NCBI GenBank assembly: GCA_964199315.1
Contig: OZ116712.1
Coordinates: forward strand, 2,108,001-2,172,000
Direction: 5' to 3'
Length of the DNA stretch: 64,000 nucleotides
Source of the DNA: Orbicella franksi
Lineage: Eukaryota
Part shown: piece after piece, positions 1-64,000 of the stretch
Numbering within the stretch: the stretch's first letter is position 1
Layout of the letters: each line of letters starts with the position of its first letter
The notes under the pieces: generated by a model
Database searches by the model: none
Told to the model about the DNA's origin: nothing
What the model saw: only the letters and a program-made list of their open reading frames with translations
Made by a program: the position numbers and the translations under genes

Positions 1-190
1 AGGTGGCTGTATTAATGGGGTGACTGTAAGGTGGGATTCCATTGTATTAGGCGTTGTCCTTTATTTTCTAAGTCTAGGTAAATGAGGATGAGAGTTGACT
101 TGAGTTCAAACTCTTGTGCCGTTTGGTCCCAAACACCCATGGATTCTTGATGACCCATTAAATGTAAACCTAGCTGCTTTGTTCCTTTAG

Positions 191-3100
191 ATTCAGGTAT
201 CAGCTCCAGATTATGAGATGCTTCATGATGAGTATAATGACCTGCAGCTACAGTGTTGGACCAAGTTCTACAGCTATGTTTTACAATACCATCAAGTAAG
301 GATGCCATGTCAACAAAACAGTCGTTAGTTTGTTTTGTATGAGAAGTCTTTGGTTGGTGATGTTGCAATAACAACATGTGAGAGTTGGTTTACAGTTTTG
401 GAATGCAAATACTTATGTATCCTTGTTCTTTCCTTAGGTCGGAAGTAAAGCCATGGGTATTTTTGTTGATGGCAATACAGGATTAGTCTGCTTAGTTAGA
501 AAGGTATGTAGCTGTATGTTTAACAGAGTATTTTTGATGAACTTTGAGGTGATTTTAAATGTGGTCAAACACTGTCTAGAGTGTTTGATATATCTTCTCA
601 ATTGAAACTAAAGCTAAGGAAAAAACAGAGAAATAAAATGGTAAAAATCAAGCAGTCTGGGTTCGAGCCCTTGCTGGGGACACTGTGTTGTGTTCCTGGA
701 CAAGACACTTTACTCTCACAGTACCTCTCTCCACCCAGGTGAATAAACGGGTACTGGCAAATTTAATGCTGGGGGGTAACCCAGTGAGGGACTAGCATCC
801 ATTCCAGGGGAGGAGCAGAAATACTCCTAGTCACTTCATGCTTCAAAAACTGGCCTGAAGGGCCACTTGGCTTGTATGCAGACTTAAGCTCACATTTTCT
901 TCCTTGGTTTGTAGGAAATGCTGTCATTCTTCAGACCTTGTGAACTGTTTGAACAGCTTCATCTTTGTGTAGAGCCACTGGATGTCTCACTTCTTTCCTC
1001 AGAACCTTCTCTTGGTGAGTATCTTGTTCACTTCGAGAGAATTTTAGTCAGATGGAATATTCTGTTGCAAACAGAGATTTGCTGTCACAGTCATAGTCAG
1101 GGTTACATTAAGGGCAAGGCACCAGGCAAATTGACCGGCTGTGAGGACGATTCTGTCTAGTTTGATCATCTACAGGAAGGTTTTTTTTTTTTTTAAAGAA
1201 GTTAGTTCAGTTCAAAAAGTTTTGCCTGCCTGTGAAAACTAATTGTCCTTGTGCTGAAAACATTGATGAAACCCTTGTCCTAGGGCCCTATATGTAGCTA
1301 CGTAATTTGGTTTGTGAAGTAAATTAACAATTTATAGGAAAGTTTATTTTCATGACAAAATTTTACTTATTTACGTATCATTGTTTTATTCTCTTACCTT
1401 GCAACTTTTCTTGGAATGTAACATTTTATTTAAGGTTACACTCTTATTGTTTAAAAGACATGCATTTTACTATTATTTTTGTAGATAAAACCATGAAAAC
1501 ATCATTCATAGATTTCTGTAATGTCATCAAAATGGTTGCACATCAGGTACAGTAATCTGTGAAATTATTTTGTTAGATTGAAGAAATAAAGAATTAATGA
1601 TGAATTTACATAGCAGAATCCCTAGTAAATTGATTCATGCAGGTGAAGTTTTATCAAATGCAGCTTGTTATTTTCAGCACAGTGGAACCCAGCCATATGG
1701 TCACCTTGTTAATACAGTCACCTTGTTATTACAGCCACTTTTTTTGTCCCTGCCAGCAAAACATCCATGGATACACTTTCTTATTAAAAAACCTGTTAAA
1801 TGGCTGCATTCTGAAATTCCAACTTGTGTTTATAATTTTATAATTTTATATTTTATATTTTATAATTTTAATTTTACCCTGTTTATATGGCCACTGAAAC
1901 CAGTTATGGTTTGAGTGGCCGCAGTTATGTTCATTTTTCTCCTGTTAACATTTTACGTACTGCATTCCGTATTTCTGCATTCTGCATGCTAATTGAAGAA
2001 CAGTTGTTTAGAAGTGCAATGATGATACAGTATATCTGTTAAGACGTCACTCAATTTAGAGCAGTCATGAAATTTGGCCCTTGCCCATTAAAATGGCCAA
2101 ATTTTTGTGGCCTGTTGGTGACTGTATTAACGGGGTTCCACTGTACCAAATTCATTTTGGTTGATGTACTGAAATTGTTGTATTAATGTAGCTGTCTGCA
2201 GAGCATTTGTCATCTCTTGAAAATGATGTGAAGTATCAACTGAATCCAGCCTTAACTGCTGACCAGATTGCCGTTTACCTTCTGACGAACGTAAGGTAAG
2301 AAACAATGCAACAAATAAAACTTTTTGATTACCCAGTGGGAGCGGAGCCCATGTTCCTTCTCGGTAACAGCTGGATGCTCTAACAAGTAAGCTATGAGAA
2401 ACTTTGTGATAGTGCTAAGTTAAGTCCACATTTGCTTCAAAGTGGACTCCAATGCCTCTTCTTTTTTCAGTATCTGTAGTTCCTAAGTCTGGAGTTCGTG
2501 TATTTTACCACTTTCCCTGGATAAGATGCTGCACCTTTGCTAGTTATTCCTTAGTCTTTTGCATGGCTGCCCTAAATTTTTCTGACATCCATTCCAGCCC
2601 TGGATGGAGATAGTAACTATAAGAATAAATTGTCTTGCCCAAGAACACAAGATAGTGACTGCAACCAGAACCTCTACCCAACTGCTTGATCCAGAGTCCA
2701 ATGTTACTGTCATAGTTGTAAGATCACGTTCACTTGACTTTCCACTGAAAAGGAAATGCTTCTTTTTACACTGCATTAACTGCATTGCAATTTATGTTCT
2801 TTTTCCTTTTTTCAGTGACGAAGAACAACAAGATGTGGACACACAAGTGTTGTTTGAATTTGCCCAGGAACTAGAAACAAGGTGTGTGATGAACATTTTA
2901 TTTCTCCTTGAACTATCCATACCAAGTAAAGCAGGTAGTCACGAGACTAAAGGAACTGATCAGCATGTGAAACTGTTAAATATGTTTATCACCAAATTCT
3001 ACCAGCTAGCATGCAAAACATTGCTGAGAAAACTCTGTGTTATTATTTCAAAACGATAGACATAAGTGATAATTGATTCCTGTTTATGAAATCCATGGAA

Positions 3101-6100
3101 TCTGATATACTCTGTGTTGTCTGATACAAAATCGCTAGCTGGGAATGATTTATCCAATCAGTTTAAGCTAATAGAAGCTCACTGATGTAAACTACATGTA
3201 CATGAGCATGTGACGGGGAACTTTTTTGTTGGAAGCATGTGCCAGAAAGCTGACAGAAATTGACCAACAATCCTGTTGAACTTAACTAATGGTTAATGGC
3301 TTGCACATGCAAGAAACAACATGCAATAAAATATTAAACAATTAGATTATGAGCTTGAGATTTCCATCGTGTGATAGTTGCTGAGGTCATAACCCAAGTC
3401 AACTACCACGCACAGAAATCGAGAGGGGATAATCTAATTGTTTTAGTATAATTAATCTACTAGTCGTTCAAAACTTTTTCTAAATCCTCTTCAAAGACAC
3501 TTTGAAAACACATAGAAGTGGCCCCTAGCATATGCTGCTACACTACTCACTATCTACAACAGAAGAGATAGTTAGTATTGTCGCAAATCAGAGAATGGCA
3601 TTTGTGATAGAATGCTAGTAGATTTATACTAATTGAAATGTTTTTAGAAAATATGTGCACTGATTGGTCACAAGGTATGTTTCTATAACTCAATACAAAC
3701 AGAACTACTACAAACTGTTGACATAATGATAGTGTGGGCATAGAGAATTTACATTTTGGTGATCAAAGTAAACAAGTCATTTTCTTGTTTTTGTGGCAGT
3801 GTTTTCTAAAAGAAATAGAAAACATGTTCTTCCTGTTTCTCTTGAGTTGATACAAACACTCTTGAAAGTCTGGAAGAACTTGAAAAAGCTGCGGAAACAC
3901 TTGCCTGTCAGCTTTTGTTGCCACAGCTTTTTTCACTCTCCCAAAGTTCCATTCGTGTTTCTAGTAAACAATTATTAGATTATGAGCTCAAGATTTCTAT
4001 CATGTGATAGTTGACGAGGGAGCAGCCCGAGTCAACTATCATGCATAGAAATCGAGAGCGAATAATCTAATTGTTTTTGGTATAAATCTACTGGTCGTTC
4101 AAAACTTAATCTAGATCCTCTTCACAGACACTTTGAAAATGCCAAGAAGAGGCCGTCATTTAACAAGGGCACATGGTTACGCTGCTCACTATCACAGAAT
4201 AGATAGTGAGTAGTATAGCCAATCAGAGGACGGCATTCGTGATAGAACACTAGTAGATTTATGCTAAAACTTGATAGAAACATGGTACATGTTTTCTTTT
4301 TCGTAGTCAGAGATAGGCATATCATGATGGTAGCTGTTAATTTTTTATTTCATTGATGCAGATTTCTCTTAATATTTTTTCTCTTTCCAGTTTACACAAG
4401 GTTCATAACCTTTTCCAGAGTTTGGAATTCCTCCTTCAAGGGTTAGACAGTCAAGGCATCATAAGAGATGACGTCAGAGATGATGAGGCTGGTAAGGTTC
4501 AAAGTTGGTCTCAAGGTTAATACACTGTGCATGAAGAAACCGAGAGTGATCTTATTGTTTTATCAGAACCCTTGGCTAATGTATTAAACAACACTATTAC
4601 ATGGGTTGTGTTTGTAGCCAATAAAACACACACTCTGATTGGCGCTGATTACAGGTCTGCTAAAACAAAGAAAAAAAGCCATATAATAAACAGCTTTTTA
4701 ACCTTGAAGGTTCGGTCTTTATAGGAAAATCCCCAACCCTCACGTTTCTGTATTGGCCTTGCTATTGCTTTGTCAATATGGCAGTTTGCTGAGAATCAGC
4801 CACTACTAATTAATGCAGGGTTGTCACAAAATTTTTAAGTAGATGGCGCTGTTGTTGTATTAGATGATGAAGATGGCTGATTTTGTCATTTTTCCCCCTA
4901 AAGAATCACATAGATAGCCAGCAGTAGTCAGCAGATATCTTGAAATAGATGGTGATTTTTTTTCCCAGCAGCCACATACATTTAGTCTTGATAACCCAGC
5001 TAATTATGATTTTATCATTGCAGGTTGGTCTGATGTATCAAATTTAGTGAGCTGCCATCACTTGTTCAGCAGCCAGTTGAGCTCCTCCCTGCTTCCCATG
5101 TCTTCTCACCAAATGGTTTCGTCACGAATGGCTGTGTGCAAACATCTCTTGGTACTGCTCAGTTTGATAACAAAGCTTAGCGTCAACAAGGTATTAACAG
5201 GTCAAAACTGTGATGTTCTACATGTATGTTAAGTGCATATTTTAATGGGAAGCATGGTAAACCAATGATTAGTGCAAGTGCTGGTCTATAGACCTAGCAG
5301 GCTGGGTGTGAGCCCATGTGGGGGTCATTACTTTGTGTTCTTGAGCAAGACACTTCTCTCATCATACCTCGCTTCACCCAGGTGTATAAATGGGTACTGG
5401 TGCATTCAATGCTGGGGGTAACCCTGCTAAGGACTAGCATCCCATCCAGGGGGGAGTAGAAATACTCCTAGTCAATTCAATTCTGGCTGTCACATTACAA
5501 ATATTTTAAAGATTTGGTTAATCACAGAGGAAATCAAGAGGAAATCAAGTTGGATTTCTACAATAACCAGTAGAATTATTGAGTGCATTTTTGGTTGAAA
5601 GCTATTATAATAATAATTATTGAGGTGAGTATAGACCATGAAAATGATGTAATTTGAAATGCAACAGTAAAGTAATTTTCAAAGAGAATTTTTCTGTGAG
5701 CACCAAAGTGTGGCAAATTTCATGTTTGTGGTAAAATACTCGCTATGAAACTAGTGCCGTGTGCTTGACTGTGCCAAATTTTCCCTCCCATTTCCCTTAT
5801 AAGTTTTCTGTATTTTTGGAAAAGACAAGTGAACTTCATTTTCCATGGTCTATACAATGAAACCACTGACTTGTGTTTTCTATGGTCTATAAGGGTGAAC
5901 AGAACAGAAATTGTGACTGATTTATTTAATGAGACATTGTTTATTTTCATGCCTTTTTGTTTTTAAGCTTGGTCTGGATGCCAGAACAGCAGAGGATGTG
6001 TCGTCAGTTTACATTCCTACAACAGTGAGGCTATTGAGGACGTACCTTGCTCTTCACTGGATCTTAGAACAAACTGTTACTCCCACTCCATCTAGTGCCC

Positions 6101-9100
6101 TGTATGTATACTACACGTAGTCATGTTTTATACAAATATTTTAAAATAATGGAGATGAAAGTTTTTATAATTTTGGTTTTCAAGCTAGTCACAGCTTATT
6201 TTTGACTGTTTCTTTGAATAGCATTTGTAATGTGTGGTATCCTCTCCTAGTGGAGTATGATCCCAGGGGTATGATCCTAGGGGTATTTCCCCTCCTCCAC
6301 AAAGAGATATGATCCCAGGGGTGTTGTCTCTCTCCTATGTAATCTCAAAGGTAGATTGCCTCTCCTCTGTTATTGGGTGTGAACCCAGGCCAGAGGCATA
6401 GCCTCTTCTGGGATTGAAGGTGCTTTAAATGTGCTCCAGCCACCACCACCGCTGGCAAAAAATTCTTTGTTTGTATTGGAATGCTTATTACACAATTTTG
6501 AATCAAGAGTTTTGTCACTGAGTAGAGAGCTTAAGTGTTGCATGATTCTATTTTGTTTTGACTATGTTGTTTGCATACTTTTATGTTTTATTTATACAGA
6601 GAATCCAACTTAAAACAGTTAGCAACTCTGGAAATATCTGATGGAATGGTGCCAAAGGCAATTTCTGGTAAGAAGCTGGTAGAGAAAATAATTTTAGTGA
6701 AAACAATGTTTCTCTCCAGGCCTCAAAATCTCTGCACAAAACATGCAGTAGATTGTAATTTTGATTTTTCAAGTGCTAGAAATGGAAATTCAAGATTTGG
6801 AAATTCAACATTTGACCTGCCAAATATTGAAAATTCAAGATATGGCCTGCTAAATATTGAAAATTCAACATTTGGCAATTCAGGATTTGGCAGTTCAAGA
6901 TTTGGCAATTCAAGACTTTGTGATTCAGGATTTGGCAATTCAAGACTTTAGCCATTCAAAAGTTTGCAATGCAGGATTTGGCAATTCAAGATTTGGCAAT
7001 AATATCTGGAAATTCAAGATTTGGCTTACCAAATATTGAAATTCAAAATTTGGAAATTCAAGATATGGCCCACTACATATAGAAAATTCAAGATTTGGAA
7101 TGGCTTGCCAAATACTGGTATTGAAAGTCCAAGATTTAACCTGCAAAATATTAAAAGTTCAAGATATAGTAGAAATCAAGTTTCTTAGTTTCAGGGAATT
7201 CATTTTTGTGACATCAAGACATCAGAACAACAATCACTTTAGGGAAACACTTTGTTTTATGGTACATCTTTGTTGTATTTTAGATGATCCATCCCTTACT
7301 GTTAGTGAGCTCTTCTTAAGTGCTGTTGGAGGTACACAGCTCAGAAGGCACCTGGCCCATAAACTAAAGGCCTCGCAGGAGATGGGTGGTCAGGACCCAG
7401 CCCTGCTGTGGTCCACATTTTTCAACCAGGCTGTTTATACCCTGATGGACCTGATGTATCCTTGTTAGCTTGAAGACTTTTCTTTTCTTAGAATCATTAG
7501 CCCGCATTGTAGTCAGCTCCATTAAAATCCCAAGGTTTTTTTTCCCTTTCAGTTGTTATTATGATCATGGAACAATTTTTTAAGATGTACTGTAAACCCT
7601 CCTTTAGCAGTTAATGATCTTTCACATAGCGGTAATTACAAGCAGTCACAAAGTTGCAATTCCTGAATCCTGGTAAGGCTAAAAAGGTGATTCTTTTTTC
7701 TTGAATAATTATTGCAGTAAATCATCACGCCCTACTGTTTGGCACATCATGTTAACTTTATTGAGGAAAAAAATTCTTTTCTCCTTCTTTGAAAAATAGA
7801 TTTTCACCTTTTCATTTCAACTTTTGTTCCTTAAGATATGTCAACTGGGCGGACAAAAATACCTTTATCTTACTCTCAGTACCATTCGACAAATTTAAAC
7901 GACTAATTCTGGGTTCCCTAATATATAGGAACATTTCTAAGCTTCTCAAAATCACGCTTAAGGTTTTGACAGAGCCACTTTAAACTACTAGAGTGAACAT
8001 CAAGTATCCATATATGATCTTTCTTAACATGAACTAAAAAAAAAATAACAGCTGGCCAACCAGGCAGAGTGTCATTTTCCCAGAGTTTCTCCTCTCAAGG
8101 TGTCAGTATCTTCATATTCAAGAGTACGCTCATCTGATTTGTTACTGGTGTGACACCTGTCAATCATCTTGGCATTTCTTGTTGGGCCAATCACATTTGA
8201 CGTTGGGAGAACATCATAAGGCCTTTGGTTGCTTTCTGAAGGCAGCAAAAGGAATTGGTAGGTCAAGAGAGTGCCTAGAGAGATCAACATCTTGCCAATT
8301 AGAGGATATTGTCTCAAGCTGTCTGTTGGTATTCCTTGATTCCAAAGAACAACTTCCTGTACATATGAGGATCAGGTTGCAACTCTCACAAGGTCTCATG
8401 TAATGACAGAAACCATGTCCCTAGTCCCAAACCAATACCTGCTGCCGTGCTATGACAATAAATGGAATTGAAAAATTACGAGAGTTGTTGCACTTCCTAC
8501 ATATTCTTTTCTTCTCACTGATCCTTATACATTTATTTTTCTTTGCGTCGCGAATCTTTTAAGGTTCAAAGGATGCTTTCTTGATGAAGATTCTACAGAG
8601 TGATTCCACAGACATCTCAACTCTACTTGTTCTGTTTTATGTCAAGGTATGCATTCTGGAATTGCTGATTAGTAATAATAACTTGACCGAGTGGAGTACA
8701 GTTCAGGGAGTAATTGGGCTTGTAATTTCAAAATTTTGATCGCAAGGGCAAATTTTGTTATAGATACGATTTAGGTATTGGTTTGCTAAATATTGAAAAT
8801 TCAAGATTTGTAAATTCAAGAGTCTCAACTTTCAATAGTAATATGATAATTGATGACCATCCAATGAAGTCTCTGTTTCTTTATTTTCAAAGCTATTACT
8901 TTCCATTTGTCTAGTTATGTTTGTTTTATTTGGAATAAAATGTTAAGCGTTAAAATGATGTAATTTGTTCTGTAGGTGTTAAAGCTGTTTGAGCAGTTTG
9001 ATGCGCCAGATTATGTCATCCGTGTAGCTCATATAGCGCTGGACTTGGCCCCACCCAGTGATCCAAATATTGTGAGTATACGGCGCTTATTGCATCGTAG

Positions 9101-12100
9101 GTTTGAGTGGCACCGAAAATATGATATGGTTAGACAAAGGCGACTCAGGGGTTTTATTGACGTTTCCAGTAGGAGGGTAACCGGTTTTCACAGGCGGGCA
9201 AAACGTTTTTAACTGAACTTATTTATAAGAAAACCTTTCCTCTAGATGGTCAAACCAGGTGGGCAAAATCATCCTCACAGCCAGGCAATTTGCCCAGTGC
9301 ACGGCCGTCTACCGTGTGTCCAGAAAGGTTGTAATCAGGCAGGGTTGTATTTAGAAACGGGTTGGGCAAGCAAGAGTACAAAAGTTGTAGTGAGACAGTG
9401 ATGTACCAAGAAATGATGGGCGTGGTCAATTGGAGTGCACCCAGAGGGTGTGTGGGAATGAGAGGGTTAAACATCAGTGTAGCGAAGTGGCTATGACTTG
9501 CTAGATGCAATCTAATCTTTGCCGTTTTTATTCCAGCCGGATCTGTGGTCGAACATTTTCAAACATCAGCTAGAGTTAGGACACAATGACCTGGCATACG
9601 ATGCTCTGATCACAAACCCGAATCCTGTCAGGTGAATTAACAACAGTGTCTGCTCAATGTTAAAATTCTCCTGTATACGTTTTCCTTAGTTCTTCGTTTG
9701 AGAGTTTGGTTTTCAAGGTATAACGAGGTTTAAGATTAATGGCTGGTGTAGGTTTAGAGGTTCAGTCAATTATATCGAAACTCACAGGGCTTGGGTAGTT
9801 CCTGGAGTATCAAGCTGGCAAAATAATATTTTGAAATCTTTGTAGGACGGGGCAAGTAAAAACATCCTTAGTCCTTCATGCTACAGAAACTAGGAAAACC
9901 TTTGACAGTATGTGTCATGTTAGCTTACAAGTTAGTGTTAACTTTTCCAATACCTTTTCAAGAAACCCTGGAGATTCCTTAAGTTTAGGTCTGCCTGGAA
10001 ATTCCAGATAATTTTCTCTATTTTGAGGTGAACTGTGTTGGGGTCTTTGCTTTCAGGCGACGCGTCTGCCTTCATAAGCTCATGGTAACTCTGTGTGAAA
10101 GAGGACAAACTCAGCAACTGATAGAGTATCCCTTCATCAACCTACAAGACGAGGTAAATGCAGATATGTCGGTAAGTAACTGGAACAATCAAGCAGACAG
10201 ATAGCCAGCCAAGTAGTCATGTTGTAATATTTTTGAGAAGTCCGTGACCTATTAAGTGTCATGAATGACGATTATCCGGACTGTCGAAGATCTTTTTGTT
10301 GGAGGTACTTTCCGCATTGTTGTTTTCAGCTACGTTCAACTGCTTCTAAAACCCGATTTGAGCATGGAAACTTTTATCCTCCGATCTCTTGAATTAGTAC
10401 AGACAGATAGACTGACTGACAGACAGCCAGGCAGACCGAGAGACATACAGACAGGCAGGCAGGCAGACGGACAGACAGACTTGCAGAGAGACCGATCCCT
10501 AATCCTCACCTTCCTTGCTGTGTTTGTATTTAGTTTGTAGATATCATGGAGTCTCACGCCCGTACGGTTGACATAACAACCCATAGCTACTATGATTTGT
10601 TGTACGCTTTCCACGTATTCAGGGGAAATTATAGAAAAGGTACGAACATCAAATGACATGTGTTACATGACATTTTAGCAATAACCTGGTTAGTACTAAT
10701 TTCACGTACATTGTTAGCAAGCGTTCTGAGTGTAGTTACGAAATGTTTCCATGTTTTAAAGAATTAGTTAAACCTAAATTTGTCAAATTCGTCGTTTGTA
10801 ATCCGTGTTTATCCTTCTCCATTCTTTTCCTTGTTCCTTTATGGTTTATTATTATCTCTTTAGTGTTTGTCTATCTAAGTAAACTATCATTTTCAGGTTT
10901 CCTTCAATTTTTATTAATAATGCTTTAGAAATACACAGGCAAGTAAAAACAAACCATAAAATGTTTCGACGTTTCGGCGACCTCATGACGCCATTATCAA
11001 GGGATGAATGAAAAAAAAGAGCTAGTTCAAAAGAAGAAGTATTTATTTAACTTAAGTTCAATTTATGTAAATCTATAAATCTCTTTTGAACTCGCTCTTT
11101 TTATTCATTCCTTGATGATGGCGTCATGAAGTCGCCGAAACGTCGGAACATTCTATCGTTAGTTTGTACTTGCCTGTGTTTTCCCTTCAATTTAAAGGTA
11201 ATTTTGTGTGTGACCAAAACGATTCAAAAAACCGTGACTGAGCTCCTTCAACGGATGTTTTCATGTTTCAGCTGGGTCAGCCATGTATGAGCATGCCATG
11301 AGGCTGGGACAAGAAGTGTCAGGACTTGACAGTTTACAGAAACAGGTAGAGATTTCATTGTAAAGCTAGGTCTCTTTAATAATCTTGTAGTGATTTGCTT
11401 TCCCTTTTACTTCTTTATTCTGTTGTCAGGCCAAATGTTATTTAGCAGCAATGAATGCCCTTCGGCTTGTAGACCCCAAGAATGCCTGGATTGTAAAACC
11501 TTTGGACAGAGTCAACACAAGAGTAAGTGATCTATAAAGCTTTAACTTTTTAGAATTTTGGTCTTAATCCGTTGTACACCGTTTGATAAACTGCATTAAC
11601 ATAAAATTACTGCTCAAGAGCTTTCATTTGAATGACCGCACAGTAAGGTTTCATCCACAGACGTAACAGCTGCATTTGGCGTTTTTGTTTTGTTTTTCCT
11701 AGAAATCTGATGAACCGCCCAACATGTCTCCAAAACGAAAGCAAGGGGAGGAAGGTGACATACTCTATCCAGGTCACTCGGGAAGGACTCGGCGGAAAGT
11801 GACAGTGTTAGATATCAGGGACCTGGAGGGAGAGTATCTATTGGTTCTTGCCAGGCTGCAACTTATCAAGGTTGACGCCGACCCGACACGTGCAACAGGT
11901 GTGAAACATAAATACAGGACGAACCGGTTTAAAGAACTCGCTCTATTCCCGGAATAGTTGGTTCGTTACATCGGATGTTGGTTACACGCTTAACTCGAAT
12001 ACACCTCGTAAAACTTCGGGTGCTCGTGGGTTTCGCTTTGGACCATCTGTGCCTGACGAAAAAATAATTCTCTGGATATAAGCCCCTTCTCCTTCGTACT

Positions 12101-15100
12101 GTAACACTACACGTACTACTGAAATTTAATCAAAGCAAACACAATGTCTTAGCAGAACTTCACACAAGGTTGAACATTTTTTGTGCATGAATACAGCTGT
12201 CAGAAGAAGAAGCCCCATATGTATCCCCTTGAGCATCCCATAATAGCTATTTGAAATAATAACATTCAAAATGGCTGCCGTATCGGTAAAAAGATCTGAA
12301 AGATCACCTTTCTTTATTTGCGTGTGAAATGTCTTTTAAACTTAAATTTTACAAATGCTAGCAAAGTCTCAACGTTTTAGATGCGTGATTCGTGTCGTTG
12401 CGTGAAGCCTGGTAACAATTTTGATTTGAATATTTTTTTTTTACCCCGTTCCAGGCCCTTTGCTGTCCGCTCAGGAGAGCGTGGCATTGTTGACTCAGGC
12501 AGGCTTGTTCGATAATGCCTTCACAGTGGCTTTTCACTTTAATCTTCCAAAGGAAACAATATTTGAAGGACTAGCGTCAAGGTAGGCAATAAACAAGTTA
12601 AATATAGAGCTGTTTCCACTTGAGTGTGGAAAGAAATTCGCATTTGACTTGGTTTTTCATTACTACGCTAAACGATTGGCTTAAAAAAGCTATCACAGTT
12701 TGTCAACCAATCACGAGTAAAACTAAAACCAATCGTGACGCGTGTGCACACGTTTTCCCGCACTTCGCGTCAGCTACATGAGTTTGCTTCGCGTTCTGAT
12801 TTGTTCTCTGTATTGCCTTTGTGCCTTGTGATTGGCCATTTAGATTACGTTGGTTATAGTTTTATGACACTCGGCTGAAAACCGCTTTGTCCTACCGAAA
12901 GAAATTCGATCAAAACACGGCAAATTTTTGTGGGGGTGGATGAGGGGTTGCTTTTTGCTGCAGTATTGTTCCTTGTAAAGATAATTAATCCTTTGAATTG
13001 ATTCATGATTGGAATAAGGTAACTGCTGTACCGATAGAAAAAAGAATTGAATGTACGTTTAACAGTAACCTCCATGTAACTCAAAAAAAGTGCAGATGCA
13101 ATATTAGTATATGCGACGTATAAATGAACACCAAAGGAAATTGCACCGAAATATAAATCCACCGACTTTATTTAAATGAGAGGAAAACGGTACAGTTGGT
13201 CTGAACTAACGGTCAACGTCCTTTCAATACGGAAATATGTATGTTCCGTATGTATTCCATATGTATAGATCGGAAATATGAGCCTATTCCCTTTTTTCAG
13301 GAATCAAATAAAGCTCGAGCTACGCTCAGATTGGTTTCTTTTAGGGGTTTAATTCAAATGTTCAAACGAGAATCCCAACCTTTTCGTATAGGAGTTCCCT
13401 CCGCGTTCGAAATGTCTAACAAGAGGTGACAGAGTGAAGGAGTGATGGAGTCAAATCGCTCCACACACAACTACAACTCGGAAAAAAAATCGTTTCCAAG
13501 TTAAAAATGGGGTTGATCGAGCTCGTTTTTGAGTTGTAAGCGCTCAAAGCTAAACTTCAGGGTGTTTTTAGCAGGTCATACTGTTGCTATGGTAACTTAT
13601 TGTGTCACGAAATTGACACCAACATGTTCACTAATGACTGGGAAAATGTTTGATACCAGAGTGGTTATAATGACCCATCAAAATATACGTCTTGGAAACC
13701 CTTTTGGGCCACCTTTACTGACAACCGAGAGGAAATCGAAACTTGCCTTCTCGATGTGCTCCGTTCTGTATTTCGTTTCGTTTTTTATAAATGACGTTTA
13801 TCTTTGAACGGAGGATAAATGAAAAGGTAGAGTTTCTTATAAGTTAGCGTCCAATTCTCCGCGTATAAATACATTGCTTCTAAATGTTTCGAAATATTAT
13901 AAAGGAGGGATAATTAATGAAATTGCTTTTCATTTGAAATTATTTTCTCTGTGTGGACCTTATTTTGGGATGCGCTATTTGACTTTGTTACCCTTGTACC
14001 ACACTGATTGTAATCTGGAAAAAACTGAATTAACATTAAATTAAAATTAAATCGCACTGTCGGTCAGACTTGGCTTTTTACAGTACTACAATTATAGAGT
14101 TGGCAATGAACATGAGATAGAAAACTGACTAAAAACGGCGCTGTATTTTTTGTAGATGTCGTTCGAATCAGAAAGAGGATATAACGTCTAGTTTTACACT
14201 CTTTGTTTACATAACATTTGCCTTGCTGTCTTTACAACTGCCGCTCGAAGTTCGCGAAGACGCCAGCAATACAAAAAGGGATTGATGGACGAATTCATAA
14301 ATACTGCGGTATGAGCAAAGTTCCATTCTGTTTGCCAATCCTTGCCAGAGGTTGCAAAAACAGTTAATATAACATAAATAGGACAATAGCACAGGATTAA
14401 AGCGATGTAGAACAAGAAAATGTTGAATGCACTTCTTTTCAGTCGCGTCATGTTTAAGTTATTTTCAGCACTAGAGCTTTGCACTGCCTGTTGTTGAGCG
14501 TGGATCTGCGACTGATGCAAACGAACAATCAGATAAATTCTGATGTGAGAAAATGTAGAAATTATAACTAAAAGTATTGTACAAATGCTGAAAACAAAAC
14601 TGTGCAGACGTTTATTCCAGAAGAACAATCCTGATGCAAGGAAACTCAGTAACCATATAATTATTAAAGTATATTTAACACGGGATTCAGTCACTAAAGT
14701 AGCATATCTCATGTGATAGTGAAGAGCCAGAAATCGATCGACACTTAATGTTGTCATTGTCAAGAGAGAGACTCCACAAACGGAAAAAGACACTGTTACC
14801 ACGAGGTTGTTTAGTAATGGGTCTTTGGTAAGTTCCTTGGCAATAAAAAGCGGTTGAGCAATGAGACCAACGAGAAAATCTGAGACAGCAAGACTGTAGA
14901 GCATAATCATGTGCGTTGAGCGAATGGAGGGCGTTCTTATTATGGCGGCCAATACCAAAGCGTTGCCCAGAATGGATATGAGCATCAGTGGAGCGTTAAG
15001 AACACAGTTTATGATGATAACAGTTTCAGGAGTAGAGTTTTCTTCATTGTCTGAATGGTGGTTTGCCGATTCGTTGTTGTGTTCGTTCATCATCAACTTT

Positions 15101-18100
15101 TAAGTAACTGTGAACTCGTCAAACGATTTCAGTTTTTTTACACCTAAAAATGACCAAGCAATTCTTCTTTTCGTTTCCGCGAAAGCACGAAGCAAAGCTG
15201 AAGATTAGTGGAGAATCCCTGCGCCGTGAAAGCAACACAGTTTAGAACATTATCTAAAACATCGGTGATTCTTAATTATCTTCTCTTTTAGCTAAACGTT
15301 TTTCCGAAAGTGTGCATCAACCATTCATTCTTCTGATAAAAGCGACACCTGTTTATGGCGGCGGACATGGGCTTATAATGAGAATGTGATCCCAAATCTA
15401 ACTTGACGAGGGTTTGGTGAAAACGTCTGGTAATTTACTAAGTCGTTTTAGATAGAGGTTACTAAACATTTTTCATTGCTTTCCTTAATCATTAAGGGCG
15501 CTTAAAAACTATACGAATTGGAAAAACAGCTGAGTCGCAATTGGCGCGGGCAAGATTAAAACACAGTTATAAAAGCGACACCTGCTTATGACGACATGGA
15601 CTTGTAATGAGAATTTGATCCCAAATCTAACTTGACGAGGGTTTGGTGAAAACGTCTGGTAATTTACTAAGTCGTTTTAGATAGAGGTTATTAAACATTT
15701 TTCATTGCTTTCCTTAATCATTAAGGGCTCTTAAAAACTATACGAATTGGAAAAACAGCTGAGTCGCAATTAGCGCGGGCAAGATTAAAACACAGTTGTA
15801 AAGAAAATGAAATTGAAGTTTGTATTTATTGTTAGGACAAGCCTACGCGAGATCAAACTTCAACAGATCTTATTTAGATTTTTTTCTCTCTTATTCGCGT
15901 TTCTAGGTAATATTCAAACAGATGTTTTTCTTTTCCAATCCATCATTTACTGCACGGTGAATTATGGATGTTCAAAAGGAAAGAAATTTATTGGAAAGGT
16001 AACGTTAGTCGGTCGAATTTGATCAAATTAAAACTTTAAAAATTGTATGCGCACAAGTTAAGCGAATTTGTTATTATATATTAAGTCAAATTATTGTCGC
16101 ATTTTGATTGGTTGTCTCGTACGATCTATCGGAGGACGAAAGATAGGCACATAGATGACGTCATTAACATATTGTTTTAGCTCTTACCACATTTTGACGT
16201 TATCTGTGATCTTTTACTGAACAGACGCAGGGCAACATGGAATCTATTTGTTAAGTAGACCTTGGTTTATTCAGTTAAAGAAAGAGTAACTAGTTTTGTA
16301 CGCTCTGTTTACATAACATCTGCCTTACTGTCTTTACAACTGCCGCTCGAAGTTCGCGAAGACGCCAGCAATACAAAACTGGATTAATGGAAGAGTTCAT
16401 AAATACTGCGGTATGAGCAAAGTTCCATTCTGTTTGCCAATCCTTGCCAGAGGTTGCAAAGACAGTTAATATAACATATATAGGACAATAGCACAGGATT
16501 AAAGCGATGTAGAACAAAAAAATGTTAAATGCACTTCTTTTCAATCGCGCGATGTTTAAGTTATTTTCGGCGTTGGAACTTTGTACTGCCAGTTGTTGAG
16601 CGTGGATCTGCGACCGATGTTTACTAACAATTAGATAAACTCTGATGTAAGAAAAAGTGGAAATTAAAAGACAAATTATCGCAGAAATGCCGAAAAGAAA
16701 GCTGTGTAGACGCTTATTCCAAAAGAACAATCCTGATGCAAGGAAACTCAGTAACCATATAATTATTAAAGTATATTTAACACGGGATTCAGTGACTAAG
16801 GTTGCATATCTCATGTGATAGTGAAGAGCCAGAAATCGATCAACACTTAATGTTGTCATTGTTAAGACTGAGACTACACATACAGAAAATGCCACAGTTA
16901 CCACCAGGTTTTTTAGCAATTCCTCTTTGGTGATGACTTCCTTGGTAATATAAAGCGGTTGAGCAATGAGACCAACAAGAAAATCTGAAACAGCGAGACT
17001 GCAGAGCATAATCATGTGCGGCGTTGAACGAATGGAAGGCGTTCTTATTATGGCGGCCAATACCAAAGCGTTGCCCAGAATGGATATGAGCATCAGTGGA
17101 GCGTTAAGAACACAGTTTATGATGATAATAGTTTCAGGAGTAGAGTTGTCTTCATTGTCTGAATGTTGGTCTATCATTCTGAAGCTTAAAAGTAACCAAA
17201 TGATTTTTCCTTTCGTCCTGGCGTTAAGCGAAAGTCTTAATTAAATGTGGAGACGCCAATGTCAAGAGAACAACACAGCTCAATTCATTCACAAAAACGG
17301 GTTTTCATTCTTCCGTTTGTCATTTGCGGTACAGCTCATTATGAAAGTAATTATGGATGCGAGCTTTTACTGATATTATTGAACGTTTTTAGGCTAAAAA
17401 CTCGGCGAACAACTGTCAAAACTTGCCCTTTATCAATAGGGACGCTAAGTGCGTGAAATCAGGACAGTTTTTATTCATTTTCAAAAAAGAACTTCAATTC
17501 CAAATTAGTTCTTCCAGCTGACGTTTTAGAGAACTGTGTTGTCAACTATTCATATTTTCCGAATAAGCGACACTTGTACTTCTTTTTGCGAGATTGGCAC
17601 TTGACTAATTAGAACTGCAGGTTGTAACGTCAATGTAGAGTGGTTTTTCATTTGATTGACGAAAGAAATTTGCGTTTGCCTTGGTTTTACTACGCTACGT
17701 GATTGGCTTAAATAATGCACGCCATTTTTTCGTCCAATCAGAAGTAAAATCAAATCCAGTCGTAACTCGCTCGCACACGTCAGCACACGTCAGCACACGT
17801 CAGCTACATGTAGTTGCTTCAAGTTTTGATTGGTTCAGTCGCTGGGTTGTCTGTGTGATTACTTTGGTTTTGGTTTTACGACACTCATTTCAAACTGTTC
17901 TAACAAGAAAGCGTTTCATTTAATGCCGGTTGGGTCGTTAATTTACGGAAGCCTTTTACGTGAAGATTGCCCGAAATTATTAAATCACATCACAGCCATT
18001 TTTTCCTTTGCTCAAATAATAAAAAAAGCTGCTGCTAGATCGAAGAAGCATATAAAAGTGAACGTTTGTTCAGAGAGGGTAAAAAAGTGGTAAACGCTGT

Positions 18101-21100
18101 AAAACTTCAAGTTTCCGCTGATTTTGGGACTAAGTTTAAATTATTTCAGCTTCAACTTTAGTGTAATAGTTTTTCTGTTTTTTTTTTTTTTTTACATTTC
18201 TTTCTTTCTTATAAAGTGCATAATGTACTATTGTGATGGTTTAGGTCGCAATTTTCCGCCAAACTGTACGTGTACTAATGTACTATTGTGATGGTTTACA
18301 ATTAGGCGGCCATTTTCCACCAAATTGCTAAGGAACTCGAAAGCGTTGCCCAAAATGGATATGAGCATCAGTGGAGCGTTAAGAACACAGTTTATGATGG
18401 CAATAGTTTCAAGAGTAAGGTTTTCTTCATTTTGTGAATGATTGTTTGCCGACCCGTTGTCCTCTTTCTCGCATTTGTTTATCATCATCGGGGTTACACC
18501 GTAAATATAAACCGTTGTCGTTGTCGAATTGCTTCCACACGCAAACGACGACGAAATATTTCTCGTTTTCGTTCCAGGGGAAAGAAAAATCAAGCCTGAT
18601 CTACGAATGTATAAGTAACTCCGTACAACGCCCATTAATTGTATTAAAAAAAAAAAACTGCTGGTGATTCTAACTTAACTTCTTATTAAGACGTTTTATC
18701 ATAAAATGTGTCCCATTATTGATTGTACGGGACAATCGACACTGACAGATTTTTCGAAAGAATGACATTTGATTAAAAAGAAGCGACTTTTTAAAGCAAT
18801 GAGCTATAAAAAATTGCGAAAGAAAACTTTTCTTAAAAACATTAAAGAAATTAAAGAAAAAAAACGGTTAAAAAATACACGACGTTTCGACGTTCTTGGA
18901 CCTCATTATCAAGTAAAAAAACGGTGTGAATATTCCATAAATACAACAAAAACAACAGTTCATTAAAAAGAAAGGTAACGTAAAAATATGCTACAAGTTA
19001 AACAAAGAGTTTAGCACTGAAGGAGTCACTCTGAGTGTTAAGGTTAGACCCCAGTTCTTTGACGTAAACGAGGCAGTTAAATTTCCCGTGGCGCTTCTTG
19101 AAAACACGCCAGCAGTACAAAAGTGGATTGATGGACGAATTCATAAATACTGCGGTATGAGCAAAGTTCCATTCTCATGTGTTTGCCAATCCTTGCCAGA
19201 GGTTGCAAAGACAGTTAATACAACATACACAGGAAAATAGCATATGATTAAAACGATGTAGAACAAGAAAACTTTTAGTGCACTCCTTCTCAATCGTGCA
19301 ATATTCAAGTTATTTTCGGCATTGGAACTTTGCACTGCATGTTGTTGGGGCTGTATCTGTTACTTATGTTTACGAACAATTAGATAAATTTTGATGAAAT
19401 AAAGGGCAGTAAAAGCAGCTAAAAGAAAGCTGTGTAGACGGTCATTCCAAAAGTAGAAACCTGATGCAAGGAAACTCAGTAGCTATATAAATACTACGAA
19501 GCCTTGAACACGGGATTCCGTCAATAAAGTAGCATATCTCATGTGATAGTGAAGAGTCAGAAATCGATCAACGCTTAATGTTGTCATTGTTAAGAGAGAC
19601 ACTCCACAAACGGAAGAAGCTACTGTTACCACGAGGTTGTTTAGCAATGCTTCTTTGGTTAGGTCGTCGGCAATGAAAAGTGGTTGAGCAAAGAGACCAA
19701 CAAGAAAATCTGAGCATAATCATGTGCGGCGTTGAGCGAATGGAAGGCGTTCTTATCATTGCGGCCAATCCCAAAGCGTTGCCCAGAATGGATATGAGCA
19801 TCAGTGGAGCGTTAAGAACACAGTTTATGATGGTAATAGTTTCAGGAGTGCAGTTTTCTTCATGGTCTGAACTTTGGTCTATCATTCTGAAGCTTAAAAG
19901 TGACCAAGTGAGTTTTCCCTTTTGGTCCTGGCAAATGTGGAGACGCCAATATCGTGAGAAAATCACAGCTCCATTCAATCACCAAAACAGCTTTTTATTC
20001 TTCCGTTGATGTCATTTTCGGCAGAGTTCATTGTGAACGTGATTCTGAATTTGAGCTTTTACTGGTATTAATGAATGCTTTATGGCTAAAAAACTCGACG
20101 AACATCCTAAAAAAACTTGTCCTTTATCAATAGGGACGCTAAATGCGTAAAAGCAACACAGTTTTGTACGTTTTCAAAAAGGAACTTCAATTCCAAATTA
20201 ATTGCCCTAGCTGACGCTGCAGAGAACTGTGTTATCAACTATTCATATTTTCCGAAAAAAGCGACACTTAAACTACTTTTTGCGAGATTCGCACCGGTCT
20301 AATTACAATGGCGGGTTGTAATGTCAATACAGACAGGTTTTCACTAGGTAATTTGCACTTGCCTTGGTTTTTTATTACTACGCTACGTGATTGGCTTAAA
20401 AATTCACGCCACTTTTTCATCCAATCAGAAGTAAAATCAAATCCAATTAAGTCTCGCTCGCACATGTCAGCACATGACAGCTGAATGACTTGCTTCAAGT
20501 TTTGATTGGTTCACTTGATTTAGTGTGATTACTTTGGTTTCGGTTTTACGACACTCGTTTGAAAATTGTTCTTACTAGCGTTGATTTAATAATGGGTAAT
20601 TAAGTTACTGAGGCCTTTTAGGTGAAGATTGCCTAAATTTATTCAATTACATTCGAGCCATTCAGTAATTGTTTTGCTCAATTAATAAACAAGCTGCTGT
20701 TAGGTTGAAGAAGCATAAAGGTGACTATTTTTGATTTGTTCAGAGAGGGTAAAAAAAACCCAGCAGTAAACGTGTTAATATGTATTTAAGTTTTTGCTGA
20801 TTTTGGGACTAAATTTAAATTTCAGCTTCAACTTTAGTGTCATGTTTTCTCTTTTTTTTTACTTTCTTTCTTTTTTCTTTTATGAAATGCATAATGTACT
20901 ATTGTGATGGTTTCGGCGGCCATTTTCCCCCAAATTGCTAAGGAGTAAACTTTAATAGTTGATGGATTAGTTTATAAATAACGTCAATTAATTATTCTTG
21001 GCGAGTGTAGCGAGGGTGAGCCGGTTGTACGTTTGTGCATTTTGCAAAACGTGGAATACCTTCTGGCTATCACAGAGATATTTATATCACAGAAGACACC

Positions 21101-24100
21101 GACAATCCACTGAACCAATCAAAACTCGTAGTAAATACATGTTGCTGACGTGTGCGAGCGAGTCAGGATTGGTTTGGTTGTTACCTCTGATTGGTTGAAA
21201 AAGTGGCGCGAGCTTGTTAAGCCAATCAGGTAGCATGGTGATGCAGAACCAAAGCAAATGCGAATTATCTTCGACACTCAAGTGAAGACTGCTGTAACAT
21301 ACAGTGAAACTTGTATTAAGCGGACACCCTTGGGACTCTTACTAGTATCCGGTTAATACAGGGTGTCCGCTCTAAACAGGTTCTAAGAGACCTTTCTGCA
21401 TTCCAACAAACAATAGCGCCATATCGAGGTCAGGGTGAACAAAAATACAACGAATGTATGAAAATGTCCACCCCAACCTCGCTCTGGTACTATTGTTCAT
21501 ACGCACTGAAGTAGAATCCGGGAAAGGTCTATATATTGTGCAATAAAACTTTTGCAGCACAGTGTAAGATCAAAGACTGCTCGTAGCACAATGTCCAGTC
21601 AGTTAATGCATCAATCTGGAATAATCGTCTTAGCTTTAAAACAACATCGCTGAACAATGTTAAAGGAGTCTGAGCTGAGCTTTTAGAAGTAAAAAGCCCT
21701 TGAAGTGTCTACTTATTGCAGGTTTTGTGCAACAAATGGCTTAATATTGTTGTCTGCGTACGCTTAACAGAGGTGTCCGCTTAATCCAGGTTTATTTTAC
21801 AGTATATGTGGGAAGGAAATTTAGGGACTCAAGCTGGTGTCCACTTAACAGAGGTTGTCCGCTTGATATGGAGTCCGCTTAATACAGGTTTCCCTGTACA
21901 TGTATTGGTTAACTGAATGTGGAAAACACTGTAATTAGTATGAATGATCACAGTCTATGGCGACAATAGTTTGGGATAGAGGTTTTTTTTAGTTGGTGAT
22001 TCGTTTGTCATCTTTTTACACCTTCTAACACTTGCGTGTCATCTTACACTCACAAACGCTTACATGGACACTCCTGGCCACCATCTATCATTCATGATTT
22101 TTGAAGTGAGCTATTGAAAATACCATAGGAATAGGTTGCTCTGTTTGGTTTTCATTTAAACTTTATTACCGACGAAATGTTGAAAGTAAAATGAACAAAT
22201 GTTGTCCCTTCTGAACACTGTTGAAGAAGCTACGTCACGGTTTGCGCATCTTAAAACGTTAAGCCCAAAATTTTTTAAGCTCGTCATTTGTAATCCGTGT
22301 TAATCTTCTCTATCCTTACCCATCCTTGTTCCTTTGTGGTTTATTACCCTCTCTTTGGTGTTTCTCTATCTTAATAAACTGTTATTTTGTGGTTTCCTTC
22401 AATTTAAAGGTAATTTTGTAGGTGGCCAAAATAACTCAAAATACCGTGACTGAGCTGCTTTAATCTTGCAACACAATGAGAAACATTTAAGGACATCTCG
22501 GCAATCTAACATCACACGGTGCTATAAATTTCGGCTATGCCTTGGTTATTTTTTATTTCCATGGTTGTTGAACTAAGAACATGCGCCATAACACTAATTA
22601 ATAAACCGAGAAGATGAACTAGTTTTCCTCGGTTTCTTTACATAGCATTTTCCTTGCTGTCTTTACAACTGCCGTTCGAAGCTCGCGAAGACGCCAGCAA
22701 TACAAGAATGGATTAATGCAAGAGTTACTTAACACTAGGGTAGTAGCAAATTCACTCTCTCTTTGCCACAACAAGAATGAGAGTCCATGAAGAGTCAATA
22801 AAACATACATTGGAAAATAACAAATAATCAAAGTTATGTAGAAAACAAAAGTGTTCATTGCACTTCTTTTCAATCGCGCAATGTTTAAGTTATTTCCAGC
22901 ATTGAAACTTTGCACTGCTTGTTGTTGAGCGTCAATGTGCAATTGATGTCGACGAACAATGCGATAAATTCTGATGTAAGAAAATGTGGAAATTAACAGG
23001 GAAATTGCAATGATAGAGCCTACAGTAAATTGATAGATACTTTCATTCCAAACGTCAAACACCGAAACAAGAAAACTAATAAACCATATAACTATTAAAA
23101 CGTATTTAACACGGGACTGAGTCACTAAAGTAGCATATCTCATGTGATAGTGAAGAGCCAAAAATCGATCCACAGTGATGGCTGTTATTGTCAATAATGT
23201 AACCACACATAGAGATGACCCTAGTTGTCTCCAAACATGGTATACTAAACCGCGGTCGTCCGTAAGTTGTTGAGCAATATAAAACGGTTGAGCAATGAGA
23301 CCAACGAGAAAATCTGAAACAGCGAGACTGCAGAGCATAATCATTTGCGGCGTTGAGCGAATGGAAGGCGTTCTTATTATGGCGGCCAATACCAAAGCGT
23401 TGCCCAGAATGGATATGAGCATCAGTGGAGCGTTAAGACCACAGTTTATGATGGTAACAGTTTCGGGAGTGAAGTTGTCTTCATTGTTTGAATGTTGATC
23501 CATCATCCTGAAGCTTAAAAGTGACCAAATGATTTTTCCTTTCGTCCTGGCGTTAAGCGAAAACCTTAAATGTGGAGACGCCAATATCGCGAGAAAAACA
23601 CAGCTCAATTCAATCACCAAAAAAGCTTTTCGTTCGTCTATTGTTGTCATTGTTGGTAGAGTTCATTATGAAGGTAAATCTGAATGTAAGGTTTAACTAG
23701 TATTAAGCAATGCATTGAGGCCAAAATTTTGGAGAGCATCTAACAAGACTTGTAGTTCGACAATAGGGACGCTAAGTGCATGAAAGCAACGTAGTTTTGT
23801 GTAGTTTCAAAAAGGAACTTCAATTCCAAAATAATTATTCCAGCTGACGTTTTAGAGAACCGTGTCATCAACTATTCATATTTTCCTAAAAAGCGACACT
23901 TAAATTACTTTTTGCGAGATTGGCCCTGGTCAAATTAGAATGGCGGGTTGTAAATGCAGACAGGTTTTCACTGAAGTATCGAAAGTAATTTGCATTTACT
24001 TTGGTTTTCCATCTACGCTACACGATTGGCTTAAAAGATTCACGCCACTTTTTTATCCAATCGGAAGTAAAATCAAATCCAATCGTGACTCGCTGGCACA

Positions 24101-27100
24101 CGTCAGCAGACGTCAGCTACATGTAGTTGCTTCATGGTTTGGATGGTTCGCTAGATTTTTTGAGTGATTACTTTGGTTATGTTTTACGACACTCAATTGA
24201 AAACTGTTCTAACTAGGAAGCGCTTCATTTTTTTATTGGGTAATTAATTTAATGAGGCCCTTCAGGTGAAGATTGCCTGAACTTATTCAATTACATTAGA
24301 GCCATTTAGTAATTGCTTTGCTCAATTAAGAAACAAGCTGCTGTTAGACCGAAAAAAGCATATTAAGTGAGCATTTGTAATTTGTTCAGAGAGGGTAAAA
24401 AACAACGGTAAACTTGTTAATACTTTGGTTTGTGCTGATTTGGGGGGTAAATTTAAATTTCAGCTTCAACTTTACTGTGATGTTTTTTCTGTTTTTTACT
24501 TTCTTTCTTTCTCTTTTTATAAAGTGCATAATGTACTATTGTGATGGTTTAGGCGGCAATTTTCCGCCAAACTGTACTAATGTTCTATTTTGATGGTTAA
24601 GGCGGTCATTTTCCGCCAAACTGCTAAGGAGTAAACTTTGATAGTTAATGGATTAGTTTATAAATAACGTCAATTAATCACTCTTGACGAGTGCGGCGAG
24701 GATGAGGCGGTTGTGTACTTTTTAATTTATATCACAAAGGACACCGACAATCTACTGAACCAATCAAAACTCGTAGTAAATACATGTTGCTGACGTGTGC
24801 GAGCGAGTCACGATTGGTTTGGTCTTTACCTCTGATTGGTTGAAAAAGTGGCGCGAGCTTGTTAAGCCAATCGCGTAGCATGGTGATGCAGAACCAAAGC
24901 AAATGCGAAGTAAGCCTCGTCTTCACGAGGAATTTTTATGTGAGAATTCTTACTTGTTCTTGTAGATGAAGAAAATTGTCAATTTTTGTGTGACAAATTT
25001 ATTTGCTGAAAATCTGGGTGTTAGCTTTTATGTGACAAATAAAAGTCGTCACATACGAAAAATTGCTCGTGTAGACGACTCGTCACATAAAATGTGGCAA
25101 ATATCTCGTTAGCGCCATATTTTTCAGAGGCGGCTCAGCAGCTCCGCCTTGTTTCTGCGTATCTCTGCTGTCCGAAGTCATTACTGGCGCACTTAACTTT
25201 GAACTGCTGACAAGTATTTCCTGTGTCATCTAAACAATCAAATAGATTTGTCACATGAAAAACTGTCACATAAAAATTGCTCGTGTAGTCCTGGCTTTAC
25301 TTTTAACACTAAAGTGAAAACCGCTGTAACATACATGCATTGGTTAACAGAATGTTGGAAACACTGGAATTAGTATCAATGGTCACAGTCTATGATGACA
25401 ATAGTTTCGGATAGAGGTTTTTTAGTTTGTGATTCGTTGGCCATCGTTTTACCCCTTTTAAACACATGCGTATCATCTTACACTCACAAATACTTGCACG
25501 GACACTCCTGGTCACCATCTATCATTCTTTTTTAAAGTGAACTATTGAAAATACTATAGGAACAGGTTGTTCTGTTTGTTTTACATTTAAACTTTATTAC
25601 CGACGAAATATTGAAAGTACAATGAACAAATGTTGTCCCTTCTGAACACTGTTAAAGAAGCTACCTCACGGCTTGCGCATCTTAAAAAGTTAAGCCCAAA
25701 TTTTTGAAGCTCTTCGTTTGTAATCCGTGTTAATCTTCTCTATCCTTAACCATCCTTGTTCCTTTGTGGTTTATTATCCTCTCTTTGGTGTTTCTCTATC
25801 TTAGTAAATTGTTATTTTCTGGTTTCCTTCAATTTAAAGGTAATTTTGTAGGTGGCCAAAATAACTCAAAATACCGTGACTGAGCTGCTTTAATCTTGCA
25901 ACACAATGAGAAACATTTCAGGACATCTCGGCGATCTAACAATACACGGTGCTATAAATGTCGGCTATGCCTTGGTTATTTTTTATTTCCATGGTTGTTG
26001 AACTAAGAACATGCGCCATAACACTAATTAATAAACCGAGAAGATGAACTAGTTTTCCTCGGTTTCTTTACATAGCATTTTCCTTGCTGTCTTTACAACT
26101 GCCGTTCGAAGCTCGCGAAGTCGCCAGCAATACAAAAATGGATTAATGCAAGAGTTACTTAACACTAGGGTAGTTGCAAATTCACTTTCTCTTTGCCACA
26201 ATATGAATGAGAGTCCCTGAAGAGTCAATAAAACATACATTGGAAAATAACATATTATCAAAGCTATGTAGAAAACAAAAGTATTAATTGCACTTCTTTT
26301 CAATCGCGCAATATTTAAGTTATTTCCAGCATTGAAACTTTGCACTGCCTGTTGTTGAGCGTCAATGTGCAATTGATGTCGACGAACAATGCGATAAATT
26401 CTGATGTAAGAAAATGTGGAAATTAACAGGGAAATTGCGATGATAGAGCCTACACTAAATTCATAGATACTCTCATTCCAAACGTCAAACACCGAAACCA
26501 GAAAACTAATAAACCATATAACTATTAAAACGTATTTAACACGGGACTGAGTCACTAAAGTAGCATATCTCATGTGATAGTGAAGAGCCAGAAATCGATC
26601 CACAGTGATGGCTGTTATCGTCAATAATGTAACTACACACAGAGATGACCCTAGTTGTCTCCAAACATGGTATACTAAACCGCGGTCGTCCGTAAGTTGT
26701 TGAGCAATATAAAACGGTTGAGCAATGAGACCAACGAGAAAATCTGAAACAGCGAGACTGCAGAGCATAATCATTTGCGGCGTTGAGCGAATGGAAGGCG
26801 TTCTTATTATGGCGGCCAATACCAAAGCGTTGCCCAGAATGGATATGAGCATCAGTGGAGCGTTAAGACCACAGTTTATGATGGTAACAGTTTCGGGAGT
26901 GAAGTTGTCTTCATTGTTTGAATGTTGGTCTATCATCCTGAAACTTCAAAGTGACCAAATGATTTTTCCTTTCGTCCTGGCGTGAAGCGAAAACTTTAAG
27001 GAAATGTGGAGACGCCAATATCGCGAGAAAATCACAGCTCAAATCAATCACCAAAAAAGCTTTTCGTTCCTCTGTTGCTGTCATTGTTGGTAGAGTTCAT

Positions 27101-30100
27101 TATAAAGGTGAATCAATCTGAATGTAAGCTTTTACTGGTATTAATGAAAACTTTTAGGCTAAAAACTCGGCGAACATCAAACAAAACTTGTCCTTCATCT
27201 ATAGGGACGCTAAGTGCGCCAAAGCAACACAGTTTTGTGCATTTCCAAAAGGAAACTTCAATTCCAAATTAATTCCTCCAGCTGACGTTTTAGAGAACTG
27301 TGTTATCAACTATTCATATCTTCCGAAAAAGCGACACTTTAATTACTTTTTTCGAGATTGGCCCTGGTCTAATTAAAATTGCAGGCTGTAATGTCAATTC
27401 AGAGAGGTTTTCACTTGAGTGAGTAATTAAGTAATTTGCTTTTGGTTTGGTTTTTCAATAATACGTTACATGATTGGCTTAAAAAATTTCCACCACTTTT
27501 TCATCCAATCAGAAGTAAAGCCGAAACCAATCGTGACTCGTTGGCAGGGAGTCAGCCAGGGAATCAACATATTATCATTTATTAGAAAGAGCAGCAACTA
27601 CATTACTCTACAATAGACCTTTTTCGCTAGGGCGGTTTGTTGTCCCATTACAGACCACGTGATATTCTCTAGAGAATAGTTCTTTTATCCATCTAAAAAT
27701 TACTTATCCATATGCACACGACTATTTGAAAATTTGAAAGGAGGAATTACCAAGAGAATCATCACATGGTCTGAAATGGGGCAACAAACCGCTCAGTCGA
27801 AAAAGGTCTATTTGAGAGGACAAAACATGTTTATTACTATTTCTAAATGTTTACAGTACGATTTCTACCCTAAGTATCTTAAAGATTTATTACCTTTGCG
27901 TTCTATGGCCTACTCTCTTAGAGGAGCTTATATATGTTGATTGTGTAAACCTGTTTCAACTTTTGGGGGTCGTCACTCTTTTAAGTATTTTGCTTGCAAA
28001 ACTTGGAACTCTGTACCTTAGAACTTTAGAACGGAACCTACTTTAACTGGTTTTAAACGTTATAATGCCTCATAAAAACAGTCTCCTTTCAGGTGTAATT
28101 GCTTATTACTAGACTAATTTTTTAATTTCTTGATGGATAATGATTTCTTAAAACATAAGCAAACGAATTTTAAAGTTAATAGCCGACGTTTCGGCGTCAT
28201 CGTGACACCATTCTCAAGGCAAGTGAATAAATTAATGCGAAGATTTTACATATATATATATTGCAGCCAAACATAATTGTTATTATAAAACTTTAAGGTA
28301 AAAAGCTGTTAAAATTATGACTCTAAACGTTTTCGATCTGTTTGATCATCATCACTGATGATGATCAAACAGATCGAAAACGTTTAGACTCAAAATTTTA
28401 ACAGCTTCTTACCTTAAAGTTTAATATTTTACTTTTATCGGCGAAATGTGTTGAGAATTGTTATTATTATTACTTTTTGTTTTTATATTTGCAATGTTTA
28501 TTTTCCTTTCCTTTTTTTTAGCTTAGCTACCTTGTAAATTCGAATCAAGTGGCTATATGTACTCGTTAAAACAAAATTATAGTTAGAATGCATAAGACCC
28601 ATCTCAAAAAGGATCCATCGAAGCCATAGTCAAGTTCGCTACCGTGTGAAATAGTTTGCGTGATTCATGATAAAGTACTAGTGCTATTGAAAAAACAAAC
28701 AGACTGGTCTATAAATAAAATGAGTTGTAAAAACTTGTTTGAACTTCTTATCTTGGATTTATTGTAATTCTTTACCTTCCAAGAGTTATTGGGAATGTAT
28801 AGAATAAAAAAATAGTCGGAAATAATAACAATTGCGCAATGATTAACAATTGAATAATTAAGTGAGATATGCGTCAAAGTGACCTCACGGAAAATTCTCT
28901 CAACGGAACAGTTTTTACGGGCCACCTGTAATTTTTTCCAGGCTAGTAGAATAAAGAACCTGCTTTTATTTGGTTATATTTATTTACTTAACTGTAATAT
29001 AACAGACAGCATTTGACAAGTTCAAAGTTTGCTAATATTAGCCATATCACTTTAGGTCCGTAAATGGTTCAGCTTCCGAAGGTTAACTATTTTATACAAA
29101 AAAACATTTTTAAACAAAATTTAGTCCCGAGCAAAGTTTAAGAGATGCCTCACAAACTGTGTAAAGGACATGTTAAGGAAACGTTTGGTACGTCCATACG
29201 AGTATGTTAAACATGTGCCAAATTTCAAGTCTTATGGCCGCCGCTGAAGGCCCTGTGGCCGAATTTTCAAGTTTTGCAAATTTTGAAGAAAAGAAAAGGA
29301 AATCGAAGCTTTTGATGTCATTTCCGAAAACAGTTAACCAAATAGGTTCTTTTGGTCAAATAAGAAAAAATGCGTTATTTCGCTTCTGTCGGCCGATTCT
29401 CGATATTTTCGGATTTACGCTCTTAATAAAGTGCATAATGTTCTATTGTGATGATTTGGGCGGCCATTTTCTGCCAAATTGCTAAGGAGTTAACTGTAAT
29501 ACTTGATGGATTAGCTTATAAATAACATCAATTAATTACTCTTGGCGAGTGTGGCGAGGATGAGGCGGTTGTTCACTTTGCAATTTATATCACAAAGGAC
29601 ACCGACAATCTACTGAACCAATCAAAACTCGTAGTAAATGCATGTCGCTGACGTGTGCGGACGAGTCATGATTGGTTTCGGCTTTACTTCTAATTGGATG
29701 AAAAAGTGGCGGGGATTTTTTAAGCCAATCACGTAGCGTGGTAATTTTAAAACCAAAGTAAATACGAATTAAGCCTGGTGTACACAAGCAATGTTTATGT
29801 GACAATTTTATGTGACAATTCTCATTTGTTCGTGTAGATGAAAAAAGTTGGCAATTTTTATGTGACAAATTGTTTTTGAACTGAACTAAGCCGAAACATG
29901 CGCTATAAAAGGAACTGATAAAACTAGTTTTCCTCGGTTTCTTTACATAGCATTTTCCTTGCTGTCTTTACAACTGCCGTTCGAAGCTCGCGAAGACGCC
30001 AGCAATACAAAAATGGATTAATGCAAGAGTTACTTAATACTAGGGTAGTAGCAAATTCACTCCCTCTTTGCCAGTGCAAGTATGAGAGTCCATGAAGAGT

Positions 30101-33100
30101 CAATAAAACACACATTGGAAAATAACATATTATCAAAGCCGTGTAGAAGACAAAAGTATTCATTGCACTTCTTTTCAATCGCACTATGTTTAAGTTGTCT
30201 CCAGCATTGAAACTTTGCACTGCCAGTTGTTGAGCGTTGATGTGCAACTGATGTCGACGAACAATGCGATAAATTCTGATGTAAGAAAATGAGGAAAATA
30301 CAAGGGAAATTGCAATGACAGCGCCTACAGTAAATCGATATACACTTTCATTCCAAACATCAAACACCGAAACAACCATGCTAATTAACCATAGAGTTAT
30401 TAGAGTATATTGAACACGGGATTGAGTCACTAAAGTAGCATATCTCATGTGATAGTGAAGAGCCAGAAATCGATCCACATTGATGGCTGTTATCGTCAAC
30501 AATGAAACTACACATAAAGAAGACCCTAATAATCTCCAAACGTGGTATGCAAAACCGTGGTCCTCGGTAAGTTGTTGAGCAATGTGAAACGGTTGAGCGA
30601 TGAGACCAACGAGAAAATCTGAAACGGCGAGACTGCAGAGCATAATCGTGTGCGTTGAGCGAATGGAAGGCGTTCTTATTATGGCGGCCAATACCAAAGC
30701 GTTGCCCAGAATGGATATGAGCATCAGTGGAGCGTTAAGAACACAGTTTATGATGACAATTGCAGCAGTAGCGTTTTCTTCCTGATCGGAATGATGCGTT
30801 GTTGATTTGTTGTTGTTTTTGTCCATGTTGTTCATCGTCAAAGTTTAAGTGAATATGAACCGTAGGAGAAGACTTTTTCACGCCATAAGATGTCCAAATA
30901 ATTGAATATATTTTTCGTTGCCGGGAACGCGCATTAAAAGTTACACAAACAGTGGAGACACCAACGCTAAATGTATAAAGTCCAGTTTACGTCATGTTCT
31001 AAAACAGTCGGTGATATTAATTAACCAGTATGCTAATTCCACTTTTCGTGAAATTTGTTCATCACGTAGTAATATTTAAATCAATCGACTAGAGCTTAAA
31101 TTAACTAAAACTGGAATTTCTGTAAGTCGAAGAGAATCTGAGAAAAAATTCTGATTATATGCTCGAGTTTTTGAAATGGAAATTGCCTGACATTATTTAA
31201 TGTGAGTAAGACAGTGTCATTTACTGCTGCACTTAGGAAACCCTGTAGATGAATTAAAAAACACATATGAGGCAATAATTACTTAGTAAAAGACAGCTGT
31301 AAAATTGGTACAGATGACGCTTGTGCTGATTGCTTAGTGCTGATTGAATATCAGCATAAACTTTACCATATTTTTACAGATTGATTTCCATTTTCCTAAA
31401 GAACACGCGTAGCGCTTTAGAAAACGTATGGAGAATAATAAGGAGATTTTGTCTGTTGATATCATTTCCACGGGGACTAATGCTTATATTTGTTCTTTGG
31501 TAGAGAAGAGCAACCTTGGTCCCAGGCCCTCTCTATCTTCAGGGAGCGGGAAGAAGGTTGAGAGAAGGCATCATACCAGTTGTGAATTGACTCGAAACAT
31601 TCAAAGCGGTCTTGAAACTAAGAAATTAGTGAAATGCTTAGCTCTTTAGGTGCCATATTGGAGGAGATTGTAGGCGTTTAAAAGCTGCTAAATTTCTGGT
31701 AGGCATAAACGTTTATGACCCCAAATATTCTGTGTCGAATTTTGAGTGTTTCAATCTGCGTCGAAAACAGTTTTCAGTACAACGGGATGAAATTTCATGG
31801 AGCAGTTGATCGTGACTCTTTCAGAAGGTAGGGAGGTAAAGCCTGCATATGAGCCATGTGGCCCATCAGGCCGGAGCTTATTCCGGTTTCTGTAGCATGA
31901 AGCAACATGGAGTATTTCCACTCCTCCCTGGATGGAATGCTAGTCCATCGCAGGGCTACCCCCAGCATTAAGTTCGCTGGTACCCGGTACTGTAAGCTGA
32001 AGCGGGTTTTTTTATCGTTGGTTTCCATTTAAAACTTGTTACAGACAATATAAAAAGAAAACTTAAAAGCAAACGTTACCTCGTACATGCTGTTCTTTAG
32101 GGATACCCAGTGGAACTACTATCAATTCTCAAACACACCGAAAAAAATTTCGGTGCATAACAATCTAACATCACGAGGTCCTGCAAATTACGTTTATTTC
32201 TTGTTTATTTGTAAATCTACGTCACTACAGAGCTAATAACAAGAGCTGTAAATACCCGGAGATAAAACGAAAATGACTGTCTCACTGTATTCTGTTTATA
32301 TTTCGTTTTGTTCAGAAAGAACATAGCTAGTTTTCTTCTGTTTGGTTACATAACATCTGCCTTGCCGTCTTTACAACTGCCGTTCGAAGCTCGCGAAGAC
32401 GCCAGCAATACAAAAATGGATTAATGGACGAATTCATGAACACTGCAGTAAAAGCAAATTGCCATTCTGTTTTCCAGTCCTTTATGGAGAGTCCATGAAG
32501 AGTCAATAAAACATACATTGGAAAATAACATATAGTCAGAGTTATGTAGAAGACGAAAGTATTCAGTGCACTTCTTTTCAATCGCATTATGTTTAAGTTA
32601 TTTTCAGCGTCAGAACTTTGTACTGCCTGTTGTTGGGCGTGAATTTGTAACTGATGTCGACGAACAATACGATGAATTCTGATGTAAAAAAATGTGGAAA
32701 TTAAAAGACAAATTATAGTAATAATACCTGACAGAAAGCTATGAACACGTTCATTTAAAAAGTAAAATCCTATTGCAAAGGAAGTGGTCAACCATATAAT
32801 TATTAAAGCATATTTAACACGGGATTCAGTCACTAGTGCAGCATATCTCATGTGATAGTGAAGAGCCAGAAATCGATCAACAGTTATTACTGTCATTGTT
32901 AAGAGAGAGGCTCCACATAAAGAAAACCCTATCTGTTTCACTACATGGAGGAACAAACGGTCGTCCGTAAGTACTTGAGCAATGTAAACCGGTTGAACAA
33001 TGAGACCAACGAGAAAGTCTGAAACAGCGAGACTGCAGAGCATAATCATATGCGACGTTGAGCGAATGGAAGGCGTTCTTATTATGGCGGCCAACACCAA

Positions 33101-35567
33101 AGCGTTGCCCAGAATGGATATGAGCATCAGTGGAGCGTTAAGAACACAGTTTATGATGGTAATAGTTTCAGGAGTGGAGTTGACTTCATTGTCTGAATAA
33201 CGGCCTGCCGATCCATTGTTGTGTTTGTAGGTGTTATTAATCATCATGTTTTAACCGCCAGTGTTGTCAAATTGTTTGTCTTTTACACCTAAAGGTGACC
33301 AGACAATACTTTTAGTTTCCTTGAAAAGCACAAAAGAAGAACAGTGGAGACGCCCAACGCCGTGAAAGGGACACAGTTTAGTCCATTTCCTAAAAAAACC
33401 CGGTTATTTTATGTTAAATAAACTTCTTTTCGTGATGTTTTTCATTAATTATGTTGATCAACCATTCATTTTTCCGCAAACAGCGACACCTGTTTATGGC
33501 GGCGTAGGCGTGTAGCTAGAATTTGATCATCGTTTGATGAGAACTTGACGAGCGTTTGGTGAAACGTGTGGTAATTTAGCTAGTCTTTTTAGGTGGAGAT
33601 TATTTAACGTTTTTCATTGCTTTCCTTGATCCTTAAGTACCCTGGAAAATTATATGGATTTGAAAAACAGATGTAATTCACAATTAACGCAGACAAAGTT
33701 GAGACACAGTTGTAAACAAGGTCAGATTGAAGTTTGTGCCTATTGTTGGGACAAGAACACGTGTGATCAAACTTCAGCCGCCTTAAGCACGTTTACATGT
33801 AGTTTCTTTCTTTTTTTCACCTCTTAAGCTAATCTTAAAACAGAGATTTTTCTTTTGTTTTCTAATCCATGTTGAGCGATGCCTGATGAGGTATGGAGGT
33901 TACCTTTGTAGGTACAATCCAATTCTCCATAGTAGTACTAGGAGAAAAATATCGAGAACAGTCAGGAGAATTTGAATGTTGATATCATTGTCACGCAGCT
34001 AATGCTATAAGAAATGTGCTTAGACTGAAAGGTTGACACGAGTGTCCGCATATGGGCAGCTGGTATTTGAAACATCTCAGCGAATCGCGCGGAAGGAGTT
34101 TTATAACTCATTTTCGTCTCTTGTTTATTTTCGAAAATGACTTGTCACTTAATGAATTCAAGTTTTCTTAAAAACTCCTGTCAGCGAGAGAACCGGTAAA
34201 ATGTGGTGAAGTTTGCAAATTAAGCATTGTTTGAATCATTTTACTCAGTAAATAGATCGGAATACGCGGCGCTCAATTTACAAGGGCAGAATTTCTTTTA
34301 GCTTAGCTTCTAATTCTCGACAACTTATTCACGGGTATACATCACTTTTGAATGCAGCTGAACGTGTCATCGAGGAAGTTGCTTTTGTTTGCTTTTCATT
34401 TAGAGTTTATTAAAGGAGGGATATAATAAAAAGCTTTTTTGGAGGTCAATCATTTTATAGAATTGTCAAATACTTGTGAATACTTTTTTTTTTGTCGTTT
34501 TACCATTACTGTTATTGCAAGGAGAAAATATTCCGTGCGCCGCGATCCAGTTTTGAAAGATCATGCAAATGTCGTCTATATCTTGTTTATTTACACTTCT
34601 CCAATAATTCCCGTACTAACAACATGAGCTGCGACACTGAGGCTCACACTGGCGACATAGCGACATAATGACATTTAAGAAATAGAAAACATGTCCTGTG
34701 TCTCTATCGAGTTTTTGTCTAAATCTGCTAGCGTTCTATCACGAATGCCGTTCTCTGATTGGCTACGCTACTCACTATCTTTTCTGTTGTAGATAGTGAG
34801 TAGCCTAGCAGTGTGCCCTTGTTATCAAAATGCCGGCCGATTCTTTGTCTTTTCGAAGTGCCTGAGAAGAGGATATAGATAAAGTTTTAAACGACTAGTA
34901 GATTTATATTAAAGCAACAAAATTATTCGCTCTCGATTTCTGTGTGACAGAAATCTCGAGCTCATAATCTAATTGATTATTCCATAGCTTCTTCGAGTTG
35001 TCCCAAACGTCCACGGGTGTTTCTATAACTCGATAGACACACAGAGAACATGTTTTCTACTTCTTCAGGAAATTCTGCGACGATAAAAATTAAATAACTT
35101 GTTTACTGTGATTATCAAAATGTAAATTCTCTTCTCTTGGGCCATCATTACGTCATAGTTTGTCACGAATTAGATTATTCGCCTTCAATTTCTATACGTT
35201 ATTTTCAGCCTCCAATTGGCCCGATTTATACTGGAGACGGATCATCCGTCTGGGACGAGCTTGGGCAAAGAACAGTAGCTCGTCTGATAATCCGTCTGTG
35301 TAGAAATGCGGGCAGGAGACGAACTATCCACGAAAACTACACCTCCTTGCAAAATGTCTCTTTCGTCTTTTAAATCTGCCCTCAAAACATTCTTGTTTCG
35401 GAAATCCTACTGCTGATTTATTTTATTTTATGAGAAACTGTATTTTAATTAATTATTTCATTTATTTTATTTATTTACTGTTATTAGAAATATTTTATAG
35501 GATTTAACTAATTTATTTTCTATAGTAATGTAAGCGCATTGAGTTTTTTTAAATGCGCCCAAAAAGC

Positions 35568-35614
<47 letters not shown>

Positions 35615-38600
35615 ATAATTGTCACAATAAACACTCCTCTTTATTTTTTAAAAAAAATTATTATTATTATTATTATTAAAACGCCAGCGGCTGTTTTCAG
35701 TAAACTATTAATTCAAGATGACACTGGACGAGTATCAGGACACACCGATACTTCGTCTCATAGTCCTTCCCGTATTTATACTAGACGGATGATCCGTCTT
35801 GACGGATGAATTGTCTCTAGTATAAATCGGGCCAGCTTGTGTAAGGATATACATAACTTGTAAATGCAATCGGAATGCTATGAGCTGAAGACGGTTTCTA
35901 TGGTTGGTTTTCATTTAAAACTTGTCACATACAATTTAAAAAGAAAACTAAAAAGCAAAGTTTATCTTGTACGTGATCTTATTTATGGATCGATCTAACA
36001 TCGCGAGGCCTCTTAGGTCCTGCAAATGACGTTTATTTCTTGTTTATTTACAAATCTTCGTCATTACAGAGCTAACAACAAGAGATTTAAATCACCTAGG
36101 GAGAAAGTAAAAATGACTATCTAACTGAATTCTGTTCGTATTTTATTTTGTCCAGAAAGAAGATAGCTAGTTTTCTTCTGTTTGTTTACATAACATCTGC
36201 TTTGCTGTCTTCAAAACTGCCGCGCGAAGCTCGCGAAGACGCCAGCAATACAAAAATGGATTGATGGACGAGTTACTAAATACCAAACTATAGACAAATG
36301 TCCATTCTGTTTGCCAGTCTTTGTCAGAGGTTCCATACCGAATTGACAAAACATACAACGGAAAATAACATACAGTTAGAACTATGTAGAAGACGAAGGT
36401 ATTCATTGCACTTCTTTTTAATCGCGTTATGTTTACGTTATTTGCGGCGTCAGAACTTTGCACTGCCTGTTGTTGAGCGTGAATTTGTAACTGATGTCGA
36501 CGAACAATACGACAAATTCTGACGTAAGAAAACGCTGAAATTTGAAGGCATGTGACAATAAGAACGCCAACAAGAATGCTATATACACGCTCATTCCAAA
36601 GTCCGAAACCAGATACAAGGAAACTAATCAACCATATAATTACCAAAGTAAATTTAACACGGGATTCAGTCACTAAGGTAGCATAGGTCATGTGATAGTG
36701 AAGAGCCAGAAATCGATCCACAGTGATGGCTGTTATTGTCAACAGAGAAACTACACAAAAAGAATACCCTGACATCACTGCAACATGGTAGACGTAACGG
36801 CGTTTCAAGAGTAGATCACCAATATAAATCGGTTGAGCAATGAGACCAACAAGAAAATCTGAAACAGCGAGACTGCAGAGCATAATCATGTGCGTTGAGC
36901 GAATGGAAGGCGTTCTTATTATGGCGGCCAATACCAAAGCGTTGCCCAGAATGGATATGAGCATCAGTGGAGCGTTAAGAACGCAGTTTATGATAATAAA
37001 AGTTTCAGGGGTTGAGTTGTCTTCATTGTCTGGATGATGGTTTGCCGATCTGTTGTATTTGTTGGTGTTGCTCATCGTTGATGTTGAAGATCAGCTTCTA
37101 ATGTTGTCTCAGAACTAAAAAGCGGACCAAGTAATCCTCCTTTTCCGTTCAACAAAAAAATATGCCAAAACTGTACAAACAGTGGAGACCCAACAGCAGG
37201 ACAAGAGCACAGTTAAATGAAGTTTTTGACAGAAACCTAGATTCTAAACAAGTCTTTTTGCTGACGTTTTCCGGAGTTATGTTCATCACTTATTCACCTT
37301 TTGTTTTGCTTTGTTTTTGTTTTCTTGAAAAAGCGATCTTGGTTTCTGGTGAGAGTGCCATATAATTAGAGTTGGACTTGCATCGTAAAGATAATTCAAG
37401 TGCGTTTGATTAAACTTTTTGATTTACACAGTTTGCCTTTTTAGATGGAAATTGCTTTGCATCATTACGCTGTAATAGAACTTTTCATTGCTTTCTTATT
37501 CATGGAGCAGCCTTAGTATTGGCTGAGGACCTCTATAAGTCAATGCTGGAAAGTAAACATCGTTACTCTAAATAAAGTGCAGTTAAAACTATTGAGGAGA
37601 AATTTTAATTTTGTATGACTGACGAACAAAAGAAAAATAAAATAGCAGTTCTGGTCTCTTACGTGAGCTTCCTTAGGTCGACGAAATAACTAAAAATAAA
37701 AAAGCAGGTGTTATTTGAGCTTCGTCTTTAGCCACGCCACCATTTACTTCTATTATCTCCAAGCAAATCGAGAAAATTTTCATTGCGTCTCGATATAACA
37801 TCACAAAGTTCTGCAAGAATCAATTGTGCCTTGCTTATTTGCATTTTTCTATGGTTTTCGTTCAGAAAAAAAAAAAATGTCTAGTGTCCTTCTGTTTGTT
37901 TACATAACATCTGTCTTGCTGTCTTTAAAACTGCCGTTCGAAGCTCACGAACACGCCAACAATACAAAAATGGATTGATGGACGAATTAAGGAATATGAA
38001 GGTTGAAGCAAAGTCCCAATCTATCTGAAAATTCCACTGTGAGATTGCATTTACTGTTAATACAATGTACAATGGAAGATAACATACAATCAAAGCTATG
38101 AAGAAGACGAAAGTGTTCCGTGCACTTTTTTCCACTTTTTTCCGCGCAATGTTTAAGTTGTTTTCCGCGACCGAACTTTGCACTGCCTGTTGTTGAGCGT
38201 GAATTTGTAGTTGATGCCGGCGAGCAATTTGAAAAATCCTCATGTGAGATAGTGTTGAAATTATAAGACAAATGAGAATAACAAGGCCCATACTAAGGTG
38301 TTGTGCATTTGTATTCCAAAACTTCAAACACGATAAAAGGAAACTAAACAACCATATAATTATTATAGTATATTCAACACGGGACTCAGTCACTAAAGTA
38401 GCATATCTCATGTGATAGTGAAGAGCCAGAAATCGATCGACAGTGATAGCTGTTATTGCTATGAGAGACACGACAGAAAAAGAACTCACTGTTATTTTCC
38501 AAACAAGGTAAATGGAATCGTCTTCCGTAAGTTCGTTAGCAATATAGATCGGTTGAGCAATGAGACCAACAAGGAGATCTGAAACAGCGAGACTGCAGAG

Positions 38601-41600
38601 CAAAATGATGTGCGTTGACCGAATGGAAGGCGTTCTTATTATGGCGGCCAATACCAAGGCGTTGCCCAGAATGGATATGAGCATCAGTGGAGCGTTAAGA
38701 ACACAGTTTATGATGATAGTAGTTTCAGGAGTAGAGTTGTCTTCATTATTTGAATTACGGTCCGTCGATGCTTTTTTGAGTCCGGGGTTACCTGGGCTGT
38801 CCATGATCAACGCTTGATATGAACTCGTAGTATTTCAAATCCTTGATTTGAGCAGAAAAGTGCAGCAAATTATTTTTCTTTTTCATTCCACCGAAAAGGA
38901 CGTAATTAGACTGGTCAACAGTGGAAAAGCCACCTCCGCGAATCCAACGCAATTAAGCCGGTGCATCGTCTAAACGAGACCTTGATCAAACTTGCTCCTC
39001 CACCTTACATTTTTCCTGAATGTGTTGAGTCCCCTTTTAATCTTTTCCAAAAAAGCGACAGCGGTTTGTGCTGAGATTGGCATGTAATTCATATACTCAG
39101 AATTGGTCCAACAATGCAAATATAACTGAAAGATGGTTTCATTTAATTTCGAGTGATTTTTTTGTGTTTGTCTTCACTCTATTCAGTAATGACACAGTTT
39201 TTCATTTCTTCTCGGCCCTTGTTCATCAAGCATTTTTTTGACGCATTGAAAAACACTTACGAGACAATACTAGCTCACACCGGGAAAGTAAAGAAAAAGA
39301 ACAGTTTTAAACAAAGTAAAAATGAAGTTTGTGCTGATTGTTTGGACAATATTATAGAGCTTACTTAGCTCTAACTCCTTCAGAGTAAACATCGCTTGAA
39401 GATGCATTTGGAAGTTGTATAGAGGCGGGCTTCTTCTATTTGGGTCTCATTTAAAATTCATGGCATGCGAAATATCAGCGAAAATAAAATTGAAAACAAC
39501 GTTTTATATCCTAGGTGATCTTCTTTAGGAATCTGATCTGCAACTTCTCTCAATATTTCAATACACTGAGGAAAATTTCAGTGCACCTCGATATAACTTT
39601 ACGAAGTCGTGGAATCGTCGTTTACATCTGGTTTAATGAGAAATATTCATTGTAGTTGAGCTGATGACATCAGCTGCGAAGCGAACTGGGAACCGACGAA
39701 GCAAACAAACTTGCTCTCTCTCTGTATTTTGTTAATATTTATTTTCGTTCACAAGATGAACACTAGTTTACTTCCGTTTGTTGACAAAATACCTGCTTTG
39801 CTGTTTTTACAATTGCCGCACGGAGTTCACGAAGACGCTAGCAATACAAGAATGGATTAATACAAGAGTTGCTGAACACTAGGGTAGAAGAAAATTTCCA
39901 TCCTATCTTCCAGTCCTTACTGACAGACGAAACTATATACAGCGGAAAATAACAAATAATTAAAACTATGTAGAAGAGAAAAGTGTTCATTGCAGTTCTT
40001 TTCAATCGCGTTATGTTTAAGATGTTTTCAGCGTCGGAACTTTCCACTGCCTGTTGTTGAGCGTTAATGTGCAACTGATGTCGACGAACAATGCGATAAA
40101 TTCTGATGTAAGAAAATGTGGAAATTATAAGACAAATGACTATAAAAACGCCTATAAGACAGATTTGTACACTTATTTTCCAAAAATAAAAAAATGGTAT
40201 AAGTAAACTAATCGACCATATGATTATTACAACATATTTAACACGGGATTCAGTCACTAAGGTAGCATATCTCATGTGATAGTGAAGAGCCAGAAATCGA
40301 TCCACAGTGATGGCTGTTGTTGTCAACAGAGAAACTCCACATAAGAAAGGTCCTATAATGTTCCAAACGTAATTAACGTAACGGCCTTTCGTAAGTTGTT
40401 GAGCGATATAAATCGGTTGAACAATGAGACCAACGAGAAAGTCTGAAACAGCGAGACTGCAGAGCATAATCTTGTGCGGCGTTGAGCGAATGGAAGGCGT
40501 TCTTATTACGGCGGCCAATACCAAAGCGTTGCCCAGAATGGATATGAGCATCAGTGGAGCGTTAAGAACACAGTTTATGATGGTAATAGTTTCAGGAGTA
40601 GAGTTGACTTCATTGTCTGAATAACGGTCTGCCGATCCATTGTTGTGTTTGTAGGTGTTATTAATCGTCATGTTTTAACCGCCAGTGTAATCAAACTGTT
40701 TTTCTTTTACCCCTAAAAGTGACCAGACAATACTTTTGTTTCGTTGAAAAGCACAAAAGAAGAACAGTGGAGACGCCCAACGCCGTGAAAGGGACACAGT
40801 TTAGTCCATTTCCTGAAAAACCCGGTTATTTTATATTAAATAAACTTCTTTTCGTGATGTTTTTCATTAATTATGTTGATCAACCATTCCCTTTTTCCGC
40901 AAACAGCGACACCTGTTTATGGTAACGTAGGCGTGTAGCTAGAATTTGAGACATCGTTTGATGAGAACTTGATGAGCGTTTGGTAAAACGTCTGGTAATT
41001 TATCTGGTCTTTTTAGGTAGAGATTATTTAACGTTTTTCATTGCTTTCCTTGATCCTTAAGTACCCTGGAAAATTATATGGATTTGAAAAACAGATGTAA
41101 TTCACAATTAATGCAGACAAAGTTGAGACACTGTTGTAAACAAGGTAAAATTGAAGTTTGTGCTTATTGTTCGGACAAGATCAAACTTCAGCCGCCTTAA
41201 ACACGTTTACATGTAGTTTCTTTCTTTTTTTCACCTCTTTAGCTAATCTAAAAACATAGATTTTTCTTGTTTTCTAATCCCTGTTGAGCGGTGCCTGATG
41301 AGGTATGGAGGTTACCTTTGTAGGTACAATCCAATTCTCCATAGTAGTACTAGGAGAAAAATATCGAGAACAGTCAGGAGAATTTGAATGTTGATATCAT
41401 AGTCACGCAGCTAATGCTATAAGAAATGTGCTTAGACTGAAAGGTTCGCACGAGTGTACGCAAATGGACAGCTGGTATTTGAAACATCTCAGCGAATCGC
41501 GCGGAAGGAGTTTTATAACTCATTTTCGTCTCTTGTTTATTTTCGAAGATGACTTGTCACTTCATGAATTCAAGTTTTCTTAAAAACTCCTGTCAGCGAG

Positions 41601-44600
41601 AGAACCGGTAAAATGTGGTGAAGTTTGCAAATTAAGCATTGTTTGAATCATTTACTCAGTAAATAGATCGGAATACGCGGCGCTCAATTTACAAGGGCAG
41701 AATTTCTTTTAGCTTAGCTTCTAATTCTCGACAACTTATTCACGGGTATACATCACTTTTGAATGCAGCTGAACGTGTCATCGAGGAAGTTGCTTTTGTT
41801 TGCTTTTCATTTAGAGTTTATTAAAGGAGGGATATAATAAAAAGCTTTTTTGGAGGTCAATCATTTTATAGAATTGTCAAATACTTGTGAATACTTTTTT
41901 TTTGTCATTTTACCATTACTGTTATTGCAAGGAGAAAATATTCCGTGCGCCGCGATCCAGTTTTGAAAGATCATGCAAATGTCGTCTATATCTTGTTTAT
42001 TTACACTTCTCCAATAATTCCCGCGCTAACAACATGAGCAGCAACACTGAGGCTTCGCTCACACTGGCGACATAACGACATAATGACATTTAAGAAATAG
42101 AAAACATGTCCTGTGTCTCTGTCGAGTTTTTGTCTAAATCTGCTAGCGTTCTATCACAAATGCCGTTCGCTGATTGGCTACGCTACTCACTATCTATTCT
42201 GTTGTAGATAGTGAGTAGCCTAGCAGTGTGCCCTTGTTATCAAAATGCCGGCCGATTCTTTGTTTTTTCGAAGTGCCTGAGAAGAGGATATAGATAAAGT
42301 TTTAAACGACTAGTAGATTAATATTAGAGCAACAAAATTATTCGCTCTCGATTTCTATGTGTGACAGAAATCTCGAGCTCATAATCTAATTGATTATTCC
42401 ACAGCTTCTTCGAGTTGTCCCAAACGTCCACGGGTGTTTCTATAGCTCGATAGACACACAGAGAACATGTTTTCTACTTCTTCAGGAAATTCTGCGACGA
42501 TAAAAATTAAACAACTTGTTTACTGTGATTATCAAAATGTAAATTCTCTTCTCTTGGGCCATCATTACGTCTTAGTTTGTCACGAATTAGATTATTCGTC
42601 TTCGATCTCTATACGTTATTTTCAGCCTCCAATAGGCCCGATTTATACTGGAGACGTATCATCCGTCTGGGACGAGCTTGGGCAAAGAACAGTAGCTCGT
42701 CCGATAATCCGTCTGTGTATAAATGCGGGCAGGAGACGAACTATCCACGAAAACTACACCTCCTTGCAAAACGTCTCTTTCGTCTTTTAAATCTGCCCTC
42801 AAAACATTCTTGTTTCGGAAATCCTACTTCTGATTTATTTTATTTTATGAGAAACTGTATTTTAATTAATTATTTCATTTATTTTATTTATTTACTGTTA
42901 TTAGAAATATTTTATAGGATTTAACTAATTTATTTTTTATAGTAATGTAAGCGCATTGAGTTTTTTTAANNNNNNNNNNNNNNNNNNNNNNNNNNNNNNN
43001 NNNNNNNNNNNNNNNNNNNNNNNNNNNNNNNNNNNNNNNNNNNNNNNNNNNNNNNNNNNNNNNNNNNNNNNNNNNNNNNNNNNNNNNNNNNNNNNNNNNN
43101 TTTGCTTAGAGTCCTTAGGGCCGAGACCAAACCATGGTCCTGGGGCACTAAGGGATAGCCAGTTTTTAGCTTGATAGCACCCTCCTCAAAATGTGTGCTG
43201 TACCTAGCAAGGTTATCTTTTGTAGTTCACTGATGCTTAATTGGCCGGGAATTCTTCCAAGATAAGTTTCTAGTCCCTTTTTGATAGCTCCAAGTGCTCT
43301 AATGATAACTGGTATCGTTTCCGTTCTCATGCCCCACATTCGGCTTGTTTCGATTTCCAAGTCCTTATATTTGGATAGTTTTTCACTGACTTTCACGGAT
43401 GTGTTTCTGTCTGATGGTACTGGCATGTCAATAAATTTACAGGTTTTCGTTTTGTGGTCTTTAATCACTATATCGGGTCTGTTGGCTGTTATTTTCCTGT
43501 CTGTGTGTATTGGCATGTCCCATAATATCGTGACATCCTCGTTTTCTGTAACTGTTTGCGGCTCATGGTCATACCACTTTTCTGATGTCTTTATATTATA
43601 GTTGTGACAGACTTTCCAGTGTATATACGCGGCTGCTTTATCGTGTCTGTGGGTATATTCTGTTTTCGCAAGGTCAGGACACCCAGACACGATATGGTCA
43701 ATTGTTTCGTCGTATTTGTTACACATCCTGCATAGGGGGCTAGTACCGTCTTTGATAATGCTGGCGTGGTATGATCTGGTAGCTAGGCTTTGGTCTTGGG
43801 CTGCGATTATGAATCCTTCCGTTTCTGCCTTCAGTCCACTGCTTTTGAGCCACTGGTTGGTTTTGTGGTGGTCAACATCTGCCTCCTTTATTCTCTTTGG
43901 GTATCTTCCATGTAGGGCTTTGTTCTCCCACTGCTTTGTTAATTTTTCTTGGGTCTTATTTCGTGCCATTTGTTTGGTTCTCTTTGCATATTTGGTGGTT
44001 GTTTCTTCTGCTTGTTTATCTGGTATTGTTAGGTCTAGTTCTTGTTTGAATTGTTCTGCTTGCCTTTGTATAGAGTACAATTTCTTTCTGCCATCATGTT
44101 CTTGCACTAGTTTAATTAGGGCATCATCAGTGTTCTTTAGGTATGTATCGAGCCCTATCGTGGTTGTTTTGTAGGAGGCTTCTAATTGGATAAGACCCCT
44201 ACCACCAGCATTTCTTGGGAGGTAGAGTCTGTCTACATCTGCTATTTTTGATAGGGTGAGTAGTTTTCTTGTTTTTGTGTCTAACCTCTTGATTTCACTC
44301 ATCTTCCAGTCGATTATGTTAAAGTGCAGCTAACCCCAAAATTTTGTTTTCGCTAAAACGAATCTAGACTTTATTCGAAGCATTTGGGCGAAGAAATTTT
44401 TGAATTTGGTTGAATCCTCGATTTTCTATGCCCTTTCAAAGTCGCGCTTGAAGGTTTCACGACCGCGTTTTAGGGAGTCTGGGGCGGCGGTACCTGATGA
44501 CGTCTACCCAGGAACCAAACACAATGGCGCCTCAGTCAACTCTCTGTATTTGCTCGAGAAAATGGAACACAAAACTAATCGTTCCGATGTATTTTGGGAC

Positions 44601-46682
44601 TAAAACGTCCAAGTTTTGTCTCAGAATCATTTCTTTTTCGTCACTGGAGTCAGAGTTAAGTTTCGATTCGGAAGACTCCGAAATAAACTTCGATCGAGCA
44701 CGTTCGACAACTGTGAACTCACTGCTTAGAGCTTTGAGAGCAATTTACAATATTTCAAACGACGAAGGGGAAGACTTCTTTGCGGACGAGTTGCTTGTAT
44801 ATTAGGAATGGAAAGCTAGATACGAAGTGGAGGAGCAGGCAAACGAAAAGCAGGAAAGAAAACTCAAGGACTGCTTTGGATGGTAATTTCGTCAACTAAA
44901 CATAAGATTCCCACGCGTGTTTATAGCCCGTTTACATTTGTCCTTAGCGAGAATGTATTTTATCAAGGTGTGATTGTTCTGTTAAATCCAGCTTGTGTTT
45001 TACTTTCAGTTGAATGCTTCATGTTTATAAGAGCGACGTACGTGTCGCAGTTTTCGAGACTTGATGACCTCCAAAACATTGGCTTCGATCGATTGAAAAT
45101 CGTATTGTTTGGACCTGTATTTTTGAAGCTGCGGGAAGCAAGGCGGAAGGAAACATTTCATACAATTACCGATTTCACATTGTCACACGTTTTAAGTCGT
45201 AACTCCAAAAAACCAATGTAAATTGTTCTCAAAGTTTGCAGCGAAATTCGTCGGATAAGCGAAAAGGATGTGTTCCCTAAGCGGTCCGCACATGTTACGC
45301 GGTCATATTTTCGACGCTATATCACAGAATCTTTGTCGCACTGCTGATTTCCAAACCTTCGAAAAACTCTGTGAGTCTAACAATTTTGTTATCATGTAAT
45401 TCTAAAGGATTAATCTTCGACTTTTATCTAAATCGAAAGAGAAATAAGTGTTGGTTAGCGGCGTACAGTTGCGATCTATTTACATATCAGTATAACGCTT
45501 CTTGATCATGATCGGATCACACAACTTTGTATGTTACAAATACTGCGGGATTGGAAGATATAGGTTGTAGGTAGTATTTCTACAAATTGCTGGTTAGCTT
45601 TAGGCAGAAAATTTATGAAAATAGCGTTCGAAAGTCTGCGGAACAAATTCCAGTGAGAGTTCTTCAATGGTTCTCACAGATTCAGTTCGCTTGTTTCGGT
45701 TCGACAAAATCAACCATCGTTTACGTCTTTGTTGCACCATTAGCCGATCATCGTCAGTTAATTGTACAGTATATCTTTCTTTAAATCTGGAATATTGCTG
45801 CAACAGCCGATAGCACCTCTGGAAGGCGTTTCTGCGCACTTTTCGAATGTGTATTGCACCATCCTGAAGGAAATGAGAGGACGTCAGATATCCAACCTTC
45901 CTGGGTAGACGTCACAAGAGCCGCTAGACCCATTCTCCTCAAACTCGGTCGTGAAACAAAATGGCGGTGTTTTGGAGCTATTTTCGAGATTTCGTCGGGG
46001 CACAGAAAATCGAAGATTTAACGGAATCCAAAAATTTTTTCGCAGAACTATTTCAAATAACAAGGAGATTCGTTTTAGCGAAAAAAAATTTTTGGGGTTA
46101 GGTGCACTTTAAAACTGTAGGTCACCGCTGGGATAGCTAAGGTGTTGATTGCCTCAAATCTATTGGCAGCATTGAGCTCCGTTTTTAGGACCATCCTTAC
46201 TCTGCGGTAGTATTCCTTCCTCACTCTTTCTTTCATCTTGGCATGCTGTATACCATCACCTTCATCCACGCCAAGGTATTTATATGTGTTCTCTTGGTCT
46301 AGTTCCTTGATACAGGTGTCAATGTCAAGTTGTAAATCGGAAGTTTCTGTCAGCTTTCCTCTTTTGAATGTGGCTTTAGCGCATTTGTCCAGCCCGAATT
46401 CCATCTTGATATCATTGCTGAATGTCTTTACAATATTGAGTAGGCCGGTTTGCTGGCTGTCACTTTTTGCATATGTTTTTAGGTCGTCCATATAAAAGAG
46501 GTGGCTGATTGTTCTACCCTGGGCTTCATACCCATAAGTGGTTGCCTTTAGTAATGAGCTCAGTGGAGCAAGGGCAAGACAGAACAGGAGTGGAGAGAGT
46601 CTCCTTGAAAGATTCCACTTTTGATATTGATAGGCCTTGATGTTATTGACCCTTCAGCGTGGTTGAGGTGTTTATTATTATA

Positions 46683-46727
<45 letters not shown>

Positions 46728-47538
46728 GAGCACTTTTCATACAAACTTGAATCTTACATGTATCTGGTAAAAAATTCAGAAATTCTGTTGTTCCTTAAGT
46801 TTTCGGTAATTATAATAGTAATAATAATATCAAAATAATAATAATAATAATAATGATTTATTATTATTATTAACTTAAGGAACAACAGAATTTCTGAATT
46901 TTTTACCAGATACATGTAAGATTCAAGTTTGTATGAAAANNNNNNNNNNNNNNNNNNNNNNNNNNNNNNNNNNNNNNNNNNNNNNNNNNNNNNNNNNNNN
47001 NNNNNNNNNNNNNNNNNNNNNNNNNNNNNNNNNNNNNNNNNNNNNNNNNNNNNNNNNNNNNNNNNNNNNNNTTTTAACTTATGGTGCCGAGTTCAATCCG
47101 TGAGCCTAGGGCAGTCATGAGTCTGCTGGATTACTTGATGGATAGAGTCCTCCTAAGTATGTGAGCAGTTCCAAGGACGGTCTTCTGTAGCTCTGTTATT
47201 CTAATATTGCCTGGGATCTTGCCGATGTAGTTTTCTGTTCCCTTCTTGACAAGCCCGAAAGCTCCAATGATCACTGGGACAGTTGTTTTCATTCCCCACG
47301 TTTTCTCGATTTCAATCTCAAGATCCTTGTACTTTGTGAGTTTTTCCATTGTTTTCAAGGAGGTGTTCCTTTCTGTGGGGATGGACATATCGATAAGCAG
47401 ACAGGTTCTTTCCTTCTTGTCTTTCACCACTATGTCTGGTCTGTTTGCTTTTATCTCTTTGTCGGTTTGGATTGGCATGTCCCAAAGTATAGTCGCTGTT
47501 TGGTTTTTTGTCACAGTAGCTGGTTCATGTTCGTAGTG

Positions 47539-47583
<45 letters not shown>

Positions 47584-50500
47584 GTTATTACCGATAGTGA
47601 CGTTGAAACCCAGGAGGGAGCCATTATTTAAACACTGTTGAAATAGGTTTTAATAGTTTATTTCTTCTTTTACTTACTTTTACCTTGTATATACCTCATT
47701 TATAAAAAAAAAAAAAAAGTAGTAGTAGTAGTAGTATTAGCATTAGTTTTTTTTTTTTTTTTTATTATTGTTGTTGTTGTTGTTGTTGTTGTTGTTATTG
47801 TTATTGTTATTGTTATTATTAAAACGCCAGCGGCTGTTTTCAGTAAACTATTAATTCAAGATGACACTGGACGAGCCGCAGGACACACCGATAGTTCGTC
47901 TCATAGTCCTTCCCATATTTATACTAGACGGATGATCCGTCTTGACGGATGATCCGTCTCTAGTATAAATCGGGCCAGCTTGTGTAAGGATATACATAAC
48001 TTGTAAATGCAATCGGAATGCTATGAGCTGAAGACGGTTTCTATGGTTGGTTTTCATTTAAAACTTGTCACATACAATTTAAAAAGAAAACTAAAAAGCA
48101 AAGTTCATCTTGTACGAGATCTTATTTATGGATCGATTTAACATCGCGAGGCCTCCTAGGTCCTGCAAATGACGTTTATTTCTTGTTTATTTACAAATCT
48201 TCGTCATTACAGAGCTAACAACAAGAGATTTAAATCACCTAGGGAGAAAGTAAAAATGACTATCTAACTGAATTCCGTTCGTATTTTATTTTGTCCAGAA
48301 AGAAGATAACTAGTTTTCTTCTGTTTGTTTACATAACATCTGCTTTGCTGTCTTCAAAACTGCCGCGCGAAGCTCGCGAAGACGCCAGCAATACAAAAAT
48401 GGATTGATGGACGAGTTACTAAATACCAAACTATAGACAAATGTCCATTCTGTTTGCCAGTCTTTGTCAGAGGTTCCATACCGAATTGACAAAACATACA
48501 ACGGAAAATAACATACAGTTAGAACTATGTAGAAGACGAAGGTATTCATTGCACTTCTTTTTAATCGCGTTATGTTTACGTTATTTGCGGCGTCAGAACT
48601 TTGCACTGCCTGTTGTTGAGCGTGAATTTGTAACTGATGTCGACGAACAATACGACAAATTCTGACGTAAGAAAACGCTGAAATTTGAAGGCATGTGACA
48701 ATAAGAACGCCAACAAGAATGCTATATACACGCTCATTCCAAAGTCCGAAACCAGATACAAGGAAACTAATCAACCATATAATTACCAAAGTAAATTTAA
48801 CACGGGATTCAGTCACTAAGGTAGCATAGGTCATGTGATAGTGAAGAGCCAGAAATCGATCCACAGTGATGGCTGTTATTGTCAACAGAGAAACTACACA
48901 AAAAGAATACCCTGACATCACTGCAACATGGTAGACGTAACGGCGTTTCAAGAGTAGATCACCAATATAAATCGGTTGAGCAATGAGACCAACAAGAAAA
49001 TCTGAAACAGCGAGACTGCAGAGCATAATCATGTGCGTTGAGCGAATGGAAGGCGTTCTTATTATGGCGGCCAATACCAAAGCGTTGCCCAGAATGGATA
49101 TGAGCATCAGTGGAGCGTTAAGAACACAGTTTATGATGATAAAAGTTTCAGGAGTTGAGTCGTCTTCCTTGTCTGAATGATGGTTTGCCGATCCGTTGTA
49201 TTTGTTGGTGTAGCTCATCGTTGATGTTTAAGATCAGCTTCTAAAGTTGTCTTAGAACTAAAAAGTGGACCAAGCAATTTTCCTTTTTCGTTCAGCTAAA
49301 AATATGTCAAAACTGTACAAACAGTGGATACCTAACACCATGAAAACATCACAGTTTAATGAAATTTCTAACAGAGACCTTGATTCTAAATGAGTCTTTT
49401 TGCTGACGTTTTCCGGAGTTATGTTCATTTTATTATTCATCTTTTGTTTTTTGTTTTGTTTTTTCTTGAAAAAGCGATCTTGGTTTCTGGCGAGAGTGCC
49501 ATATAATTAGAGTTGGACTTGCATTGTAAATATAATTCAAGTGCGTTTGATTAAACTTTTTCATTTACACAGGTTGCCTTTTTAGATGGAAATTGCTTTA
49601 CATTATTAAGCTGTAATAGAACTTTTCATTGCTTTCTTATTCATGGAGCAGCCTTAGTATTGGCTGAGGACCTCTAGAAGTCAATGCTGGAAAGTAAACA
49701 TCGCTCCTTTAAATAAAGTGCAGTTAAAACTATTGAGGAGAAATTTTAATTTTGTATGACTAACGAAACAAAAGAAAAATAAAATAACAGTTTTGCTCTC
49801 TCACGTGAGCTTCCTTAGGTCGACGAAATAACGAAATAACTAAAAATAAGAAAAAGCAGGTGTTGTTTGAGCTTCGTCTCTAGCAACGCCACCATTTACC
49901 TCTATTATCTCTAAGCAAATCGAGAAAATTTTCATTGCGTCTCGATATAACATCACAAAGCTCTGCAAGAATCAATTGTGCCTTATTATATTTGCAATTT
50001 TCTATGGTTAGTGCACTAAGAATATGAGCTATAAAACGAACTGAGAACTGACCGTGAAAACGAAAGATTGCTTTGTGGCTGTACTCTGGTTATTTTTCTT
50101 TTCGTTCAGAAAAAAAAATGTCTAGTGTTCTTCTGTTTGTTTACATAACATCTGTCTTGCTGTCTTTAGAACTGCCGTTCGAAGCTCACGAACACGCCAG
50201 CAATACAAAAATGGATTGATGGACGAATTAAGGAATGTTAAGGTAGAAGCAAAGTTCCATTCTATTTGAAAATTCCACTGTGAGATTGCATTCACTGTTA
50301 ATACAATGTACAATGGAAGATAACATACAATCAAAGCTATGAAGAAGACGAAAGTGTTCCTTGCACTTTTTTCCACTTTTTTCCGCGCTATGTTTAAGTT
50401 GTTTTCCGTGTCCAAACTTTGCACTGCCTGTTGTTGAGCGTCAATTTGTAGTTGATGCCGACGAGCAATTTGAAAAATCCTCATGTAAGATAGTGTTGAA

Positions 50501-53500
50501 ATTATAAGACAAATGAGAATAACAAGGCTTGTACTAAGGTGTTGTGCACTTGTATTCCAAAACTTCAAACACGATAAAAGGAAACTAAACAACCATATAA
50601 TTATTATAGTATATTCAACGCGGGACTCAGTCACTAAAGTAGGATATCTCATGTGATAGTGAAGAGCCAGAAATCGATCGACAGTGATAGCTGTTATTGC
50701 TATAAGAGACACCACAGATAAAGAACTCACTGTTATTTTCCAAACAAGGTGAATAGAACCGTCTTCCGTAAGTTCTTTAGCAATATAAATCGGTTGAGCA
50801 ATGAGACCAACAAGGAGATCTGAAACAGCGAGACTGCAGAGCATAATCATGTGCGGTGAGCGAATTGAAGGCGTTCTAATTATGGCGGCCAATACCAAGG
50901 CGTTGCCCAGAATGGATATGAGCATCAGTGGAGCGTTAAGAACACAGTTTATGATGATAGTAGTTTCAGGAGTCGAGTTGTCTTCATTGTCTGAATGACG
51001 GTCTGCCGATCCTTTTTGGAGTTCGTGGTTACTTGGGTTGTCCATGATCAACGTTTAAGATTTAAATTCTTGATTTTTGAGCAGGAAAGTGCAGACAATA
51101 ATTTTTCCTTTTCATTCCACCGAAAAGGACGTAATTAAACTGGTCAACAGTGAAGACGCCACCTCCTCGAATCCAACGCAGTTAAGCCGGTGCATCGTCT
51201 TAATCAAACTTGCTCCTCCACCTTACATTTTTTCTGAATGTGTTGAGTCCCCTTTTAATCTTTTCCAAAAAAGCGACAGCGGTTTGTGCCGAGATTGGCA
51301 TGTAATTCATGTACTCAGAATTGGTCCAACAATGCAAATATAACTGAAAGATGGTGTGATTCAATTTCGAGTGATTTTTTGTGTTCACTCTATTCAGTAA
51401 TAACACAGTTTTTCATTTCTTCTCAGCCCTTGTTCATCAAGCAATTTTTTGACGCATTGAAAAACACTTACGAGACAATACTAGCTCATACCGGGAAAGT
51501 AAAGAAAAAGATTAGTTTTAAACAAAGAAAAAATGAAGTTTGTGCTGATTGTTTGGACAACAGTATAAAATCTACTTAGCTCTAACTCCTACAGAGTAAA
51601 CATCGCTTGAAGATGCATTTGGAAGTTTTATAGAGGCGGGCTTCTTCTATTTGGGTCTCACTTAAAATTCATGACATACGAAATATCAATGAAAATAAAA
51701 TTGAAAACAACGTTTTATATCCTAGGTGATCTTCTTTAGGAATCTGATCTGCAACTTCTCTCAATATTTCAATACACTGAGGAAAATTTCAGTGCACCTC
51801 GATCTAACTTGACGAAGTCTCTCTCTTTGCATTGTGTTAATATTTAATTTCGTTCAAAAAATGATTACTAGTTTACTTCCGTTTGTTGACATAATACCTG
51901 CTTTGCTGTTTTTACAATTGGCGCACGGAGTTCACGAAGACGCCAGCAATACAAAAATGGATTGATACAAGAGTTGCTGAACACTAGGGTAGAAGAAAAT
52001 TTCCATCCTATCTTCCAGTCCTTACTGACAGACGAAACTATATACACCGGAAAATAACAAATAATTAAAACTATGTACAAGACAAAAGTGTTCATTGCAC
52101 TTCTTTTCAATCGTGTTATGTTTAAGTTGTTTTCAGCGTCAGAACGTTCCACTGCCTGTTGTTGAGCGTTAATGTGTAGCTGATGCCGACGAACAATGCG
52201 ATAAATTCTGATGTAAGAAAATGTGGAAATTATAAGACAAATGACTATAAAAACGCCTATAAGAAAGATTTGTACACTTATTTTCCAAAAATAAAAAAAT
52301 GGTACAAGTAAACTAATCGACCATATGATTATTAAAAGATATTTAACACGGGATTCTGTCACTAAAGTAGCATATCTCATGTGATAGTGAAGAGCCAGAA
52401 ATCGATCCACAGTGATGGCTGTTATTGTCAGTAGAGAAACTCCACATAAGAAAGGTCCTATAATCTTCCAAACGTAATTAACGTAACGGTGTTTCGTAAG
52501 TTGTTGAGCGATATAAATCGGTTGAGCAATGAGACCAACAAGGAGATCTGAAACAGCGAGACTGCATAGCATAATCATGTGCGGCGTAGAGCGAATGGAA
52601 GGCGTTCTTATTATGGCGGCCAATACCAAAGCCTTGCCCAGAATGGATATGAGCATCATTGGAGCGTTGAGAATACAGTTTATGATGGTGACAGCTTCTC
52701 GAGTAGAGTTGTCTTCATTGTATGAATGATTTTCTCCCGAGCTGTTGTCGTGTAGGTCGATATTGTTCATTATCGAAACTGATTATGAATTCGTAGCGTC
52801 AGTGGTAAATTCTTGATTTAAGCTAAAATGTTGTCAAAAGTATGTTCTTTTCGTTCCGGCGAAAAGCCTGATGTCAGAAAACTGGTCAAATACTGAAGAC
52901 GCCTGTACTATGATAACAACACAGTTTAGCTCTGCACCGGTTTGTGTTTCATTGTGAATATAACCCAATAGCGTTTGATTAAACTGCGGTTGATTTTTGG
53001 GAGACTTTTCAAGATGGAAATTACCTTCTATTATTCAATGCAACCTTTCATTTCCTCTATTATTCATCAAGCACCCTGCTAATGATGCCCGCCGATCTTC
53101 GAGTTATTACAACCTCAAGGAGAGCAAACAACAGCAATAAAGCATGCTAAAATTGACGATTGTGCTAAGTTTTGAGACAATGAAATAAAAATTATCTTCA
53201 ACTTAGTCAGGTTATTTTGTCTGTCAATCGAATGCTCAATCAGTACTGATAACAACAAACTTTATTTCTCCCATTCAGTCCACATACCGATATTTACACT
53301 TAATTAATAAAGAGATGGGGGGTGCGGGCTGGCTTCGGAAATAACTACAAAGTCAAAGGGGGCAGGCAGGCAGTCAGTAATAGTGAACTAGTTATTGCCC
53401 TCTGTTTTACATAATAGGTTGCCATAGCAACAGTATAACCTGTAAAACGCCCTGAATTTTGGCTCAATGCTTGTTGCTTATAGCTCAAAAACGAACTTGG

Positions 53501-55933
53501 TGGCCTCCTTTTTTGTTGTTTAGAAAGTTGAGTTTTTTGTTTGGCAAGATTTGTATAAATGGTAAAAAGCCACTTCAAAGTTTTGAAAATTTAAAGCATT
53601 TAAAGTTAAACACATCCTATCTACGGATAATGTCGCTTAAATTCATAAAGACTTTTTTCCCATCACTTCTGACATATTACTTGCTGATATCAAACGTTCT
53701 GTTTGTTGCAGGTGCGTCAAATTATCGTACCAAGGAACTGGCTTAACAAGGTATGAATTCAGATGCTTTCAAGGGGCGTGTTCTATCCCACCAAACAATT
53801 CCGAAATGTAGGAAAGGGAGCGAATGGTAAAGAAATTAACCGCGAACAGCTCAACCCCAAATTTCCGAAAAATTTGTTTTCGAAATTCTGGACAAAAATT
53901 TCCTTTCAACGTCGCGTGAATGACCACTTTTCCGGAAAAAAAAATTCTTTCCAATTTTGGTTGAATAGAAAAAAAGTCAAGACAGTTAGTTCAGCTTTAG
54001 CCACAGAAAATAGAAAAGCGTGGGTGTTTCATAAATTACACACTCACACGCGCTTTATATTAAAACAACAACAACAACAACAGCAACCCGGAGGTGTTTA
54101 GAAATGATCGAGTCTCCCGCGCAGGCGTGGTTAAAAACGAGATAATAGATAGAAGCATGAAAGAAACACCAAGTCCTCCAAACATATGCGTGGGGAGACG
54201 AATAATTCGTTAGTAACAACGCTCTGTGAAACTTGTCGGATATACTTTGGGAAAAACAAGCTGCTATTCGTTAAACGTTAGCTTTAAAAAGTTTCTTTGT
54301 TTATCGCAGAAGAGATGAGGAGGACGCGTGGGACTGGATCCTATCTAATGATCTTGGCGAGGCACAGGTCTCCGGATATAAAAGGTACCGCGCTGACTGG
54401 TCACTAGATCTCTCTGTCTGATGTCTTGCAATCCCGGTTAAGTTTAGTCCCCGTTAACTAGATGAGACATTCTTGTATTTGATTGTGTCTATAGCTATTG
54501 AGCTATAACACTTTCTTTTAATAAAATATAAACTTTATTTCTTCACCATCTCTAAGAATACAGTTTTGATGTTGCATGCACTTTTGATGTTTTCAGCGTG
54601 GCAGACCAGGCATGGCAGCTGTTGAAGTTGTACCTCGACAGACTAGGCTCACGTGATGGACACGTGTATTACCGATGTGTCACCAGTAAACTGCTGTCAG
54701 CTGGAGCGGCTCTACCCACGTGGCTGGTGAATGATTATAAGGTGAGGAGGCATACACGGACTATCAGCTCTCGTGAGCTGATAGTCACAAAGTTGACGCA
54801 AATTTATTGAGACTTGTTTTCTGAAACCGCTCTGCCTTTCTTGTACTTTAAAATAGGGAGAAGAAACGGGTCAGGTTTAACGGTTTTAAGTTGGAATTAC
54901 TTTCTCTAATGCTTCTTTTTCAGCGGGTTAATGCTTCTGAACTACTTCGCTTGTACATCAACTACGACCTACTCTTAGAAGCCGTGATGTTGGCTTTGGA
55001 ATACATCGAAGCAGTGTTAGGAAATGGCAAGGAATACTTCGGACTCAAGGTGATTCATACTCTAATTTTCAGCCTTTCTTGGGGAAAAATGTGTGATTTC
55101 TTTCACTTATTCGTGCGGTACTGACAGTCGATTATTTGACTCCCAGAATGCTCTGCACGCCACCAGTCCCAGTGTGTGGCTCCCATACGCGTCTCTGGAT
55201 CAACTGTTGGTGTTGTTAAAAGATGTCCAAACTGACTCGGAGCTAGCTAAGGTAGGCCGTCTTCAGTTTTACCACGAGCTTTCATAGAGCCTTTTTACTC
55301 CTCGATGAAGGTAGCGAAGAACTCTCCTTATCATATGGCTAGCTCCGTGAATGAACAAGATGAACCGCATCCTGCGCTATGATTGGCTACCCGAGCGGGC
55401 AAGATGGCGTCAACTTGCCGGTTTGGGATTACCTGCTGTGTCCGACAACAAAATAGTGTTCTTTTCTACATTGAATGATTCCTTTATTGACCAAGTTTTT
55501 TCTGTCAAGATGGCTGGATTTATCTTCATTCTTTTTTTTGCGTGTTTAAGGACCTCCACTCCGTCTCGGTCCATAAACATGCAAAGAAGATCTTGGCCAA
55601 TATCCAGCCATCTTGACCACACGCTTGGTCAATAACCCGTATTTACTTAAGTCAGGTATTTCTCTATGGTGTATATCATGATGATTTGGTTTCAATCAAG
55701 ACGTCTCCCCTGAGATGTCGAGATCGCAGTGTTTTTTTTAAAACTCAAGCTTTATCGTCCAAGCATTTTAGATATTAATTACGTGGTTCGTTTTTCTGCA
55801 GGCGCGAGACGAACTTACAGAGCTACTCCAAAGATTCCACGACCAAGTTGTCACAGTGTCACATGACACGACGACTGCAGAGCTGACACGAGCTCAGCGG
55901 AAGCACGCAGCAGAATCGATTCCAATACAATGA
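191..55933 (+). CDS. NUP160: Nuclear pore complex protein Nup160, 3' portion (5' exons lie upstream of the window); 27 exons, 979 aa here
   Basis: Exons traced by AG/GT boundaries with consistent phases: 191-295, 438-503, 915-1014, 1485-1546, 2192-2295, 2816-2881, 4391-4491, 5024-5190, 5968-6101, 6600-6667, 7284-7455, 8052-8257, 8564-8646, 8976-9071, 9537-9631, 10057-10153, 10534-10639, 11272-11345, 11430-11522, 11703-11898, 12455-12581, 53712-53750, 54310-54384, 54597-54741, 54924-55049, 55147-55251, 55802-55933 (sum 2940 nt, ends TGA). Peptides match recalled vertebrate Nup160: CWTKFYSYVLQY, ESNLKQLATLEISD, IFKHQLELGHN, HSYYDLLYAFHVFRGNYRKA, CYLAAMNALRL, SPKR, QAGLFDNA, ELLRLYINYDLL, VWLPYASLDQLL. 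Confidence 0.95.
651..887 (+). mobile_element. tRNA-derived SINE (family also at about 5255-5480, 31830-31985 on -, 62091-62385 and 63331-63625)
   Basis: B-box GGTTCGAGCCC, then the shared core TTGTGTTCTTGGGCAAGACACTT..CCACCCAGGTGTATAAATGGGTAC..CATCCCATCCAGGGGGGAGTAG. Confidence 0.8.
1680..2143. mobile_element. MITE with CAGTGGAACCC TIRs
   Basis: CAGTGGAACCC at 1680 and GGGGTTCCACTG-TA ending at 2143. Confidence 0.65.
6775..7140. repeat. 15-bp-unit minisatellite (TTTGG(C/A)AATTCAAGA)n, with a short related patch near 8780-8825
   Basis: About 20 degenerate units, in a NUP160 intron. Confidence 0.85.
7456..8051 (+). other. U12-type (minor spliceosome) GT-AG intron in NUP160
   Basis: Donor GTATCCTTG at 7456; branch-like TTTCTTAAC at 8020-8028; A-rich acceptor without a polypyrimidine tract (AACTAAAAAAAAAATAACAG). 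The frame joins correctly (..DLI/WP..). Confidence 0.85.
10388..10490. repeat. (GACA)n-type microsatellite
   Basis: ACAGACAGATAGACTGACTGACAGACAGCCAGGCAGAC... Confidence 0.85.
10911..11180. mobile_element. Penelope-like-element-derived palindromic insertion with a hammerhead-like motif in each arm
   Basis: Inverted arms of about 105 bp (10929-11037 and 11081-11181). Flanked by a 13-nt near-duplication TTTCCTTCAATTT/TTCCCTTCAATTT that is single-copy in uninterrupted copies of the host repeat (about 22390 and 25820). Confidence 0.7.
12605..12890. repeat. Dispersed repeat of about 280 bp (further copies at about 17630, 20330, 23960, 27400; reverse copies at about 21090, 24735, 29595)
   Basis: Shared GATTGGCTTAAAAA..CCAATCAGAAGTAAAA..CAGCTACATG..GATTACTTTGGTT..ACGACACTC. 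Confidence 0.75.
14194..15096 (-). CDS. GPCR-1: class A (rhodopsin-like) GPCR, melanocortin/MECA-like, 300 aa
   Basis: Seven hydrophobic segments with GN (TM1), LAVSD (TM2), DRF (TM3), CYCP (TM6), NPFLY (TM7) and helix 8 WRLRELR; single coding exon. Confidence 0.92.
   Translation of the reverse strand: MMMNEHNNESANHHSDNEENSTPETVIIINCVLNAPLMLISILGNALVLAAIIRTPSIRSTHMIMLYSLAVSDFLVGLIAQPLFIAKELTKDPLLNNLVVTVSFSVCGVSLLTMTTLSVDRFLALHYHMRYATLVTESRVKYTLIIIWLLSFLASGLFFWNKRLHSFVFSICTILLVIISTFSHIRIYLIVRLHQSQIHAQQQAVQSSSAENNLNMTRLKRSAFNIFLFYIALILCYCPIYVILTVFATSGKDWQTEWNFAHTAVFMNSSINPFLYCWRLRELRAAVVKTARQMLCKQRV
15338..15797. repeat. Tandem duplication of about 230 bp upstream of GPCR-1
   Basis: AAAAGCGACACCTG...AAGATTAAAACACAGTT occurs twice head-to-tail (about 15338-15570 and 15571-15797). 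Confidence 0.85.
16290..17177 (-). CDS. GPCR-2: class A GPCR, 295 aa
   Basis: Same motifs; TM6-TM7 nearly identical to GPCR-1, while the N-terminus and upstream DNA are of the GPCR-4/5/6 type. Confidence 0.92.
   Translation of the reverse strand: MIDQHSDNEDNSTPETIIIINCVLNAPLMLISILGNALVLAAIIRTPSIRSTPHMIMLCSLAVSDFLVGLIAQPLYITKEVITKEELLKNLVVTVAFSVCVVSVLTMTTLSVDRFLALHYHMRYATLVTESRVKYTLIIIWLLSFLASGLFFWNKRLHSFLFGISAIICLLISTFSYIRVYLIVSKHRSQIHAQQLAVQSSNAENNLNIARLKRSAFNIFLFYIALILCYCPIYVILTVFATSGKDWQTEWNFAHTAVFMNSSINPVLYCWRLRELRAAVVKTVRQMLCKQSVQN
18341..18488 (-). pseudogene. GPCR-3: 5' fragment (N-terminus plus TM1 only)
   Basis: MMINKCEKEDNGSANNHSQNEENLTLETIAIINCVLNAPLMLISILGNA, then homology stops abruptly at a junction with the spacer repeat ending ..CCAAATTGCTAAGGAA. 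Confidence 0.85.
19095..19885 (-). pseudogene. GPCR-4: frameshifted pseudogene
   Basis: Starts MIDQSSDHEENCTPETITIINC. About 17 nt of TM2 are missing (ATGCTC|AGATTTT versus ATGCTCTGCAGTCTCGCTGTTTCAGATTTT), there is a 5-nt insertion near 19180, and homology is lost just after NPLLYCWR. The core is GPCR-1/2-like. Confidence 0.88.
21302..21896. mobile_element. 595-bp MITE with TA TSD (Tc1/mariner-type)
   Basis: TIRs CAG(T/G)GAAAC(T/C)TGTATTAAGCGGAC; TA on both sides; the paralogous empty site AACATACATGCATTGG is at about 25328. Confidence 0.85.
22619..23506 (-). CDS. GPCR-5: class A GPCR, 295 aa (probable start ATG at 23506)
   Basis: The ORF track extends to 23650, but paralog GPCR-6 starts at the equivalent Met. 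All class A motifs are present. Confidence 0.9.
   Translation of the reverse strand: MMDQHSNNEDNFTPETVTIINCGLNAPLMLISILGNALVLAAIIRTPSIRSTPQMIMLCSLAVSDFLVGLIAQPFYIAQQLTDDRGLVYHVWRQLGSSLCVVTLLTITAITVDRFLALHYHMRYATLVTQSRVKYVLIVIWFISFLVSVFDVWNESIYQFTVGSIIAISLLISTFSYIRIYRIVRRHQLHIDAQQQAVQSFNAGNNLNIARLKRSAMNTFVFYITLIICYFPMYVLLTLHGLSFLLWQRESEFATTLVLSNSCINPFLYCWRLRELRTAVVKTARKMLCKETEEN
24913..25296. mobile_element. 384-bp MITE with TWA-type TSD (PIF/Harbinger-type); truncated copy at about 29772-29875
   Basis: TIRs AGCC..CT(A/T)CACGAG(C/G)AATTTTTATGTGA; GTA/TTA flanks; the empty site CGAATTATCTTCG is at about 21261. Confidence 0.75.
26049..26936 (-). CDS. GPCR-6: class A GPCR, 295 aa; recent duplicate of GPCR-5
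   Basis: About 7-8 aa differences from GPCR-5 by eye; flanks are also duplicated with a period of 3430 bp. Confidence 0.92.
   Translation of the reverse strand: MIDQHSNNEDNFTPETVTIINCGLNAPLMLISILGNALVLAAIIRTPSIRSTPQMIMLCSLAVSDFLVGLIAQPFYIAQQLTDDRGLVYHVWRQLGSSLCVVTLLTITAITVDRFLALHYHMRYATLVTQSRVKYVLIVIWFISFLVSVFDVWNESIYEFSVGSIIAISLLISTFSYIRIYRIVRRHQLHIDAQQQAVQSFNAGNNLNIARLKRSAINTFVFYIALIICYFPMYVLLTLQGLSFILWQRESEFATTLVLSNSCINPFLYCWRLRELRTAVVKTARKMLCKETEEN
27835..28125 (+). mobile_element. Decayed 3' end of a CR1/L2-group LINE
   Basis: Frameshifted LKDL..RSMAYSLRG ... GRHSFKYFACKTWNSVP.NFRT.PTL.GFKR, typical of the C-terminal tail of CR1/L2-type RT proteins. Confidence 0.6.
28181..28221 (-). 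ncRNA. Minimal type I hammerhead ribozyme motif (U3-A8 variant), Penelope-type
   Basis: - strand reads GCC-UUGAGAA-U-GGUGUCA(CGA)UGACGCC-GAAA-CGUC-GGC: stem I 3 bp, stem II 7 bp, palindromic stem III ACGU, GUC cleavage triplet. Confidence 0.65.
28288..28422. repeat. 135-nt near-perfect hairpin centred on a CUGAUGA...GAAA core
   Basis: 67-bp arms with about 3 mismatches and a 1-nt loop at 28355. Confidence 0.9.
29924..30841 (-). CDS. GPCR-7: class A GPCR, 305 aa
   Basis: Core is GPCR-5/6-like (QQLT.D.G..YHVWR.LGSSLCVV; EFATTLVLSNSCINP), with a different N-terminus and upstream DNA. Confidence 0.92.
   Translation of the reverse strand: MTMNNMDKNNNKSTTHHSDQEENATAAIVIINCVLNAPLMLISILGNALVLAAIIRTPSIRSTHTIMLCSLAVSDFLVGLIAQPFHIAQQLTEDHGFAYHVWRLLGSSLCVVSLLTITAINVDRFLALHYHMRYATLVTQSRVQYTLITLWLISMVVSVFDVWNESVYRFTVGAVIAISLVFSSFSYIRIYRIVRRHQLHINAQQLAVQSFNAGDNLNIVRLKRSAMNTFVFYTALIICYFPMCVLLTLHGLSYLHWQRGSEFATTLVLSNSCINPFLYCWRLRELRTAVVKTARKMLCKETEEN
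32327..33247 (-). CDS. GPCR-8: class A GPCR, 306 aa
   Basis: GN, LAVSD, DRF, CYFP and NPFLY motifs; intact ORF. Confidence 0.92.
   Translation of the reverse strand: MMINNTYKHNNGSAGRYSDNEVNSTPETITIINCVLNAPLMLISILGNALVLAAIIRTPSIRSTSHMIMLCSLAVSDFLVGLIVQPVYIAQVLTDDRLFLHVVKQIGFSLCGASLLTMTVITVDRFLALHYHMRYAALVTESRVKYALIIIWLTTSFAIGFYFLNERVHSFLSGIITIICLLISTFFYIRIHRIVRRHQLQIHAQQQAVQSSDAENNLNIMRLKRSALNTFVFYITLTICYFPMYVLLTLHGLSIKDWKTEWQFAFTAVFMNSSINPFLYCWRLRELRTAVVKTARQMLCNQTEEN
34678..35065. repeat. Nested MITE-like repeats (duplicated at about 42090-42485; inner family also at about 3340-3630 and 3975-4260)
   Basis: Outer TIR AAGAAATAGAAAACATGTCCTGTGTCTCTATCGAGTT / AACTCGATAGACACACAGAGAACATGTTTTCTACTTCTT surrounds an inner repeat containing CTCACTATCT..AGATAGTGAG. 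Confidence 0.65.
35569..35677. repeat. (TTA)n microsatellites; empty counterpart of the retrotransposon cluster
   Basis: (TTA)15 at 35569-35613 and a second run at 35658-35677, between flanks that recur at 42950 and 47820. Confidence 0.9.
36167..37075 (-). CDS. GPCR-9: class A GPCR, 302 aa
   Basis: Intact ORF with class A motifs. Confidence 0.92.
   Translation of the reverse strand: MSNTNKYNRSANHHPDNEDNSTPETFIIINCVLNAPLMLISILGNALVLAAIIRTPSIRSTHMIMLCSLAVSDFLVGLIAQPIYIGDLLLKRRYVYHVAVMSGYSFCVVSLLTITAITVDRFLALHYHMTYATLVTESRVKFTLVIIWLISFLVSGFGLWNERVYSILVGVLIVTCLQISAFSYVRICRIVRRHQLQIHAQQQAVQSSDAANNVNITRLKRSAMNTFVFYIVLTVCYFPLYVLSIRYGTSDKDWQTEWTFVYSLVFSNSSINPFLYCWRLRELRAAVLKTAKQMLCKQTEEN
37881..38810 (-). 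CDS. GPCR-10: class A GPCR, 309 aa
   Basis: Intact ORF; ICL3 insertion RKKVEKSARNTF; CYLP and NPFLY. Confidence 0.92.
   Translation of the reverse strand: MIMDSPGNPGLKKASTDRNSNNEDNSTPETTIIINCVLNAPLMLISILGNALVLAAIIRTPSIRSTHIILLCSLAVSDLLVGLIAQPIYIANELTEDDSIYLVWKITVSSFSVVSLIAITAITVDRFLALHYHMRYATLVTESRVEYTIIIIWLFSFLLSCLKFWNTNAQHLSMGLVILICLIISTLSHMRIFQIARRHQLQIHAQQQAVQSSVAENNLNIARKKVEKSARNTFVFFIALIVCYLPLYIVLTVNAISQWNFQIDWDFASTFIFLNSSINPFLYCWRVRELRTAVLKTARQMLCKQTEGH
39763..40671 (-). pseudogene. GPCR-11: chimeric receptor (GPCR-8 5' end, GPCR-14 core) with a premature stop removing helix 8 and the C-tail
   Basis: TGG>TAG at 39838-39840 directly after NPFLYC. The frame beyond still reads RLRELRAAIVKTAKQVFCQQTEVN to the ancestral stop at 39763-39765. 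Confidence 0.85.
43101..46671 (-). mobile_element. 5'-truncated R4/Dong-clade non-LTR retrotransposon (RT C-terminal part, CCHC knuckle, restriction-like endonuclease), split by a DNA transposon
   Basis: GIFQGDSL (2-nt frameshift), MDDLKTYA, YKYLGV, CRMCNKYDETIDHIVSGC, RPDIVIKD..KFIDM..EKLSKYKDL, ending LQKITLLGTAHILRRVLS* at 43166. The 5' end abuts (TAA)n. Confidence 0.88.
44323..46108. mobile_element. Kolobok-like non-autonomous DNA transposon (1786 bp) nested in the retrotransposon
   Basis: TIRs of about 43 bp (AGTGCAGCTAACCCCAAAATTTT..CGCTAAAACGAATCT); TTAA on both sides (44319-22, 46109-12); AG..CT termini. Removing it restores RT frame ..TYSFN|IIDWKM... Decayed THAP-like remnants on the - strand at about 45540-45857 (GC-SN, RWxDFV, ICSADF, LPT). 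Confidence 0.8.
46734..46939. repeat. Perfect 68-bp inverted repeat running into an assembly gap
   Basis: 46734-46801 is the exact reverse complement of 46872-46939, with a TAA-rich spacer. Confidence 0.8.
47072..47539 (-). mobile_element. Second, shorter 5'-truncated R4/Dong-clade fragment (endonuclease domain plus 3' UTR)
   Basis: ILWDMPIQTDKEIKANRPDIVVKDK..LIDMSIP..EKLTKYKDLEIE..LQKTVLGTAHILRRTLSIK*. The 5' end abuts (TAA)n at 47540. Confidence 0.85.
48310..49218 (-). CDS. GPCR-12: class A GPCR, 302 aa; duplicate of GPCR-9
   Basis: Identical to GPCR-9 from PETF onward; differs only in the N-terminal tail. Confidence 0.92.
   Translation of the reverse strand: MSYTNKYNGSANHHSDKEDDSTPETFIIINCVLNAPLMLISILGNALVLAAIIRTPSIRSTHMIMLCSLAVSDFLVGLIAQPIYIGDLLLKRRYVYHVAVMSGYSFCVVSLLTITAITVDRFLALHYHMTYATLVTESRVKFTLVIIWLISFLVSGFGLWNERVYSILVGVLIVTCLQISAFSYVRICRIVRRHQLQIHAQQQAVQSSDAANNVNITRLKRSAMNTFVFYIVLTVCYFPLYVLSIRYGTSDKDWQTEWTFVYSLVFSNSSINPFLYCWRLRELRAAVLKTAKQMLCKQTEEN
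50122..51051 (-). CDS. GPCR-13: class A GPCR, 309 aa; duplicate of GPCR-10
   Basis: Same length and RKKVEKS insertion as GPCR-10, with scattered substitutions. Confidence 0.92.
   Translation of the reverse strand: MIMDNPSNHELQKGSADRHSDNEDNSTPETTIIINCVLNAPLMLISILGNALVLAAIIRTPSIRSPHMIMLCSLAVSDLLVGLIAQPIYIAKELTEDGSIHLVWKITVSSLSVVSLIAITAITVDRFLALHYHMRYPTLVTESRVEYTIIIIWLFSFLLSCLKFWNTSAQHLSTSLVILICLIISTLSYMRIFQIARRHQLQIDAQQQAVQSLDTENNLNIARKKVEKSARNTFVFFIALIVCYLPLYIVLTVNAISQWNFQIEWNFASTLTFLNSSINPFLYCWRVRELRTAVLKTARQMLCKQTEEH
51868..52770 (-). CDS. GPCR-14: class A GPCR, 300 aa; carries N1.50K
   Basis: Intact ORF; TM1 reads ILGKALV instead of ILGNALV; short ECL3 (SSVSKDW). Confidence 0.88.
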   Translation of the reverse strand: MNNIDLHDNSSGENHSYNEDNSTREAVTIINCILNAPMMLISILGKALVLAAIIRTPSIRSTPHMIMLCSLAVSDLLVGLIAQPIYIAQQLTKHRYVNYVWKIIGPFLCGVSLLTITAITVDRFLALHYHMRYATLVTESRVKYLLIIIWSISLLVPFFYFWKISVQIFLIGVFIVICLIISTFSYIRIYRIVRRHQLHINAQQQAVERSDAENNLNITRLKRSAMNTFVLYIVLIICYFPVYIVSSVSKDWKIGWKFSSTLVFSNSCINPFLYCWRLRELRAPIVKTAKQVLCQQTEVN

Positions 55934-56213
55934 CATTGATCGTGTAGTGTATAAAGTGTGAAACAGAACTGGAACAGATCTGTGTTGTGAGGAAAGACGG
56001 AATTCCGCGAAGAACTCATTCGTCTCGTTTATAGTCAATAGGCTATGTTCGTATTCTCGGTATTGGACTGGAACTAGCTTGTAACCGAGGCAAATGCAGG
56101 CAGTCTTTTTAAATGCAAATGACATTAATTTCTTTTCAAAAATATTCCCCCACATGAGCTTCCATTACAAGCTGGTTCCTCTCCAATAACGAGAATGGTA
56201 TTGATATGGCCTA

Positions 56214-56445
56214 TTCAGTTGAAGCTGTAGTGCTTTTTTTGATCAAGCCCTGTAGAAGAGCTTCCTCGCGAGAATTCGAGTCGTCGCAAGAGTACTCGCG
56301 CGAGTATTCGCAGACTTTCTTTACAATTCAGTTGAAGCTGACGTGCCTGTTTTGATTAACCCCTTTAGAAGAGTTTCCTCGCGTGCGCCCTAACAAGTCA
56401 TCGCGAGAGTGCACGCGCGATTATTCGCGGGACTTTCTTTACATG
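56214..56445. repeat. Two degenerate tandem units of about 115 bp, CG-rich, downstream of the NUP160 stop
   Basis: ATTCAGTTGAAGCTG..TAGAAGAG(C/T)TTCCTCGCG..GACTTTCTTTACA occurs twice. Confidence 0.7.
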
Positions 56446-57853
56446 TAGTCTTGAGAGAGCTTTCCTAAAAAATCGAAGATTCTTCGCATCACCTTAACGC
56501 AGGAGCCTGTTTGACGTTTAAGAATCTCTTTATGCAACCCCGTTCCCAGGCTCACTCCTTTCCCTCCCTTGTCGTACAAAGGAGAGAGAGCCTGGGGTGG
56601 AGGATACCCATGCTGCACAGCAACTTCTCACAAGTCCCGGGCTCTAAATACGAAAAAGATAGCGGTCAAGCGATCCACATCATGGGTGATCAGCATTCAT
56701 TTCCCCTTACAATATAAGTGCATTACCCAGCAGACAGGTGGTGAGAATAAAGAAAGCCATCAGAGCAATGTCTTGATGCACCACCAAATTCTCGTAACTG
56801 ACATTCAAATAACTGTGTGACAAATAGTAAGGAGAATATAGGTTCAATATTAGGATGCAATATACAACTTCGACACTGTTACCTACGACTATCTTTTTTT
56901 GTGAAAAAAAAACTTTTCGGTATTGTATAAATAAAACTTTTGTAATTTAGAAACCTGGGGAAAGCAGTGAGTAAATTATGACATTAAAAGTGACCTTGGA
57001 GAAGAAATTCCTCCGACCCATAGCCCACGTTCGATATATCAATATTCTAAAATGGCTTCGAGACTTTCAGGACAAAATTTCAATTTTCGAGTTGCCTTCT
57101 GCCTCTGTATCAAAACGAGTCTACGTAACTTATTTTTGCAGGAAGACTCGTTTTGAAGCAGAGGCAAAAGATAACAAGGAAATGGCTTATTTTTTTTTTA
57201 ACTTTCTTTTGCCTCTGAATTCCCAAAAGAGACTTGGATAGAAAGAAAAGACCACCAAATCAGGAGCCCATTACCCTGACTAAATATAGAAGTTTGTCCT
57301 GAAAGCCTCGGAGCCATGTTAGAATATTGATTTATCGAACGTGGCCTATCCCTCTGACACCCAGGGTTTAGAAAATCCAAAAACAGAGGCCCAATATAAA
57401 AAAACAACCTTCCTTGGGTAATTTTTTATATTTCAGTTCCCGAAAAGGTTAATTTTATCCACCTGAAATATTGGCAGATTATATTTAACCTTTGTAAGGA
57501 TCACGTGCCGTTACTTTTTTCTTTTATTGGATGAGTCCTGGCCCTCTGCAATCTCCCTTCTCCTCCACAGTAACTGCTCTTCTTGATGCAACTGAAGCGC
57601 GGTCAGTAACCGTGAGAAAGGTGGGGTAAATAGGATGTAGTATCAAAACGAAAAAGACCACGTTTCAAAAGAATAAAAGAAGTGCATTTGGCAAAACCAG
57701 ACGGTGCTTCCACTTATTTTTAGCAAATCCATGATGACGCTCTCTAAAGACATGAAAGGGCACTCAATCTTAGGGAATTTTTATTACAAGAACTACAATA
57801 ATGATTGTCGATCCAATATTCTTTATTTGCGAGTCCTTGCCAATACAGCAGAA

Positions 57854-57871
57854 CACGTGCCAATGACGTCA
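57854..57871 (+). promoter_or_regulatory. Overlapping E-box/CCAAT/CRE motifs 70-90 nt upstream of the NABP start codon
   Basis: CACGTG (57854), CCAAT (57860), TGACGTCA (57864). Confidence 0.4.
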
Positions 57872-57941
57872 CTGATCATTTCTTTTATAAATCTCGTTCG
57901 ATGATTCGTTCGCAGATCGGTGGCGCAGTGAGACAATCTTT

Positions 57942-63053
<5,112 letters not shown>

Positions 63054-63330
63054 TACACATTGTAGTTAGGATTGCTAATATATATATAGATATTTCTTGC
63101 ACATTTCAGTATTAATTAGTGAAAAAATTATTCAGATGCTTTTGTATTTTGTACAGTGCATGTATGAAATTTGCTGGTAATAAAATTAAATAGGTTTTTC
63201 TTTCTTATTTTAACAAAAATAAAATTATTACATAGTACAATTTGGAACAAAAGATCCTTTCAAGTCTCCATGCATTTCTTAAAGTAGGAAGAGTTCTAAT
63301 GTGAAAAAAGCCCTCCCTGCTGGTCTCTGT

Positions 63331-63625
63331 GGAGGCGCAGTGGTCTCATGGTTAGTGCGATTGGCTCCAGATTGTGTGGTCTGGGTTCAATCGCTGGCCG
63401 GGGACATTGTGTTGTGTTCTTGGGCAAGACACTTTCCCCTCACAGTGCCTCTCTCAACCCAGGTGTATAAATGGGTACTGGCGAACGTAATGCTGGAGGA
63501 TAACCCTGCGATGGCCTAACATCCCATCCAGGGGAGAGTAGAATTACTCCCAGTCACTTCATGCCACTGAAACCGTGATAAGCACTGGCCTGATGGGCCA
63601 CTTAGCTGGTATACAGATTTTACCT
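63331..63625 (+). mobile_element. Full-length SINE copy
   Basis: A-box AGTGGTCTCATGGTTAGTGC, B-box GGTTCAATCGC, same core. Confidence 0.8.
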
Positions 63626-64000
63626 ACCGTTTACCTACTTGTCTTCATTTGTTTCCAGTAGAAATATCCAGTAGAAATATCCATTTCTTATTGTCAATAG
63701 TACTGAAAGTGACCCCCCAGGGGGGTTACTCCCAGTAAAATTGGTGTGGCGTGTCGCCTGATTCCTAAACCCTTGCCCTATTTAAGACTCAAAGATGTGA
63801 TTTCCCCTACCCTATTTGACCTGATCAAAAATTTTATACCCATTTAAGATCTGACCCTTAAATAAATACCTTGTTTTAGACCTGCCTTATAAGTAGTCCC
63901 CTAGTTGACACCAGTGTTAAAGGCAATGTTTATAATATGCTTTTATTAGGTAGGATAACTTCTTCTAGAAAAACATACCCAACTCACATTGCAACTTGCG

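What the first reader, a model, noticed from the sequence alone, without database searches (positions are those of the whole stretch)
14194..52770. Modular receptor shuffling: promoter/N-terminus modules recombined with TM3-TM7 cores through an invariant TM1-TM2 block
Seen: about 85 nt encoding TM1-ICL1 (GGCGTTCTTATTATGGCGGCCAATACCAAAGCGTTGCCCAGAATGGATATGAGCATCAGTGGAGCGTTAAGAACACAG on +) has 0-1 differences, including synonymous sites, in the intact internal copies compared (about 4 in the edge copy GPCR-14), while TM3-TM7 diverge strongly. Sorting by 5' module (upstream DNA plus N-tail) and 3' module (core plus 3' flank) gives: 1=alpha/a, 2=beta/a, 4=beta/a, 5=beta/b, 6=beta/b, 7=gamma/b, 8=alpha/c, 9=delta/d, 10=epsilon/e, 11=alpha/f, 12=delta/d, 13=epsilon/e, 14=zeta/f. 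TM1 is normally among the least conserved GPCR helices, so protein constraint cannot explain synonymous invariance. Inference: the block is homogenised by conversion and acts as a recombination joint. It would couple new ligand pockets to existing promoters, making this a combinatorial diversification system for a receptor family. This is the strongest candidate for an undescribed system here.
Basis: partly seen in the sequence, partly recalled or inferred. Interest (0 to 1): 0.85.

Follow-up and report, generated by a model that had tools for sequence, protein, structure and literature searches.

The report
Coral receptor array with homogenised TM1
A stony-coral array of 14 tandem receptor genes shares a stretch of about 100 bases that stays almost letter-identical between copies, and past unequal crossovers and gene conversions between copies switch there; this is ordinary tandem-array evolution, not a dedicated shuffling system, although why the stretch is the same in several coral genera is not settled.

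Summary
There are 14 minus-strand, intronless rhodopsin-class GPCR copies: 11 intact, G11 with a premature stop, G4 frameshifted and G3 a 5' fragment. All carry the 78-nt TM1 block, with 0-2 mismatches in intact internal copies and 4 in G14. Synonymous diversity is about 0.04 in TM1 against 0.33 gene-wide, while NPxxY/helix 8, equally protein-conserved, keeps about 0.3.

An orthologous array from another coral (order f-e-d-b-a) shows that only three combinations are derived. Each is the by-product of an unequal crossover or a conversion: G11 (switch in 7 bp at 40414-40420), G5/G6 and G1. G9 and G12 share an 816-nt zero-difference tract starting in the block. All five mapped 5' edges lie between -58 and +169 of the block start, where the longest identical tracts between paralogs lie. 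GC3 is 0.54 there against 0.34 in the core. This resembles regional gene conversion in protocadherin clusters.

Unresolved: the block consensus is identical in several corals, and its cross-species divergence is 2-5 times below the neutral yardsticks. Conversion alone cannot produce that, but statistical power is low. Both assembly gaps are intergenic. Two other first-reader notes on this same stretch propose the same crossover histories.

The parts
14194..15096 (-). G1, intact GPCR; alpha upstream with a-type core (derived combination)
   Evidence: ORF. Core is 90% identical to G2 from -54 to +820 only; upstream is about 80% identical to G8/G11. The switch lies at 15059-15065.
16290..17177 (-). 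G2, intact; beta/a (ancestral combination)
   Evidence: Upstream and 3' flank match the a gene of L001.
18228..18635 (-). G3, 5' fragment (N-tail plus the first 51 nt of the block)
19000..19978 (-). G4, frameshifted pseudogene; beta/a; block has 3 mismatches
22619..23506 (-). G5, intact; beta upstream with b core (derived)
   Evidence: The switch lies between 23275 and 23460.
26049..26936 (-). G6, intact; beta/b (derived; a duplicate of G5)
   Evidence: The switch lies between 26705 and 26890.
29924..30841 (-). G7, intact; gamma/b (ancestral)
   Evidence: Upstream matches the b gene of L001.
32327..33247 (-). G8, intact; alpha/c; 5' parent of G11
36167..37075 (-). G9, intact; delta/d
36167..36982 (-). 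816-nt tract with zero differences from G12 (48310-49125): a recent gene conversion from block base +4 to the stop codon
   Evidence: The flanks are 3-10% diverged.
37881..38810 (-). G10, intact; epsilon/e
39766..40671 (-). G11, chimeric junction gene (G8-like 5', G14-like 3') with a premature TGA in helix 8
40414..40420 (-). Crossover interval of G11, in TM2, at +153 to +159 from the block start
   Evidence: 316 of 334 informative sites to the left are G8-like; 140 of 152 to the right are G14-like.
42970..47800 (.). Insertion between G11 and G12 that holds both assembly gaps and a 378-aa ORF (43166-44302) with no Pfam match
48310..49218 (-). G12, intact; delta/d (duplicate of G9)
50122..51051 (-). 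G13, intact; epsilon/e (duplicate of G10)
51868..52770 (-). G14, intact; zeta/f (ancestral); 3' parent of G11
33000..40622 (.). Copy A of the roughly 7.4 kb tandem segmental duplication; copy B is 40424-52727, interrupted by the insertion
   Evidence: colinear blocks at 92.7-96.1% identity.
36909..36986 (-). The 78-nt TM1 block in G9. The other copies start (+ strand) at 14930, 17038, 18313, 19746, 23367, 26797, 30669, 33072, 38629, 40496, 49052, 50870 and 52601.
54598..54810 (+). NUP160 C-terminal TPR exon of the host gene, antisense to the array; used as a single-copy calibrator
   Evidence: Pfam PF23347, E 2.5e-14. pS against L001 is 0.128.

Best explanation
This is a tandem array of intronless rhodopsin-class GPCR genes from a family that is hugely expanded in stony corals. 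It evolves by unequal crossing-over between paralogues (non-allelic homologous recombination) and by interlocus gene conversion.

The 5' coding segment (end of the N-tail, TM1, ICL1, TM2; about -60 to +170 around the block) is the most protein-constrained part of the gene. It holds by far the longest perfectly identical tracts between paralogues, so exchanges start or resolve there. Divergence in the ligand-facing core blocks exchange elsewhere. This feedback keeps about 100 nt nearly identical, synonymous sites included, and raises its GC3.

Swapped upstream/core combinations are by-products of this process:
- A crossover between G14 and G8 duplicated the d-e-f triplet and left G11 as the chimeric junction gene.
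- A crossover between a b-type and an a-type neighbour made G5/G6.
- Conversion patches replaced the coding core of G1 and made G9 and G12 identical.

Shown here: the events, their breakpoints, their polarity against an outgroup array, and the GC3 shift. Inferred: the homology-limited mechanism and the feedback.
For: Synonymous trough in TM1: pS is 0.04 against 0.33 gene-wide, while equally protein-conserved segments keep pS about 0.3.

Chimeras and breakpoints:
- G11 switches at +152 to +160.
- G5/G6 switch between -16 and +169.
- G1 switches at -58 to -52, and its homology to G2 ends at +820.
- G9 and G12 share an 816-nt zero-difference tract starting at block base +4.
- In another coral, L003 is a c-type gene with a d-type patch whose 5' edge is at +3 to +54.
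- A triplet scan finds no strong breakpoints inside TM3-TM7 except that patch's 3' edge.

Incongruence: AU tests reject the upstream classes as clades on the core data.

Polarity: the outgroup array L001 has order f-e-d-b-a with combinations zeta/f, epsilon/e, delta/d, gamma/b and beta/a. It is orthologous, because the flanks are colinear.

Duplication: the duplicated segments are colinear.

Substrate for exchange: the longest identical tracts between lineages (35-97 nt) are always in the 5' segment. The runner-up tracts at DRF, ICL3 and helix 8 coincide with the 3' edges of the patches.

GC3 is 0.54 in the block against 0.34 in the core, as in converted protocadherin regions (PMC1852091).

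pN/pS is about 0.4 in both block and core, so all changes are removed alike.

A different subfamily's array (L007/L008) has its own TM1 trough with different codons. The effect is therefore positional and not tied to a sequence motif.
Against: Conversion cannot lower divergence between species, yet the block consensus is identical in the window species, L001, L003, Orbicella faveolata and all metagenome samples.

Cross-species block pS between the window and L001 is 0.05-0.07. The yardsticks are 0.128 (NUP160 exon), 0.166 (noncoding flanks) and 0.234 (orthologous cores).

There are no species-specific block variants shared by paralogues, except two in Oculina. Those may be inherited, because Oculina monophyly is not rejected (p 0.445).

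Only five events support the clustering of breakpoints, and chimeras with 5' breakpoints are the easiest to see.

Noel et al. 2023 state that gene conversion is very rare in corals (PMC10236652).

The identical G9/G12 tract could in principle be a polishing artefact of the assembly.
Confidence: 0.72

Rival explanations
1. The block is held constant mainly by selection on the nucleotide sequence itself, or on identity between copies. Possible reasons include homology-dependent regulation of the family, or codon-specific translation of the TM1 signal anchor. Recombination there would be a side effect of the resulting identity.
For: The block consensus is identical across several coral assemblies and genera, including solitary and dispersed copies.

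Block pS stays flat at about 0.03-0.05 while nearest-core pS rises from 0 to 0.36.

Cross-species block pS is 2-5 times below the yardsticks.

Neutral simulations give P of 0.02 or less with the core yardstick, and 0.003-0.21 with the lowest one.

Six very divergent genes carry the same block with 1-2 synonymous but 2-6 non-synonymous changes.
Against: Relatives at 51-58% identity keep the TM1 peptide but use different codons at about half of the conserved residues, and their own array has its own homogenised version. So there is no shared motif.

No RNA structure exceeds shuffled controls (z +0.3 and +0.5), and there is no Rfam match.

Pseudogenes keep the block about as well as intact genes: G4 has 3 of 78 changes, and the Oculina pseudogenes have 1-2 of 78 from the Oculina consensus.

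pN/pS in the block equals that of the core instead of approaching 1.

Block pS does not differ significantly from the only single-copy coding yardstick (7/100 against 5/39).
Confidence: 0.2
2. One reading: a dedicated combinatorial system that uses the block as a joint to couple ligand pockets to promoters at appreciable frequency.
For: The 5'/3' incongruence and the clustering of exchange edges in the 5' segment.
Against: Only three derived combinations have arisen since the split from the L001 species (noncoding p about 0.17). Each comes with the duplication or patch expected from ordinary unequal exchange, and one product (G11) is a pseudogene.

The exchange edges are not confined to the block.

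No recombination signal was found. The imperfect 9-bp inverted repeat at the block ends is broken by variants without compensation and is absent from the L007 subfamily.

Promoter function of the upstream modules was not tested.
Confidence: 0.04
3. The invariance is an artefact: either protein constraint alone, or collapse or polishing of paralogues during assembly.
For: TM1 is at least 90% conserved at protein level in the subfamily. The window contains two gaps next to the duplicated segment.
Against: The synonymous trough is 8-fold, while other equally constrained segments keep pS about 0.3.

The same block is found in independent assemblies made with different technologies, from ENA, JGI and NCBI.

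L002/L010 independently reproduces the G14-G13-G12 order.
Confidence: 0.03

Closest known systems
Regional gene conversion in teleost and mammalian clustered protocadherin variable exons (Yu et al. 2007, PMC1852091)
   Same: Both are tandem arrays of single-exon receptor units. One segment is homogenised to near 100% nucleotide identity, synonymous sites included, with a fairly discrete boundary. GC3 is above 50% in the homogenised part. The ligand- or recognition-determining part escapes homogenisation and diversifies.
   Different: In protocadherins the homogenised part is the 3' end of the variable exon and is lineage-specific. Here it is a roughly 100-nt 5' segment (TM1), and its consensus is the same in several coral genera and in dispersed copies.
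Chimeric junction genes from unequal crossover in tandem arrays (globin Lepore-type genes and red/green opsin hybrids, from my own knowledge; chimeric globin pseudogene in Sirenia, PMC6526914, abstract only)
   Same: A crossover between misaligned paralogues duplicates the intervening genes. It leaves a hybrid gene with the upstream region of one parent and the body of the other. G11, and probably G5/G6, fit this.
   Different: Here the parents are only about 80% identical overall. The exchange is therefore confined to the one segment with long identical tracts.
Conversion-limited divergence of tandem receptor paralogues (TLR1/TLR6, PMC2077338; mosaic divergence model for HMA4, bioRxiv 10.1101/2025.10.29.685298); titles and abstracts only
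   Same: Interlocus conversion keeps part of the gene similar while selection lets another part diverge, which gives mosaic genes.
   Different: Those cases involve two or three paralogues. Here the family has hundreds of members per genome, across many arrays.
Tandemly duplicated GPCR expansions in corals (Noel et al. 2023, PMC10236652)
   Same: The same kind of gene family. Rhodopsin-like GPCRs are the most frequently amplified orthogroups in corals, mostly by tandem duplication, and their function is unknown.
   Different: That paper concludes that gene conversion is very rare in corals. This locus shows at least three conversion patches and a homogenised segment.

Membership tests
Rhodopsin-class (class A) GPCR | Match to the 7tm_1 profile above its curated threshold | tested here: met
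   G9: PF00001, E 7.8e-26, 91.5 bits against a cut-off of 30.5. Homologues carry the same Pfam family.
Rhodopsin-class (class A) GPCR | Signature motifs: N1.50 (GN), D2.50 (LAxxD), DRY-type motif at the end of TM3, NPxxY in TM7 | tested here: met
   Read directly from the translations: GNALV, LAVSD, DRF (a DRY variant) and NPFLY. The seven helices were not predicted separately.
Concerted evolution by interlocus gene conversion | A regional excess of paralogue identity that includes synonymous sites | tested here: met
   pS is 0.04 in TM1 against 0.33 overall.
Concerted evolution by interlocus gene conversion | Identifiable conversion tracts and phylogenetic incongruence between gene regions | tested here: met
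   The 816-nt identical G9/G12 tract, the G1 patch, the L003 patch and the AU tests.
Concerted evolution by interlocus gene conversion | Raised GC3 in the converted region | tested here: met
   0.54 in the block against 0.34 in the core.
Concerted evolution by interlocus gene conversion | Paralogues within a species more alike than orthologues between species, with species-specific homogenised variants | tested here: not met
   Block pS is 0.04 within the window and 0.05-0.07 against L001, with no fixed differences. Only Oculina has two shared changes, and these can be explained by descent. The full-family claim 'concerted evolution alone' is lowered accordingly.
Tandem segmental duplication by non-allelic homologous recombination | Colinear tandem copies, a chimeric gene at the junction, and an outgroup that lacks the duplication | tested here: met
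   L001 has a single f-e-d set.
Programmed DNA-rearrangement or cassette system (V(D)J-like, antigenic-variation-like) | Recombination signal sequences or a dedicated recombinase, and rearrangement at somatic or high germline frequency | not testable with these tools
   No signal-like element was seen. The imperfect inverted repeat at the block ends is not conserved. Rearrangement frequency needs population or single-cell data.

The most novel reading that the evidence does not exclude
The block is kept the same across paralogues and coral genera because nucleotide identity between copies is itself under selection. One possibility is homology-dependent control of which receptor a cell expresses; another is small RNAs made from one copy that act on all the others. 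Recombination at the block would then be a consequence. This would make it a coding-embedded, family-wide cis or trans element, specific to each receptor subfamily.
Probability: 0.15. Interest if true: 0.8.

Novelty: new member of a known kind. Interest (0 to 1): 0.5.

Why it matters
Rhodopsin-like GPCRs are the most amplified gene families in stony corals, and their function is unknown (PMC10236652). This locus gives a worked, breakpoint-level history of how such an array grows and reshuffles. It also shows that interlocus gene conversion does act in coral tandem arrays, contrary to the general statement in that paper.

It also isolates a short coding segment whose letters are the same in several coral genera. 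If that proves to exceed what conversion and protein constraint allow, it would point to a regulatory element hidden inside the coding sequence of a very large receptor family.

For practical work, the block is a ready-made universal primer or probe site for this subfamily. It is also a known trap for assembly and for orthology calling.

Tried and rejected
RNA structure: folding 131 nt around the block on either strand is no better than shuffled sequence (z +0.31 and +0.50). Rfam at gathering threshold finds nothing in the window.

Deep nucleotide element: rejected. Relatives at 51-58% identity keep 18-20 of the 25 TM1 residues but only 8-10 identical codons.

Oculina's two shared block changes as proof of inter-chromosomal concerted evolution: not usable, because the core data do not reject Oculina monophyly (p 0.445).

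Calibrating Orbicella and Oculina against the window: failed. Their copies are about equally distant (78-83%) from every window lineage and have no alignable flanks.

The orthologous array holding P0003 could not be fetched (no DNA).

GC-biased conversion as the cause of the slow cross-species rate: a back-of-envelope calculation from GC3 0.54 against 0.34 gives a bias too weak to lower the overall rate (my inference, not a tool result).

The 378-aa ORF between the gaps has no Pfam match. I did not pursue it.

The first version of the simulation timed out. The rewritten one ran.


Full report
WHAT IS THERE

The 78-nt block occurs 12 times in the window with 3 or fewer mismatches, against none expected by chance. 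A looser scan adds G14 (4 mismatches) and a diverged fragment, G3. All 14 copies lie on the minus strand.

Eleven copies are intact ORFs of 295-309 codons (G5's ORF also runs in frame further upstream). G11 has a premature TGA in helix 8, G4 is frameshifted, and G3 keeps only the N-tail and the first 51 nt of the block.

G9 matches Pfam 7tm_1 at E 7.8e-26. The translations show GN (N1.50), LAVSD (D2.50), DRF and NPFLY.

A protein search finds more than 2,000 relatives. Those that carry a name are from the stony corals Oculina patagonica and Orbicella faveolata, annotated with names such as 'histamine H2 receptor-like'. A NUP160 C-terminal TPR exon lies on the opposite strand 1.8 kb beyond G14, so the array is antisense to that host gene.

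THE GAPS

Both runs of N lie in a roughly 4.8 kb insertion between G11 and G12. The paralogous G8-G9 spacer has no such insertion. Homology to that spacer runs up to 42969 and resumes at 47801. No receptor coding sequence is affected. Continuity across the gaps cannot be checked here, and only the adjacency of G11 and G12 depends on it.

On a codon alignment of the 12 full-length copies, Nei-Gojobori windows of 15 codons give pS 0.039-0.042 across TM1, against 0.333 overall. The values rise gradually through ICL1-TM2 (0.11-0.24) to 0.5-0.6 at ECL1/TM3. NPxxY/helix 8 has pN 0.03 but pS 0.29, so protein constraint alone does not give the trough.

TM1-ICL1 is at least 90% conserved in 120 homologues. 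In relatives at 35-58% identity TM1 varies as usual.

MODULES AND THEIR HISTORY

- alpha upstream: G1, G8, G11
- beta: G2, G4, G5, G6
- delta: G9, G12
- epsilon: G10, G13
- G7 and G14: each unique

Most paralogue pairs are alignable only from about -50 to +820, counted from the first base of the block in gene orientation. The core data reject the alpha clade (delta lnL 329, p 0.005) and the beta clade (delta lnL 256, p 0.0001).

A 21-kb locus from another coral assembly (L001) carries five genes in the order f-e-d-b-a, each the well-supported orthologue of one window lineage. The DNA upstream of the two arrays is colinear at 80-90% identity, so the arrays are orthologous.

L001 shows that zeta/f, epsilon/e, delta/d, gamma/b and beta/a are ancestral combinations. 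G11 (alpha/f), G5/G6 (beta/b) and G1 (alpha/a) are derived in the window's lineage.

THE EVENTS

G11 is G8-like at 316 of 334 informative sites up to +152, and G14-like at 140 of 152 sites from +160 on. The window holds a tandem duplication whose colinear blocks are 92.7-96.1% identical: 33000-40622 and 40424-52727. One unequal crossover between G14 and G8 explains both the extra d-e-f set and the chimeric junction gene.

G5/G6 switch from beta-type to G7-type somewhere between -16 and +169. This is what a crossover between a b gene and the a gene downstream of it gives.

G1 switches from alpha-type to G2-type at -58 to -52, and its similarity to G2 ends just past the stop codon. It is therefore a conversion-like patch.

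G9 and G12 share 816 nt without a single difference, from block base +4 to the stop codon, between flanks that are 3-10% diverged.

In a third assembly, L003 is a c-type gene carrying a d-type patch, with its 5' edge at +3 to +54 and its 3' edge near +520 to +590.

A triplet scan over the coding sequence of 25 intact copies finds no other strongly supported breakpoint within TM3-TM7. All five 5' edges therefore lie between -58 and +169, although only two of the five are confined to the 78-nt block.

WHY THERE

Between every pair of lineages the longest identical tract (35-97 nt) lies in this 5' segment. The next longest tracts lie at DRF/ICL2, ICL3 and NPxxY/helix 8, where the 3' edges of the patches fall. 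GC3 is 0.54 in the block, 0.44 in ICL1-TM2 and 0.34 in the core. This is the footprint reported for converted regions of protocadherin clusters (PMC1852091).

Between orthologues, pN/pS is 0.41 in the block and 0.40 in the core, so changes of both kinds are removed alike.

A different subfamily (58% identical; L007/L008) uses different codons for much the same TM1 peptide. Its own paralogues nonetheless show pS 0.00-0.06 in TM1 against 0.18-0.23 overall. The trough is therefore a positional property of these arrays and is not tied to one sequence motif.

I read this as homology-limited exchange. Protein constraint keeps the 5' segment similar, exchange then homogenises it, and divergence of the ligand-facing core blocks exchange elsewhere.

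WHAT THIS DOES NOT EXPLAIN

Any two copies from different species must be at least as diverged as the species themselves, however much conversion occurs. A simulation confirms that conversion rate leaves mean cross-species divergence unchanged.

Yet the block consensus is identical in:
- the window
- L001
- L003
- Orbicella faveolata, including a solitary copy
- every coral metagenome sample scanned with codon-neutral peptide patterns

Only Oculina differs, at two synonymous sites.

Block pS between the window and L001 is 0.070 for orthologues and 0.053 for all pairs. The yardsticks are:
- 0.128 for the NUP160 exon (5 of 39 sites)
- 0.166 for aligned noncoding flanks
- 0.234 for orthologous cores

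Across the metagenome copies, block pS stays at 0.025-0.05 while nearest-core pS rises from 0 to 0.36. At core pS of 0.44 or more the block is bimodal. Seven copies have block pS of 0.10 or less (six of them at core pS 0.52-0.61, one at 0.20), and 22 copies lie at 0.25-0.83.

With only about 20 synonymous sites the test is weak. The simulated probability of values as low as observed is 0.003-0.21 for the lowest yardstick, 0-0.11 for the middle one and 0.02 or less for the highest, and it rises with conversion rate. I therefore treat extra constraint on the letters as suggested, not shown.

Against a functional RNA or DNA motif:
- There is no structure beyond shuffled controls.
- There is no Rfam match.
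- There is no deep codon conservation.
- Pseudogenes keep the block about as well as intact genes.

COMPARISON WITH WHAT IS KNOWN

The pattern is a close analogue of regional gene conversion in clustered protocadherins, and of chimeric junction genes from unequal crossover. It differs in that the homogenised piece is short, lies at the 5' end, and is shared across genera.

Noel et al. 2023 report rhodopsin-like GPCRs as the most amplified coral families and state that gene conversion is very rare in corals. This locus is a counter-example. I found no paper on this block.

VERDICT

The claim that the block is homogenised and acts as a recombination joint is supported in a loose sense: the joint is the 5' conserved segment. 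The claim of a combinatorial diversification system is not supported.

This is a new member of a known kind, with one open question that could raise its interest.

Two other first-reader notes on this same stretch (s1-249520 and s1-249616) proposed the same crossover histories. I tested both independently here and agree with them.

Noticed in passing
window 54598-54810 (+): An exon matching the Nup160 C-terminal TPR domain lies antisense, 1.8 kb beyond G14. The orthologous arrays in two other assemblies also sit next to NUP160 sequence. I did not check for NUP160 exons on the other side of the array.
   Followed up: partly
window 42970-47800: A roughly 4.8 kb insertion bounded by or containing both assembly gaps. 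It has a 378-aa minus-strand ORF (43166-44302) with no Pfam match and internal inverted repeats. It is probably a transposable element that the assembler could not close.
   Followed up: partly
window 36909-36986 and every other block copy: The block is bracketed by an imperfect 9-bp inverted repeat (bases 3-11 and 69-77 of the 78). Natural variants break it without compensation, and the L007 subfamily lacks it, so it is probably coincidental.
   Followed up: partly
L048, L049, L056, L058, L064, L082 (metagenome loci): Six very divergent family members (core pS 0.52-0.61, pN about 0.3) carry the window's block with only 1-2 synonymous changes but 2-6 non-synonymous changes. Other equally divergent members have fully diverged codons. 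This may reflect ectopic transfer of the block between subfamilies.
   Followed up: no
L004 (Oculina patagonica chromosome CM126645.1): In this Oculina array five of six copies are broken ORFs, and a reverse-transcriptase element sits among them, yet all keep the block within 1-2 changes of the Oculina consensus.
   Followed up: partly
L002/L010 gene at 3676 compared with window G11: In another individual's assembly the d-type gene carries the same rare block variant (I to V; A to G at block codon position 64) as G11 in the window. This is either a conversion between neighbours or a recurrent mutation.
   Followed up: no
window 22619-23650 (-): The G5 ORF extends in frame about 48 codons upstream of the start shared with G6. 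This is probably a chance open frame in the beta upstream module.
   Followed up: no

Follow-up and report, generated by a model that had tools for sequence, protein, structure and literature searches.

An intron of about 41 kb in NUP160, an essential gene, encloses a series of GPCR loci that all lie on the opposite strand. This raises the question of whether NUP160 is indeed read as one gene through the whole array and, if so, how the receptors came to be there and whether the location matters to them. We put the probability at about 0.88 that in this stony coral the receptors are truly nested in a host gene, that the intron has grown by the multiplication of an intronless GPCR family and that the location is a historical accident.

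The NUP160 transcript across the giant intron

The window, i.e. the whole stretch of 64,000 nucleotides that was analysed, contains only the C-terminal two-thirds of NUP160. The human and Xenopus NUP160 chains matched on both sides of the giant intron; in the alignment, human residues 1210-1247 corresponded to the exon ending at 12581 and residues 1282-1330 to the exon 54597-54741. With tblastn, the NUP160 proteins of Porites, Pocillopora and Orbicella faveolata were collinear with 26 exon pieces (residues ~472-1455). The Orbicella protein, an isoform of O. faveolata, was the closest and was 95-100% identical on many exons of the window gene. The homology on both sides of the intron and the collinearity with full-length orthologues identify the host as NUP160, the outer-ring Y-complex nucleoporin.

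The giant intron has the splice sites AAG/GTAGG at 12581/12582 and TTGCAG/G at 53711/53712. When the exons were joined, the frame stayed open up to the stop codon at 55931-55933, and the translated splice product read ...TIFEGLASR/CVKLSYQGTGLTR/RDEEDAWDW... across the intron. The order of the pieces at this junction is identical in Pocillopora (...EGLASRCVKLSTHGSGLTRKTEEDAWDW...) and in the anemone Actinostola (...EGLTARCVRQSYNNGMTRAG...).

Splicing was followed in RNA mapped on 50100-55990, from three runs of poly(A) RNA and from metatranscriptome contigs of one data set; run X21 contributed no reads. Five poly(A) reads of run X24 had, immediately 5' of 53712, a 30-letter consensus equal to window 12550-12579. 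This consensus has a single match in the window, adjoining 12580-12581, and the AG at 53710-53711 is common to the intron end and to the last two exon bases (12580-12581). The mRNA therefore joins 12581 to 53712. Two raw-read runs and one contig run also showed GT..AG joints at 53750>54310, 54384>54597, 54741>54924, 55049>55147 and 55251>55802, so that RNA joints cover each intron from 12581 to 55802 and NUP160 is one continuous, expressed and spliced reading frame here. Transcription of the NUP160 pre-mRNA runs across the entire array, the 41 kb are removed as a single GT..AG intron, and the host junction 12581/53712 spans every GPCR locus.

The length of 41,130 bp, like the copy number, is as assembled and counts two gaps whose lengths are estimates. 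The second-largest gap between neighbouring NUP160 exon matches was ~1,507 bp, and the other introns in the window measure ~1.5 kb or less. A preliminary description of this DNA had claimed one intron of 41,130 bp (next largest 1,509 bp), a NUP160 frame that joins exactly across it, and 14 same-strand GPCR cassettes with a single coding exon, antisense to NUP160. All three claims were borne out, the last with 14 minus-strand loci of which 11 are intact. The coordinates are collected in Table 1.

Table 1. Features of the NUP160 locus in the window and in the second coral
Feature	Position	Strand	Remarks
NUP160 exon 5' of the giant intron	12455..12581	+	human residues ~1210-1247; donor AAG/GTAGG
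Giant NUP160 intron, GT..AG	12582..53711	+	assembled length 41,130 bp, with two gaps whose sizes are estimates
GPCR G01	14194..15096	-	intact 7tm_1 frame, whose first ATG lies a few codons within the ORF as listed
GPCR G02	16290..17177	-	intact
GPCR N-terminal fragment	18342..18446	-	35 codons, 74% identity to G04
GPCR pseudogene	19085..19885	-	at least 2 frameshifts, several stops
GPCR G03	22619..23506	-	intact; homology begins at ATG 23506, listed ORF extends to 23650
GPCR G04	26049..26936	-	intact; G03 98% identical
GPCR G05	29924..30841	-	intact; unique 5' sequence 30757-30786 present in RNA reads
GPCR G06	32327..33247	-	intact
GPCR G07	36167..37075	-	intact; near-copy of G10 (dS 0.015)
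GPCR G08	37881..38810	-	intact; G11 paralogue (dS 0.10)
GPCR G09	39766..40671 (ORF 39838-40671)	-	in-frame stop 39835-39837 after NPFLYC; G12 paralogue
Assembly gap 1	42970..43100	.	within retrotransposon-like DNA
Retrotransposon-like island between the gaps	43101..46939	-	ORFs 43166-44302 (weak zf-RVT), 46075-46491 (weak RVT_1)
Assembly gap 2	46940..47071	.	followed by a second retroelement tail 47131-47541, 65% identical to the first
GPCR G10	48310..49218	-	intact
GPCR G11	50122..51051	-	intact
GPCR G12	51868..52770	-	intact; NUP160 acceptor 942 bp away
NUP160 39-nt mini-exon (CVKLSYQGTGLT)	53712..53750	+	conserved in Pocillopora and Actinostola
Last five NUP160 exons	54310-54384, 54597-54741, 54924-55049, 55147-55251, 55802-55933 (stop included)	+	RNA reads join all
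Second coral: NUP160 3' exons (L002)	record ~157.5-161.3 kb		
Second coral: receptors (L002, L003)	record from 162.5 kb (L002), more up to ~217 kb (L003)	+	
Second coral: homologue of window 12476-13113 (L003)	record ~219.1-219.7 kb		

The receptors inside the intron

All 13 open reading frames of at least 200 aa within 12582-53711 are on the minus strand. Twelve of them match Pfam PF00001 (7tm_1) with 82.8-106.3 bits, where the curated cut-off is 30.5 bits; the thirteenth (43166-44302) is retrotransposon-like and gave only a weak zf-RVT match. When one receptor was used as a tblastn query, the same 12 were found together with the frameshifted copy and the N-terminal fragment, which makes 14 loci: 11 intact frames, one nonsense copy (G09), one frameshifted pseudogene and one fragment of 35 codons. 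In G09 the stop costs helix 8 and the tail, while the homologous sequence behind it is intact. The listed frame of G03 has a 48-codon upstream extension that is absent from the other copies in the alignment.

Each of the 12 frames contains VDRF, an E/DRY-type motif with a Y to F variant where TM3 ends, and NPFLY or NPVLY, corresponding to NPxxY in TM7. The alignment also showed the common DRF motif and NPFLY, a CYxP motif and the helix-8 region. Judged by the Pfam scores and these motifs, the loci are predicted to encode class A (rhodopsin-like) GPCRs. Solved class-A receptors (alpha-1B adrenergic, histamine H2, adenosine A2A/A2B, melanocortin MC3/MC5) aligned over TM1-TM7 with E values of 1e-17 to 1e-13, and the DRF of the DRY type, NPxxY and a helix 8 with Cys are shared features. 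This similarity is generic and indicates no specific bilaterian receptor type; RefSeq names such as 'histamine H2 receptor-like' are automatic.

Receptor RNA reads were sparse, and the libraries look unstranded. Thirteen reads of X23 and seven of X24 lay on the conserved 5' part of G11 and continued into the exact G05 letters 30757-30786. The samples that express NUP160 therefore also contain transcripts of G05 or of one of its alleles. We infer that the receptors are transcribed from promoters of their own; from unstranded libraries, the G05 reads show only that at least one receptor is expressed.

The second coral, the outgroups and the turnover of the array

The nesting was also found outside the window. 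L001, an N-free metagenome contig of 10 kb, matches window 51500-58500 with 98.6% identity over 7 kb. It carries two GPCRs and then the NUP160 3' exons on the opposite strand, and Pfam TPR_Nup160_C matches the corresponding NUP160 exon. A contig of 438,927 bp from a second coral shows 81-92% DNA identity to the window. Its loci are given in record orientation, the only one that makes NUP160 collinear. The orthologous intron measures ~58 kb there and holds at least 10 plus-strand GPCRs in the 42 kb covered by L002 and L003, two N-free loci that lie 21.5 kb apart. From the DNA of both species, we judge the nesting to be real and common to at least two corals.

The 20.4-kb NUP160 gene of Pocillopora verrucosa encloses no other gene, and its orthologous intron has only ~345 bp. 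In Actinostola, it has ~100 bp. A receptor search of the 30-kb NUP160 locus of Pocillopora verrucosa and of the 108-kb locus of Actinostola gave no match. The short, GPCR-free intron in these two outgroups argues that the nesting is derived, and with two array-bearing species and two outgroups sampled the array would thus be an insertion into a short intron. Alternatively, the array may have been lost in Pocillopora. In the search for relatives, the anemone NUP160 query found stony coral and a jellyfish NUP160 query did not.

How the array changes was examined by self-comparison, which revealed that blocks of one to three genes had been copied, with 90-95.5% identity. Between pairs of receptors, dS ranged from 0.015 (G07/G10) to ~0.55 and dN/dS from 0.12 to 0.6. 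A tree of the window receptors and those of L001-L004 contained at least six paralogue lineages common to both species. Species-specific sister pairs were also observed, G03/G04 and G07/G10 in the window and L002_10001/L003_1 in the second coral. The array thus contains tandem copies of differing age and species-specific duplicates, along with one pseudogene, one fragment and one nonsense copy, and the claim of the preliminary description that the receptors turn over by birth and death holds on the pseudogenes, the recent duplicates and the species-specific copies.

In blocks of the outward-facing loops pN/pS was 0.6-0.84, as against 0.2-0.35 in the inner and cytoplasmic parts. Purifying selection on the receptors is relaxed and they change most in the outward-facing loops, as is also the case in lineage-specific chemoreceptor-like families. 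The excess is compatible with an odorant-receptor-like chemosensory array, but is not specific to one.

The synonymous difference in the TM1-TM2 region was 0.05-0.2 versus 0.4-0.55 elsewhere. Between old paralogues it was lowered 3-8 times at alignment positions 63-122 and 153-182 (TM1-TM2 and the DRF region), for example at 26700-26870 in G04. The low values in the 5' third of the coding sequence suggest gene conversion or a constraint at the nucleotide level. In both species the same receptor lineage forms a near-identical pair many kb apart (36167-37075 and 48310-49218 in the window, L002_10001 and L003_1 in the second coral). The G07/G10 pair of the window combines its dS of 0.015 with flanks that differ by ~7%. 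Such a paired lineage in both species could mean that the gene was recently duplicated in each of them in parallel, or that two old copies are still being converted.

Origin and location of the array

In the reading that we prefer, one intronless class-A GPCR gene would have landed antisense in a NUP160 intron of ~0.1-0.35 kb, by DNA duplication or retroposition. As is established for intronic insertions, the poly(A) signals of an antisense guest do not appear in the host transcript. The antisense orientation would have kept the poly(A) and splice signals of the receptor out of the host transcript, so that the insertion was tolerated. Unequal crossing-over and segmental duplication would then have raised its copy number on the spot, one to three genes at a time. 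With retroelements inserting and some gene conversion along the way, the intron would have swollen more than 100-fold. Every member would have received its orientation by tandem duplication; because this keeps the orientation of one antisense founder, all members are antisense, and the layout is one event copied rather than 14 independent choices. That the array lies in NUP160, of all genes, is most probably an accident of history without special function.

A different explanation is that selection maintains the intron as a protected nursery in which receptors are born and die, or that the host and its guests influence each other through transcriptional interference or shared chromatin; for example, transcription of NUP160 would silence the receptors, or firing of the receptors would damp NUP160. 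We regard this as unlikely. The nesting predates the split of the two species, and at least six old paralogue lineages have been kept inside the intron. Interference-driven divergence of expression occurs in nested genes of Drosophila (PMC5174743), and the nested TipE cluster has been kept for a very long time (PMC3240667). However, persistence is expected for any array in this place because an exit requires a rearrangement that breaks NUP160. The pseudogenes and the nonsense allele accumulated inside the intron as in any array, and reads of NUP160 and G05 came from the same libraries. In the second coral, close relatives of the intronic copies were found outside NUP160: L004 (record 79-100 kb) holds three receptors ~60-80 kb past the NUP160 3' end that are very close to the intronic copies of the same species, and copies therefore also settle outside the intron. 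The three start at 6516, 9992 and 18727, and a reverse-transcriptase ORF of 1,189 aa (RVT_1, 12754-16323) is inserted between two of them. The family also forms many arrays in corals (PMC10236652). The nursery and the interference that the preliminary description had proposed thus have no support: close copies lie outside NUP160, GPCR arrays are frequent in corals generally, and nothing marks the intron out as a special site.

Still less probable, in our estimate, is that the nesting is functional in the sense that Pol II passage along NUP160 through 41 kb of antisense receptors, or chromatin common with the constitutively active housekeeping gene, determines the set of receptors that can fire in a given cell. 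If this were true, a ubiquitously transcribed host gene would be the regulator of a chemoreceptor-like array, which would explain the retention in at least two coral species.

The rhodopsin-like GPCR is the commonest domain among the coral-amplified orthogroups, with 34 of 192 (Noel et al. 2023, PMC10236652). The tandem rhodopsin-like families of scleractinians described there, which corals amplify in tandem more often than any other family, are among the systems closest to the array in the NUP160 intron. The word 'nested' does not occur in the main text of that paper, whereas in NUP160 a whole array lies within one intron of another gene. The closest precedent is the TipE cluster of insects, where paralogues inside one intron of an unrelated host were dated on the phylogeny and then kept (Li, Waterhouse & Zdobnov 2011, PMC3240667). 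Both are clusters of paralogous genes in one host-gene intron. The TipE cluster is stable and has about four functionally defined genes, whereas the NUP160 array has 12-14 receptors with fast turnover and pseudogenes, and its copy number varies between close species. Nested genes usually arise by insertion into an already long intron (Assis 2016, PMC5174743). As described there, the guests in NUP160 are short young duplicates in an intron. Unlike in that route, the outgroup NUP160 intron has ~100-345 bp and was made long by its guests, and the guest is an array instead of a single gene. In a literature search for NUP160 with nested intronic GPCRs, NUP160 was absent from the ten best of 340 matching papers.

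The locus is an ordinary, though large, case of nested genes. Its size, the essential host and the more than 100-fold growth of the intron are notable; the concept is not new, and the array leaves current concepts unchanged. Its value is that of a clean and datable example in which a short intron of an essential gene (~0.1-0.35 kb) grows more than 100-fold by a self-multiplying guest family and the host stays unbroken. It also lends itself to the study of how a housekeeping host and numerous antisense guests interfere with one another, as an experiment set up by nature. For the annotation of corals it means that gene callers can split NUP160 or lose its last six exons at such loci. GPCR arrays are a major and unstudied share of the lineage-specific gene content of corals.

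The assembly gaps bear on the arrangement itself. Both lie between G09 and G10, clear of every receptor ORF and NUP160 exon, and thus have no bearing on any reading frame. Minus-strand retroelement-like ORFs occupy the 3.8 kb between the gaps and the DNA to the right of gap 2. The unique DNA to the left of gap 1 (39481-42969) is 89.8% identical to 32053-35552, and the DNA from 47801 is 95.5% identical to 35658-37856. In the paralogous unit the corresponding points of the two flanks are only ~105 bp apart, and retroelement DNA fills the difference. Since the flanks are collinear with this unit, the scaffold join is as expected for a tandem copy with retroelement insertions, and mis-scaffolding across the gaps appears unlikely. 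To the left of the gaps, unbroken sequence links the exon ending at 12581 to G01-G09; to the right, it links G10-G12 to the exon starting at 53712. For this reason the nesting holds whatever the gaps contain.

An assembly artefact, with GPCR contigs mis-scaffolded into NUP160 or with 47.8-52.8 kb as an uncollapsed haplotype of 35.7-40.7 kb that inflates the copy number, is the least probable explanation of all: the two N gaps do fall exactly between two similar three-gene blocks and the coding sequences of G07 and G10 are 99% identical, but the RNA reads connect the exons flanking the intron, L001 and the second species have the same layout on N-free stretches, and each group of receptors joins its NUP160 exon independently of the gaps, whose flanks follow the paralogous unit. 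Haplotype duplication was rejected for the two blocks, which diverge by 4.5-10% overall with unequal dS (0.015, 0.10 and 0.13) and of which only one has the stop, in G09 and not in G12.

Some minor features were observed elsewhere in the window, where an Rfam scan of the whole sequence gave nothing at gathering thresholds. On the last NUP160 intron (55252-55801), especially at 55371-55410 and 55568-55618, metatranscriptome contigs piled up to a summed word depth of ~4,000-5,400, and the poly(A) reads matched there in short pieces only, with loose ends on both sides. The intron contains an inverted repeat at 55484-55635 and has no Rfam match. The pile-up looks like a common short MITE-like repeat that is present in many transcripts and not like a feature of NUP160. 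On the plus strand at 62541-63050 lies a Ser/Asn/Pro-rich open frame of 170 aa with no Pfam match. An exon 3' of NUP160 (58021-58242, plus strand) has a weak match to an Ssb-like OB-fold (E 0.002) and may belong to a gene of the SSB/NABP type.

Follow-up and report, generated by a model that had tools for sequence, protein, structure and literature searches.

A three-gene tandem duplication with an in-register hybrid receptor in an intronless class-A GPCR array of a stony coral

How did a receptor gene array come to hold two copies of a three-gene segment, with a chimeric receptor where the copies meet? The question is raised by a stretch of 64,000 nucleotides of Orbicella franksi (contig OZ116712.1, positions 2,108,001 to 2,172,000), hereafter the window, in which the receptor genes GPCR-8 to GPCR-14 lie side by side. 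Our results show that the three-gene tandem duplication of receptors is real and lineage-specific, and that it lies in a stony coral's array of class-A GPCR genes without introns.

Layout of the duplication

Self-BLAST of the window pairs 32053-35552 with 39481-42969, 35658-37856 with 47801-50009, 37855-39608 with 50099-51819 and 39714-40648 with 51819-52753. These pairs describe two direct colinear units (Table 1), with both parents, GPCR-8 and GPCR-14, kept at the outer ends. A segment of 106 bp in unit 1 (39608-39714) is missing from unit 2. Unit 1 contains the 5' part of GPCR-8 and its upstream DNA, GPCR-9, GPCR-10 and the 3' part of the hybrid. The originally predicted order 8-9-10-[11 hybrid]-12-13-14 holds, as the flanks are colinear for kilobases on either side of the joint (93-97% identity), and the predicted unit lengths of 7,424 and 12,105 bp agree with the CGGTTGA positions in the sequence as assembled. 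The duplicate of the GPCR-8 upstream DNA was also correctly placed on one contig: N is absent from 32990-42969, so that the joint and this upstream DNA are on unbroken sequence. No second copy of the joint was found elsewhere in the assembly.

The Pfam 7tm_1 domain (PF00001, gathering cut-off 30.5 bits) scores 87.9 bits in GPCR-8, 103.1 in GPCR-11 and 97.0 in GPCR-14, and the translations carry the class-A motifs GNALV (TM1), LAVSDFLVGL (TM2), DRF (after TM3) and NPFLY (TM7). GPCR-8, with an outgroup orthologue at 82%, is the donor parent of the 5' part of the hybrid; GPCR-14, whose own upstream DNA adjoins a Nup160-like gene, is the donor of the 3' part.

Table 1. Features of the duplicated region (window coordinates; Aup, GPCR-8 upstream DNA).
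Feature	Position	Strand	Description
Duplication unit 1	32990..40413		7,424 bp; from self-BLAST and three-way alignment
Duplication unit 2	40414..52518		12,105 bp in the assembly, with both N runs and the inserted transposons counted
GPCR-8 (gene A)	32327..33247	-	306 aa, intronless class-A GPCR; PF00001 E=1e-24
GPCR-8 upstream DNA (Aup)	33248..35552		Paralogous to 40672-42969, K2P 0.030
GPCR-9 (gene B)	36167..37075	-	302 aa
Identical tract, GPCR-9 and GPCR-12	36167..36982 = 48310-49125		816 bp, 0% divergence
GPCR-10 (gene C)	37881..38804	-	307 aa from first ATG
GPCR-11, hybrid	39838..40671	-	277 aa; PF00001 E=2.4e-29
Premature TAG	39838..39840	-	TGG in GPCR-14; immediately after NPFLYC
D-type to A-type switch interval	40409..40420		12 bp, contains the originally predicted 40414-40420
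TM1-ICL1-TM2 block of hybrid	40417..40581	-	165 bp, 55 codons, IINC...GLIVQ
Duplicated GPCR-8-type upstream DNA (Aup')	40672..42969		Now upstream of hybrid
N run 1	42970..43100		Intergenic; starts where unit 1 has a microsatellite-like stretch (35553-35657)
5'-truncated retrotransposon-like element	43101..46671	-	Two pieces: 43101-44323, 46109-46671
Nested element	44319..46112		1,794 bp, about 115-bp terminal inverted repeats, inside retrotransposon
N run 2	46940..47071		Intergenic
Retrotransposon 3' fragment	47072..47589	-	Flanked by microsatellite
GPCR-12 (B')	48310..49218	-	302 aa
GPCR-13 (C')	50122..51045	-	307 aa from first ATG
GPCR-14 (gene D)	51868..52770	-	300 aa

In unit 2, colinearity with unit 1 ends exactly at 42969 (corresponding to 35552) and restarts at 47801 (35658). 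Both N runs fall in the repeat-rich DNA between the GPCR-11 upstream region and the GPCR-12 3' flank, and neither is crossed by a receptor reading frame. The retrotransposon-like element has uninterrupted copies elsewhere in the genome (98-99%) and is absent from an independent 22-kb contig that is discussed below; RVT_1 and zf-RVT matches of the transposon ORFs in Pfam were sub-threshold only. For the nested element 36 other copies are listed at 92-100%, 35 of them at 96% or more. The retrotransposon 3' fragment is present in unit 2 and in the 22-kb contig, and absent from unit 1 and from the JGI contig L019. The length of unit 2 hinges on the two N runs and on a nested transposon not present in other samples, and its left part (to 42969) is linked to its right part (from 47072) in this assembly alone.

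The hybrid receptor and its switch point

GPCR-11 combines an A-type promoter, N-terminus, TM1 and TM2 with a D-type remainder from ECL1 through TM7. The three-way alignment of GPCR-8, GPCR-11 and GPCR-14 shows how sharp this change is. Left of 40414, 141 of the 155 informative sites in GPCR-11 are GPCR-14 (D)-type and 14 are A-type; to the right 124 of 133 are GPCR-8 (A)-type and nine D-type (141:14 against 9:124, Fisher p=7.6e-53). When 168 sites are polarised with the outgroup, one switch only is seen, at 40409-40420.

The original prediction had mapped the crossover to 7 bp (40414-40420) and proposed this alignment as a check. The alignment returns the same edge sites, 40413 as the last GPCR-14-type and 40421 as the first GPCR-8-type site, and the location therefore stands. 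The resolution is coarser: because the C at 40413 is private to GPCR-8 (the outgroup A-orthologue carries T), polarisation moves the last D-type site to 40408, which leaves a robust interval of 12 bp. A likelihood scan of the switch separates neighbouring intervals by a delta lnL of just 2.44. The motif CGGTTGA does lie at 32990, 40414 and 52519, but it is no special microhomology. It occurs 14 times in the window, in the same codons (Gln-Pro, end of TM2) of nearly every paralogue, and is therefore a conserved motif of the family. The two paralogues meet at the same codon, hence in register, and inserted or templated bases at the joint were not seen in the alignment.

Gene conversion alone was considered as a source of the mosaic gene and rejected, because colinearity extends for kilobases beyond GPCR-11 on both sides.

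The premature TAG removes 24 residues, comprising helix 8 and the tail, so that GPCR-11 ends one residue past NPFLY. Beyond the TAG the frame stays open up to the ancestral stop, 24 codons on, and the remainder of the frame is intact. Between the window and another sample the gene differs by two synonymous and seven non-synonymous changes, a dN/dS of about 1 on tiny counts. Judged from the nonsense codon after NPxxY, GPCR-11 is probably decaying and may have lost its function. An exact-product look-up for the GPCR-11 protein found no match.

The switch lies at the edge of a segment in which the parents are unusually alike. Among eight paralogues the mean pS is 0.113 within the TM1-TM2 block and 0.398 outside it, a 3.5-fold difference, and GPCR-8 and GPCR-14 match at 41-47 of every 50 bases over approximately 200 bp right of the switch, against 29-34 to the left. 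The block evolves in concert across the array and is the likely homology substrate of the crossover. Further, the hybrid joint is found at the 3' edge of the block, and the identical tract of GPCR-9 and GPCR-12 at the 5' edge of the block of B. One might speculate that the block is near-identical at synonymous sites because it acts as a shared recombination cassette, at whose edges crossovers and conversion tracts start or end; we regard this as a tentative idea and doubt that it is correct.

Ancestral order, independent contigs and divergence between the units

An outgroup coral contig (ERZ25067546:ctg58452_39x_l) carries the genes in the single-copy order Nup160, D, C, B, Aup, A, G7-like, with an intact D and no hybrid. 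In this related coral A-B-C-D thus adjoins the same Nup160-like neighbour, which is the arrangement predicted for the unduplicated state. The gene list of the contig of P0005 reads Nup160, then four GPCR-type genes. A candidate second hybrid, P0008, was rejected: it is a D orthologue with a lost start codon.

The joint itself is also present in a second assembly. Colinear at 97.8% with 42969-35658, the independent 22-kb contig ERZ25767047:ctg35099_1x_c runs across the joint; its switch point is identical, and all three of its hybrid copies carry the TAG. It is the sole independent contig across the joint, has a coverage of 1x and was flagged circular by its assembler. It holds 2.77 near-identical hybrid-bearing units, and the three copies are identical over about 6.2 kb, differing solely in the retrotransposon fragment, the microsatellite and the 3' part of B. 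The hybrid-bearing module may therefore vary in copy number between individuals or species, which would fit the cassette idea. Since the contig is 1x and flagged circular we do not claim such variation as established; possibly the repeats reflect an assembly-graph cycle through the homogenised B region.

Unit 2 is found as a separate locus in four other contigs (L015, L016, L019 and L020), each of which follows its right part colinearly, at 98.4-98.9%; L019 breaks off 152 bp beyond B'. Distances place the copies of the 22-kb contig with unit 1 (0.008-0.017), and L015 and L016 with unit 2 (0.007-0.022), the units being 0.054-0.087 apart. Given this grouping by unit across samples, the two units are separate loci in several samples. 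Altogether, unit-1-type and unit-2-type copies form separate lineages, about 6% diverged, in five other contigs.

Sequencing runs were also searched. For each of the two upstream copies, the runs X1, X3, X4, X10 and X13 contain 0.53-0.69 of the words sampled, although the copies have only 42% of the words in common, and unitigs specific to unit 1 and to the hybrid upstream DNA were found in four coded organisms. Logan unitigs are 200-630 bp long and break in the conserved block, with depth given per contig; among the listed pieces of four runs over 36970-42969 none bridges 40414. In the search for GPCR-8 homologues the best relative was on a contig of 3.2 kb, which is not long enough to cover the left part of unit 1 or an unduplicated haplotype of the same species.

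The divergence between units 1 and 2 falls into three layers (0%, about 3% and 5.5-8.7%), which argues against a single crossover as the full account. The young layer comprises Aup (0.028-0.030) and the B 3' flank (0.031), the old layer the B 5' flank, C, the C-D intergenic DNA and D-left (0.054-0.087), and the two differ significantly (p=2e-4 to 6e-3). The young layer is not a slow-rate effect, because the divergence of Aup between samples (0.021) is not low. An identical tract of 816 bp has a chance probability of 1.6e-11 even at 3% divergence, and the tract is a signature of recent gene conversion. The parts of the units are thus not of uniform age, which does not contradict NAHR as the origin; it follows that conversion, further crossovers or unit turnover came after the duplication. 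What is now the switch point could mark where a later conversion tract stopped, and not the site of the first crossover.

Origin and meaning of the duplication

Taken as a whole, the locus is best explained (with a probability of roughly 0.8) by duplication of A-B-C-D through NAHR with an in-register hybrid, followed by decay, homogenisation and transposon insertion. Starting from the ancestral order A-B-C-D, gene D of one chromatid would have undergone homologous recombination with a misaligned gene A of the other (NAHR, unequal crossover) to give A-B-C-[D/A hybrid]-B'-C'-D, with the exchange resolved at the TM2 end of the 165-bp concerted TM1-TM2 block. The hybrid would later have gained the TGG>TAG nonsense codon, with loss of helix 8 and tail. 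After duplication the Aup-to-B part of the units would have been homogenised, to about 3% and then to 0% over 816 bp of B, and transposons would have inserted into unit 2. The structure, the switch point, the outgroup order and the independent contigs for the joint and for unit 2 are shown directly; we infer a meiotic unequal crossover as the mechanism, as well as this order of later events, and a meiotic crossover and BIR-type NAHR cannot be told apart completely from sequence. The originally proposed unequal crossover of ancestral GPCR-8 with ancestral GPCR-14, at the TM2 end of the conserved block, is supported by the register, the kept parents, the colinear flanks, the outgroup order and the second contig.

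The younger age of Aup and the B 3' flank (0.028-0.031, against 0.054-0.087 for other parts) could also be read in another way. An older duplication of a B-C-D module, with an intact second D, may have been followed by ectopic gap repair or long conversion from the A-B interval, replacing the 5' end of the second D, its upstream DNA and B' with A-derived sequence. The hybrid joint would then be younger than the unit duplication and not its crossover. The between-sample divergence of Aup, which argues against a slow rate, fits this scenario, as does the young zone ending at TM1-TM2 blocks on both sides (40409-40420 and 36982/36983). It requires, however, one more duplication, whose non-homologous joint is not seen, and also a repair that replaces heterologous DNA, and a D-type upstream remnant was looked for near GPCR-11 and not found. 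One NAHR event plus conversion within continuous homology needs fewer events, and we consider the two-step history unlikely.

Considerably less probable is a switch of template during replication (FoSTeS/MMBIR), with the short shared motif serving as microhomology, in place of homologous recombination. In its favour, just 7-12 bp are identical between the present parents at the switch. The joint, however, keeps the register, adjoins a block of ~200 bp that is about 90% identical, and has no inserted or templated bases, and microhomology joints have no reason to keep a homologous position. Assembly error is the least probable of all. Coral genomes are heterozygous, N runs occur twice in unit 2 and the units, at 3-6% divergence, are only a little above allelic levels, so two diverged alleles of a four-gene haplotype might have been placed in tandem by a misjoin inside the conserved block. 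Yet the joint is in unbroken sequence with at most 12 bp shared at the switch, the assembly of a second sample has the same joint, TAG and hybrid-specific sequence on either side, the two lineages about 6% apart recur in five other contigs, and both upstream copies occur in several runs of different coded organisms. As an independent contig crosses the joint and four contigs carry unit 2 separately, such an artefact is very unlikely.

The preferred reading, NAHR between A and D, has well-known parallels. Anti-Lepore haemoglobin and the red/green opsin arrays are NAHR duplications with an in-register hybrid gene. Here too tandem paralogues have crossed over unequally, leaving an in-frame hybrid at the unit joint and the parents at the ends, and more expansion and contraction is to be expected. 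Unlike in those systems, the coral module comprises three genes of a chemoreceptor-like GPCR array and its hybrid has a nonsense codon; among the short contigs found, a reciprocal deletion haplotype was not seen. Vertebrate olfactory-receptor and other tandem receptor arrays undergo concerted evolution and gene conversion; the coral array shares with them long identical tracts between neighbouring paralogues and locally low synonymous divergence, but its homogenised segment is one 55-codon TM1-TM2 block common to every paralogue of the window.

In coral orthogroups amplified in tandem the rhodopsin-like GPCR is the commonest domain (34/192; Noel et al. 2023, PMC10236652), and the present locus is one such array. 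Where that study counts families, we describe a single event at 12 bp, together with its ancestral state and conversion layers. For gene expansion and copy-number variation in phased Acropora genomes, a model has been proposed in which similar sequences close to each other undergo unequal crossing over or BIR, with duplicated units triggering more NAHR (PMC12314368). The same mechanism is proposed here for GPCR-8 and GPCR-14; the Acropora model stresses transposons as the homology substrate, whereas here it is a concerted coding block inside receptor genes.

Summarizing, the event is an example, clean and well resolved, of a known process and not of a new one, and the locus leaves the understanding of how such arrays evolve unchanged. 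Were the cassette idea true, coral GPCR arrays could time and again combine promoters and N-termini with other ligand-binding bodies, and whole receptor modules could expand or contract. Few NAHR events in coral GPCR arrays are resolved to the base, and here a single locus shows ancestral state, in-register joint, fate of the hybrid, conversion layers and dated transposon insertions. It is therefore useful as a worked example and as a PCR-testable copy-number marker for coral chemoreceptor-like arrays.

The switch inside the hybrid receptor

The heptamer CGGTTGA was confirmed at 32990, 40414 and 52519, and the unit lengths that follow from these positions (7,424 bp for unit 1 and 12,105 bp for unit 2) are therefore arithmetically right. 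Self-BLAST of the window yields four colinear blocks between the units (see table). Also borne out is the chimeric nature predicted for GPCR-11, GPCR-14-like and then GPCR-8-like including the upstream DNA, as seen in a three-way alignment of GPCR-8 (gene A), GPCR-11 and GPCR-14 (gene D) with their flanks. Left of about 40410 the hybrid agrees with GPCR-14 at 46-50 of 50 bases in most alignment windows, against only 27-46 of 50 for GPCR-8. To the right the similarity inverts, and GPCR-8 stays closer into 2.3 kb of upstream DNA. Among informative sites, 141 of 155 are D-type left of 40414 and 124 of 133 are A-type right of it (p=7.6e-53). The contrary sites are mostly positions where GPCR-8 or GPCR-14 alone departs from all other paralogues, owing to private later changes of these two genes.

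A likelihood scan places the optimum between 40413 and 40421, with adjacent intervals just 2.44 lnL units worse. For polarisation, the A and D orthologues of a related coral served to select 168 sites at which A and D had already diverged by the time of the duplication. Among these, validated D-type sites run up to 40408 and validated A-type sites begin at 40438. Sites 40421 and 40435 have derived states common to GPCR-8 and both hybrids and were therefore scored as A-type; at 40413 only GPCR-8 has changed, which makes this site uninformative for the switch. With D-type sites up to 40408 and A-type sites from 40421, the defensible switch interval is 40409-40420 (12 bp). The 7 bp of the original prediction (40414-40420) lie inside this interval, but are too narrow since 40413 is uninformative after polarisation. 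The heptamer is no special microhomology either: it belongs to a conserved block, and the window contains 14 copies, which fall on the same Gln-Pro codons in nearly all paralogues.

The hybrid's 3' flank contains a 106-bp segment (39608-39714) without counterpart in the 3' flank of GPCR-14 (51818/51819). Unitigs of four runs contain it as well, so the indel is old and provides a handy unit-1-specific marker.

Features of the two units: positions in the window, divergence between units and inserted elements
Feature	Position	Observation
Colinear block 1	32053-35552 ~ 39481-42969	self-BLAST
Colinear block 2	35658-37856 ~ 47801-50009	self-BLAST
Colinear block 3	37855-39608 ~ 50099-51819	self-BLAST
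Colinear block 4	39714-40648 ~ 51819-52753	self-BLAST
A-type upstream DNA		unit divergence 0.028-0.030
B 3' flank		unit divergence 0.031
B coding body	36167-36982 = 48310-49125	identical over 816 bp
B 5' flank		unit divergence 0.087
C		unit divergence 0.056
C-D intergenic DNA		unit divergence 0.062
D-left		unit divergence 0.054
Retrotransposon-like element, 5'-truncated	43101-46939	3.8-kb piece; uninterrupted copies elsewhere in genome; weak RVT_1 and zf-RVT matches
Inverted-repeat element	44319-46112	1,794 bp; about 115-bp terminal inverted repeats; splits the retrotransposon-like element
Second retrotransposon fragment	47072-47589	contiguous with GPCR-12; in 22-kb contig; not in unit 1 or JGI contig L019

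Units 1 and 2 in the assembly and in other samples

The evidence makes an assembly artefact very unlikely. The joint lies within uninterrupted sequence, and neither another copy of it nor an alternative haplotig was found in the 497-Mb assembly, of which the window (G000:C15:2108001-2172000) is part. A protein search with the hybrid retrieved a 277-aa product, 97% identical, on a 22,031-bp ENA contig of another sample (ERZ25767047:ctg35099_1x_c). This contig is colinear with window 42969-35658 at 97.8%, running from A-type upstream DNA through the hybrid to GPCR-10 (gene C) and GPCR-9 (gene B), and its hybrid has the same switch and the same TAG stop as GPCR-11. Four further contigs (L015, L016, L019 and L020) are 98.4-98.9% colinear with the right part of unit 2, two of them including its unique flank, against only 92-95% identity to unit 1. 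In distance matrices the 22-kb contig clusters with unit 1 (0.008-0.017) and L015 and L016 with unit 2 (0.007-0.022). Between the two groups the distances are 0.054-0.087, so units 1 and 2 are old, separate loci in several samples. Public runs containing the window stretch are labelled as coral metagenome or with coral organism names; five of them (X1, X3, X4, X10 and X13) contain 0.53-0.69 of the 31-mers sampled from both upstream copies, which have only 42% of words in common. Four organisms yielded unitigs specific to the hybrid's upstream copy and others specific to unit 1 (with the 106-bp segment missing in unit 2); none of the unitigs listed for four runs spans 40414.

The 22-kb contig comprises 2.77 units of 7,956 bp with a hybrid in each. 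Every unit switches from unit-2-type to unit-1-type near 47894-47915 / 35751-35772, a pattern expected from secondary NAHR between the two units. We slightly favour a genuine array of at least three units in this sample over an assembly-graph cycle through the homogenised B region, even though the copies are identical over about 6.2 kb (differing only in a retrotransposon fragment, a microsatellite and the B 3' part) and the contig is a 1x record flagged circular by its assembler. In this sample the GPCR-9-type gene is disrupted: each unit shows it as two ORFs, of 135 and 168 aa (L013/L014, e.g. L013:13597-14503). The GPCR-10-type gene is intact (307 aa).

Unit 2 has its two N runs (42970-43100, 46940-47071) in the DNA that separates the hybrid's upstream region from the 3' flank of GPCR-12, and no receptor frame crosses either. 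Colinearity breaks off at 42969 (=35552) and restarts at 47801 (=35658), and 4.8 kb of unit 2 corresponds to a microsatellite-like stretch of 105 bp in unit 1. The equivalents of 42969 and 47072 are, in alignment coordinates only, about 148 bp apart in the 22-kb contig; the sequence in between is homologous to the microsatellite of unit 1 and lacks the 3.8-kb retrotransposon-like piece. The inverted-repeat element has 36 other copies listed on many chromosomes at 92-100% identity (35 at 96% or more, several at 100%), which suggests a DNA transposon active until very recently. In intact copies of the retrotransposon, its two pieces share an overlap of about 5 bp, suggestive of a short target-site duplication. 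Beyond GPCR-12's 3' flank, L019:5007-5159 (JGI 3300008037) runs on like unit 1 (window 35657-35521) and skips the second retrotransposon fragment, which is therefore polymorphic or lineage-specific. With transposon pieces missing from other contigs, the 12,105 bp of unit 2, though correctly calculated, are haplotype-specific and depend on estimated N runs. Genome search matches have coordinates inside both runs (43051-43085, 46965-47051); the runs may thus be simple repeats whose letters were masked, and not true gaps in the assembly. The GPCR-8-type upstream DNA contains a high-copy repeat (41970-42570; paralogue about 34560-35150), with dozens of copies at 85-87% on other chromosomes; its summed k-mer depth reaches 17,000 to 276,000 in four runs, where joints and loose ends are numerous.

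Origin of the duplication and later exchange

The unduplicated four-gene arrangement that had been inferred was found exactly on a contig of a more distant coral (ERZ25067546:ctg58452_39x_l; 82-90% nucleotide identity to the window). Its order is Nup160-like, D, C, B, A-type upstream, A and G7-like, all single copies; D encodes 298 aa with the Trp intact, and the hybrid gene is absent from this contig. Outgroup divergence exceeds that between units 1 and 2; the duplication is therefore younger than this split.

The switch coincides with the C-terminal edge of a 55-codon block (TM1, ICL1 and TM2; 40417-40581 in the hybrid). Across eight paralogues, synonymous differences per site average 0.113 in this block against 0.398 in the rest of the gene, so either recombination homogenises the block or its nucleotide sequence is under constraint. 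The block gives A and D about 200 bp at roughly 90% identity, as against 60-70% just beyond. NAHR predicts an in-register exchange between A and D, resolving where homology ends. Unequal crossover between the GPCR-8 and GPCR-14 ancestors, as originally proposed, is supported with corrections by the in-register joint at the homology edge and by the outgroup order. A microhomology-driven template switch is less likely, as it would have no reason to keep register.

Divergence between the units is not uniform (see table), and the contrasts are significant. Upstream DNA diverges by 0.021 between samples, which is not low, so later homogenisation rather than a slow rate accounts for the young layers. 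In the simplest account one NAHR made the two units; a long conversion or a cycle of expansion and contraction came next, and then a recent conversion of B. An older B-C-D duplication, with the hybrid created later by ectopic repair, seems improbable. Under either history, what is now seen as the switch point may be where the latest exchange ended, not the first.

The hybrid gene within its receptor family

At least 12 intronless ORFs of about 300 aa lie in the window, all on the minus strand, and every ORF tested matches Pfam 7tm_1 and carries the class-A motifs GNALV, LAVSD, DRF and NPFLY. Among named proteins the best matches are coral 'histamine H2 / melanocortin / adenosine receptor-like' predictions (66-76% identity). 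The TAG stop of GPCR-11, one residue after NPFLY, occupies a codon that is TGG in every paralogue, and the old frame beyond it is open and conserved for 24 codons to the ancestral stop. As the other sample has the same TAG, this is a single, fairly old nonsense change, by which helix 8 and the tail are lost. The hybrids of the two samples differ by 2 synonymous and 7 non-synonymous changes, small counts that would fit relaxed constraint (other pairs: dN/dS 0.35-0.5).

Upstream of GPCR-14 lies a Nup160 C-terminal-like gene fragment (about 54292-55126), which neighbours the array also in the outgroup coral (90.5% over 484 bp) and on L015. In the GPCR-4 to -7 region (21897-30841), 21897-24098 and 25332-27546 match at 91.7%, and both match GPCR-7 (29922-30781) at about 90% over a stretch that starts at the stop codon and ends about 60 bp before the start codon; this is coding-body homogenisation ending near the TM1-TM2 block, as in GPCR-9/12. 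A second cluster of the family lies about 0.65 Mb from the window (G000:C15:1458163-1517000; loci L004-L012). Matching hits 21,527 and 18,565 bp apart (e.g. 1471470, 1492997, 1511562) make a multi-gene module there appear repeated about three times.

In-register hybrid genes at duplication joints, as at this coral locus, are textbook material from anti-Lepore globin and opsin arrays. Among the domains of tandemly amplified coral gene families, rhodopsin-like GPCRs are reported to be the most abundant (PMC10236652), and NAHR (unequal crossing over or BIR) was proposed for such expansions from phased Acropora genomes (PMC12314368). With this locus, a known process gains a new and well-documented example; what it adds is modest, namely the concerted TM1-TM2 block and the divergence layers.
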